Source: Geosiphon pyriformis uo1 (taxonomy: Eukaryota; Fungi; Glomeromycota). Taken from it: a DNA stretch of 64,000 bases. The notes under the pieces were generated by a model that saw only the letters and a program-made list of their open reading frames with translations, searched no databases and was not told the origin of the DNA. The position numbers and the translations under genes are program-made. Below are positions 1 to 64,000 of the stretch, piece after piece (within the stretch, counting starts at the first letter, position 1; every line of letters begins with the position of its first letter). The stretch covers positions 62,001 to 126,000 of the forward strand of contig JAAOMT010000518.1 in assembly GCA_016748015.1 (NCBI GenBank), given 5' to 3'.

Positions 1-1777
1 TCTTTCTAATCGCTCTTCAAATGTTCTGTGCTCCCACCTTTAGCATAGCAATCTATGTTTTAAATTATTCGATTTTTACTCTTATCTTAGTTGTAAAGAA
101 AATTAAAGATTAGTAATGACATCTTTTGTCGTAGCACATTTCTATCCGGTCTTTCGTTTTGGAACTAGAGTAATTTATTAAATTTACATAACTTTTTTGA
201 TGTCTTTGTCATGTTGTAAATAAAATAAAGGTAAGTTTTGTATTATATTTGTATTAATTCAAATTATTAATTTTCCTTTTATTTGTTGTTGTTTTTTTTT
301 CCCATAACGATTAATTTCGTGCTCTATCTTACAATCATTAGCGATAGCAAATGGTGAAATTTGTATTTTACTTCCCATTTTAAAATTTGCGCCACATTCC
401 AAAACGGTCTAAATCCCAACTTGCTCCAGAACATATATTCCCAACCGGGCAAATGAAAATTTGATCCTATCGAAATTTACAAGATCGAGATAAATAGTTA
501 AAAAACTATAAATTTATTGCAATTTTGCACTACCCTCCAAAAAGTAACCTTTAATTCGAAATTAAACATAAAAATTCAGTAATTTTCCGATTTACTATCT
601 TTTTAACCAAATAAAGTTTCATATAAAATAATCTAATTGCAACACAAACTAAATAATTTGGGATTAGAAAAAGAGCAAAGTCTTAAGAAATACAGATAAA
701 ACATAATAACAAAATATTATTAAACTCATTGCTTAATTCTAAAAGAAATTAGAACTTATTAAAAAAAATATATATATATTCTAATTCCTTTTAGTGAAAA
801 TGTACTATAATATCTAAAAAATACTTTGTCTTACACAACAACTTTTCACACTTCCTGTTTTCTTAACAAACATGGTCTTGGTTCTTTTACCCGTTTTTTT
901 GAATCCAATTCCACAGTAAGTAGGGAATTCGCAAAAAAAAAACTTGTGCCATTTGCTTCCTAAATTTTAGACCGTGCAAAAGGATTAAAAATTTCTAAAC
1001 TTTTAAATGGTTTCAATTAATAGCATTGAAGAAAGAGAAGTTAACAATATTCCTCAAGATTTGGATGGTTCTCAAACTGGTAATAATTTGTCTGCAAAAA
1101 TTTCTCACTTCTACCTCAACCTCAATCTTCAACTTGAAACAATGGAGATTCCATTATAAAAATTAATAGTTCACCTTCAAATTCTAATAGCATTACACGT
1201 GTAAATGATTATAGTTCAAATTTACGCTAAAAAAACGGTATTTAAAATCATTTAAATAAACTTATATGTATATATATATATCTTTTATCACAATCAAAAA
1301 CATTTATACAAAAAGTAATCTATAAACAAAAAATTTTTGTAAAAAGTTTAAGGGTATTATATTTTATAATAATAAAATTGTGTTTAAGATATATATAATG
1401 TACAAAATAAAAAGCAAAATATTTAAGCTATAGTATAGTAGAATTGCTTAATTGAAAAAATCTGTTATACTTTTGATATTTTGATACAAACTTAAAATTA
1501 AGTACAAATTATAAAAATAATTATAAACTTTACATAATATATTATTATTATTATTATTGAAAATAAGATATATATAATACAACTTATAATATACATTAAA
1601 TATAACATAATAAAATTATTTAATATATTATGTTAGTAATAAAAATATGTATAATATTATAAATTTTTTTAAAAGTATAATGTTTGATTGTTAATACATA
1701 GTATCAAGATCTGTAATTTTCAAATTTAAAAATATGCAAATTAATGTTAATATATTAAATAACAAAAAATATATGTG

Positions 1778-4700
1778 ATTTTAACCAAGTAATTTGTTTT
1801 TAAAAATTAGTATGAAAAATTACTATTCAAATTTTTAAGTGTTTTAACAAAATAATTAAATTGAGTTGAGTATTTTTAATAATAAGTTAAAAGTAATATA
1901 TAAATTCTTACAGCCAAGCTTAAAATAAAATATAAACAAAAAAGTTTGATTATTAAAAATATATTTTATATATGTTAATTCAATCAAGCATATTAACAAA
2001 ATTAGCTTGAAAATTTTAAATAAATATAATTTTTTTCTAAAAAAATCAGTTTATACAGTGTCTTAAATATTAAATATGATTAATTAAGAATTTGGAATTT
2101 AGTTTTTTTGTAATGTTGTTTTATTTGGCTCAAATAGTTGGTTATATTTAAAAAAAAGCATAATTTGCATCATTTTAAAATGTTTATATGTTGTAAAAAA
2201 ATAAATAAATAACATTCAATAAAGCATTTCCAAAAAAAACCAATAACAAAAAAATTTAATTAAATATAATAAATATTTCATTAAACAATATTTGTTTAAG
2301 ATTAATAATGATATATAATAAAAATTGTTCAATACAATAATTATTAAAAATAACAATTATATTATATTACACAGGACATATTACAAAGGTTAAACTCTTA
2401 GCACTAACTATTATTAATGTAATTTAAAAATAGTGACTTTGTTACTTAAATCATAAATTTATACTGATAGATAAAAATCTGAAATATCATTAATACAAAC
2501 TAAACAGATATTAATATAATATCTTCTCAAATCATAACAAAATACACAAAACAATATAACCAATATTAAAGCTATCAAATATTAATTAGAACTAGCTATA
2601 ATTTAGTATTGAAGATATGTAAAAAAACTAAAAATATTTAGGAAGAGTGAAATAGCAAGTAGATTAATTGAATTACAAAATAAGCTAATTGACAAAATAT
2701 GAAAACACAATATAAATAGAAGAGAATCAAGAGCTAAAAAGATTAAAAAAAAGCTGAAAATAAGCAAAAATATATGGAAATTTCAGATACAAAAACTACA
2801 AAATACATTAATAAAACTAAACAGCTAAAATAGAATTTATTCTGCAAGTAATAAACTTGAGTCTTGGATATTCTAATTTAATTCTATTATAAGATATTTA
2901 ATACATTCTACAAATTGGTTAAAAATTCTAAAGTAGTTTCTAAGGATCTTAATCTTGTACTTGAATTAAGTTCTGTAATGACCAATATATTTTGGGATAA
3001 TAATCAAAGAGCAGTAACTTTTTGCTATTAGTTTATAGTATTTTGCAAAGAGAAATTTCAAATTAAACAAGAAAAAATTAACAAAAAAGTAACAGATAAC
3101 AGCATTTGTTCAATAATCAAGAAAGAAAATATTCTTTTAGCAAATTTAAAAATTAAAGCAAAATTTGACATAAACAGTAATTTTTATATTGAAAACTGTA
3201 CATATTATAAAAAATTTGTAATAATAGCTCATAATAGCAAAACAAATTTTTTCAAAAAGATTTATTTGCCTGTATTCCTTATTAATCTAGACAATTTATT
3301 TGTATATATCTATTATTATTAATTCTAAGTATTCTTTAACTTTAAATAAAACTTAATAGAGAATTCAATATATTAATTTTTGATGTTTTTTATTATGTTT
3401 AATTATTTTATACATATCTTTACTTTGGATAAAACTATGTATGATTATTATATAGTAAATACTACAAAAATATTTATGGTTCTAAAAAAATTTTTGACTT
3501 TACTGAAAGAGTACTATAATAATATTTATAGTCAAACTACAATATTTGATAATTTTTGTTTCCTATGAATTAGCACAGTAAATATTAATGACATTAAAAC
3601 TTTTTTAACATCTGTCTCTTATACACATCTTTTTATGATTATTTTGTAAATTTTAATATATTAAATAACAAAAATATGTGTAATTTTAACCAAGTAATTT
3701 GTTTTTAAAAATTAGTATGAAAAATTACTATTCAAATTTTTAAGTGTTTTAACAAAATAATTAAATTGAGTTGAGTATTTTTAATAATAAGTTAAAAGTA
3801 ATATATAAATTCTTACAGCCAAGCTTAAAATAAAATATAAACAAAAAAGTTTGATTATTAAAAATATATTTTATATATGTTAATTCAATCAAGCATATTA
3901 ACAAAATTAGCTTGAAAATTTTAAATAAATATAATTTTTTTCTAAAAAAATCAGTTTATACAGTGTCTTAAATATTAAATATGATTAATTAAGAATTTGG
4001 AATTTAGTTTTTTTGTAATGTTGTTTTATTTGGCTCAAATAGTTGGTTATATTTAAAAAAAAGCATAATTTGCATCATTTTAAAATGTTTATATGTTGTA
4101 AAAAAATAAATAAATAACATTCAATAAAGCATTTCCAAAAAAAACCAATAACAAAAAAATTTAATTAAATATAATAAATATTTCATTAAACAATATTTGT
4201 TTAAGATTAATAATGATATATAATAAAAATTGTTCAATACAATAATTATTAAAAATAACAATTATATTATATTACACAGGACATATTACAAAGGTTAAAC
4301 TCTTAGCACTAACTATTATTAATGTAATTTAAAAATAGTGACTTTGTTACTTAAATCATAAATTTATACTGATAGATAAAAATCTGAAATATCATTAATA
4401 CAAACTAAACAGATATTAATATAATATCTTCTCAAATCATAACAAAATACACAAAACAATATAACCAATATTAAAGCTATCAAATATTAATTAGAACTAG
4501 CTATAATTTAGTATTGAAGATATGTAAAAAAACTAAAAATATTTAGGAAGAGTGAAATAGCAAGTAGATTAATTGAATTACAAAATAAGCTAATTGACAA
4601 AATATGAAAACACAATATAAATAGAAGAGAATCAAGAGCTAAAAAGATTAAAAAAAAGCTGAAAATAAGCAAAAATATATGGAAATTTCAGATACAAAAA

Positions 4701-5516
4701 CTACAAAATACATTAATAAAACTAAACAGCTAAAATAGAATTTATTCTGCAAGTAATAAACTTGAGTCTTGGATATTCTAATTTAATTCTATTATAAGAT
4801 ATTTAATACATTCTACAAATTGGTTAAAAATTCTAAAGTAGTTTCTAAGGATCTTAATCTTGTACTTGAATTAAGTTCTGTAATGACCAATATATTTTGG
4901 GATAATAATCAAAGAGCAGTAACTTTTTGCTATTAGTTTATAGTATTTTGCAAAGAGAAATTTCAAATTAAACAAGAAAAAATTAACAAAAAAGTAACAG
5001 ATAACAGCATTTGTTCAATAATCAAGAAAGAAAATATTCTTTTAGCAAATTTAAAAATTAAAGCAAAATTTGACATAAACAGTAATTTTTATATTGAAAA
5101 CTGTACATATTATAAAAAATTTGTAATAATAGCTCATAATAGCAAAACAAATTTTTTCAAAAAGATTTATTTGCCTGTATTCCTTATTAATCTAGACAAT
5201 TTATTTGTATATATCTATTATTATTAATTCTAAGTATTCTTTAACTTTAAATAAAACTTAATAGAGAATTCAATATATTAATTTTTGATGTTTTTTATTA
5301 TGTTTAATTATTTTATACATATCTTTACTTTGGATAAAACTATGTATGATTATTATATAGTAAATACTACAAAAATATTTATGGTTCTAAAAAAATTTTT
5401 GACTTTACTGAAAGAGTACTATAATAATATTTATAGTCAAACTACAATATTTGATAATTTTTGTTTCCTATGAATTAGCACAGTAAATATTAATGACATT
5501 AAAACTTTTTTAACAT
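1778..5516 (+). repeat. Direct duplication 1778-3611 / 3683-5516 (offset 1905), probably an assembly artefact
   Basis: The copies read identically by eye, with identical 62-aa ORFs at 3380 and 5285. All other repeats in the window are diverged, and the junction carries an adapter. Confidence 0.9.
3612..3630 (+). other. Tn5 mosaic end / Nextera adapter CTGTCTCTTATACACATCT (library contamination)
   Basis: Exact 19/19 match to the mosaic end, placed exactly where copy 1 of the duplication stops. Confidence 0.97.
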
Positions 5517-5590
5517 ATCAAACAAGATTTTTAGGCACTTATTATTTATAAATTGCAAAAATACAAATAAAAAATCAGCAAAAAAATGCT

Positions 5591-6000
5591 TTGGTTAAAT
5601 TTATTTAAGAATATTCTGAAGATACACATAAAAAATGCTTTGAATTTAGTTTAGCTTCCAAATTATTAAAAATAAATCAACTTAAAAAAAGATAAAAAAT
5701 TATTGTTATAAAGTATTTGGAAAAATATAAAACACTGATTTCATCTCAATTCAAAAACAGTTCAAGTATTATTGAGGATATTATGTGAAAATTCTACAAA
5801 TCAAGTTTTGTATATAAAGATTTTTATGACATTAACATTATAATTTGGACAAACTGATATCAAATTTATCAACTTTGATTGAGTAAAAAAGATAAAGAAA
5901 GCAAAATATTATGCATCTTTAAACTTAAAAATTAACTAGCATGAAAATATTTGAAATAACATGTTTATTAAAAAAAAATATGATATTTATTTAGTTAGTA
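5591..6000 (+). pseudogene. Decayed atypical (APH/RIO-like, Crinkler-associated type) fungal protein kinase domain
   Basis: Manual translation: LVKFI*EYSEDTHKKCFEFSLASKLL, IVIKYLE, FVYKDFYDINI (=VHGDLR..NI), then after one frameshift IKFINFD*VK (=IDFDW.G) and YASLNLKIN*. The motifs are in the correct order. Upstream ~4.5-5.6 kb is probably its N-terminal part. Confidence 0.65.
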
Positions 6001-6399
6001 ATATTTACTGTAATAAAAAATCTGAACTTTTTATAAGACACCATCTTTTTAAATAACTAAATCAATTACAAAATAAATATTTTTTATATTAAATTTACTC
6101 TTGAACGTATAAAATAGCTCAGAATATCAGTCATAAAATCTTGAGTTATATTATGTATAAATAAGTAGTTATTAATATATTAATTATTTAATTAAATTTA
6201 AAATTAGAAAAATAATTAATTAAAAAATAATATTAATTATTTAAAAAAATAAAATGTAAAAATCTTAATAATTAAAATAACAAATAATAATATCACATTT
6301 TTTAAGCATTAAATTTTATATAAGAAACATAAAACTAGTCTTAATTTTTAATAATTAACTTATTTATTATTATTATATTATTTATAAAAAAATATTTTT

Positions 6400-8950
6400 T
6401 TTTGGTTTTTATGGCCATTTAAACAATATATAAAAAAAGTTGCAAAAATTAACTTGGTTACTATTTTGTTGTTAAAAATCTTAAGATTTTTTGTTTCATT
6501 AATAATTAAAAACTAATTTGTGTCTTTAATATTAAATAAAGTTTGTTATTATTAAATTAAAATTTGTTAATTTTTAATAATATACTATTTTTTAAAATTT
6601 TAAAAAAAACCATTTATCTTTTTGAACTAATTTGCTTTAAATTATTTATCGATATTATAAAAAATATTGAAGTAAAAAATACTGTTTTTAAAACACTTTT
6701 AAAATCAAATTAGTCAATTTTTTTGGATTGTATAGCTTATAATTGAATTTTTTTATTGTTATTTTGAATTTAAGAAAATTTTTATGCTGTTTTTAATAAA
6801 ATTGATATCTAAAAAAAACTAAATTTGGTTAAAAATACAAAATATATAAATTTAATAAATAGACAAAATTAACAAAAATTACCAAATTACCAAATTTACA
6901 TATGTAATTTAAAAAATATTAAATATTAAGAATAGTTTTACAATATTAACATAATTTCAAACACAAAACAAATTATATCAATAATTTATTTTAACATCTA
7001 TAATATTTGTACAATATCAAAATTATGTAACAAATAATATGTAATATTAATAATAATATATTATATTGTTAATTAACATCTATAATAATAATAATTTATT
7101 ATGTAAAATAAATAAATTCGTTAATATCAAAGCTTTTTTATGTAAAATTGTATTTATTTTAAAGTTTTATTTTAGATAATTTGAAAGTTTTATCTTATTA
7201 ATAAAAAATTAATAAAAAATTTCAAAATTTCTGAAATTAGTAATTGTTATAATAAAATAAAAAATATTTTATTATTTAATTAAAGTTTTTGTTATAAATA
7301 CAGTTTAATATCAAAATATTATTAAAAATTATTAGTTTATAAAACTAATATAATTTTCAATAAAAAAATTCAAAGCACTAAAACAACACATTATAATATT
7401 AGTTATTTTTAAATATCTAATAAAGCCTTATTATTGAATTTAAAAAAATAAAAATTAAATGTAAAAATATATGTAATTTTTTATTAGCAAAAAATTAAAT
7501 TTTTAATATTTGAGTTTCAACAATTTTAAACAAAATAAATTATTATTAAATATAATTTACAAGTACTTATAAAAATTGCTAATTATAATAGTTAAATAAA
7601 CATAATTATTTTACAAAATTACAAAATATCATTATTTATCCAAAATCTAATAAAAATATAATTACAAAATATCAAGTAAAACCTTTTTAAAACCAAAAAT
7701 TTCTTTTCAGTTGAATTATATTTCAAAAAAGTATAACCAAAATAATTGCAAATTAAATATTTAAGTAAAATAAGTTCGATTTAAGTTAACAAAGTCTTAA
7801 TATTATTCAAAGCAAATATCTAATTACAGTATTTTTCGAGCTTTTTTTTTTGAATTAAAATAAAACAGTTGCATATTTAATTCTTATATAAATAATAAAT
7901 TTCTTTTTAAAAAGCAATTATTTTTTAACTAACTCTAAAATTTTTTAGAAAATATAAGCATCTGTGTTTATAAATAAAATAATAAACAAAACTTAATATT
8001 TGGTTTTTTTCGTTAAAAAGTCTTGTTTATATTAATTTTAGTAATATATATAGTATTTTTTTAATTAAAACAAACTATTTAAAAGCCACCAAATTAGTTT
8101 GGCTTAATTTAATAAACTCAACAACAATTTTTTGCCATAAACAATAAATTATAGTTTGATTAACACAACTTGACTAAATTTAAAAAACCAATTATATAGC
8201 CATTTTTAAAGTATTAACTAAAATTTTTTAACAATTATCTCTCAATCTGTGTAAAAATTTATATGTTTAAGATTAGTATTTGTAATTACATTATTTTTTC
8301 AGCCAATTTTTTTGTCTCAGCTAAGTTAAATTCAAATATAAATAATATTTTTATTTCATAAAATTTTGAAAAAAAAACTATTTACTAAAAAAAATTTTTC
8401 AGCTATTTGCAATTTTTTTAAAAACTTTTTTTATTGTTAACAAATTAATATTCAAAGTAAAGAATTTTTTGACAGTAATTTTAATTTTTTTTTTGGTAAA
8501 AAACATTAGCAACTTTAGGTAAAATTAATAAAAATATATATTTCAATTTCTATTTTTAGAATATTATTCTTTAAACCATGTAAATTTTATTATTATTATC
8601 TAAATTAAAACTGGTTTTCTTAATATAATATTTTTTAATGTTTTTAACATTAGTTTTAATTTTTTATTTCTATTTTTATTTTTTAAAACCAAAATTTTTT
8701 CCAAAAAAATCAACAAAGTCATTAGAAATCTTAACATTTTTATTATTTTTTTGATTTTTTGTATCAAAATACTATAAATTTGAATGTTTTTGTAAAGTTT
8801 TAAAATTTTTTAACAAATTTTTTAATATTATATTTAATTAATTTTTAAATTATTGTGCATTATTATGTAAATTTTTATATTTTTATATTTTTTTAATAAT
8901 TACTTTTGCTATTTGGAAAAAAAAAAATTTTTTCTTGCCTTTATAATTGT
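6400..8950 (-). mobile_element. Highly decayed LINE relic (ORF1 region recognisable); boundaries approximate
   Basis: Minus strand ~8010-8100 reads NLVAFK*FVLIKKNTIYITKININK, aligning with DLVIAKWSVFMRKDSVCMTKAISNK of the LINE ORF1 at 20428-20883. Adjacent sequence resembles the KFG.V.SI.LQLIGLWQK block. Confidence 0.5.
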
Positions 8951-11441
8951 TTTATAAAAATTTAAATATTAAATTATTGTAATAATATGCTTTTAAGCAA
9001 ATTTTTAATAATAAATTTTAAGAATTTTATTTTAGCTAATACACAATTAATTACTAAAACTAATATATTAAGAATATTAAACTAATATTTAATAACATAT
9101 TATTTAACAATTAGAATATTTAATATAAACTAATTAATATATTCTTTGAAAAAAAATTATCTTATCTATTTAACAATATTCAAAATTACTTTGTAATTAT
9201 TATAATATAATTTTAGCAAATAATTAATACTTATTCAAAAAATTATTAGACTTATTTTAAATTTATACTTCTTTTTTTAAAACTTTTTTTTAAAAATATT
9301 ATAATATTTGTTTCAAAACTACTGTAAAGTTTTTTCTGTTGTTGGTCTAATAAGTTTATTTTTTGTTAACAACTTTTTTATATAGATTTTAATTTATCAA
9401 ATTCTTAAAGTTACACAAAAATTATTAGAATCAAATATTTAATAGATTATATATTAAAGTCTTTATTATAACTATTTTAAAAAATTTTAAGTATATAATT
9501 CTTTTTAATAAAGTATACATCAAAAATAGCTAAAATAATATAATATAAATTATTAAAATTAATAATAAACTACTTATTTTGATTAATAAATTTTAATATA
9601 TTTTTTTAATAAATATTATAATACATAATTTTTATTTTGTAAAAAGTTTAAAAATAAATATTTTAGTTATAAAATACTTATGTTTTTAAAATAAATTAAA
9701 GAAAAACAATAAATATTTTAAGAATAGTTAAAACATAATATAATGTTTTATTTAATTTTTTTAATTCTGGTTTATATATTATATCTTTTAATAAAAGAAT
9801 TATAAATAAAATATCTATTTTATTCTTATTAATATGTTTTAATAGTTGGATATATTATTATAAATAGTTTAAATATATACCACAGATTATATTAAGCAGT
9901 AATATTTTATGACAATATTTTGTATTAATTTAATTATTTTATTTTGTTATTTGATTGGAAAAAGATAACAAATTTTTGCTAAAGCAGTTTAATAAAGTAA
10001 AAACAATAATTAATTAATATTAATCTAATAATAAAAGTTTTTATGTATTTTTTTTAGCTTATTTAGCTTATAAGTAAACAAATTTTTTCACAAAATCTGG
10101 TTTTTTTCTAAATATAAATAAGAATATTTTATTATAGTAGTATATATATAATATTCAAAAATATAAAAATATTGTTCATATATTTATACTAACTTTTTAA
10201 TTAATTTTTTTACTAAATTACTTTTAATATAAAAACTTTTTTTTTAATAAAACAAGCTTTTAATATCAAATAAAAAAGATCAAATTGTAATTTTTTGATA
10301 AAAATATGTAAAAACATCATATTTGTTTATCTAAAATTTAATCAAAAAAGACTTAAAAATAAATACATTTCAAAATACAATAAATAAATTTTTTATTGTG
10401 TCAAAAATAGTAATATAGCAATATATATAATAAATTTTTTTTATACTCTTAGAAAAAAGTTTTTTGAGCTTACAAAAATTTTATTTAAATTATTTAAAAA
10501 GAATTTTTTTTTAAAATATTGTTTATAAAAAAATAAATAAACTTTTATTAAGTTTATAGACAATTGCTAAAATTAACTAAACAAATCTGACTTTCTTAGA
10601 ATTAATTGTGGTTTTATATTAAATATTATTAAAGTCTAAAAGTACAAGTCAAAATTTGTATTAAAAAAAAGCTAATTAAATATATAATTATAAACTCTAT
10701 TTTAATACATACTACTTTATCACTTTAATATTTAAAACAAACTCATAATAAAAAAAATTATATTAAAAAATTATTATTTATATTATTTATTAATGTACAT
10801 AGTTTTTTTTATTTTTATATCTTATTTAACTATTTATTTTTGTTTATTTTTATTTTTTTCGCTTTTTTTTCTAGTTTTTTTTTATTTTATTTATTTATTC
10901 TTTTGGTTTTTATTTATATTTTTTTTTCAGATTTTTCTTTAATTTTTCTAATCTATCTTTTTTTATTTTGTTTAAACTTTTTTAGTTTTTCTATGTATTT
11001 TTTATAATAAGTCTTAACATATTTAAATTAATTTTTAATATTTTTATTTATTATAGTATTTTAAAAAGATATAATTTAATATATATTTGGTTTGTATTAA
11101 TAATATTTTAGATTTTTTATTTATTAGTATAATTTTTTAATGTATTTATTAAAGTATATTTTTTTGTTAAATTTAATTTTTATATTTTAACATTAAATAA
11201 AAATCGTTTTTTATTATAATAAAATAGACTTTAATATATTATAAATAAAATATTATAAAATATTTTTTTATTTAATATGTAATCTAATTATTATATAATA
11301 TAAAAAATAAACTAAATAACAAAAATTAAATATAGTTTACATATTTTTTATATACTATTATTAATTATTTATATATTTAGCAGTTTTATTAATATTTAAC
11401 TTAATATTAATTTTCAAAAAACTATTAATTAAATATAAGTA

Positions 11442-13409
11442 TTTTTTTTTTTTTTTATTCTATTTTATGAGTGAGATCCAAACACTATCTAGTACTTTAC
11501 ATCAAGGAAATGATCTAAACTAGATATGAATCATGCATTTTCTATATGTGACCAGCCACTCAGACTAATTAGGACTATACTAAGTGCCTATATGTACTGA
11601 GACTAAATTTCCAATACCTGAGAAAAATAAACAAGATTTATGAAATCCAAAGCCAATACCAATTGTCTAAGCTATACCCAGCAACTTAATAACACCTGCA
11701 GAAAATACTACAAGCAGTCTTGAAACTGAAACTAAAGCTGAACCATTATGTAGTATTATTTCATTCTTCTCCATGCAGGTGTAATGTTTAGCATAGACCA
11801 ATCAAATCTCATCTCTAAAAGCAAAACACAAGTTACACACAAATTCTACAATCTTTTAACCAGCTATTTTGGCACATCCAAAGACAGACGTAGCTTCATG
11901 AAGCCATTCTTTAAAAACAAAGCTCTTACAAAGAGCTGTGCAAACCATAACATTTGAAGTACAGAAGAATAGTAACTGAGAAACACTAAAAGAAGAGATA
12001 GAAAGACCAGAAAGTGCACTCCAAGCAGCAGCATGAACATCCAACAGACAACAATGAACAGGAACATCAACCATACAAGAAAAAGCATAATCAGAAATCT
12101 TAATCTTACCACAATACAGACACAACACACTTGGATAGCATTTGTCATACAACCATTTCTGAACAGCAACCAACAATTAATGGTATAAAGCTTTCATGAA
12201 ATATGTGTAAATGCCAGCTGTAGATTTACTGGTAAAGCCAGCAGTCATGTACAAATCTGGATGTCATACCAATAACAAGCTAAGCCAATCACCATTTGAG
12301 TGCAGACTATTATCTAAGACCTTAGAACCTGAACTGACCTTTTAGCATGCATAAAGAATGGATTGAAAGACCTTACAAACAAAATATCTAGAATTACCAA
12401 AAACAATGTTTCCTTCAGCTAAATTATGACATTCCTTTACATAAGGAATAAAACGCCAGAGAAAGAGAGAAGCTGCATCAGCATGTTCATTACCCATAAT
12501 ACCTGAATGACTTTTTACCTTGTGCCAGCTAACACTCAAACTCTTTTTCTTAATAATATTTACAATATGCTGATGTTCAACCCAACAGTAATTCTAAAAA
12601 TCTAAACAAACTAGCCCTAATTCTGATTTGCATGCATTCAAGGCAGCCTGACTGTTCATAAAAACACTAACTGAACTACTAGCAGAGACACACTCAAAAG
12701 CCAATGCAATGGCCTGCAACTCAGCAAAAGTAGAAGACATTAAACCAGAAATCTTAACCCCCAAACCCAAGCTTATATCCTCAAAAAAAACCACTGTATC
12801 AGCTCTCATGTCAACATCCTCTAAGCCCCTCAGAGATCTATCCATATAGACAAAAAAACTGTCAGTTTTAAAACTTAGCAACTGATCATAAATCAGTCCA
12901 AACTTACTAGAATCCAAAATATCCAAAGGCTCAGCAATACTCACAGGAGAGAAACAGACTGAAGAAGAAGCAGCAACATCAAAAAAGTCAATAGAAAGTC
13001 TAAACCATTCAGGAATAAGGCCATGTGAGTTTAGTCTTTTTCAATACTTGAATGTCCTCCAACTAAAAACAGTACCATTTTTACTGTGGAGTTGTTTAAC
13101 AAAAACAATACCATATCTCCAAAAAGACGGAAAAAACTTAAAATAGTCAGCTTCACCAAAAACAAACAACATAAGAGTACCACCACAAAAACAGAAAAAA
13201 TTGTTCACATGACCACCTAAAAACAGACCACATCCAAGAAAAATATGAACTATACCTGCTAAAAAATTATTAAAAGCACTAACTTTTATATGAGCTAGAG
13301 ATATCAATGGGTGGAGTGAACTCCAAGACATAATCTGCAAGTCATGAGACCTGTACAAAAACAAACAACCCAAAATTCTAACAAAGTTTGCAAAACACAC
13401 AATGGAAGC
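11442..13409 (-). mobile_element. 5'-truncated LINE: ORF2 3' part (RNase H, C-terminal CCHC-like motif), 3' UTR and poly(A)
   Basis: RNase H motifs VYMDRSL, AELQAIALA, NSQAAL, WHKVKSHSGIMGNEHAD; C-terminal CLYCGKIKISDYAFSC; T15 at 11442-11456. Homology to the full-length LINE stops at ~13409. Confidence 0.85.
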
Positions 13410-15000
13410 ATTTTTATTAAAAATATTATTAAGACTATAATTATTTATATGTTTAATTTTAATGCTAATTTTAGTTTTAATTTTAACTAATTTTTTGTTA
13501 ATTTTATTTAATAATTTATCAAAAATAAATATCTTATTTAGAATAATAGCAATTATATTTTTAAGTTTTTTATGTAAAACAAAAAATGTGTTTAACAAAA
13601 TAATAGCCAAAATAACCAAAAAACTAATTGGTTTAACAACAAACTTAATTAAAATATTCAAATTAAAAACTTAAAATTTCAAAAAAACCAGTTAAAAATT
13701 GAATATAAAACAAATAACAAAAGTAATTAAAAGTACAACAATAATAAAAACCAAAAAAATTAATATATAATTTTATATTAACAAAAAATAAATTAAAAAT
13801 TTTAAAACTATTAATAGACTTAAAAAAAAAGTAAAAACACTTTATAATTTAAAAATAAATAATTTAAACTTTAATATTTATAGAAATATTAATATTTAAA
13901 AGTTTTTTACCAAATATAATATTTATATAAAATACTAATTTTCAAAACAACTAAACTTAAAATCTTTAAAATTTCAAAAATCATAATAATAAAACATTAA
14001 TAATAATAAAAATTAGAAAAATAAAAGATAAAACATATATAATTACTAACATAAAAAATTAAATTACTAATTTTAAAAACAGTATAATTTAAAAAAAAAT
14101 TCACTAATTTGATTTTAAAGTAATAATTTTTTTTAATTAAACAAAAAAAAATTTTTAATATTGTTTTTTTAACTAATATAAACCAATTAATAAAAACAAC
14201 AATAACAAAAAAAGAGTTTTTAAAATAAATAATAATATATTATCATAAATTAACAAATTTTAACTTAATTAAAGTAATAACACCAAAAACATTTTTAATA
14301 TTATCAATAAATATATTATAAAATATATTATAAAAAATAATAAAAATAAAAAACTTTGTAATTTTAAACATAATAAAAAAAAATTTTAATAAAAAATTTA
14401 ATAATAGTAATCAAAGAAATTTTAAAAGCAAGATTTATATAAAACAATTTAATATTGTTTTTTAAAACTGATTTAAGTTTAATAAAACCAAATAGCAAAT
14501 TAAACAAAAACTTAATAAAAACTAATTGGTTAAAAATACATTTAAAAATATATTTTGTTTTGTTTTTAAGACTGGTAATAATTTACCAAAAAATATTATA
14601 TTTAATAATATAACTAATAATTAATCTTAATTTATTTTGAAAGATATACTATTATTATTATTTTTTATATTAAAAAAAAAGTTAATTGTTATTAAAAATA
14701 TTTTATTTAAAATTCTATTTAAAATCACAAAGAAATTTGTTATAACAATAACAAATATGAATAATTACTGTTATTTTTTGGATTTTTTGCTTATTTGTAA
14801 AAAAAATAAAAATAGTAATAATAATAATAAAAACCAAAAAAATCAACTTGTTAATTGGCTTATTATTAAAAACAATACTAAAATTTATCTTAATGTATTT
14901 TTTGAAAAAAACTTTAACTGAAAAAACTACTAACTTAAAATAAGAAAAATATTTTAAAAATTATTAAAAATAACTTTTTACTATTAATATATTTATAGGA
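13410..15000 (-). mobile_element. Older AT-eroded LINE relic (ORF1-like)
   Basis: 13580-13670 resembles the ORF1 C-terminal LELLANQVSVFVKKL segment at 20150-20220; the rest is too decayed to translate. Confidence 0.35.
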
Positions 15001-15158
15001 ATAAAATATTTATTTTATTATTATTATTTTTTTTATTTTATTTTAATAAGTGAGATTCAAATACTGCCTAGTACTATATATTATACAATTAATTTAAACT
15101 AAATATGAATTATATATTTTTTACATATAACCAGCTACTTAAGCCAATCAAAACAACA

Positions 15159-18100
15159 TTAAACCCTTATATAAATGGAGAATGGGTTTCTAATACCTGA
15201 AAAAAATAAACAAGAATAACAAAAACCAAAACCAATACTAAATGTCTCAGCAATACCTAGTAATTTGACTACATTAGTAGAAAGCATTGAAAACAGCCCA
15301 GAAACTGAAACCAAAGCCAAACCATCAATTGGTATTAGTCTATTTTTTTCTATAAAAGCACAATGTTTAGTATAAACCAACCAAACTTTATCTTTAAAAG
15401 CAAGACAAAATTTATGTACAAAGTTCACAATCTTCTGAACTGCAATTTCAGAATTTCCAAAGACATAAGTAGTCTCTTGGATCCAAGTTTTGAATACAAA
15501 TTCCTTGCAAAAAGCCATAAATACTGCCACATTTGTCACACAAGAAAATAATAATTAAGACACAGAGAAAAAAAAGAGAAAAAGACCAGAAAGTACACCT
15601 CAAACAGCCACATGGGCATCCAATAATCAATAGCATACAGAATTATCAACTACACAAAAAAAAGCATGGTTCAGAACCTCAATATCACCATAATACAAAC
15701 ACAATACACTGGAATAACATCTGTTATATAAGTGCTTTTAAACAGCAATAGGCAACTAATAATACAAAGTTTTTATAAAATATGTATAGACACTAGCAAT
15801 AGACATATTAGTAAAGCCAGCAGCCATGTACAAGTTGGAGTGCCACACCAAAAATAAACCATGCCAATCAATGTCTAAAAGCAAATTAACACTCAAAACT
15901 TTAGAACCTAAACCAACTTCCCAGCATGCACAATAAACTGCTCAAAAAACTCTATAAACAAAATGTTTAGAACTGCCAAAAATAATACTATTTTCAGCTA
16001 TAATAAAACATTTGTCTACCTGAGAAGGATAGTACCAATAAAAAAAAGAAACAGTGTTAGCCAATGTATTAGCACATTTATTATCTAACACTCTCAAATG
16101 ACTTTTTATCTTATGTTAGCTAACATTCAAATTTTTTTTCTTAATGACATTCACAATATGCTGATGCTTAACCCAACACTGATTTTAAAAATCTGGACAC
16201 ACCAGATTTAATTCCAACTTACATGTATCTAAGGCAGTCTAATTGTCTGTAAACAGGCAAACTGAGCTTAGAAAGGGAACACATTCAAGAGCCAAAGCAA
16301 TTGTCTATATCTCTGCCAAAGTTAATAACATTAGATCAAATACTCTGACTCTTAAACCCAAGCCAATATCTTCAAAAAAAACTGTTGTATCTGCTCTTAT
16401 GTTAGTGCTTTTCAAGTTCTTTAGAGATCTATCTGTATAGACAGAAAGGCTGTCAGCTGTGACATTTAACAAATAATTTTGAACAAGCCCAAACTCATGA
16501 GATTCTAAAACATTCAATGATTCAAAAACATTTGAAAAAAAATAGACAGAAGAAGAAGCTACTCCATTCAGGAAATCAACAGAAAGCATAAACCAGATAG
16601 GAACTGGGCCATGCAGGTCTAACCTTTTTTAATGTTTAAAAGTTTTCTAATTAAAAACAGCACCTTTATAATTGCAAAGCTGCTTCACAAAAGCAATGTT
16701 ATATTGCCAAAATGAAGGAGAAAATCCAAAGAAATTAAACTTGTTAAGCACTTTAGATATGGAAGTATCACTCCAGAAATAGAAATCATTGCTCATTAGA
16801 CCACCCAGGAACAAATTGTGCTTATAAAAAATGCAAACCACACTAGCCAAGAAGTTATTAGATAGATTGATCCTGATGCAAACTAGAGAACACAAAGGAT
16901 ACACCAGATGCCAATTCAGAGCTTGCAAGTCATGGGACTTGTATGAAAACAAATAACCCAATATCTCTTCAAAGTTGCAAAACACATAACAGAAGCCAAC
17001 TTGCCCTTGGTCTGAACTTGCTCAAAAGTTTTAAGACCATATAAAGAAAGATAATAGAATATGTCACTAGAAAAATTAAGAGACAAACCAGCTTTTAACT
17101 TAAGGCCTTTGCAAATTAAAGCATCTTACTTATTGCATATATTAACTAACATGAAGCTAAATTAAGTCTAATACTCAACAATAGGATAGAGAACTGTTAA
17201 CACCAAATAAAAAAACTGCTTATTTGAAATGGCCTTCTTTAGAACAAAATTGGAAAAGAACTGGACATTTGAATATGCTTTGGTTAAGCTAGGCTTGAAC
17301 AATCCCTTAGTAGATAAAAAAATACCCAGGTAATGATAGAACTTTCCCTTTTTGGTAATAAAAATAGACAAACTACTGATTGACAGAAAAGGACTTGTAA
17401 CTTTGTAATTAATAGGAACAGCTACAGTTTTGTCATTATTAATTGAAATGTCATTAATTTGAAAAAATTCACTAGCAATATTAAGAATATACTGCATAAT
17501 ACTTTGACTGCTGCCAACTCAGATAGTATTGTCAATGAAAGCACCAGCAGTAAAAAAAAAAGACAACTCAGCTTGAGACTTAGCATGACCAGTCTTGGAA
17601 ATAAAATAAAAATTCAACCTATATCCATACACACTTTCCTGTCTTTTAACTTTACACAAAAGAGGATCATAGAATATGTGCCACAAAAGAGGTGAAAAAA
17701 TCTTTCTTTGATCCAAGTTATCATGCATCTGATATTCATTTGTCAGACCAAAATTAGTCATAACTCTGTTGACACAATCATCATAAATACTACTAAAAAA
17801 TTGAATGAACTTGCTACACATTTTTATTCTAACCAGGCTCTTTCTCAAATGCTTCCCTTCAACAAAATCATATGCCTTCCATATATTTTGCAGAACCAAC
17901 CAAAGTTCATGATTTTTTTTCAAAACATCCTCAATTATTGATCCAACAGCAAAAATAAGAGACTGCATTGTCATACTCTTCAGAACTAAAAAGTTATCTT
18001 CATAAAAAGCATCAAATGTACTACATACCAATAAAATCCTATTAGAAAGAATCTTGAAAAGAATCTTGCAAGCTGTTTCAATTAAAGCTATAGGTTAAGT

Positions 18101-19843
18101 ATTCATAAGAACATTTTTCTATTTATATGGTTTGGGAATTATTAAGACCCAAGCCTCTTTCTAAGAATCAGACATCCTTTCACTAGACAAACAGGAGTTT
18201 AAAAGCACCAAAAGCATATCCAAAACTAATTTGTTGCAATGTTTTCAAAGTTCATTTGAGATGTCCAAAAAACCAGCAGCCTTGCCATCAATTAGATTGA
18301 AAATCATGTCAAAAAATTCATCAAATTCAACTGAACACATTATGCCAGAAAAAGCCTTATCAAAAACATATTCCAAAGATTGATACTGACAGTACCACTC
18401 ATCAAAGATATTAGAAACTGCTTTATGCTTCTGAGTTTATTCCTTCATAATCACATCTACCTTAATTTTAACCATGTCAGGCTCCAGAATAATCTTATCA
18501 TCAACAACTAAATAGTCTAACACTATTTTGTAGAAAGGATGCTCCAGCACACTTCTAATAGTATGATCTTTGTTTACCTCAAAACTTTCTATCCTCTTAT
18601 CAATAGCAGATCTAATATTAGATTCTTCTACTCTTAAAGATTTAGCAAGCTTAAAGACATAATAAGACTTTTTTACACTAAAGAAAACAAAATGTATATG
18701 ATCTAATTTCACATCAGAATTCACAAGATCCTAAATAACCAAAGTCTTGACATTGTTCAAAAAATTTCAGCATTTCATAAAGAAAGCAAACCTGTCAGTA
18801 CTTTTCTTATGAGAAGCTTTGACAATTTTCAAAACCAAAAGTTTTAGCTTATGAAACTTAAATGATTCCTTGGTAAAAACACCATCAAAGCCCTTGAATC
18901 ATCTCTTTTTGAACATTTTATTTGCTAAAAGAGTCATTATCTTGTAAATAACATCCCACATTGCATCCAAATCTGAAAACTCCTCAGAAGTAATAAACAC
19001 ATCAGAAAACATCACAGCATTAGCCACAGTGGCATCCTTAAATTTATTCTATTTTGTATCATCAGCATCCTTAAAATCAAACTTTCAATAATCTTTATTA
19101 ACTTGCTTGCAAAGAGAATTGAAACGTGCATCCAACAACTCACCCAAACCCAAAAACACAAAAACGACTCAATAATTAGTGTTAAAGTGGTCACTGACCT
19201 CCAAAACATTATAACACACTACTGGATTAACCAAATTCAAAAAAACAAACACATAATCAATTGTTTTTTTAACACTTCTTGAATTTTTTTACATAGAATT
19301 TTCTACAACCAAACTTCCTAACAAAGAATTAACCAAATCCAAATCAAGGCATTTTTTGAAACTGGCACACTTATAAGAACCATCTTTATTGAAATTGCTG
19401 TCCAAAACAATAAAAGAAGATTCATTTACAGTTTTTGCAATTAGAAAGTTGATTTCACAAGCTTAAAAAAAATAAACTACTAAAGAGGCACCAGCATATA
19501 GACCCAAAATTGAAACAAAAAGCTTATTTTTAAAAAGCAACTTAACAAAAAGAAGCCAGCCAGGCATCTCAGAAATTTTACACATATGACAAGCCAGAAA
19601 AATGTCTATAATAATAGTAACACCAGAACCCAAGTAACTAGAGTCCAAACCAGAAGTAAAAACACAAACACCATCAAATTTATTAGCAATCTATGGACAG
19701 ATTTTATTTTTTAACTTAGTTTTAGTAATAATTAAAATTAAATTGTCCATATTCTTATGTCAATGAACAATATTTACCTGCTTTACAGGATTGTTTATAC
19801 CCCGAACATTGCATGTAGCAATTTTTCAAACCAAACTATTCAT
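15159..19843 (-). pseudogene. LINE ORF2: AP endonuclease, reverse transcriptase, RNase H
   Basis: APE: IATCNVRGINNP, GSGVTIII, GLYAGAS, KTIDYVF, SDH. RT: IALIETACKIL, QNIWKAYD, LDQRKIFSPLLW, AFIDNT (=FVDD), INNDKT, YLGIFL. RNase H: VYTDRSL, LAEI. Many stops. Confidence 0.9.
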
Positions 19844-21776
19844 TGAAATAAAAAGAGAACTAATGAACTCAAACCAGAACACAAATAATCCAACTTTGTC
19901 AAAACTAAATTAATTGATACTTCTAAAGCTATTATTTTTAACTTTAAACCACCCACCTTAGTAGTTAGAATCTTGGAACTACAAGAGCTAAAATCAACAA
20001 TCACATTAAAACCAACAAAAAAAAGAGGGGTAGATAACACTAACACACTATCTAAAGCCATATTTGAATCCAAATTAGGAGCCAAAGAAACAGAAGCAAC
20101 TGGAGGGAGAGCATAAGAAGATGTAGTCAAAAACACCAATTTAACAAAGCTCAATTTCTTTACAAAAACAGAAACTTGATTAGCCAAAAGCTCTATAGAA
20201 TGTTCTAAGACTGCCATATGCTCACTTAAGCCAAAAACAAAAGGAGAAGCAGAAACCAAAGAAGAGGACACCATACCCAAAGGTGAACTAACACCAGACA
20301 AAAATAATAAAACCATTTAAGATAGAAAGCCACCAGCAATTTGAGTCCAAGTTTTACCACCAAATGAGACAAAACACACAATAAGAGCCTGCTTTTTCTT
20401 ATATATGTTGGCCAAACAAGCCTAATTCTAAAAAATTATCATATGTCTACCACAACCACCAGAATTTCTATTCTTCAAACAATTAACAGAAACATGGCCA
20501 AACTGTTTACATTGGGCACAACAGGCTAAAAAAAACCCAGTCCAATGCAAATTTACATTCTTAAAAACTAGAATAAAACCAATAGCAGTCAATCTGGATG
20601 TCTTACTATCAAAACACACTATAACATATCTATTATGCACATATGAATTTGGATTACAACCAATAATACAAGTTTTCTCACCATAAGAAACCAACAAATC
20701 AGTTAGGTCATGAGCAGTAATGCCAACTGAAAATGTGTACAACAAGGCCTGATGCTGATCTCTAAATATCCATGTTTGTTTGTTACTAATAGCTTTTGTC
20801 ATGCAAACAGAATCTTTTCTCATAAAAACAGACCATTTAGCTATGACCAAATCAGCTATGTCAAATAATTCATATTTTATCAAAGCCTTTTGTCATAAAC
20901 CAATCAATTGTAATCTAATTGAAACAACCTTGCCAAATTTGAAAAAGACTAATTCCACAGCTGATTTGGAAAGATCTACTGGAATCTTCTTAATGATTAT
21001 TTTCTGATTTAAATAACTATTTACCTTTTTAAGATTATTATTAACCATAATTTTCTCACAGATTGCCAACTCTCTTGTCTTATTCATACTAAATTCAAAA
21101 GTAAATAAAGCTCTGATAATTCCTGGGAATTTTGAGAGAGTTGACACTTCTCCAAAACCATCAATTTAATAAAAAATTTTTTTGATTGAAATCAACTTAT
21201 TACTAATATTTTTTCTAGACACAGCAGCTAAATCCATGTCTAATGTAAACAATTTAACTGGTTCGAAGCTTTGCCTTTTCATGACATGTGATTTGACAGA
21301 CAGCAGTTGATTGGAGCCATTAAACTTAGAAGAAAGAAGTCCTAGAAAATTACTATTGTTGCTCATATTACTGAACAAAGATGCTTTTGATAGATGGCTT
21401 AATACATAAGTCCATGTCTAAGTTTTTGTGGAGTAGTCTCATCCATATTTTTATTACTGACAAAATTGTCTGAATCTGTGTAACTTGTTTCTTCTACAAT
21501 CATGTTTTTCATATTCTTTAAATCAAAAAAACCATTAATATTACTCTCAATGCTGCCAACTTCACTTTTTGAAGACACCACAAGTTTGTTATCAGTGCTA
21601 TCAATATTTACTAAGCTTAACAGTCCAGCAGATAAGTCAACAATGCCATTAGCAACAGATTTTTTAGGCTTCTTATAAGATGCTTTACAGGAGTAAATAT
21701 TGTCTATACATTTCTTTTTAACACTTAATTGGGTCCTCAAACCAGTCAAACCAGAACCAGATATATCAGCAACCAT
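19840..21776 (-). pseudogene. LINE ORF1 (RRM-like region, CCHC knuckle, coiled-coil-like C-terminus)
   Basis: ORF fragments 21399-21776, 21166-21378, 20893-21147 (KIPVD..FKFGKVVSI), 20428-20883 (CAQCKQFGHVSVNC = CX2CX4HX4C) and 19840-20316. Confidence 0.85.
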
Positions 21777-22269
21777 GTTTGCTGGTTCTATTACAACAAA
21801 ATTAAGTGTGTTTGAAGAAATAATTGATAAAACAAAGGAAAAAAAAGAGGAAAAAAAAAGCTAAAACTTCAAAATTCTTTTATTTGCTCTTATTATGTTC
21901 AGAAGATCGGCAAAAAAAAGCTTTTTTTCATTTTATTATTAAAATTTTATAATAGTATTATTTTTAATAATAAATTTTATATTATAAATATATAAAAATT
22001 ACAAAATTTAGTTAATAAAAAAAATTAAATATAAACATAAAAATTAAATAAACTAATAATAATTATAAGAAATTAATTAATAATTTTATATTTTTTGTTT
22101 TTTTAATTTATTTATTTTTAATTATTTTTATATATAATTTTAATTTTTTATTATTATATTTTTAAAAAGCTTAATAATAATTATAAATGAATTTTTGTAA
22201 TAATAAAACATATTAAAGTTAATTTTTGTAATTTATTTGTATAATTTATAATTATTTTATTATTTTTAT

Positions 22270-22517
22270 TATTTAAATATTATTAATACTGTATTGTTTC
22301 AGTATAGTATTCTAATTTTCATATGTTTTTTGGTTATATTAGCAGACTTTTAGCAGCTCTTTACACATATTTAATAAAAGTGGTTCATAAAAAATTGTCA
22401 ACTACAGTCAAGAAAAAGTTTTATAATATAAAGTATTTAGGTATATTGTGTTTGTTTTGTAATAATATTAAACTATCTGATTATGTTTTCATCTATCTAA
22501 AAAATGCTTTAACATGC
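22270..22517 (+). mobile_element. LINE ORF2 C-terminal fragment, left part (target of the family-A gypsy)
   Basis: ORF 22323 (LYTYLIKVVHKKLSTTVKKKFYNIKYLGILCLFC..SDYVF) is homologous to the LINE C-terminus at 11856-12176. Confidence 0.75.
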
Positions 22518-23489
22518 TGTTACCAGTAGAATTTTAGCTATTAATTAGCATGAAATTACCCTTATAATTCTTATTATTAACTAGCATATATTATTATTAT
22601 TTTAATTATTACTTATTATTTAATCAAATTATCAAATATCATTACTCAATCAATAATCCGATTTGTACTCTAGAAATTAAGATAATCAAATTACACAATA
22701 CTCTGAACCATTTAACATAGTCAAAATTCGCTGAAATTAATAAAAATTTACCGAAATAATCAATAAGTTCAGTGAAATAATTTGTAGTTCACCAAAATAT
22801 ACCTTTAGTTTACCCAAATTGTAGCAAAGAGAAAAGTGCAAGTTCAAAGACTAGTACTACAACAAATTGTATAAAAAAAGAGCTCCTTTCTTCAAGAAAA
22901 TGTATCTTCTCATAGTATCTTATCATAGCATTCTACTTTAGATATCTTAATTAAAACAAATCACCTTTTACACATTCAAATAAAAATTAAATATTCAAAA
23001 ACCAAATCTTTAAATTATTACACTTGAAATTCTCTCAACACAACTAACATTTTGAAATTGATTAGCTACCAATTTCAATAAACTGTTAGTGACTCCAGAC
23101 CTGAATAGAAAACGTTTCCCTTAACACAATTCTATTTTTTTTACATTTCTTTTATTTTCTTTCACTTTTCTCATCATAATTATTAGAGTAGCTTACAGAC
23201 AAGATTCCTGTAGAAGAGTTGACTTTCACAGCAAAGTAACTATACATTTTTAGTAAGCTTCCAGATAAGCAATTCCTGGAAAAGAGTTGATGTTTACTAC
23301 AATATAACTACACAAAATAACTAGCACAGAATTGGCCATTCTATTTATAAGCCTAGCAGTTCAAATTATAGGAGATAATTTGAAGATAAATTCAGTTACT
23401 GGAGGTCTAACTACTTCTTGAGAACATAAATTCACAGCAAATTAACAGTAACAACATTCAAGAAAAGAGACCAAAAACCTTCAGTAACA
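22518..23489 (+). repeat. 5' LTR, family A (972 bp)
   Basis: TGTTACCAGTAG...CAGTAACA; colinear with 41596-42560. Confidence 0.95.
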
Positions 23490-23491
23490 TT

Positions 23492-23507
23492 TGGTGCTCT
23501 TCTACAG
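23492..23507 (+). promoter_or_regulatory. Primer-binding site TGGTGCTCTT running into the acceptor-like TCTTCTACAG
   Basis: TGG lies 2 nt after the LTR CA; same TGGTGCTC core as family B. Confidence 0.75.
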
Positions 23508-24466
23508 AAATAACACAGTAATAACAACTTCAAAGTGATGACCATACCAGACACAACAACTTTAGAGTATTATCAGTCAATTTACATCCACTGCAAACAA
23601 AGATTTAACATCCCAGACAGAATTGAAGTTGTCAAAAAATCAGTATACCAATACATTGAAAACTGCATCAACAATTATTTTTTTGGAAACTACAACATTT
23701 CAGAAGTTAGAAGCAATCTCTACAACAATTTAGTGCATTATTCACAATTGGAAACAGAAAACCTGAACAGTCAAACTCTTGCAACCTACTTTCAAGAACT
23801 TAATTTTAACATTATTGAGTATTGTAAAGAAAAATACCCAGTCCAGTCCAAATACTCTCTCGACTTTAAATCAGAAACAGAAACAAGCAATAAAGACAAA
23901 CAAAAACAATACTCAAGAACCACCTTAAATACTCCAATACTACCAAAGACAACTGTCAAATACTTGCAAACACTTGAACAAGGAACTAGTGTCAAATTAC
24001 CACTTTTTATTACACCATTTTCAATTTCACTTGTTCGACCACAAACACCAAATTTACTACTTAACCATTTTTTCAGATCTGAAGATTTTCAGTCACCTAA
24101 AAATCCTACTTAACAGCAGGAACCCATATCAACAAACACCAATATTATTGATTATTTACAAGAAAACAAAAATAATCATTCAGAAAACTTGGAAAGTGAA
24201 AAAACTGAATCAGAGCAAGAAAAAACCACAGAAAATGAAGAAGAAATGACAACTGCTTACATTGAAAAGATCCTTGAATTCACTAGTAAAGACAATGATA
24301 CCAGTCCACAAGAATAGCTTGACAAAATTCAGAAAGCAAAAGATGCAAATAGTTGGAATACAGCAAGAATGTTCAAAGCAATCCCATACTTTCTCCAAAG
24401 AACTACAGAAAAATGATTTGAAAATTTAGAAGAACCATTTGAAAACTGGCAAGCATTCAAAGATGT
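23508..24466 (+). pseudogene. gag: Family A polyprotein 5' part: N-terminal extension and start of Gag (interrupted by the nested element)
   Basis: ORF 23535-24113, then KAIPYFLQ..FENWQAFKD, which resumes as AFLQQFTNNN after 34644. Confidence 0.85.
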
Positions 24467-25352
24467 TATTACTTATAGAAATAAAGGAAATATATTAGTC
24501 TAAATTTTTAGCCAATCAGAAGTAGACATAGTAAATATGAAATTCCAGGATTCCTCTCAGGAATTGCAGGATTCCAGGAATTTCAGGATTCCCTGATGAG
24601 GAATTACAGGATTCCAGAATTCCAGGATTCCTCTTAAAGGAATTACAGGATTCCAGGAATTCCAGGATTCCTGTCATGAAGAATTGAGGAATTGAGAAAT
24701 CTCAATTATGTATATATAGCAGTAGCGTTAGAAACAGAAAAGACAGAATTGATATCACAGAATCCTTAGCTTAGAAACGCAATCATCAAATAAATAATTA
24801 TTTCATATCTCAATCCACTCTTCACTATCAACTCTTTATGTTGATAGTAATTGATACTTAATCACACTAGAACAATAGCTCTTGATCACGGCTATTGACG
24901 GGATACTAATCTGCAAATCACCTTGGCTTATTTTTTTTCTTTCTTTATTTTCTTTTATTTCTTTTTTTTTATTTTATTTTTGATTTGTTGTTGTATACTA
25001 ATTGATTCAAGATTAAGCACTGAGTTATTGACGTCAAGAATAGCCTGGTAAAAGACCCAGAAATAAGGGTAGGATTTTATATATTATCAGATAGCTTACC
25101 AGAAGGGCACAACTGCTAGGCTAAATCTGGCCACCATGCTGAGAAAGAAATTGGGAAAACTCTTGGAAAATACATCTACTATTGACACTATTGAATCTCT
25201 GTTCATTATACAAAAGACTCAACCAAAATCTTCAGATCCATAAAAACCTTCAGATACAACACTTACAGAACTGCATCAACGGAAGTAGCTTTTGAGCACC
25301 AAGTTACGGGTTTGTTATTTAATTCCACAGCAGAAATAATTCACCTGTAACA
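24467..25352 (+). repeat. 5' LTR, family B copy 1
   Basis: Colinear with 33759-34644; ends CTGTAACA. Confidence 0.95.
24511..24720 (+). promoter_or_regulatory. Putative U3 promoter: CCAAT box, GGAATTCCAGGATTCC repeat array, TATATA box
   Basis: AGCCAATCAG at 24511, ~40-bp-period array at 24538-24672 and GTATATATAGC near 24710. The same order occurs in all four family-B LTRs. Confidence 0.6.
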
Positions 25353-25384
25353 TTTGGTGCTCTTTGTGAGGTATAATCCTACAG

Positions 25385-28300
25385 AGAACCAGCACTGACA
25401 ACACTAAACCAAAAGTGGCAGAATCAGAAAATATAGGAGCAAACCATTTAGAATTCGCAAAATCCTTATTTCAACACTATTGTCAATACTTGGAATTAAA
25501 CCACAATCATATATCTGCCGAATCAGTCTTCAATTTCTACGTCAACGAAAAGATTTCTTCTTTATTAGAAACACCAATGAATACTGAATCAGCAAGAGAA
25601 ACTTTCTATAGGGAATTAATTCAAAATACCAACCTGCCAACAAATCATAATTTCACATCCATTATCACTGAAATCAACAAAGAAATTGAACACCACACTC
25701 AACAAAGATATCCAATTACATATGCTAGTAAAGGCAAGAGAAAATTACAAACACCAGCAGTAACACCCAGAAAATTACAGCCACCTGCTTAGAAGAAAAA
25801 CAGAGTTGAATCCCCAAGCAACCCATCTTACCACTATATACCTGGAAGTGCCATCAACATATCATCAACCGATGCGTTCTCATCAACTACAACATCAGTA
25901 TTTGGACAATTCTCATTTCAAAGTAGACAAAAGAAAACAGAATTACTAGAACCATATGGTGAATACTTTGAGGAATTTAATTCGCGATCATCAACTTTAT
26001 CAGGGCTTTGATCACCACTGCCTCCACCAAATTTTGGAATCTCTGATCCGTGGAAAGCAGTGGAATCAGAAAAAGAGGAAAAAGAATCAGAAGATTAAGA
26101 ATTCACTTACCAGCATCTGATCACTGAAAACCTGGAAGTTGAAACCCCAAACATTCAAACTCAGCAACAGTTAGAAAATCCAAAAATCAAAACCCCGAAT
26201 ATTCGAATGTCGCCAAATCAAAGAAATCAAAACCCCGAATTAATTAATCAGCAAAACTTACCTCCAGTAATCGTCATCGATCAACTGCCAATTAATCCAG
26301 TAGCCAAACCCATACAACAGCCACTACAACTACCACCCAACACCCAGTACAACAACAACTGCTTCAACAGCCACCACAACCACCTAACTTAGATCCAATG
26401 ACCTATGCACCAATTGCAAAACTCGACAACTTTACTGGCAAAGAGGATGACACTCAAGTATGGCTGAACAATATAGAAAAAGCCATCGCAGCCAATGGAT
26501 GGAATGACGCCCAAGCAATGCAAGCCATTCCCTACTTTCTCAAGGATACTGCCAATTCATGATACCAGAGCTTGATTAATAAACCACAAGATTTTAATGC
26601 CTTCAAAGCGGAATTCCTAAGATACTTCAGCAACAATAACAGCATTAATCGCCTAGTCAATGCCTTCACTACCATGAAACAAGAAGAAACTGAAGCAGTC
26701 ACCACTTACTTGGGACGCTTCCATTGAAACCTATGCCAAATTCAAGCAATTGATGCCAACTATTTCACAGCACCACAGATACTCAATCAGTTTATCTGTG
26801 GCCTGCACAGCAGCATCTTGCAATATGTATGTCCATTGCATCCAGGTACCCTTCAAGATGCAGTTACATGCGCCAGAGATTTTGAATCCGCCAAGTCAGA
26901 GGCTAACCATGCCCAAGTCATTAATCTAGTAATGAATGGATTATCTGAATTGGATTCCAAATTGGAGAAGTTTAGTGAATCAATTAATAAGAGATTGGAA
27001 GGATACTTAGCTGACAATCATGCCCTTTATCAGCCTCCACAATGATACAATAATCAAGGAAACTCTAATCATGCCCAAAATCAACCTCATCCATCTTCAT
27101 CAACCAATCAACAGTGGCAACAGAAAATGTGTATCTGCCACTATTGTGGTAAGTAAGGACATATCCAAATGGACTGTCGCCAGCACCTAAATAACCAACG
27201 ATCGGGAAATCAATATTGAAACTCCAATTGCCGGTTCTAAACTCCGAATCAGTATCCAAATCAAAACCCACCCGCTTACCTACCAGTGATGCAGTCATCA
27301 GTCTATCAGTCTCCAGTATATTAACCTCTGATTTATCAACTGCAGCCACAAGTAATATATCAACCGCAGCCACAAATAATTTATCAACCCCAACAGATCC
27401 AAACACCGCCCCAAAACTTACCATCCAACGGAACCCAAAGACCGAGAATGACTCAACAGAGCTGGAGATCGGCGATAATAGTCCATCAACTGATCCTCAG
27501 TTCTTCACAGCAACCATCTGGATTATGCCAGCGGAATTCGGGTACTGGTCAACCCCAGAATCCGAATTCTCAGAACTATTTAAGTCTTCTGGTCACTCCA
27601 GAAGACACTTCAACCAATAACTCAGTACTTACTCAAAAACAACCACTTACCAGTAATATCCCATCTGCTACCATCACCGAAGACGAGTCATTAGCCACTA
27701 TTTTCCCATTCGAATTTGAGGAAACAGCTGCAACACCATTATTTAGTGGAGCCGCTCTTGAAGCCAAACCAATCACCACGATGTACACTAATGCCAAAGT
27801 TGAAGGACAATCCATCAAATTGATCTTGAACAGTAGTTCCACAGACAGCATAATCACAAAACAACTCATGGATCAATTAGGTTGCCAAGTTGATCGGGCT
27901 GCCAGTGCCAGAATCATCACAGCTGATGGCACGACCAAAACTCCAATTGGCAAAATTGACAACTTTCTTTTTGAAGTCAATGGCATCATGACTCCCATTA
28001 AAGTTCTAGTAATGGAAGCCACTTAATACCAAGCTCTCGTTGGTAATAACTGGCTATCCAAAGTCAACGCAACATTAGACTGGAACACCCAGGAACTCCA
28101 GCTAACATATCAGAGCCAACACATACATGTCCCAGCCACATGTGGCCACTTCAAAACTCCTCTAAGAAAGAAACTATTGATCAAACTGGAGGAGGAGAAA
28201 GAAAAGCCTACCTGGGAAGCCTACCAAGTGTTGTGGGTGGACGAAGACACAACAAACTACTGCCAATACTCTTCTGGGATGACAACAACAAGAGAAAAGG

Positions 28301-31300
28301 GAAACAAAAAGAAAAACTTACCTGGGAAACTGATAACCTAACATGAACCAACAACAATGAAAGTGAACCGACTTCAAGCTGGGAATAGGAAGAGAACAAA
28401 GAAAATAAAGGAAAAGGGAAAGAAGAAGAGACCACCCAAACTACCACCGCTTATACCACCTATACTATACCACAACAATCAACTTATCATCAATCTAAGC
28501 TTATATGTGTCAATTGTGGCAAAAAATTGTCATCGATGGGCGCATGCTATGGGGATGATGAGGAATATTCAATGGCAACTAGGTTCTATTGCCGTTCATG
28601 CGTCCTTGAACACTTTGGAAGATCAAAACAAGTAGGGAAATGTGACAATCAGCCGTGCTTAGCTTGTGGAGAGACTTTATTGGATGAAAGAATGTGGCAT
28701 GACATTCCTGGATGTGGAGGAACGTGCGACGTAGAGTGTCAATACACAATTCTGATCAGCGACTGGATTAAAAAAGGGACACCAATCAAAGCCGCTTGGC
28801 AAAGAGCAGTGTGACAATTAGACAGTTGTCCACATGATGACGACAAAATTTGGAGAATGACAACTGCCAAAATTGAAGGCATGTTGCCAGAAGAAATCTG
28901 GACAATTAAAAACAACCCACCAGAACCCATCGAGCTTGACTGGAACACAGAGCCAGTCATAAATTTTCTGGAACCAGAAGAGTTTCATGAACACTACCAA
29001 AACTTGGCACCTACTAGAGAAGAGCAAGAACAACGGCTAGCACAGTTAAATACAAAACTGTGTCACCATTGTTTAATTCCCAGTGACTTTGAATATTGTG
29101 ACAATTGTGATCTTCTTTATAATCCACTACCACACATGATCTATTCAATCCCTGAAGAAGAAGAACCAATCAGCAGCTGTGCATTAGAATCAGAATCACT
29201 GATCAATTGTGATCCAGACTCTGACGATGATGACAAAAACACCAGTTCCAGCTCCATTCAAAATGGCAATGATGATGAAAATGATTCAGACTCAGATTCA
29301 AAACCCAATGTAAACTATGAACAATACATTGCATTACCAGATTTCTCCAAGGAACAAGAGTTGAAATGGTATAGTGACAATAGAGAAAATATTATGCCAG
29401 AACATGCACATGATACAGATGCAGGGTTTGATTTGAGATATCCAGGAAAAGATGCCATCAAATTGAAACCGCATTCACACACCTGTATTGATCTGAAAAT
29501 AGCACTAGAGATTCCAGCAACAACAATGGTTCAATTAGCATCTAGGAGTAGTTTAGTGAAAAGAGGGATCAATATAAGAGAAGGAATAATTGATGCGGGA
29601 TATGTGAGAAATATCATCACCATGCTACAAAATGACTCAGAAAAGGCCTATATAATAGAGTCCAATGAAAAGATAGCACAGGCAATATTCCTGCCTCTGA
29701 TTAGAATAGCTCAGTTAGTGTCAGTGGGAAAGAGGGAGAAATTAGGAATAACAGCAAGAGGAATACAAGGATTTGGATCAACAGGTAGAATAGATACACC
29801 AGTTAATATGGCAGAGGAAGAAATTGTTGGCCAAGGAGAAATTATCTCAACTGGTCAAGCTATTTCCATTCCATCATATAGCCAGTACATGTTAACAATA
29901 GAAAAGAAGGAAAAGGAGCAAGAACAGATTTTTGAAGCTGAAGCAACCCTTTGTGAATCAGGAGAGATTGGATTGATCAATCTCCACATACCAGCCAAAA
30001 GCTATAGCAGCATAAAAATTCCTATTTACAACAATACTGGCAATGTCATCAACATACCAGAAAGAACCACCATCAGATATTTAACCACAGAAATAGAAGA
30101 CTAACCACCAAACCCCATTCCAGACTTTTCACAACTTTGTGGATATGTTGACATCACATCACAAACAATCTATGGACAAGATGAATGTTATTTGCTCCAA
30201 TCAGAACAATTGGAACAAATGAACATGGGGAACTTAGATTCACTCCAACGTATGCAGCTTAAGATGTTACTCAACAATTTCAATGACATCTTTGCCAACA
30301 AAAATGAGTTTGGCCAAACTAACATCATCCAACATCAGATCAAGACTGGAGATGCAATGCCAATCAAACAAAGAGCATACAGAGTGCCGCCAGCCAGCCA
30401 CGAGATTATTTGTCAAGAGATAAACAGAATGCTTGACAACAGGCTAATTCAACTATCAATAAGTCCATGGTTGTCACCAGTGGTACTCATCTGTAAGAAA
30501 AATGGAAAAATCCGGTTTTGTGTAGACTACAAGAAACTCAATGGTGTAACTCATGGAGACAGTTATCTAACTCCATGGATACAGGAATTATTTGATGCTT
30601 TCGGTGGGAACAAATGGTTCTCCACATTAGATTTGAACAGTGGTTACTGGCAAGTAGCCATGAATTCAGTTGACAAAGAGAAGACAGCATTTACTACTAG
30701 AGAAGGGAATTTCGAATTTGAAGTAATGCCATTCAGCTTAACCAATGTCCCAGCAACTTTCCAATGGCTAATAGAAATTGTTTATACAGGCTTATTGTGG
30801 AAATCAGTAGTTGTATACTTGGATGACACCAATGTATTCTCAAAGATGTTCGATAATTATCTGCATTATTTTCAACAAGTGTTCGAAAGACTAAGAAGAA
30901 CAGAACTAAAGTTAAATGCGACAAAGTGCTTCTTTGGCAAGACAGAACTCAAATTCTTGGGACACATAGTCAGTAAAAATGGCATCAAAACAGATCCAGA
31001 GAAAATAGAGATAGTAAAGAACTTTCTAGTGCCGACCAATATAACAGAACTGAAATCATTCTTGGAATTTGCCAGCTACTATTGTCGTTTTATCAAAAAC
31101 TTTTTCAAGATAGTGCAGCCACTCAATCAATTGTAAAACAAAAATGCGAAATATGAATGGACAGAAAGTCAACAAGAAGCTTTTAATATTTTGAGAAAAA
31201 AGCTCATCCAAGCTCCAGTACTGATCTATTCAGATTACAGCAAACCATTCATCATCACCACTGATGCATCCAGCCAAGCATTGGGAGCAGTATTATCTCA

Positions 31301-31619
31301 GAGAGGACCAGACAGCAGAGAACATTCAGTAGCATATGCCAGCAGAGGTTTAACACCAGCTGAAAAGAACTATGGAACACCAGAACAAGAACACTTAGCA
31401 ATATACTGGGCCATTATGAAATGGAAAGAATACTTGAGCCAGAAATTCGAAGTATACACAGATCACAAAAGATTAACATCACTCCAAAAACAAGAATTTG
31501 GAGATAGAAGACAGTCAAGATGAAAAATAGCACTTGCACCATACAATTATAATATACATTACAAAAAGAAAAAAGACAATAGAAATGCTGACAGTTTGTT
31601 GTAAATGAGACAAATCTAA
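25385..31619 (+). pseudogene. gag-pol: Family B copy 1 polyprotein (~2080 codons): N-extension, Gag with CCHC, protease, Cys-rich domain, dUTPase, RT, RNase H
   Basis: Gag: APIAKLDNFTG..ANGWND..QAIPYFL and CHYCGK*GHIQMDC. PR: LILNSSS (DSGS in copy 2). RT: RFCVDYKKLN, LDLNSGYWQ, YLDD. RH: TTDASSQALGAVLSQ, YASR, YTDHK. Only two 1-nt indels are needed to join the frames. Confidence 0.93.
29394..29786 (+). pseudogene. dut: dUTPase domain within the retrotransposon polyprotein
   Basis: All five trimeric dUTPase motifs: AGFDL, SRSSL, GIIDAGY, EKIAQ, RGIQGFGSTG. Confidence 0.95.
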
Positions 31620-31681
31620 GAACATTTCAACCCAAAAATATAACAAAACCAGAACAATACCAACGAAAAATATAACAAAAA

Positions 31682-33060
31682 ATGAACATACAAAAATACC
31701 AACAATTACAACATTATATAAACACTCAACAGTTCAAGGAGAATTTATCTCAAACAGAACGAAAGAGTATCAAACAACAATCAAAATATTTTATCACTCA
31801 CCAAAATATACTTTATCGGAAAAATAAAAGGAATTCAAATCAACCAACCAGAGTAATTACAGAGCCAGAAAAAGGGATCATATTATTCAAGATGCACTCA
31901 AATCCAACAGCAGGACATTTTCACAAAGAAGCAACCATGGAAAGAACCAGAAAGAGATACTATTGGTCATTAATATACCCAGACATCATTCAATATGTGC
32001 AAAATTGTGATGCATGTTAGCGAAGAAGAGGAACAAGACCCAGTGAACTATTAAGACCAATCAAAGTGGGACAACTATTTGACCACATTGGAATTGATTT
32101 AGTTGGACTATTAACAATCACCAGCAGAGGAAACAAATACATAGCAGTAGCTATGGACTATCTCACTAAATGGCCAGAGGTGAAAGCAATTCAAAGAGCG
32201 GATGCAGAATCCGTTGTCGAATTCATTCATCAAGATTTGATTTGTCGACATAGATGTCCAAAAGAATTATCAGACCAAGGAACTCATTTTGTGAACAAAA
32301 CATTAATAGAATTAAGCCAAAGATTCGGAATCAAGAGACCATTATTATTACCATACCATCCATAAACCAACAGATTAGTAGAAAGATTCAACAGAATATT
32401 ATGTGAAGCAATAACTAAACTCAGTCAAGAAAACCAGAACGATTGGGATTTGTTGATACCATCAGTACTATTTGCTTATCGGACAATGAAGCAAGATACT
32501 ACACAAGCAACACCATTTGAATTAGTATATGATAGAACAGCAACACTACTTATAAAAATGGAAGTCAGCACATACCCAACTGAACCAATAACAGAAGAGA
32601 ATTTTAAAAATATATTGTTGAGAGAACATATGACTTAATAGAAACATTGGAAAACAAACAAAGAAGAGCAGCTGATAATATCCAAAAGTCACAAGAAACA
32701 CAGAAAAAAAGACATAATAGTCAACTACCAGACAAACCAGTTGAATTCAAGATCAGAGACAAAGTATTACTACATTGTACCAAAGTGGAAAAACAATGGA
32801 GTGGAAAATTTGACCCCAAATAGGACAGACCATTTCACATAGAAGAAATTCTAGGAAATGGAGCTTACAAATTAAGATTGAATAACAAAATTTTAACCAA
32901 AGCAGCACATGGAGATCGACTGAAACTATATCACAAGATTACACTACCATCTATCAGTAATATTCCACAATTAGGAATACAGAGAATACTAGTTCAACCG
33001 GATGAGATTCCACGAGATCTGGAACCAATCATTATTATTGACAACAACACATTAAATTGA
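31682..33060 (+). pseudogene. Integrase as a separate ORF (HHCC, DDE, GPF; no chromodomain)
   Basis: MHSNPTAGH..CDAC; GIDLVG, LSDQG, LVERFN; PFHIEEILGNGAYKL; own ATG at 31682. Confidence 0.9.
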
Positions 33061-33084
33061 TCCATCAAAAGAATATATAAAGAC

Positions 33085-33744
33085 ATGGTAGACACAACAG
33101 GAAATGTCAGAAAAATGGAAATTACAGACAACATTCACTCACTAGCACAACAACTTTTTCAATTAATCCAACACCAGGAAATGGAGATTACAATCAATCA
33201 ACAAACTATTTGATATCAAGATACTAGAAAAATATTTCAATTCAGAACACAGAAGAAAACTGAAAATTCTGTGGACAAAATCATGGCGAAAGTAAAATTA
33301 GCAATAAAAGAGTTGATAAAAGAGTCACTATATCAAGAGTTGACTAATGAAACTTGGAATTGGTGGATACAACAATTTCCACGAAACTATTGTTATTTTT
33401 ACTTGGGACAACACATAAATATCCAGAATCTATATACGGATAAGACAAAGCAATTATTTGACAAAAGAATACTACTACAATTAGAACATTTTGTGGGAAA
33501 AAACAACTTATCTACACAAGCCCGAGCCATCTACCGAATACACACAGCATTTCAGGATAGACCAGAGATATTGCTCAACAAAGCAATGGATATGGTTACC
33601 AGTAATCAATTGAGAAAAATCACCAATGCTCAATTTGAAAAATTACAGACCCAAATAACACAAGTAATTCTCGAAAACGAAATCCAGAAAATACTTTAAG
33701 AAAAGGAATTACATGAGTTGGATTTTGATGAAGCTCAATATTAA
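33085..33744 (+). pseudogene. Extra 3' ORF (ORF3, 219 aa) of unknown function at the env position
   Basis: ATG 33085 is in frame with ORF 33271-33699. The internal stops are CGA>TGA/CAA>TAA type (copy 2 retains CAA at the latter). It ends LDFDEAQY* next to the PPT. Confidence 0.8.
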
Positions 33745-33758
33745 AAAGAAGGGAATAA

Positions 33759-34644
33759 TATTACTCATAGAAATAAAAGAAATATATTAGTCTAAATTTT
33801 TAGCCAATTAAAAGCAGACATAGTAAATGTGGAATTCCAGGATTCCTCTCAGGAATTACAGGATTCCAGGAATTTCAGGATTCTCCGATGAGAAATTACA
33901 AGATTCCAGAATTTCAGGATTCTTCTCAAAAAAATTACAGGATTCCAGGAATTCTAAGATTCCTGTTATGAAGAATTGAGGAATTGAGGAATCTCAATTA
34001 TGTATATATAGCAGTAGCGTTAGAAACAGAAAAGACAAAATCGATACCACAGAATCCTTAGCCTAGAAATGCAATCATCAAATAAATAATTATTTCATAT
34101 CTCAATCCACTCTCCACTATCAACTCTTCATGTTGATAGTAATTGATACTTAACCATGCTGGAACAATAGCTCTTGATCACAGCTATTGATGAGATACTA
34201 ATCTGCAAATCGCCTTGGCTTATTTCTTTTCTTTCTTTATTTTCTTTTATTTTTTTTTCTTTATTTTATTTTTGATTTGTTGTTGTATACTAATTGATTC
34301 AAGATTAAGTGCTGAGTTATTAATGTCAAGGATAGCCTGGTAAAAGACCCAGAAATAAGGGTAGGATTTTATATATTATCAGATAGCTTACCAGAAGGGC
34401 ACAACTGCCAGACTAAATCCGGCCACCATGCTGAGAAAGAAATTGGGAAAACTCTTGGAAAATACATCTACTATCAACACTATTGAATCTCTGTCTATTA
34501 TACAAAGGACTCAACCAAAACCTTCAGATCCATAAAAATCTTCAGATACAACACTTACAGAACCACATCAATGAAAGTAGCTTTTAAGCACCAAGTTACA
34601 GGTTTGTTATTTAATTCCACAGCAGAAATAATTCACCTGTAACA
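33759..34644 (+). repeat. 3' LTR, family B copy 1
   Basis: Preceded by the PPT; same length as the 5' LTR. Confidence 0.95.
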
Positions 34645-37600
34645 ATGCATTCTTACAACAATTCACTAACAACAATACCTTTATTACTCTCCACAATTGC
34701 TTTTGCAATATCAAACAAGAAACATCTAAAACTGTTATGACCTATCTTGGGAGATTCAACAAACTTCTTTGACGAATCTGACAATTGGAAACCAATAACT
34801 ACTACTCTAATGCTCAGATTTTGGATCAGTTTATAGCAAGATTAAAAGACAAATTGATTAAGAAAGTCTGTCCACATGCACCAGCAGACTTAGCAACTGT
34901 TATTAGACATGCAAAGAACTATGAAATGGCAATGGAAGAAGCAAACCACACCAAACTTGTCAACCTAGCTATTGGAGAAACCAGCTCAACAGCTGAAGAG
35001 AAAATAGACCAACTTACAAAGAAAGTTGAAAACTACTTTACAAATTAACAACAACAACAGCAGCAATTACAAAGATATCAACCACCACAATGATGCAACC
35101 AAAACAACTTTGGATCACCATCCAACAACCAACCTCAAAATTGTCATTACTGTGAAATCTCAGAACACTAGAAACAAGATTGCAGGAAACTACAAAGAGA
35201 CCAACAAAACAGGAGTAATCAATGTTACTCTTCATCACAACAATCTTATTACCAATCTCCATTACCAACTTATTATTTACCAAAACCACAAAATCAAAAC
35301 AATTACTATTAACCAGCTCCACAACCAATGCAGCAACAATATCAACAATCTTTGCCAAATCAGCAATATCAGACACCACCCACTCAACAATATCAAATAC
35401 CAGCCAGAAGATTGGTTCAACAGAACCAATTTACACCCCAAAATTAATTTCAGAATAACAACAACAGAATCAACTCAAACAACCAGTTGGTTCCTCGAAA
35501 TTCTGGCTAGCAAAGACCCAATTATTATTACATTCAACCCAGTTATCTTACAATGCCTGAAGGATCAGATTTTCAACAATCTGCACTTTTTGAAAGTGAA
35601 GTTACAGCACCAAGATCAAACCCTTCCAACAACACCATCTTACCAGCCCAAATTGCCCAAAATGCCAACTTTTCTGATATCTTTCCATTCGAATTTGAAG
35701 CCAATGAATCACCATTTTTGCTTAGCAATGCAGCAGTCAATGAACAAAAAGCAATTACAGCAATATATGCTGAAGCTGAAGTTGAAGGAAAACCAATCCA
35801 GTTAATCTTAAACAGTGAATTAGCTGGAAGTATTATCACTTACCAGTTAATGCAACAGCTTCAAAGAACTGTTGACAAACCAGCCCAAACTGTAATTGTT
35901 ATAGCAGATGGTATGAAAAAGACACCAGTAGAAAAAATTGACAATTTCTCATTCACTATTGATAGAATTACCATTCCAGTCAAAGTTCTCGTCATGAATG
36001 CACCTCAATATTAAGCTTTGATCAGAAATGATTGGCTTCTTAAGGCCAATACAAACTTAGACTGGGAAACCCAGAAATTAAAGATTTCATACCAAGGACA
36101 ATACACTAGAGTACCTGCTATCTGTGGTACTTTTAATAAGTAAACTGAAAAAGCCTCAGTATTCGAATTTGAAGAGGAGAAAGAACTACCAGTTATTGAA
36201 ACTTTTATGGCTCTTGAATTACCATTCAATTGGGCTGAAGAAACAGAACAAGAAATCTTTGAGGAAATCAGAGAATAGAATGTAGTTAGATATTCTACAC
36301 CAGAACCATAGAAACAACCACTCTACATTCCACTCAAATGCAAAGATTGCAACAAAAAACTTTCATTAATGGGAGCATGTATTTTTCCAGAAGAGGAATA
36401 TGAAACTTGCACTTGTTATTTTTGCAAAGCATGTCACAGAAAACGATTTGGATATTCCAAAAGGAGTGAAAAATGGGACAACACTTCTTGCCTCACATGT
36501 GGAGATATGCTACCAGAAAAATGCAACTGGATTAATGTTGTAATAAAAGGAGAGGTATGTAATCAAACCTGTTAATATGCTCTATCAATTTCGAAAAAAG
36601 TCAGAAAAGGAACACCATTTGATGCAGTATACAATAATGTTTTCAATAAATTTTACCACTACTCTTATAATGCTGAAATAATTTTTGACTTAGCAATAGC
36701 ATTAATTAATGGAGCCATCCAAGAAGATGTTTGCCAAATGAAAGAAGCTGAATACATTGAATATATCATGAAATTAGCTAAATTTGATTATGAAGATAAA
36801 GTGGAAACATATCACCAAATTGTAAGCCACACTTATCCAACCCAAGAAGCTTAAATTCAATAATTAAAGTAAATAAATATTCAATTGTGTAAAGAATGCA
36901 TCATGCTATGTAATGATAAATGGTGTTCAAAATGCTATGTCCTTAGCATTCCTCTGTCCAGTGAAAATGACCAAGAAGAAATCGAATTTGGGAAACCAAA
37001 AACACAGAAAAAAATCACAACAACACTAATCTATCTTACTGAAAACCAGTCTGCTATACAACTCAAATACTTTAATAACAATGGACAAAAAATAAAACCA
37101 GAAAAAGCCCACGAAATTGATACAGGATATGACCTCAAATATTTTGACAAAGACACTTTGGTTCTTTAGCCAAAATCCTTAACCAAAAACAACCTCAGAA
37201 TTGCTCTTGAAATACCACCAGAAGCAATAGTACAAATTGTTTCTTAATTATTATTGGCAAGCAAAGGAATCAATGTTAGAGGAGGAGTCATAGATACAGA
37301 ATATACTGAAAACATTACTATCATGTTATAGAATAAAACAGACAAACCATTCAGAATTGAACATGCTGAAAAGATTGCCCAAGCAATTTATCTACCCTTA
37401 ATCAACATTTTGGGTTTACAATCAATTAAGAACAGAGAACAATTGGGAAAAAGTGAAAGAAGAACTCAAGGTTTTGGTTCAATTGGACAATTTACAGTAT
37501 CAGTAAACATAGCTCTCAACACACAGAATAAATTTCACCAGATTCTCCAACTTTCCCAACCAATTACTATTTCATCTTTTGGAGAACATCACGAAATTTA

Positions 37601-39335
37601 CACTTGCTCAAAACCCACCACTACTCAACAAATCTTTGAATCCAATGAACAAATCTGTTTAAAGCATGAAATCTCAATCCCAAACATTTATATTCCCAAA
37701 GGAATAAAAAAATTTTGAGTTATATTCTACAACCCCAATAATTACCCTATTGTCTTATTAAATAAATTAGAAATTGGAATCATACACAGCAATATTTTCC
37801 AAGATAAAAACCCTTAAATTGTTTCTAATTTCATCAAAATTATAAGACATACTCTACTTCCAAATCCAAACATCACTCTTATTACTGAAAACTATCATCT
37901 GTTAAAAGAAAAACTCTCTCAAATCAATATGAATCTCTTAGAACCCCAACAACAAAGACAATTGAAACAACTGATAACTGAATTTGCAGATATATTTGCA
38001 AAAGACAACAATAACCTTGGGAAAACTGATATTGTTCAACATCAAATTCACACAGAAAATGCTTCACCAAAATAACAACAAGTCTATCAAGTTCTACCTA
38101 CTAGCCACCAATTTATCAGAGAAGAAGTCCAAAAAATGCTCAATAATGGATTGATTCAACCATCAAGAAGTTCATAGGCCTCACCAGTAGTTCTTGTCAA
38201 AAAGAAAAACAAAAAAATCAGATTTTGTGTTGACTATTGATAATTAAATAGTGTCACAATTGGAAATGCCTACCCTCTTCCAAGAATTGATAACATATTA
38301 GATACTTTAAGAAAAGCCAAGTTCTTTTCAACCTTAGACTTAGAAAGTAGATACTGGCAAGTTGAAATAGACCCAAAAAATTGATCCAAAACAGCATTTA
38401 CCACTTAAAAAAGAAACTATGAGTTCAATATTATGCTTTTTAAACTCTGCAATGCACCAGCAACATTTCAACAACTCATGAATATTGTATATGAAGAACT
38501 TTTGTGACAATCAGTAGTTGTCTATCTGGATGATACTGATGTGTATTCTCCAAGCTTTGAAGCCCATCTTATTCATTTGTAAGAAGTTTTTTAATAATTA
38601 TGGAAAGCAGGATTAAAATTGAACATTGAAAAATGTTACTTTGGAAAAACAAGTTTAATCTTTCTTGAACATATTGTTAGCAAAGATGGAGTCAAACCAA
38701 ATTCTGGAACAATTAGTGCTATTAAAAACTTTCAAATACCCAGAAATACCACAGAGCTATAAGAATTTGTAGGATTAGCCTCCTATTATCGAAAATTCAT
38801 AAAAAAATTCTTAAAAATTGCCAAACCACTCAATTATTTCACCAACAAAAACGTGCCATACCAATGGATTGAAGAACAACAGAAAGTCTTTGACATTCTC
38901 AAAACAAAATTAACAACAGCCCCAGTTCTTGCTTATCAAGATTTCAACAAATGATTTCAACTAGCCACTAATGCCTTACACATAGCTTTTGGTGCCATCT
39001 TATCACAATTAGATAAAAATGGCCAAGAACAAGTTATTGTCTATGCCAGTAGAACACTCAAGCCAACAGAACTCAAATATAGTTCAACCAAATTAGAAGC
39101 TGCTGCAGTCATTTGGGCTATTAAATATTTTCAACAATATCTGAAGAATAGAAAAGAATTTAACATTATAACTGACAATATTAGTCTCAAATGGCTTAAT
39201 AAAAAGAAAACTGAACAAAGTGCCAAACAGTCTTAATGAAATGATTTTTTAGCAGATTACAAATACATTGTACACCACAAACCAGGAAAACTACACACCA
39301 ATGTTGATAGCCTCTTAAGAATAAAACAAGATTAA
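34645..39335 (+). pseudogene. gag-pol: Family A polyprotein continued: Gag/CCHC, protease, Cys-rich domain, dUTPase (~37098-37490), RT, RNase H
   Basis: CHYCEISEH*KQDC; LILNSELAGSII; FCKAC..CLTCG..CNQTC; DTGYDL, GGVIDTEY, KIAQAI, RRTQGFGSIG; VYLDD near 38520; YASR; ends NVDSLLRIKQD*. Confidence 0.9.
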
Positions 39336-39391
39336 CACCACCAACAAATCCATTACAACTTACTACTACTAACAAAAACAACAAAACAACA

Positions 39392-40758
39392 ATAAATTCT
39401 AGAAATTACAACAATATTAAAAACTATTTGAAGACTCTTACCATGGCAGAAAATTGGTTTCCAAGTAAAAAACATCGATTACAACACCAATCCAAACAAT
39501 ATTTTATATACTACAACAAAATTTATTACAAAAATTGCAGAAATCCAAACCAATTACTTAGATTAGTACAAGAAAATGAAAAAAAAACAATCCTATATAA
39601 CATGTACACAGATCTTTTTTTAGCACACTTGGGAAGAGATAGAACAATTCAAAAAACTCTTGAACATTATTTTTGGGCTCATATGCAAAAAAACATTTGA
39701 CAATATGTAGAATCTTGTAATAGTTGTCAAAAAAGAGAAGGAACTCACTCCACAGAACCTTTAAATTCAATTAAAGTTGGACAATCTTTTGACAGAGTTG
39801 GAATTAATTTAGTCGGACCATTACTTATCACAACCCAAGGAAATTGTTATATTGCAGTTGCAGTAGATTATCTCACCAAATGGTCTAAAGCTAGAGCCAT
39901 CCAAAGAGCAGATGCAAAATTAATGGCAAATTTCATCTATGAAGACATTATTTGTAGACATAGATGTCCAATTAAACTCTTATCTAATCAAGGAACACAT
40001 TTTGTAAACAATTTAATACAAGAAATCTGTAAACAATTTAATGTCAAAAAACCTTTATCATCGCCTTATCACTCCTAAACAAATGAACTTGTAGAATGTT
40101 TCAACAGAACATTGTGTGAATCTTTAGCCAAAGTCTCAACAGATTTTGAGCAGGAATAGAATATCTTTATTCCATCAGTGTTACTAGCATACAGAACACT
40201 AAAACAAGATACTATAAAACACATATCATTTGATCTTACTTATGGAAAAACAGCAATATTATCAATTAATTTTACAGTAGAAACATACTCAATGCAACCA
40301 ATCAATGAAAAAAATTTTCAAGAAACATTCCAAAGAAGAGCCTATACTCTTCTTAGCACATTGGAAAGAAAGAGACACATAGCAGCCACTCATATTGAAT
40401 ACTCCCAAGCCTTACAAAAAAAAGACATGACAACAAACTGCCACCAGTTACCAACGAATTTAAGATTGGAAATAAAGTTTTCTTACACAGAACTAAGGCT
40501 AAAAAACAATAAAGTGGAAAATTTGAACATAAATAGAATAGACTATTTTATATTCACAAAGTTCTAGACAATAGATCATACAAGTTAAGACTTGATGACA
40601 AAGTACTAGCAAAAGTTGCACATAGAGATAGATTGAAACACTATTACTTCAGAAACAATTCTGAATCATTAATTCCACAAATTGGTACACATTCCTCTTT
40701 AGTTAATCCTGAAGATATTTCCTGAAATTTAGAACCAATAGTTATAATAAAACAATAA
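39392..40758 (+). pseudogene. Family A integrase, separate ORF (start codon apparently ATG>ATA)
   Basis: LAHLGRDRT..SCNSC; GINLVGP, LSNQGTHF, LVECFNRTL; HRDRLKHY. Confidence 0.85.
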
Positions 40759-40814
40759 TCAAACTTGAATACTTAATTTAACATTTTTATAATAATCTCT
40801 TCTAAATATACAAA

Positions 40815-41584
40815 CATAAAAACAAAAATAGTAAATAATTACAAGAAACACTCGAACCCAAAAACAAATAAAAACTCTATACCCAAAAATAATTTCTTTA
40901 TTAATTAGTCAATTTTTATTATAATTATTTCTCGAAATATTCAACAAATATCCCAAAAATTAATGCTAGCCTTAAAAACACTTCCTGACTTATCTATAAC
41001 GATTAATAAAAGTCAAATTAATTACATTCAGAAAAAAACCACAGTCCTAGTAGTAAATTATTCTCAGAACTACCACTTCTATAGAAAAAAACAAGAAGTC
41101 ACTCTGAAAATAGGTTACCAAAACTTTTGAAGCAAGCACTAAAAGAAAATCTTTTAATTGCCCCTATTAATATTTCATCAAATGCTATAATTCAACAAAA
41201 ACTTCTACTATTTCTTAATGAACATACTCTTATATATAGATATTTTCATATTGGAAAAACACTTTATAAATGAAAACTAGAACTTGAAGCAACTAACATC
41301 ACTCCTAAAGCTATACAAAAACAAATTCACAATAAATTCAAGACAGCAGCTGAATTAACAAACACTTGCTATAAACTTAGAGCAGCATTTAGACTCTATG
41401 ATTTATTCAACACTTGTGAAAATATCTTACAAAATTTAATACTCTATTCAATGAAGATTCAATATATTAGAAAGCTCACAAAACTGAAATTTCAACAATT
41501 TTCAGACCAAATTACTTCAATTATCTTGGACTACTATCTTAACATTACAGATAGTGCTTGGACTTCGATGGAGCTCAGTCTTGA
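40815..41584 (+). pseudogene. Family A ORF3 homologue; start approximate
   Basis: ISRNIQQISQKLMLALKTLPDLSITIN and LRAAFRLYDLFNTCENIL..YIRKLTKLKFQQFSDQITSIILD align with family B ORF3. It ends LDFDGAQS* after a frameshift. Confidence 0.7.
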
Positions 41585-41595
41585 GAAGGAGATTA

Positions 41596-42560
41596 TGTTA
41601 CCAGTAGAATTTTAGCTATTAATTAACATGAAATTACTCTTATAATTCCTATTATTAATTAGCATATATTATTATTATTTTGATTATCACTTATTATTTA
41701 ATCAAATTATCAAATATTATTACTCAATCAATAATCCAATTTGTACTCTAAAAATTAAGATGATCAACAATATCCTAAACCATTTAACATAGTCAAAATT
41801 TGCCGAAATTAATGAAAATTCGCCGAAATAATCAATAAGTTTAGTGAAATAACTTGTAATTTGCTGAAATATATCTTTAGTTCACTCAAATTGTAGCAAA
41901 GAGAAAAGTACAAGTTCAAAGACTAGTACTACAACAAATTGTATAAAAGAAGAGCTTTTCTCTTTAAGAAAATGTATCTTCTCATAGTATCTTACCATAA
42001 CATCCTACTTTAGATATCTTAATTGAAACAAATCATCTTTTACATATTCAAATAAAAATTAAATATTCGAAAACCAAATTTTTAAATTATTACACTTGAA
42101 ATTCTCTCAACACAACTAACATTTTGAAATTAATTAGCTACCAATTTCAATAAACTGTTAGTGACTTCAAGCCTAGATAGAAAACGTTTCCCTTAACACA
42201 ATTCTATTTCTTTTACATTTTTTTATTTTCTTTTACTTTTCTCATCATAATTATTGGAGTAGCCTACAGATGAGATTTCTGTAAAAGAGTTGACTTTTAC
42301 AACAAAATAACTATACATTTTTAGTAAGCTTCCAGACAAGCAATTCCTGGGAAAGAGTTGATGTTTACTACAACATAACTACACAAAGTAACTGGTATGG
42401 AATTGGCCATTCCACTTATAAGCCCAGTAATTCAAATTATAAGAGATAATTTGAAGATAAATTCAGTTACTAGAGGTCCAACTACTTTCTGAAAACGTGA
42501 ATTCACAGCAAATTAACAGTAACAACATTCAAAAAAAGAGACCAAAAACCTCTAGTAATA
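41596..42560 (+). repeat. 3' LTR, family A (965 bp)
   Basis: Follows the PPT GAGAAGGAG; colinear with the 5' LTR. Confidence 0.95.
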
Positions 42561-42564
42561 ATGT

Positions 42565-43140
42565 TTTAAGATTTTGTTAAATTATGTCAAATTGTAAACT
42601 TTCTTGGTAAAACCTTGCTTTTTACTGATTTTTTTGGTGTTGTGTACTTTTTTATTAAAGATATTAGACATTAATATTTATAAAATTTTGTGTAAAAAAT
42701 TTGTTTTTAAGGATTAAATTAGTGAAACTATTTCTAGAATTGAGAATAAAAAAAATACTATGGTCATAATTGCTGATTTTAACTGGCATCTGGTTGATGT
42801 ATATCATAGTAGATTATAGAATTTTAAGTTTAAGTATAAAGTTAATATAGAGAAAAATAGTTTAGCAAAAAATATGAAAATTTTGCCTAAGATATACAAT
42901 AGTCTGTCTGAATTTTTCTTATCTGGAATGATTTATATATTTAGAATTATTGAATTATTTTCTATTAATTTTAGATTATATAAGGCTTGTTTGTTTTTTT
43001 TAAGTTTAAATAATGAGTTGAAAATTAATATAAGTGTGTAGTATGACCTTAATTAGTTTAAATAGCCAATTATATATAGTAAGTACATAATCTATTTTTA
43101 ATTTAATATATTTAGTTTGTTTTTTTATATTAAATAATAA
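42565..43140 (+). mobile_element. LINE 3' end, right part, continuing 22270-22517
   Basis: Decayed LCK.FVFK.W and FG..KACLFF blocks, then a 3' UTR resembling those at 11460-11580 and 15045-15160. Confidence 0.65.
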
Positions 43141-43639
43141 TTAGACTATACTTATAAAATAATAATTTTTATTAAAAAATATAATAATATTTTTTAAAAT
43201 ATATGTTTTATAAATATATATTCTTTTTATATATATATTATAATTAGAATTTTATATTTTATAAAATATTTTCTTTTAATTATTTAAAATTTCTTAAAAA
43301 AATAATTTTTTAAAAAAAGTTTTTTTTGTTTTATGTTTTATTTCATTATATAATTAAACAACTTTAAATTTTTTTTTTTTAAATAGGGTTTTGGTATTTA
43401 ATTTGGTTTGGTTCAAGTTTAATTGAACTACTAAACCAAACTAAATTCAAACAAAAAATTTGGCAAAATTTTAAGTTTAAACTTAAACCAGACTTAAAAT
43501 TACTAAATTTGAACTGAATTTGAATACACACAACAAGTTTGGTTCAAATTTGGTTTGAAGTTTATAAATATGTTCAGATTTAATTATTAAAAATATTATA
43601 TTATACTATATTATTACTTAATTTTTTTTTCAATGAATC

Positions 43640-46100
43640 TGTATTTATGATTAAAGATACTATACTGTTCTTATAATTTTAAGCACTAAGCAAGACTTCA
43701 TATCTATAATCATATTCTCACTTACAAAAAAGATGTATTTAGAAGCAACAAATAATTCTTGAATTACCAAATAATTACAAATTATATATACAAGATAAAA
43801 AAATTATGTTTAATGTGCTTAAATATTGAATTATTAATAAAATGTTAATTTAAATAAATATTTTTTGTAATATATCTTTTATTATGCTATTATATTTATT
43901 TTTTTATTGACCATCTTTTTAGAGATATAACAATCAATTTTGTTAAGTTTTTTTTTCTTATTATTATTAAAATCTGTCTCTAATATAAATTATATAACTA
44001 ATACTATAGTATTATTAAAATTACTATTTAACAAAAAACTGTTATTTAATGTTAGTATAATATTCAGTTTGTATTTTGTTTTAAAGAAAGTATGTATTCT
44101 AAAGATTTATTTATTATGTAAAAGTTGAAAAATAAAACTGTTTAAATAAATTAATAAGTTATAATTCTTTTGATTTATTAATATTATCATTCAAAAAATT
44201 TTTTTTTGTAAAATAATAAAATTTTTTTTTTGAATTCAATGTAATACAGGATATTACAGTTGTATTTGTTTTAAATTAATATTCAATCAACTTTTTTCTT
44301 ATTATCTTAGCTGTTGTAATAAATAAAGAATCTAATATTAAATGTGCTAAATAAATAAATAAATAAATACAATTGAAATTATAATGTTTTACTAGATTTA
44401 TTATCATTAATCATGTTTTTGACATAATTAAGAATAATATTAAAGAGAAAAATAATCAAAAAAGCAGTATTATTTGAACTGGCTAATATTTTAACTATAA
44501 TATCTTTAAATAATTTAAGAAATTTAGTAATTTTATCAAAGACAGCCATTAATTATGTAAAATAACATATTGATAGAAGTCAATATAAGTGCTAATAAGA
44601 ATGTTTAATACCTATAAATTTACAGTTAAAATTTTTGTATTCAAAATATATGAAATTAAAAATAAATAATTTGCTAATTTAAGAAATAACCTATTCTTAA
44701 CCATGTTATAAGTAGAATTCTACTAAATAAAACAATTCAAAATGAGTTTATAGTATTTAATTTAATATGTATTATAGGCACATTCAAGAAGCTTAAAATA
44801 TTGGAATGAAGTATGAATTGCAGAATTAAGTTTTCTAATCTTTAATTTATATAAAGTTTACATTAAGAAAATTTCAGGTAAATATATTCAGTTTGAGTTT
44901 TTAACAAATACTTTAGAAACATTATTTTTTATTTTATTTAGAACTATTTGTATTGCCAATTTTAATATATGATTAAATTATTGAAATTAAAAGTCCTTTA
45001 AGTTTCATTGAATGCTTTTTTTTTCTAATTTTTTCATTAACTTTTTTATAAAAGTATTATTATTTTTAGTATTATCGAGAATAATAACAAAAAGCTGTTG
45101 AAAAAAATTAATGATAAACTCATATAAAAAGAAAGTGAATATAATTTTTTCTTAATCTTTTGGCTGAAAATTTGGCTCAAGACAATGATAAAAACTACTT
45201 AAACTAATATTAAAAAAACACGGTTTTTAATAATATAGACATTATGATAACTCTAAGTCTCAAATGACACTAATACTAAAAATTCAGCTCTAAGATGATA
45301 ATGAAAACTAATTTAAACCAATATTAAAAAAATACAATTTTTAATAATATAAGCACTATAGTAACTCTAAGTCTTAAATAATAAGGCAAAGAAAATGTTT
45401 CTTGAGAAATTAAATTAATATACTATATAATATGTCAATTTTATTATTGGTCATTAACTAATTCAAATTCATGTAAAAATATATGTATGTATTTTTAATG
45501 TAATTCTATAATTATTTAATATTTAAAAATCTGTTTGTAATATTTATTCTATTATGTTATCTATTTATTAATTCAAAATCAATTATTGTTTATTAAAGAT
45601 TCTAATTGTCATTAATATAATAAATAGTAATAGAAAAAAAAACTTTGTTATTAAGAAATGTCCAGAAATTTAATGTAAAAAAAATTTTGAGCTTGATAAT
45701 ACTTAAATATATTTATTATATTATAAATATAAGTAAAAAAAAATTATTTTATAATAAAGATAGTGTTTATTCTTAATTTTTGTCTATCTAAAACATAGAA
45801 TTCTATGACTCTATTCTTAATTGTATTGGCACAAACAAATTAAGAAGTAAGGTTCAAATATTAGAATATTTTGATTAATTTAAGGTTTTTTATTATAAAA
45901 AATAGTTACTGATAATTAATAAGCCAAATAGTAATCATGTTATAAAGTTTTTTATTATCAATGTTAATAGCAATTATTACAGAAAACTAAAGCAATTTTC
46001 TAAGTATATTGGCTAAAAATTATAAAAAAAACAGTAATTTCATTCATTAAAACATTTTTTTAATTAACTTGTAATCTGTCTGGATATTTTGTCTTTTTTT
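43640..46100 (-). pseudogene. hAT transposase relic; 5' limit approximate
   Basis: Minus strand: IILDNTKNN (~45070, =TLDNA.N), NHILKLAIQ (~44965), LILNCFI**NSTYNM (~44720, =DCPTRWNSTY.M), YLVIQELFVASKYIF..SCL (~43730, hATC dimerisation domain). Confidence 0.8.
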
Positions 46101-46220
46101 ATGATATTTTTTCATTGTAATATATACTGTTTAGTAAAAAGTATTTAAATAGTGCCATAAAAATTTGGTAGTGTTCATAGTTTCACAAAAAAATGATTTA
46201 TGTATATATTTTGAGACCAT

Positions 46221-47091
46221 TGTTACAGATGAGTGTTTTTGCTGTTGAATTAAATAACAAACCTGTAACTTGGTGCTCAAAAGCTACTTCCATTAATGAG
46301 GTTCTATAAGTGTTGTATCTGAAGGTTTTGGTAAAGTCCTTGGTATAATGGACAGAGATTTAATAGTTGTTTATCCATAGTTTTTCAGACTCGCAAATCT
46401 GTCAATTTTTTTTTCAGCTTGGTGGCCGGCAATCTTTTGGTAAGTAATCTGTATCTCTTGTACGTGTCCTACCCTCTTGCAGAGGTCTTTTACCAGGCAA
46501 TCCTTGACATCAGTAATTAGCACTTTCAATTAATTAGTTAGTACATAATAACAAAATCACAGAAAATAAAATAAAGAAAGAAAAAAAAAATAAAAGAATA
46601 AAAAAAAATAAGCCAAGATGATTTGCAAGTTAGTATCTCATCAATAGCTATGATCAAGAACTATTGTTCCAGTGTGGTTAAGTATCAATTACTATCAACA
46701 TGAAGTGTTGATAGTGGAGAATGAGTTTGAGATATATAATAATTATTTATTTGATGATTAGAACTGGAATGTTGCTTAGATTAAATCTAAACTGAGAGGT
46801 CTGCCTCTTTTCAGCTTCTAATTTTACTGCTATATATACATAATTGAGATTCCTCAATTCCTCAATTCTTTGCAACAAAAATCCTGGAATTCTTGGAATT
46901 CTGCAATTTTTAGTGAGAAAAATCCTGAAATTCTGAAATCTTGCAATTCCTTGTCAGAGAATCTTGAAATTCCTGGAATCCTGCAATTCCTCTAAGAGGA
47001 ATTCTGGAATTTCACATTTATTATGTTTACCTCTGATTGGCTAATATCTATTGATTAATAATACTATATTTTCTATATTCTATAAGTAACA
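46221..47091 (-). repeat. 3' LTR, family B copy 2 (871 bp)
   Basis: TG..CA termini; PPT AAAAGAAGAGAA adjacent on the minus strand. Confidence 0.95.
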
Positions 47092-47104
47092 TTATTCTCT
47101 TCTT

Positions 47105-47764
47105 TTAATATTGAGCTCTGTCGAAATCCAATTCATTTGATTCTCCTTCTTGAAGTATTTTCTGAATTTTATTGTTGAGAATCACTTGTGTTATTTGAGT
47201 CCGTAATTCTTTAAATTGAGCATTGGTAATTTTTCCCAATTGATTATTGGTAACTGTATCCATGGCTTTATTGAGTAGAATTTCTGGCCGATCCTGAAAT
47301 GCTGTGTGTATTTGATATATAGCTCAAGCTTATGTGAATAAGTTGTTTTTCCCCACAAAATGTTCTAGTTGTCATAGTATTGTTGTGTTGAATAACTGCT
47401 TTGTTTTGTCCATATATAAGTTCTGGATATTTACATGTTGTTCCAAGTAAAAATAACAATAGTTTCTTGGAAATTGTTGTATCCACCAAGTCCAAGTTTT
47501 TCTGATAAATCTTTGGTGTAATCCGACTACTTGTTGTTCTTTTATGGCCAATTTTATCTTGGTCATGATCTTGTTGACCATGTTTTTCAGTCTTTTCTGT
47601 GCTTTGTTTTGTGGTATTTTTGCTGTATTTTTGTAACAAATGGTTTGTCAATTGATGATAATTTCCATCTCTTGGTGTTGGATTAATTGAAAAATTTGTT
47701 GGGCTAGTGAATAGATATTGTCTATAATCTCTATTTTTCTGCTTTTCTCTGTCATGTCAACCAT
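47105..47764 (-). pseudogene. ORF3 of family B copy 2
   Basis: Same 660-nt span as copy 1; WTWWIQQFPRNYCYFYL; ends LDFDRAQY*. Confidence 0.8.
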
Positions 47765-47787
47765 GTTCTTATATATTCTTTTGTCAA

Positions 47788-49169
47788 TCAACTGGACATT
47801 TTGTTGTCAATGATAATGATTGGTTCCAGATCTTGTGGAATCTTCTTTGGTTGGACTAGTATTCTCTGTACTCCCAATTGTGAAATATTACTGATAGATG
47901 CTGATGCTATATAGTGATATGGTTTCAGTCGATCTCTATATGCTGCTTTGGTTAAGATTTTGCTGTCCAATCTTAATTTGTAAGCTCCATTTCCTAGAAT
48001 TTTTTCTATGTGAAATGGTCCGTTCCATTTGGGGTTAAATTTTCTATTCTATTGTTTTTCCGCTTTGGTATGATGTAATAGTACTTTGTCTCCAATCCTG
48101 AATTCAACTGGTTTATCTGGTAGTTGGTTATTGTGTTTTTTTTTTGTTTCTCTTGTGCCTTTTGTATGTTATTAGCTGTTCTTTGTCGTTTGTTTTCTAA
48201 TGTTTCCATTAAGTCATATGTTCTTCTCAACAATGTATTTTTGAAATTCTCTTCTGTTATTGGTTCAGTTGGGTATGTGCTGACTTCTATTTCTACTGAT
48301 AGTGTTGCTGTTCTACCATATACTAATTCAAATGGTGTTGCTTGTGTAGTGTCTTGCTTCATTGTCTGATAAGCAAGTAGTATTGATGGTATTAACAAAT
48401 CCTAATCATTCTGGTTTTCTTGGCTGAGCTTAGCTATTGCTTTACACAATGTTCTATTGAATTTTTCGACTAATCCATTGGTTTGTAGATGATATAGTGA
48501 TAATAATGGTCTTTTAATTCCAAACTTTTGGCTTAGTTCTGCTAATGTTCTATTCACGAAATGGGTTCCTTGGTCTAATAATAGTTTTTTTGGACATCCA
48601 TATTGACAAATCAGATCTTGATGGATGAATTCGGCAATGAATTCTACATCTGCTCTTTGAATTGCTTTTGCTTCTGGCCATTTAGTGAGATAGTCCATGG
48701 CTACTGCTATGTATCTATTTCCTCTGTTGGTAATTGTTAATGGTCTGACTAGATCAATTTCCACATGGTCAAATGGTTGTTCTACTTTGATTGGTTTTAA
48801 CGGTTCACTGGGTTTCGTACCTTCTCTTTGCTGACAAGCATCACAATTTTGAACATATTGGATGATGTCTGAATACATTGATGGCCAATAGTATCTTTTT
48901 TTGGTTCTTTCCATGGTTGTTTCTTTGTAAAAATGTCCTGTTGTTGGATTTGAGTGCATGTTAAATAATATTGTCTTTTTTTTTGGTTCTGTAATTACTC
49001 TGGTTGGTTGATCTGGATCTTTTCTATTTTTCCGATAAAGTATATTTTGGTAAGTGATAAAATATTTTAATTGTTGTTTGATACTCTTTCATTCTATTTG
49101 AGATAAATTTTCTTTGAACTGTTGAGTGTTTATATAATGTCGCAGTTGTTGATATTTTTGTATGTTCAT
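47788..49169 (-). pseudogene. Integrase, separate ORF, family B copy 2
   Basis: ORFs 48402-48959 (HHCC, IDLV, LDQG, NGLVEKFN), 48006-48398 and 47788-47970; ATG at 49169. Confidence 0.9.
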
Positions 49170-49230
49170 CTTTTGTTATATTTTCGTTGGTATTGTTCTG
49201 GTTTTGTTGTATTTTTGTGTTAAAATGTTC

Positions 49231-52200
49231 TTAGATTTGTCTTATTTGCGACAAATCATCAGCATTTCCATTGTCTTTTTCTTTTTTGTAATGGGTAGTA
49301 TAATTGTATGGTGCAAGTGCCATTTTCCATTTTAACTGTCTTTCATCTCCAAATTTTTGTTTTTGGAGTAATGTTAATCTCTTGTGATCTGTGTAGACTT
49401 CAAACTTTTGGCTCAAGTATTCTTTCCATTTCATGACTGCCCAGTATATTGCTAAGTGTTCTTGTTCCAGTGTTGTATAGTTCTTTTTGGCTGGTGTTAA
49501 ACCTTTACTGGCATATGTTACTAAATGTTCTCTGCCATCCAGTCCTCTTTGAGATGGTACTGCTCCTAATGCTTGGCCAGATACATTAGTGGTGATAATG
49601 AATGGTTTGCTGTGATCTGAATAGATCAGTACTGGAGCTTGGATAAGCTTTCTTTTCAGAATATCAAAAGCTTCCTGTTGACTTTCTGTCCATTCATATT
49701 TTGTATTTTTGTTTTGCAGTTGGTTAAGTGGCTGTGCTATCTTGGAAAAGTTCTTGATAAAATGTTGATAGTAACTGGCGAATCCCAAAAATGATTTCAG
49801 TTCTGTCATATTGGTCAGCACTAGAAAGTTCTTTACTATCTCAATTTTCTTTGGATCTGTTTTGATGCCATCTTTTTTGATTATGTGTTCCAAGAATTTT
49901 AGTTCTGTTTTGCTGAAGAAGCACTTTGTCGCATTTAACTTTAGTCCTGCTCTTCTTAATCTTTCGAACATTTGTTGAAGATAATAGAGATGATCATCAA
50001 ACATTTTTGAGAATACATTGGTGTCGTCCAAGTATACAACTACTGATTTCCACAACAAGCCAGTATAAATGATTTCCATTAGCCATTGGAAAGTTGCTGG
50101 GGTATTGTTTAAGCCGAATGGCATCACTTCAAATTCGAAATTCTCTTCTCTAGTAGTAAATCTCATTTTCTCTTTGTCAGCTGGATTTATGGCTACTTGC
50201 CAGTAACCACTGTTTAAATCTAATGTTGAGAATCATTTGTTTCCACCAAAAGCATTAAATAATTTTTGTATCTGTGGAGTTGGATAGCTGTCTCCATGAG
50301 TTACACCATTGAGTTTTCTGTAGTTTACACAAAATCGGATTTTTCTATTCTTCTTACGGACGAGTACCACTGGTAATGACTATGGGCTCATGGATGGCTG
50401 AATTAGCCCATTGTCAAGCATTCTGTTTATGTCTTGATAAATGATCTTATGGCTGGCTGGTGGCACTCTGTATGCTCTTTGTTTGATTGGCATTACATCT
50501 TCAGTCTTGATCTGATGCTGGATGATGTCAGTTTGGCCAAACTCATTTTCACTGGCAAAGATGTCATTGAAATTGTTAAGCAATATTTTGAGCTGCATAC
50601 ATTGGAGTGGATCTAAGTTTCCCATGTTCATTTGTTCCAATTGTTCTTATTGGAGCAAATAACATTCGTCTCATCCATAGATTGTTTGTGATGTAATGTC
50701 AACATATTCACAAAGTTGTGAAAAGTCCAGAATGGGTTTTGGTGGTTGGTTTTCTATTTCTGTGTTTAAATATCCAATGGTGATTCCTTCTGGTATGTTG
50801 ATGACATTGCCAGTGTTGTTGTAGATGGGAATTTTTATGCTGCTATAGCTTTTGGCTGGTATGTAGAAGTTGATTAACCCAATCTTTCCTGATTCACAAA
50901 GATTTGCTTCAGCTTCAAAAATTTGTTCCTGCTCTTTTTCTTTTCTTCCTATTGCTAGCATGTACTCACTATATGGTGGAATGGAAATAGCTTGACTGGT
51001 TGAGATAATTTCTCTTTGGTCAACAATTTCTTCTTCTGCCATATTAACTAGTACATTTATTCTACCTATTGATCCAAATCCTTGTATTCCTTTCGCTGTT
51101 ATTCCTAATTCCTCCCTCTTTCCTACTGATACTAACTGAGCTACTCTAACCAAAGGCAGGAATATTGTCTATGCTATCTTTTCGTTGAGCTCTATTATAT
51201 AGGCTTTTTCTGAGTTATTTTGTAACATGGCGATAATATTTCCTATATATCCCATGTCAATTATTCTTTCTCTTATATTAATCCCTCTTTTTGCTAAACT
51301 ATTTCTAGATACTAATTGAACTATTGTTGTTGCTGGAATTTCTAGTGCTATTTTCAGATCAATGCAGGTGCATGAATGTGGTTCTAATTTAATGGCATCT
51401 TTTTCTGGGTATTTCAAATCAAACCCTGCATCAGTATCATGCACGCATTCTGGCATGATACTTTTCCCCTTGTCACTATATCATTTCAACTCCTGCTTCT
51501 TGGAGAAATCTGGTAGTGCAATATATTGTTTGTAGTTTGTATCAGAGTTTGGATCTGAGTTGGAATCATTGTTGTTGTCATTGCCATTTTGAATGGAGCT
51601 TGAACTGTTGTTGTTGTTGTTGTCATTGTCGGAGTTTGAATCGCGATTGATCAGCAATTCTGCTTCTGATGTACAGCTACTGATTGGTTCTTCCTCTTCA
51701 AGGATCATGTAGATCATGTGTGGTGGTGGATTGTAAATGAGGTCACACTCATTACAATATTCAAAGTCACTGAGAATTAAACAATGGTGATACAGTCTCA
51801 TATTTAACTGTGCTAGCTATTGTTTTTGCTTTTCTCTAGTGGGTGCCAAGTTTTGGTAGTGTTCATGGAACTCTTCTGGTTTCAGAAAATTTATGACTGG
51901 CTCTGCATCCCAGTCAAGCTTGATGGGTTTTGGTGGGTTGTTTTTAATTGTCCTGATTTCTTCTGGTGTTGCTTCTTCTATTTTGGCAATTGCCATTCTC
52001 CAAACTTTGTCATTATCATGTGGACAACTGTCCAGTTGCTACACAGCTCTTCTCCAGGCTGCTTCTATTGGGGTTCCTTTCCTTATCCAGTCACTTATTA
52101 GAATTGTGTATTGACATGATATGTCGCATGTTCCTCCATGTCTTGGAATGTCGTTCCACATTCCTTCATCTAACAGGGTCTCTTTACAAGCAAGACAAGA

Positions 52201-55200
52201 CTGGTTATCCCATTTTTCTTGCCTTTTTGGTCTTCTAAAGTGTTCAAGTAAGCATGGACAACAGTAAAACTTTGTGGCAGCATGGTATTCCTCATCATCA
52301 TCACAGCATGTGTCCATCGACAACAGTTTCTTACTGCAATCGACGCATACAAGCCTTGGCCACCGATAATTGGATTGTGGCGAAGTGTAGTGGATGTAGA
52401 AATTATAAATGCTAACAGTTGGTGTTGTTCTTTCTTCCTTTTTTTTTCCTTTTCTCTTATCTTCGTTCTATTCCCAACTTAAGGCTTCTTCTTGTTCGTT
52501 ATCAGTCCAAGTCAGATTGTTAGTTTCTCAGGTAAGTTCATTTGTTTGCTTTCTTTTTCCATTGTCGTCCCACAAGAGTATTGGTGGCAGCTCATTGTGC
52601 TCTTTGTCAGCCCATGACATTTGGTAGACTTCCCAGGTAGGTTTTGGTTTCTCTTTTTTGAAGTTGATTAATAGTGTCATAGTGTTGGTAGCCTTAAAGT
52701 GGCCACATGTTGCTGGTACTTGCATGTGTTGCCCGTTCTGGCTGAGTTGAAGCTCTTGGGTATTCCAGTCCAGAGTGGTATTCATCTTGGACAACCAGTC
52801 ATTACCAACTAGAGCTTAGTATTGGGTGGCTTTTATGATGAGTACTTTGATTGGTACTATGATGCCGTTAATTTCAATTAGTAAGTCATCAATTTTGCTG
52901 ATTGGAGTCTTGGTTGCTCTATTAGCCGTAATGATTCTGGCATTAGCAGCTCGATCAACTCGGCAACCTAATTGATCTATGAGTTGTCATGTGATAATGC
53001 TACTTGCTGAACCACTGTCAAAAATTAGTTTGATGAAATGGCCATCAATTTTCGCATCAGTGTACATGGCAGTAATTGGTTTTTCTTCCAGTATAGCTCT
53101 ACTGAATAATGGCATGGTTGTTAGTTCCTCGAGTTTGAATAGAAAAATGGCATCCAGAGATTTGTCTTCTGTGATTGTGGCAGGTAGGATGTTGTTGGTA
53201 GGTGTTTGTCCGAGTTCCTGGTTGTTGGGTGTGGCATCTTTTGAAGTAACCAGGAGACTTAAATAGTTTTGGGAATTTGGGTGTTGGGTGGCACTGGTAC
53301 CTGAATTCCGAGAATGGGATCCTGAGCTTTGGTGAGAGGAACTGGGAATCGGTTGATGAACAACCATCACCGATCTCCAATTTTGAGCAATTCTGGGTTT
53401 CGAGTTTCCTGATGTCATCGTAGCTGAGTTTTGGAGTGGTGTTTGGATTAATGGTTGAGACTGATAAATTATTTGGGACTGTGGCTGATAAATTACTGGT
53501 GGCTGTGGTTGATAAACTGGGGTTTGATATACTGGCAGTTGATAGATTGGTTGCTGCGTTATTGGCAGGTAAGTATTTTGATATTGATCTTGATCCTGAT
53601 TTGGATAATGATTTGGTGATTGGGGTTTCTGTATTGATTTTCTGATCATTGGTTACTATAAGTATGGCAATTAACTCGAATATGGTCTTGTTTTCCACAG
53701 TTGTGGCAGACACACGTTTCTGGTTGCCACGGTAGACTAGATGCTGTCAAGGATGATGAACGTAATTGATTTTGGAAATGATTCGCATTTCCTGGATTAT
53801 GGTGTCGTTGTAGTGTTTGATATATGGTGCAATTGTCAGCTAAGTATCTTTCCAATCTCTTATTAATTGATTTACTGAACTTCTCCAATTTGGAATCCAA
53901 TTCAAATGATCCGTTCATTACTAGATTAATGGCTTGGACATGGTTAACCTCTGACTCAGTGGATTCAAAATCTCTGGTGTGTATGACTGCATTTTGAAGA
54001 GTGCCAGGATGCAATGGACGTACATGTTGCAAGATGCTGCTGCATAGGCCACGAATAAACTGGTTAAGTATCTGTGGCGCTGTGAAATAGTTGGCATTAA
54101 TTGCTTGAATTTGGTGTAGGTTTCGATGGAAGCATTTCAGGTAAGTGGTAACTGCTTCAGATTCTTCTTGTTTCATGGTGGTGAATGTATTGACTAGGTG
54201 ATTGATGCTGTTATTGTTGCTAAAGTATCTTAGGAATTCCATTTTAAAGGCATTGAAATCTTGTGGTCTATTAACCAAGCTCTGATACCATGAATTGGCA
54301 GTATTCTTGAGAAAGTAGGGAATGGCTTGCATTGCTCAGTTGTTATTCCATCTGTTGGCTGTGATGGTCTTTTCTATATTGTTCAGCCATACTTGAGTGT
54401 CATCCTCTTTACTAGTAAAGTTGTCAAGTTTTGCAATTGGTGCATAAGCCATTGGATCTAAGTTAGATGGTTGTGGTGGCTGTTGAAGCAGTTGTTGTTG
54501 TACTGGTTGTTGGGGTGGTAGTTGAAATGGCTGCTAGATGGGTTCGACTATGGGATTAATAGGTGGTTGATTGATAACAATTACCAGAGATAAGTTTTTC
54601 TGATTAATTAATTCAGGGTTTGAATTGTCCTGTCTTTGATGATTTGGAGTTTCAATTTCCAAATTTTCTAGATTTAGATTTTGCTGAGTTTGAAGATTCG
54701 GGGTTTCAACTTCCAGGTTTTCAGTGATTGGGTGCTGGTAAGTGAATTCTTGATCCTTTGATTCTTCTTCCTCTTTTTCTGACTCTGCTGCTTCCCACAG
54801 ATCAGAGATTTCAAAATCTGGTAGAGGCGGTAGTGATCAAAGTTCTGATGAAATTGATGATTGTGAATTAAATCTCTCAAAGTATTCGCCATATGGTCCT
54901 AATAATTTGGTTTTCCTTTGTTTACTTTGGAATGAGAATCATCCAAATGCTGATGTCGCAGTTGATGGAAACGTGTCTGTTGATAATATGTTGATGGCGC
55001 TTCCAGGTGTATAGTGGTAGGATGGGTTGCTTGGGAATTTAATTCTGTTTTTCTTCCAAGTAGGTGGCTGTATTTTTCTGGGTGTTACTGCTGGTGTTTG
55101 TAGTTTTCCCTTGCCTTTACTAGCATATGTAATTGGATATCTTTGTTGAATGTGGTGTTCAATTTCTTTGTTGATCTTAGTGATGATGAACACAAAATTA

Positions 55201-55463
55201 TGATTTGTTAGTAGATTGGTGTTTTGAATTAATTCCCTATAGAAAGTTTCCCTTGCTGATTCAGTATTTACTAGTGTCCCTAACAAAGAGAAAATTTTTT
55301 TGTTGATGCAGAAATTGAAGGCTGATTCGGCAGATATATGATTGTGGTTTAATCCCAAGTATTGACAATAGTATTGAAATAAAGATTTTGCAAATCCTAA
55401 ATAGTTTGCTCCTATATTTTCTGATTCTGCCACTTTTGGATGGTGTTTGTTGGTGCTGGTTCT
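49231..55463 (-). pseudogene. gag-pol: Family B copy 2 polyprotein (N-extension, Gag, PR, Cys-rich, dUTPase ~51065-51456, RT, RNase H)
   Basis: CHNCGKQDHIRVNC; LIFDSGSASSII; DAGFDL..GIQGFGSIG; YLDD; YTDHK; ends LSQIRQI*. Confidence 0.93.
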
Positions 55464-55494
55464 CTGTAGAATTATACCTCACAGGAGCACCAAA

Positions 55495-56325
55495 TGTTAT
55501 AGGTAAGTGTTTCTGCTGTTGAATTAAATAACAAACCTGTAACTTGGTGCTCAAAAGCTACTTTCATTGATGAGGTTCTGTAAGTATTATATCTGAAGGT
55601 TTTAGTAGAGTCCTTTGTATAATGGACAAAGATTTAATAGTTGTTTATCTGTAGCTTCCTAGACTCACAAGTCTGTCAATTTTTTTTTCAGCTTAGTGGC
55701 CGGCAATCCTCTGGTAAGTAATCCATATCTCTTGTATATGTCCTACTCTCTCGCAGGGGTCTTTTACCAGGCAATTCTTGATGTCAGTAATTAGCACTTT
55801 CAATTAATTGGTTAGTGCACAATAACAAAATCACAAAAAATAAAATAAAGAAAGAAAAAAAAAATAAAAAAATAAAAGAAAATAAGCCAAGGTGATTTGC
55901 AAGTTAGTATCTTGTCAATAGCCATGATCAAAAGCTATTGTTCTAGCATGGTTAAGTATCAATTACTATTAATATGAAGTATTGATAGTGAAGAGTGGGT
56001 TTAAGATATAGAATAATTATTTATTTGATTATTGGAACTAGAATGTTGCTTAGATTCAATCTTAACTGGGAGATCTGCCTCTTTTTAGCTTCTAATCTTA
56101 TTGCTATATATACATAATTGAGATTCCTTAATTTCTCAATTCTTTGCAACAGGAATCCTGAGATTTCTGGTGAGAAAAATCCTAGAATTCTGGAATTCTG
56201 TAATTCCTCGTCGGAGAATTCTGAAATTTCTGGAATCTTGGAATTCCACATTTACTATGTCTACCTCTGATTGGCTAATATCTACTGACTAATAATACTA
56301 TATTTTCTATATTCTATGAGTAATA
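55495..56325 (-). repeat. 5' LTR, family B copy 2 (831 bp; U3 array contracted)
   Basis: 40 bp shorter than the 3' LTR, with the losses inside the GGAATTCC array; followed by PBS TGGTGCTCCTGTGAGG. Confidence 0.93.
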
Positions 56326-56989
56326 CCATATATTTAGCTGTTTTTTTTTCTTTTGTTTATTCAAACTTATCAAAATAATCTTATATTTTACTCTAAAAAC
56401 TATATTTACTAAATATATTAATATTTGGACTATTTGAATTATTAAATTCTGTTATTTTAATGTTGTTATATATGCATAATTTTATATATTTTTTTAATTG
56501 ATTATAATAATTAATAAACAAATAGTACTAGTTATATTTTTTTTTAATTTTATTGAACTTGAACAAGTTCGTAAACTTCTAACCAGATTTAAACCAAACT
56601 TAGACTTGTTAAAAAGATTTAATGTCGAACTTAAACTGAATTTGTTTTGAAAAATTAATTCAGTTCAAGTTTAATTTATAATTTAAACCAAATTTGAACA
56701 ACACTCAAAGTTTGGTTTAGTTTGATTCAATTGAAATTTTATTTCTAAATATAAAACTACTGTTAATAACAGAAGTTTAATTATAAAAAAAGCTATAAAA
56801 AGTCTGATATTAATTTAATTACTGCTAATATAATTGTCAAAAAAATCAATGTTATTAATAATGCTTTCAAGTTTTAAAATGTTTATTTAATGATAAATTA
56901 ATTAATATAAATATAAATAACACTATAAAATTAGAGAGTATAAACACAAAAAAATATTTGATAAAAAAAACTAGTTTTTAGCTTAATAG

Positions 56990-59826
56990 TAAAATTTTAA
57001 TATTTAGTTTAATTTAGTTTGAGTTTAATTAAACCATTAAATTAAATTGAATTTGAACAAAAATTTTGGTTAAATTTCGAATTTAAACTTAAACTTAACT
57101 TAAAATTATTAAATTTTAAACTAAATTCAAATCTAAACAATAAGTTTAATTTAAAGTTTGTAAATATGTTTAGGTTTGACTATTAAAAATTATATTATAT
57201 TCTTAATTAATTTTTTTTTAATAGTTTCTATATTTATAATTAAAAACACTATATTGCTTTTATAATTTAGATATTATACAAACTTTATATTTGTAATTAT
57301 ATTTTTACTTACAGAAAAAATTTATTTAAAAACAACAAATAATTTTTAAATTATTAAGTAATTACAAATTATATATATAAAACAAAAATATTGTTTTTAA
57401 TATATTTAAATATCAAATTTTTAATAAAAATAATAATTTAAATAAATATTTTTTACAATATACTTTTTATCATACTATTATTATTTTTTTTATTGGTTAT
57501 TTTTTAAAAATAATTTTATTAAGTTTTTTTTATTATTATTATTAAAATTTGCTTTTAATATAAATTATATAATTAATATTATAATATTATTAAAATTTTT
57601 ATTTAACAAAAAACTGTTTTTTAATATTAGTATAATAATTAATATGTATGTTGTTTTTAAAAAAATATGTATTCTAAAGTTTATTTATCATATAAAAGTT
57701 AAAAAATAAAATTATTTAAATAAATAAATAATTTACAATTATTTTATTTTATTAATATTGTTATTTAAAAATTTTTTTTCTAAAATAATATAATTGTATT
57801 TTTTTTAAATTCAATATAATATAGAATATTATAATTGTATTTTTTTACTGTTTTAGCTATTGTAACAAGTAATAGATCTAATATTAAATATATTAAATAA
57901 ATAAATAAATTTTATTAAAATTATAATATTTTACCAAATTTATTATTAACTATGTTTTTAATATAATTAAAAAAATTTTAAAAAAAAATTTAAAAAACAA
58001 TATTATTTAAACTGGCTAATATTTTAATTGTAATATCTTTTATTAAAAACAGCTCAATAATTGTATTCAATAATATATTGATAATAATTAATATAAATAT
58101 TAGTAAAAATATTAAGTATTTATAAATTTACAGTTAAAATTTTTGTATTTAGTATATATAAAATAAAAAATAAAAAATTGTTAATTTAAAAAATAATTTA
58201 TTTTTAAATATGTTGTAAATAAAATTTTACCAAATAGAATAATTTAGAATAAATTTATAATATTTAATTTAACATATATTATAAGTATGTTCAAAAAGTT
58301 TAAAATATTAAAATAAGATATAAATTACAAAATTAAGTTTTTTAAACTTAAATTATACAAAGTTTATATTAAAAAATTTTAAATAAATTATATTTAATTT
58401 GAGTTTTTTAACAAATATTTTGAAAATATTATCTTTTATTTTATCTAAAACTATTTATACTGCTAAATTAAAAATTTAATAAAAACATTAAAATTGAAGA
58501 TATTTCAAATTCTATTAAATTTTTTTTTTTAATTTTTTTCTAACTTTTTTATAAAAGTATTACTATTTGTAGTATTATTTAAGATAATAGTAAAAAGCTT
58601 TTAAAAAAAATTAAAAAATTAATAAAATTAATAGTAAAATTATATAAAAAAAAGTAATTGTGACTCTTTTTTAAACTGGTTTTTTAATTTTTTTAGTTAA
58701 AAATTTGGCTTGAAACAATAATAAAAACCAACTTAAGCCAATATTAAGAAAATACAATTTTTAATATGTCAATTTTATTATTGGTTATTAATTAATCCAA
58801 ATTTATACTAAAAATATATATACATATTTTTTATAATTTTTTAATACTTTAAAAAATTTATTTGCAAAATTTATTTTATTATATTATTTATTTATTAAAC
58901 CAAAATCAATTATTGTTTGTTAAAAATTCTAATTATTATTGATATAATAAATAATAACAAATCAAAAACTTTGTTATAATATCTAGAAATCTAATGTAAA
59001 AATTTTTTTGAACTTAATAATATTTAAATATGTTTATTATGTTATAAGTATGAGTAAAATAAAAAATATATTTTATAATAAAGATAATACTTACTCTTAA
59101 TTTTTGTTTACTTAAAATATAGAGTTTCATAACTCTATTTTTAATTGTATTAGCACAAACAGATTGAGAAGTGGAATTTAAATATTAGAATATTTCAATC
59201 AATTTAAGATCTTATATTATAACAAATAATTATTAATAGTTGATAAGCCAGATAGCAATCATATCATAAAGTTTTATTATTAATATTAATAGCAGTTATT
59301 ACAAAAAGCTAGCCAAAAAATAATAAAAAAATAGCAATCTTATCTGTTAAAACATTTCTTTGATTAATCTGTAATTTTTCTATTGTCACATATACTGTTC
59401 AATGAGAAGCCTCTAAATGACACTATAAAGGTTTGGTAGTGTCTATAATTCCACAAAAAATGGTTTATGCACATATTTTAAGACTGTATATTTAGCTATT
59501 TGTTTTCTTTTGTCCACTTAAACTTATCAAAATAGTTTTATACCTTACTCTAAAAACTACATTTACCAGAAATATTAATATTTGGACTATTTAGGTTATC
59601 AAATTCTATTATTTTAGATTTTGAATCTTTAATAATATTAGACAATAAGTTTATTTTGGTAAGTTGGAAAGTGGAGTTGTCATTTATATATATAGTTTTA
59701 TATACTTTTTTAATTGATAATAATAATTAAACAAAGTAATAATTGATGAACAAATAATACAAAAAATATTTTTATTTTATTTTATCGAACTTGAATAAGT
59801 TCGTGAACTTTAAATCAGACCTGAAT
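56990..59826 (-). mobile_element. hAT copy 2, same orientation, far terminus truncated, no gypsy insertion
   Basis: Colinear with 43384-46220 plus 56330-56590; starts TAAAATTTTAATATTT versus TAGGGTTTTGGTATTT. Confidence 0.8.
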
Positions 59827-59908
59827 TTTCTGGTTCTAATAATATAGATATAACTCCCAAGGGACCAAAAGTAGTTACAAAGCGTGTTCTTGGGAAACCT
59901 CTTGGCAG

Positions 59909-60263
59909 TGTTATCATTAGAAATTTGAGCTATTAATTAGCATGAAATTACTCTTATAATTCCTATCATTAATTAGCAAATATTATTATTAAATTATTAC
60001 TTATTATCCTTTCAAATTATCTAAATTATTATTTGATTAATAACCCAATTTGTACAGAACACAAATATAACTAAATTGTGATAATCAGATCATGTAATAT
60101 CCCGAACTATGTAAAATTTATGAATTTTGCCAAAATAGTTAGAAATTCGACAAAATATTCAACAATTCATGGAAATAATTGATAATTTGCAAAAATAACC
60201 TGTAGCTTGACAAAATGTATCTTTATTTCACTAAAATATTAGAAAAAGAAAAAGTACTAGGTT
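59909..60263 (+). repeat. Truncated family-A-like LTR (5' ~355 bp)
   Basis: TGTTATCATTAGAAATTTGAGCTATTAATTAGCATGAAATTAC matches the start of the 22518 LTR; similarity ends near GAAAAGTACTAGGTT. Confidence 0.85.
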
Positions 60264-60269
60264 GATAAA

Positions 60270-61371
60270 ATAGTCGAACAAATCAAATTTTTAGAAAAGC
60301 TAGGAACGGGAGGATTTTGGTGTTGTTAAAGAAGGCAGATGGGAGAGAGACAGAATTCACTTTTGAAACAAGAAAAATCAAAAGTATGAGCGAAGTGGGG
60401 TCACGAGAGTTGCTTTAAAAGTAGTGGAAAAATGGAATATGTCAATTCAATTGAGGTAATTTGGTTTAATAAATTTTTTAGATTTTTTTTATTCCCATTC
60501 TTTTTCTAACACTAGAATGCACATTAAAATAGTTTATTGCTCATCTTAAGTGTGCCTCTTGCAAATGTATCCTTGAATGTTATGGAATCACAAAAGACGT
60601 TACAATCGATGAATTTGTTATGGTTTTACCATTTGCAGAACATGGAGATCTCAGAGCTTTTCTAAAAGTGAACGAAACCACTCTTACTTGGGGCATGTTT
60701 CTTGATATTCTTTTTCAAATCGCTGGTGACCTAAGATTTATACACGACTCAAAATTGGTGCATGGGGACTTACATCCTGGAAATATCCTTGTTTTGAAAA
60801 CAGACCTTTAAAAGTTGTCATTTCTGATCTTGGATTCTGACGTCCTGCCGATTATTCTCCCCGGTCTGGTAATATTTATTGTGTTCTTGAGTATCTCGAG
60901 ATTTGCAAGGGAGCTTCTCATACTAAGTATAGTGATATATACAGCTTTGCTATCATTTCCTGTGAAATCATTTCTGGAGAAAGACCTTTGCATAATACAG
61001 CCTATATTTACGTGCGATTTGATGTAATCGATTGAGAACGTCCTATAATCAAAAAATATACACCTCAATGTATTCAGGAAATGATTGAAAAAAATTGGCA
61101 TTGTGATCCGCAATACCGTGACACCGCAGAAGAACTTCAAAAAACCGTTATTGCTACACGTGATAATTGTAACTTAAATCAACCTATCCATTAAAAAGGC
61201 CTTAATTCTGAAGAGAGACAAGATGCTATCAGAGATAGAAGCCGATTAATCCCAAAACCTGGATATTCTACAAAGGGTAGGCCTTTAATTTATTCTATTT
61301 AATATTTGGCACATTCTCTTTGTTTAACCACCACCTTTTTAGAGTTCGATTTTGATTTAGGGATTAATTAA
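60270..61371 (+). pseudogene. Tyrosine-kinase-like protein kinase pseudogene, 5' end missing
   Basis: LGTGGF/GVV, VALK, intron 60456-60532 (GTAATT..CTAAC..TAG), CYGIT, HGDLHPGNIL, ISDLGF, SDIYSF, SGERP, SRLI, and a likely second intron 61277-61342. Several frameshifts and stops. Confidence 0.88.
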
Positions 61372-62102
61372 TTAGCAATGATGGATTAATCCACGGTATG
61401 TACGAAATCAATGAATTCAAATTCTAATTAAATTGACGATATCAGTAGCCTTTCTAATAATTATATTAAACTTGGAACAGATAAAAATTTTGAGGAAGGT
61501 TTATTTATATAACTTAAAATGTATTATAGACTATTATCTATAGTTTCATTTCATATATATTTTAAAAGATGTTTACCTTTATTTTAAGTCTGAAGATTAA
61601 GATTTTCCTTAACAAATGTTCAAAATGTGTTTAGATATTTTGAAAGCCTAAATAAGTATTTCAAGTAACCAAAAATCACTTAAACGTAAAACGGTTATAT
61701 TCCTTCGATATGGAGCATGCTGCGACAAAACCAGACAAAGTAAACACATGTGACATCTCAAATTTTTTGCAATATAGACAAGTTTTGCTACTTCATGTTC
61801 ACCTGTAGTTCCGAATCTATTAACTCGTTGCCTAAATTTCTGTCTCTGGCATTTTGGCGTACAGTAAAATAGCCAGGGTACTATGAATTATGAAGAGAAA
61901 TGGATTTTAACAAAATATCATTTAAATTTGACCAATAGCCGAACCTAATTTCGAACAAGAAATTTCACATTACATAATGGGTCCAATATTCGAAATCTAA
62001 AATACATTATAAAATAACCCCCGATTTGTTGTAACATCTGAAAGTGATCATTATGATGGGCTAAAATGATTATCTGGATTGTTATTATTTCATAAATATG
62101 TA

Positions 62103-62177
62103 TAGTAGACACCAAAGTAACCCCCGATTACATGTGTAACAATATAAAAAATTGGGCATTACTTTTGGTGCCTGTTG
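62103..62177. mobile_element. Possible 75-bp Tc1/pogo-type MITE remnant
   Basis: Imperfect ~24-bp inverted termini TAGTAGACACCAAAGTAACCCCC / GGGCATTACTTTTGGTGCCTGTTG, flanked by TA on both sides. Confidence 0.35.
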
Positions 62178-64000
62178 TACAAACCCTTTTGAATAATCAA
62201 TTGGGTGGTGGAAAACAAGATTTCTGGCATAAAGATAGGATTAATAAAGAAATAAAATTATAGGTTAAATTAGAAAATTATAATTTAATTAACATAAAAC
62301 CATTATATATAGTAGCTCTAAAGTTTTATTTTGCTGCTATCCAATTATTTAAATTAAAATAAAGTTTAAAATATTATAAAGAAATTTAGTAGCTTTTAAT
62401 TATTAATTTTATAATAAAATATTTCTAAAATTCAGAAAAAACTCTACTAAATAAGATTGAAAAAAATGATCATAAAAAGATAATTGGAGTTAAGAGGATA
62501 AATATTAAAAGATATTATAAAATTTATAATTATTATTAATCAATTAATTAAATTAATAATAAAAGATAATTAAAAATAACTGTTAATTTTTAAATATAAA
62601 TTAGTTTTATCAAAAAGATGTTTACGTTTTATTCCCAATATGAGAATTTTAAAATTTTTCTTTTTTTCTCTTTCTTATTTATTTCAAGATTATCTTTTAT
62701 ACACTTTTATGGCATGGAATCTATTTAAAATAATACAGCTAACTGTACTTAGGTCTCTAAATCAGATTCTTAATTATTTTGTTTACTGCTTAAATAATTC
62801 TAAAACAAGAAATAATTTTTTTTTTTATTTTTTGTTATTTGTTGCTGAAAACTAGATTGAAAATTTTAAATTTTTTTTTATTGTTTGAACTAAATTCTTT
62901 AATAAAAATACCATTTTGTGATATTAAAAATATTTCCTTTCTATATCAGGTTTTTCCTTTTTAATTTTAAAACCTGCTAGAAAAATTAATTAAGTTACTA
63001 ATTTTTTAATGAGCAAACATCAGTGTCTTTTCTAATCGCTCTTCAACCATCTTTTGCACCCCGACTTTTATGATAAAAACTAAATAAAAATTAGAATATC
63101 AGTACTAATCTATATTTTTATTTACAGATGAAATAAAACGCTGGAACAGATATCCAACTTGTTTTACAAGTTGAGTGCAAAACATGTTTAAAAAGTAATT
63201 AACAAAGGTACTGAAGTTTGCTCATTAAGAAAATTAATTGACTTTTTCCAGCATATTGCCAACTGTTTTAGCATTAAAGAGGAAAGGCCTAAAATTTTGA
63301 TAAATTTAAGGTGGTAGAATTAGAGTAAAAGTTATTCATCAAGTATTAAAGACATAAAATTTTTTTATAATAGCTCCGATCCATTATTAGTTTTTAGATT
63401 GATTAGAATTTAATTACTGCTATTTTTAATTTTGGCTTTTGTTGCTTCTTATAACAATTATTTAAGAAAGTAAGAAATAATTCATTTCAGTATTAAATAA
63501 AACGTTAAACTGTTAGATAGTTTCTTCTTTTTTTAATATTTGATTATTATTGTAATAACTTTAAAGAATGAATCATCTTTTGTTCTTTATAAATATCTCT
63601 TTATTAGACACACTTATAAAATTCGAAATGATTGTAAAGAGTTTTTGAAAAGATGCTGGCAAAAGGTTTAGAATATATAATAGCTAAAGACTAGATTTCT
63701 AATTTTTTATTCTTGTTATTATTATTATTATTATTATTAAGTTAAATGAAAAAAATTGCTAAAGAATCTGAACTTGAAAGGTTTTTTCCATTCAGTCAAC
63801 TTGAAAAGATTATTAAACTTGATGGTTTTCTCAAAGAATCAATGTGATATAATGAGCATTTTCATATCCAGTTTTATTTTTATTTTTTGACTATTTTTAT
63901 GTAAAAATTTTCTCTGGTCTTTAATTTAAATTACCAAAGACAATATTTCTTCACTACTAATCTCACTTTCAAATATATATATCAAATTCCTTCAAGTAAA

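Follow-up and report, generated by a model that had tools for sequence, protein, structure and literature searches.

To our knowledge, LTR retrotransposons and retroviruses deliver integrase (IN) to the particle within a polyprotein, and a lineage without a polyprotein integrase must make and package the enzyme in another way. Surveys of fungal Ty3/gypsy elements describe one Gag-Pol ORF or two (gag and pol), with integrase within pol (PMC2864245, PMC3248453). A dUTPase between protease (PR) and reverse transcriptase (RT) has been published for gypsy elements of fungi (Postia PosPlaTy3-5, and Phanerochaete and Tuber (Tmt1) elements; PMC2864245), rotifers (Juno, Vesta and TelKA, with an additional zinc knuckle and ORF3s of various kinds; PMC5408684) and planarians (Burro; PMC6431247), and in these descriptions integrase is part of pol.

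Here we analysed a window of 64,000 nt from Geosiphon pyriformis uo1 (contig JAAOMT010000518.1, positions 62,001 to 126,000), a genome of which LTR elements are stated to form 41.2% (PMC11952901). The window holds three Ty3/gypsy LTR elements of two families: A, C, and B, which is nested in the gag of A (Table 1). All three copies are decayed, none being intact, and they have a common layout: a first ORF (N-extension, Gag, protease, CxxC domain, dUTPase, RT and RNase H (RH)) closed by a stop codon, a spacer of 56-62 nt, integrase, ORF3, a polypurine tract (PPT) and the LTR. From its conservation in both families and in intact relatives, we put the probability that this is a genuine three-ORF architecture at roughly 0.93.

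Elements of the window

The elements have direct LTRs with TG...CA ends, target duplications (4 bp in all three copies), a primer-binding site (PBS) and PPT, together with the order PR-RT-RH-IN, a gypsy-type RNase H and an H2C2/DDE/GPY-F integrase, as expected of Ty3/gypsy. Integrase does not, however, lie inside the Pol polyprotein as in the canonical plan; a stop follows RNase H in all three copies and in 18 of the 53 scorable loci described below. The LTR pairs are 90.7% (A), 93.2% (B) and 84.8% (C) identical, and since their differences are almost exclusively transitions, this divergence gives no basis for dating. ORF1 of A has 39 in-frame stops in total and no frameshift, and the frameshifts of B and C are at different places, so that ORF1 is deduced to be a single ORF, of ~1,870-2,060 codons.

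Table 1. Features of elements A, B and C, numbered from the first nucleotide of the window.
Feature	Position	Strand	Remarks
A, 5' LTR	22518..23489	+	TG...CA; 4-bp target duplication 22514-22517 / 42561-42564, one transition apart
A, PBS	23490..23499	+	identical 10 nt 3' of 5' LTR in B (25353) and C (55494)
A, ORF1 5' part	23538..24462	+	ATG, N-extension, Gag capsid start; interrupted by B insertion
A, ORF1 3' part	34645..39335	+	single frame; 36 in-frame stops; terminal TAA 39333-39335
A, ORF1 3' part, domains	Gag; CCHC knuckle ~35142; protease ~35757-36128; CxxC ~36333-36956; dUTPase ~37092-37490; RT-RNase H ~38037-39329	+
A, RH-IN spacer	39336..39391	+	56 nt; lacks G and AG; predicted unstructured
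A, integrase ORF	39392..40758	+	start codon ATA in this copy; 3' part frameshifted
A, ORF3	40921..41612	+	one frameshift near 41080-41100; extends across PPT into LTR; start inferred from database relatives
A, 3' LTR	41596..42560	+	PPT ~41583-41592 upstream
B, 5' LTR	24467..25352	+	4-bp target duplication 24463-24466 / 34645-34648
B, ORF1	25430..31619	+	two frameshifts, scattered stops; 5' limit without assigned start codon; TAA 31617-31619
B, ORF1 domains	N-extension ~25430-25770; Gag 26398-26970; knuckle ~27133-27180; protease 27775-28150; CxxC 28494-29159; dUTPase 29388-29789; RT-RNase H 30330-31616	+
B, RH-IN spacer	31620..31681	+	62 nt; A/C-rich, unstructured; in-frame TAA 31673-31675, two codons 5' of integrase ATG
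B, integrase ORF	31682..33060	+	own ATG, H2C2, DDE core, GPF/SH3 module; frameshift near 32630
B, ORF3	33085..33744	+	~219 codons; ATG 24 nt 3' of integrase stop; stop adjoins PPT
B, 3' LTR	33759..34644	+
C, 5' LTR	55495..56325	-	4-bp target duplication 56326-56329 / 46217-46220
C, ORF1	49231..55418	-	N-extension, Gag, protease, CxxC, dUTPase, RT-RNase H; one frameshift 3' of knuckle; TAA 49233-49231
C, RH-IN spacer	49170..49230	-	61 nt
C, integrase ORF	47788..49169	-	own ATG at 49169; frameshift near 48130
C, ORF3	47105..47764	-	ATG 23 nt 3' of integrase stop
C, 3' LTR	46221..47089	-

B and C belong to one family (81% at the DNA level over 10.3 kb), whereas DNA similarity between A and B/C is confined to RT-RH and IN (63-68%), their LTRs giving no reported match in the comparison within the window; the effective sample there is two families, not three copies. 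BLASTP of A against B gave identities of 41% for Gag, 54% for PR, 31% for CxxC (E 9e-32), 51% for dUTPase, 49% for RT-RH and 46% for IN. The N-extensions did not match significantly by BLASTP (E 1.3) and were linked by profile-profile comparison (P 73%, E 3e-5). Pfam identified Retrotrans_gag/Ty3_capsid, gag-asp_proteas, dUTPase (E 1e-16), RVT_1 and RT_RNaseH in B, the same families in C (dUTPase E 3e-13) except Gag, which lay outside the scan, and Integrase_H2C2/rve in the integrases of all three. Integrase matched Ty3-G Gag-Pol (E 6e-18), and foamy integrase was among its top PDB sequence matches (E 3.5e-18). No chromodomain was found with Pfam, the C-terminus of the B integrase giving SH3_Tf2-1 only. 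The sequence-only reading had proposed three elements from two families, with unrelated LTRs and diverged proteins, sharing one layout, and this is borne out by the LTR pairs, the Pfam domains, the A to B comparison (31-54% protein identity) and the aligned TAA.

The separate integrase and ORF3

The TAA that ends RNase H is aligned across A, B and C, and the position of the integrase start is also conserved. B and C share three stops in the CxxC-RH stretch, one being this terminal stop and the other two internal; decay can thus produce shared stops. Contigs of run X1, which may derive from the window's own sample, were aligned to the junctions. On B, 4802 contigs aligned with 109 variant rows, and among the best 40 of the 109 the RH stop, the in-frame TAA and the ATG are all free of variants; on A, 1079 aligned with 55 rows, the best 40 of which include none at the stop. 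The A spacer is the least conserved stretch among the other copies, with depth falling from ~360,000 to 5,800 and a 1-nt deletion in 32% of the depth, and the A integrase start is ATG in ~25% and ATA in ~75% of the aligned depth. No contigs of runs X2 and X3 aligned to the B junction.

Transversions between B and C, for which a synonymous share of 11-14% is expected, were synonymous/non-synonymous 16/17 in CxxC (p 5e-7), 9/7 in RT-RH (5e-5), 6/2 in the IN core (1.5e-4) and 14/27 in ORF3 (1.2e-4); no signal was read for the N-extension, dUTPase, Gag and the IN C-terminus, where the test was uninformative. These substitutions show that integrase, ORF3 and the CxxC domain were under purifying selection before the copies decayed.

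With split elements as the source of the query, 80 metagenome loci were retrieved. Of these, 53 are clearly scorable, 18 as clean split and 35 as fused; a further 8 are broken or ambiguous (three of them reassigned by hand from split) and 19 uninformative. L006, in which the integrase region is not covered, was not scorable as fused. In all 18 split loci integrase stands alone with a Met of its own, which is retained throughout where its N-terminal helix begins. The integrases looked up were likewise stand-alone proteins (10/10; 405-426 aa, in clusters of 2-91), and among 30 clusters looked up the only named member besides Geosiphon records was from Cetraspora pellucida (P0258). Protein cluster members terminate at one shared residue in many assemblies. 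Among the best 120 of 2085 matches, 24 of 68 non-Geosiphon proteins group with the split elements in the tree, all 24 without an integrase Pfam domain. Split elements group together on the RT-RH tree with weak support; one clade is not rejected (p-AU 0.77), while on free trees the split group requires two changes and the root branch is weak. These are quick trees of fetched, mostly unnamed sequences without named GyDB/REXdb references, and L047 was omitted from one.

The sequence-only reading had held the whole layout to be an ancestral design and not decay, and had proposed a search for intact copies elsewhere. Intact split relatives were found in environmental DNA (L001, L003, L008), and with the aligned stop, the lack of stop variants among the rows given above and the synonymous transversion excess they uphold that view for the stop after RNase H, the stand-alone integrase and ORF3; the split is confirmed, at the level of sequence, as a lineage-wide, inherited design rather than decay. 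For the accessory-rich first ORF, membership of one ancestral unit is not supported. The dUTPase, CxxC and N-extension of the window have matches in none of the 80 loci, no dUTPase is present in the 11 split loci that cover PR-RT, and the CxxC-dUTPase block was found in one intact protein without a Geosiphon label; the block and this N-extension appear from these matches to be a sub-lineage addition. A search of viral contigs with P0155 gave no match. Nor is there a single fixed layout, as Gag and Pol form one ORF in the split relatives L003 and L008 and separate ORFs in L001, L014, L020 and L033, and ORF3, present in five of the six assessable loci, is absent in L016.

The ORF3s of families A and B are 25% identical over 99 aa (E 2e-6). 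They are weakly linked to the shorter ORF3s of L001, L002, L003 and L008, with P 21% and E 1e-3 by profile-profile comparison and a best E of 0.004-0.03 within a set of 1178 sequences. ORF3 is mostly basic and has no membrane segment, the highest 19-residue hydropathy being 0.27-1.29 in 11/11 proteins, and Pfam on 49 members gave scattered weak matches only, with no env, esterase or exonuclease family. The predicted model is helical with a pLDDT of 77 (54 in an earlier model from 8 sequences). Foldseek gave a best E of 0.45 against PDB and 0.23 against viral structures, which does not make the fold new; the best comparison with VIA had Z 4.9 and rmsd 3.0 over 64 aligned residues, and an Atlas search with the homologue P0297 gave no usable lead (best score 0.87). 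ORF3 is therefore modelled as a soluble helical protein without a Pfam or fold match, and its basic character and lack of a membrane segment make it most likely a putative soluble nucleic-acid-binding helper, not an envelope. That it assists expression or packaging of downstream genes is a tentative guess. ORF3 also matches 106 Geosiphon 'hypothetical proteins', and more than 100 such entries would thus be transposon ORF3 remnants.

Production of the integrase

We give slightly better than even odds to termination-reinitiation as the source of integrase. The ORF1 product would be processed by the protease that it contains, giving Gag, PR, dUTPase and RT-RH, and integrase and ORF3 would be translated from the full-length RNA: some terminating ribosomes would cross the short unstructured spacer, replaced by a stop-start overlap in some relatives, start integrase and then ORF3. 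Integrase would enter the particle in trans, probably through binding to genomic RNA or Gag. Gag and RT share an ORF, so that reinitiation would hold integrase at a lower level than Gag with no need of a frameshift. As is assumed for other dUTPase-bearing retroelements, the dUTPase probably keeps uracil low in the cDNA.

The junctions of 17 relatives comprise six overlaps (-1 to -14), one of them the UAAUG of L001, and gaps of 5, 30, 48, 62, 63, 72, 74, 76, 93, 98 and 524 nt, with phases 0/1/2 in 5/6/6 cases. This variety, from overlap to 98-nt spacers in all three phases, favours termination-reinitiation. On the other hand, TURBS-type reinitiation is reported to tolerate 20-30 nt (PMC10275272), which is exceeded by the window spacers and by those of nine relatives (at least 48 nt), so that stop and start lie within this distance in 8 of the 17 loci only (-14 to +30). 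The TURBS core motif, which is complementary to 18S, was found within 100 nt upstream in 0/3 window copies and 1/17 loci, ATGs occur inside 3/17 spacers, and the prevalence of ATA at the A start also counts against reinitiation.

That integrase and ORF3 come from env-like spliced subgenomic mRNAs is unlikely, although ORF3s of LTR retrotransposons are described as typically spliced (PMC5408684), the window spacers are long for classical stop-restart, and five loci have a hairpin motif whose last three nucleotides, close 5' of the integrase ATG, are an invariant CAG. The A spacer has neither an AG nor a pyrimidine tract, the A/B/C alignment has no conserved acceptor, and splicing does not require the start/stop overlap seen in 6/17 relatives.

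It is less probable still that integrase is started internally, independently of ORF1 translation, from an IRES-like spacer or an internal promoter. The same hairpin, covarying and 38 nt long, would fit such a start, as it lies 3-32 nt 5' of the integrase ATG in four loci (L003, L008, L011 and L012) and, in L007, precedes a Met codon, and the window spacers are G-poor and unstructured, as is typical of some translation enhancers. However, the motif is confined to these five loci of one sub-clade, being absent from the window and the other 75 of the 80 loci, and the stop-start overlaps suggest coupling. This sub-clade hairpin is uncatalogued: Rfam on L003, L008, L011 and L012 gave two chance-level matches elsewhere and none on the motif, and none was found when the spacer motif was searched in viral contigs.

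A low-frequency programmed frameshift or readthrough that fuses RT-RH to integrase, leaving it polyprotein-derived, seems very improbable. The -1 frame of A is open from 39311 into integrase, the integrase frame of overlapping relatives opens before the stop, and a UGA-CUA stop between PR and RT in three relatives suggests that the lineage may use recoding; against this stand the three phases among the 17 junctions, window spacers of 56, 62 and 61 nt, the in-frame stop two codons 5' of the ATG in B and C (without a variant in B among the best 40 of 109 rows) and the Met retained throughout at the N-terminal helix. Finally, an origin of the split and of ORF3 through the decay of hypermutated copies is barely credible. 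The copies are full of transition-made stops, with LTR pairs differing almost solely by transitions and two internal stops common to B and C, but intact environmental relatives with the same split already refute this reading, and ORF3 shows purifying selection and has intact homologues (P0385, P0388) outside Geosiphon records.

Termination-reinitiation also enters a wider proposal, which we consider rather doubtful: an undescribed ancient gypsy lineage of arbuscular-mycorrhizal-type fungi with a polycistronic genomic RNA, in which integrase arises by reinitiation or internal entry and is packaged in trans, ORF3 is a new-fold driver analogous to the caulimovirus reinitiation transactivator, and one sub-clade has a new small structured RNA before the integrase AUG.

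Comparison with known systems

The sequence-only reading did not recall the layout as a described unit, which holds in part. Among the openly accessible articles searched, none was found to describe an LTR clade in which integrase has an ORF of its own. The dUTPase placement is not new, and the new core is the stand-alone integrase plus ORF3. Compared with the dUTPase-bearing elements as described, those of the window lack a chromodomain and their ORF3 has no Pfam, env, esterase or exonuclease match.

Pipelines that require a continuous RT-RH-IN frame will label intact members defective, and the mechanism is open to direct testing in intact loci, L001 and L008 among them. The elements resemble canonical Ty3/gypsy (Metaviridae, for example Ty3) in their LTRs, PBS, PPT, CCHC-knuckle Gag, PR-RT-RH-IN order and H2C2-DDE-GPF integrase, but differ in having integrase outside the Pol frame and a conserved non-envelope ORF3 3' of it. 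They lack the integrase C-terminal chromodomain of chromoviruses, and the transmembrane segment and env homology of ORF3 in errantivirus-type elements. Foamy viruses make Pol from its own spliced mRNA and package it in trans, and are alike in packaging an enzyme without Gag fusion; there all of Pol is apart from Gag and integrase is kept in Pol, whereas here RT stays with Gag and integrase alone is separate. A downstream AUG overlapping or near an upstream stop, as in the UAAUG of L001, has been described for SART1 (UAAUG coupling), for the stop-start overlaps and TURBS of caliciviruses and influenza B (PMC10275272) and for hypovirus CHV1 (PMC2699510). The mechanism proposed here from sequence would add a fungal LTR-element case of polycistronic translation, differing from these in the RNase H/integrase split within an LTR element, the 56-62-nt gap and the lack of a TURBS core motif in the window copies.

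Element structure and ORF layout

Three LTR elements were delimited in the 64-kb window, and the Gag frame of A is re-formed across a 4-bp duplication once B is taken out. Elements B and C are 81% alike, DNA similarity between A and B/C is confined to RT-RH (RH, RNase H) and integrase, and self-BLAST of the window reported no LTR match between the two families, as the sequence-only reading had held. The 4-bp target duplications of all three start with ATG, which suggests a target-sequence preference (n=3 sites). The first 10 nt of the primer-binding site are identical in A, B and C, each of which has a purine tract ahead of its 3' LTR. The primer-binding site begins 2 nt past the LTR (window 23490, 25353 and 55494, and likewise L003:6735 and L016:4890 in two related metagenome loci). 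In the window it presumably looks like a eukaryotic tRNA-Ile 3' end.

Coordinates of elements and motifs in the window and in related metagenome loci (L numbers)
Feature	Position	Strand	Basis or remark
Element A	window 22518-42560	+	self-BLAST, junction alignments
Element B	window 24467-34644	+	inserted in gag of A
Element C	window 56325-46221	-	self-BLAST, junction alignments
Target duplications	window 22514-22517, 24463-24466, 56326-56329 and partner sites		start ATG
Spacer hairpin motif	L003:4464-4500
Spacer hairpin motif	L007:2799-2835
Spacer hairpin motif	L008:5193-5229
Spacer hairpin motif	L011:3298-3335
Spacer hairpin motif	L012:2238-2274
In-frame UGA then CUA, between protease and RT	L013:3290, L016:1585, L019:902		three related split elements

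The U3 of the B/C LTRs carries short, partly self-complementary tandem repeats (window 24541-24698), C sits within an AT-rich repeat (43389-46217 and 56321-56459) with a second copy downstream (56995-59616), and a family A LTR fragment lies at 59922-60003. A decayed LINE-like element with ORF1, endonuclease, RT and RNase H was recognised by eye at ~15000-21860 (minus strand), together with a truncated relative, 69% alike, at 11443-13409 (minus strand). The 1.87-kb tandem duplication at 1743-3611 and 3649-5516 (99.8% identity) is either very recent or an assembly artefact.

By six-frame translation, Pfam and pairwise BLASTP, ORF1 runs in the order N-extension, Gag, CCHC knuckle, protease (PR), a 210-aa cysteine-motif (CxxC) domain, dUTPase, RT and RNase H, and the TAA that follows occupies one aligned position in A, B and C. 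ORF1 of A has 39 in-frame stops over ~1,870 codons, its 3' part having 36 against 79 and 126 in the remaining two frames. On the simplest reading the N-extension to RNase H stretch would originally have been a single ORF, since A has no frameshift and those of B and C are located at differing positions. Integrase begins 56 nt (A), 62 nt (B) or 61 nt (C) beyond the RH stop, at an aligned position that is ATG in B and C and ATA in A. ORF3 starts 24 nt (B), 23 nt (C) or ~160 nt (A) after the integrase stop; the A and B family versions are 25% alike across 99 aa (E 2e-6), and the N-extensions align solely at the profile-profile level (P 73%, E 3e-5). That three elements of two families have a common layout is borne out by the aligned TAA, the separate integrase and ORF3 (Pfam, BLASTP, alignments). 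Between dUTPase and RT, window 29790-30120 resembles by eye a second, degenerate dUTPase-like beta domain, with no Pfam match there.

Separate integrase in intact relatives

The layout had been proposed as an ancestral design and not a product of decay, and decay is extensive. Substitutions between paired LTRs are transitions in 83/83 (A), 60/60 (B) and 88/93 (C) cases, the differences being nearly all C/T and G/A in every dinucleotide context, and CpG in the LTR pairs (window 22518-42560 and 46221-56325) is down to 0.12-0.34 of expectation. Such a pattern is that of hypermutation, RIP-like or driven by methylation, here in a fungus of the Glomeromycotina; LTR dating would mislead. From CxxC to RH, the B-C alignment has stops at 16 positions, 13 of them private and 3 common to both; two of the latter are internal, so a stop in both B and C is not by itself proof of design.

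Other copies were available in the contigs of sequencing run X1, perhaps from the window's own sample. No variant occurs at the RH stop, in-frame TAA or ATG of B among the best 40 of 109 variant rows, nor at the RH stop of family A among the best 40 of 55. The family A spacer (RH stop to integrase start) is the least conserved stretch, with a 1-nt length variant at 32% of depth, and the integrase start is ATG at 25% of depth. Transversions between B and C show a synonymous excess (p <=1.5e-4) in PR (20/12 synonymous/non-synonymous), CxxC (16/17), RT-RH (9/7), IN core (6/2) and ORF3 (14/27); transversions are too few, or show no such excess, in the N-extension, Gag, dUTPase with the stretch that follows it, and the C-terminal part of IN.

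A protein search with dUTPase-RT-RH gave 2085 matches, the best 120 being 52 from Geosiphon and 68 others, 24 of which the tree places on the split side. None of these 24 contains an integrase family. The last RNase H motif is followed by 1-25 more residues in most of them and by a 160-350-aa tail in eight; a few may be ended by contig edges. Cluster members of the RT-RH proteins stop at the identical residue across many assemblies, and the integrases looked up were all present as separate proteins of 405-426 aa (10/10). Intact relatives were also sought in metagenomes, an alignment of split-type proteins serving as query: among the best 80 of 574 loci, integrase was fused in 35 and cleanly split in 18, a further 19 were uninformative, and 8 were broken or ambiguous (L066, L072 and L078 reclassed by hand from split, as the break is inside a canonical integrase). 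One environmental relative comes from Cetraspora pellucida, and L001, at 9.7 kb, looks both complete and intact.

On quick RT-RH trees, built from 35 split rows and either 35 or 34 fused ones, the split/fused label changes twice against a shuffled mean of 23, and the tree keeping split rows together has a likelihood above the free quick tree (p-AU 0.77, not rejected). A single origin of the split would be allowed, on a weak branch and a sample from a split-biased query. A and B/C group as one branch (SH-aLRT 95-96). Design over decay is upheld for the split by its presence in intact metagenome loci and database proteins, the lack of listed variants at the stops and the synonymous excess; the accessory block would be a sub-lineage plan.

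How integrase may be expressed

Seventeen of the 18 split junctions were measured, L033 being outside the set. Start and stop overlap in six (one of them UAAUG); they are 5-98 nt apart in ten, and in one the gap is 524 nt and contains an extra ORF. The simplest reading is coupled termination-reinitiation, by which integrase would be made from the RNA downstream of the RH stop. Readthrough or one fixed frameshift would instead join RH to integrase, but all three phases are represented among the 17 junctions and an in-frame stop lies ahead of the integrase ATG in B and C, which argues against both. A splice acceptor in the A spacer is argued against by the absence of any AG there. The window spacers have no predicted structure.

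Five loci share a 38-nt motif 3-32 nt upstream of the integrase ATG. Its hairpin keeps 9 pairs in 45/45 cells, with double changes in 3 pairs and 0/500 shuffles as high, in five related sequences from which the structure was itself derived. The motif is not in Rfam, the window or other loci, and has no exact match among viral contigs; it may serve as a splice signal, in initiation or as a ribozyme.

ORF3, accessory domains and known systems

ORF3 is present in five of six split loci that extend far enough (L001, L002, L003, L008, L033); in L016 integrase is followed directly by PPT and LTR. The ORF3 profile matched no ORF of fused loci. In leave-one-group-out tests (1178 sequences) the first four retrieve one another (E 1e-10 to 1e-20), L033 is retrieved weakly (E 0.014), and next in rank, again at weak scores (E 0.004-0.36), come the ORF3s of Geosiphon type. 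A Geosiphon-only profile gave 114 matches in 1.84 billion proteins, among them the intact P0385 and P0388, and the ORF3 of B gave 106, all Geosiphon pyriformis hypothetical proteins (top identity 89%), which makes this fungus the most likely host. ORF3 is ~140-240 aa long with pI >8 in 9/11; a structure model (49 sequences) has pLDDT 77 and a confident helical core, with no match in PDB or viral structure libraries. An envelope protein was ruled out, as no transmembrane segment occurs in 11 proteins and no Pfam family matches. We infer a nucleic-acid-binding helper.

No ORF of the 80 loci, 11 split ones of which cover the PR-RT interval, matched the window dUTPase, CxxC or N-extension. In the intact protein P0205 the order PR-CxxC-dUTPase-RT matches that of the window (CxxC profile E 4e-63), P0113, P0116 and P0286 have dUTPase between PR and RT without CxxC, P0141 has dUTPase after RNase H, and P0143 a NUDIX domain before PR; nucleotide-sanitising enzymes thus recur at varied positions in the split lineage. 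Gag and Pol form one ORF in L003 and L008, lie in different frames in L001, L014, L020 and L033, and are divided by in-frame UGA-CUA, a readthrough context, in L013, L016 and L019. Since the 80 loci lack these matches and Gag/Pol and ORF3 states vary, the lineage trait is, as judged from these sequences, the stand-alone integrase, and the full accessory package a sub-lineage plan. One sub-clade (P0147, P0151, P0154, P0155, P0164, P0171, P0224; L003, L008, L011, L012) has a long acidic Cys/His-rich tail past RNase H and another type of Gag N-extension, bearing CxxC. Extra ORFs occur at L001:7404-8255 (284 aa, coiled-coil-like, between integrase and ORF3) and L010:1590-2072 (161 aa, between RNase H and integrase).

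The split-integrase layout is a real, novel form of Ty3/gypsy organisation, and part of the accessory cargo is already known. Among the freely available papers that the literature search covered, none described a clade with a separate integrase ORF. The split would surprise a retroelement specialist and is directly testable with intact loci. LINE-1 ORF2 is a case of reinitiation across a spacer. SART1, caliciviruses and influenza B provide precedents for termination-reinitiation (PMC10275272), and the window gaps of 56-62 nt are beyond the TURBS limit given there; the mechanism would therefore be like reinitiation across a spacer. LTR expansion in Geosiphon is reported, with no element anatomy in the available text (PMC11952901), and the available sections of PMC12543289 do not name Geosiphon. 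Available passages on other elements place integrase within pol (PMC3248453, PMC2774666, PMC5911963), and describe dUTPase between PR and RT in Postia, Phanerochaete and Tuber elements (PMC2864245), rotifers (PMC5408684) and planarians (PMC6431247).
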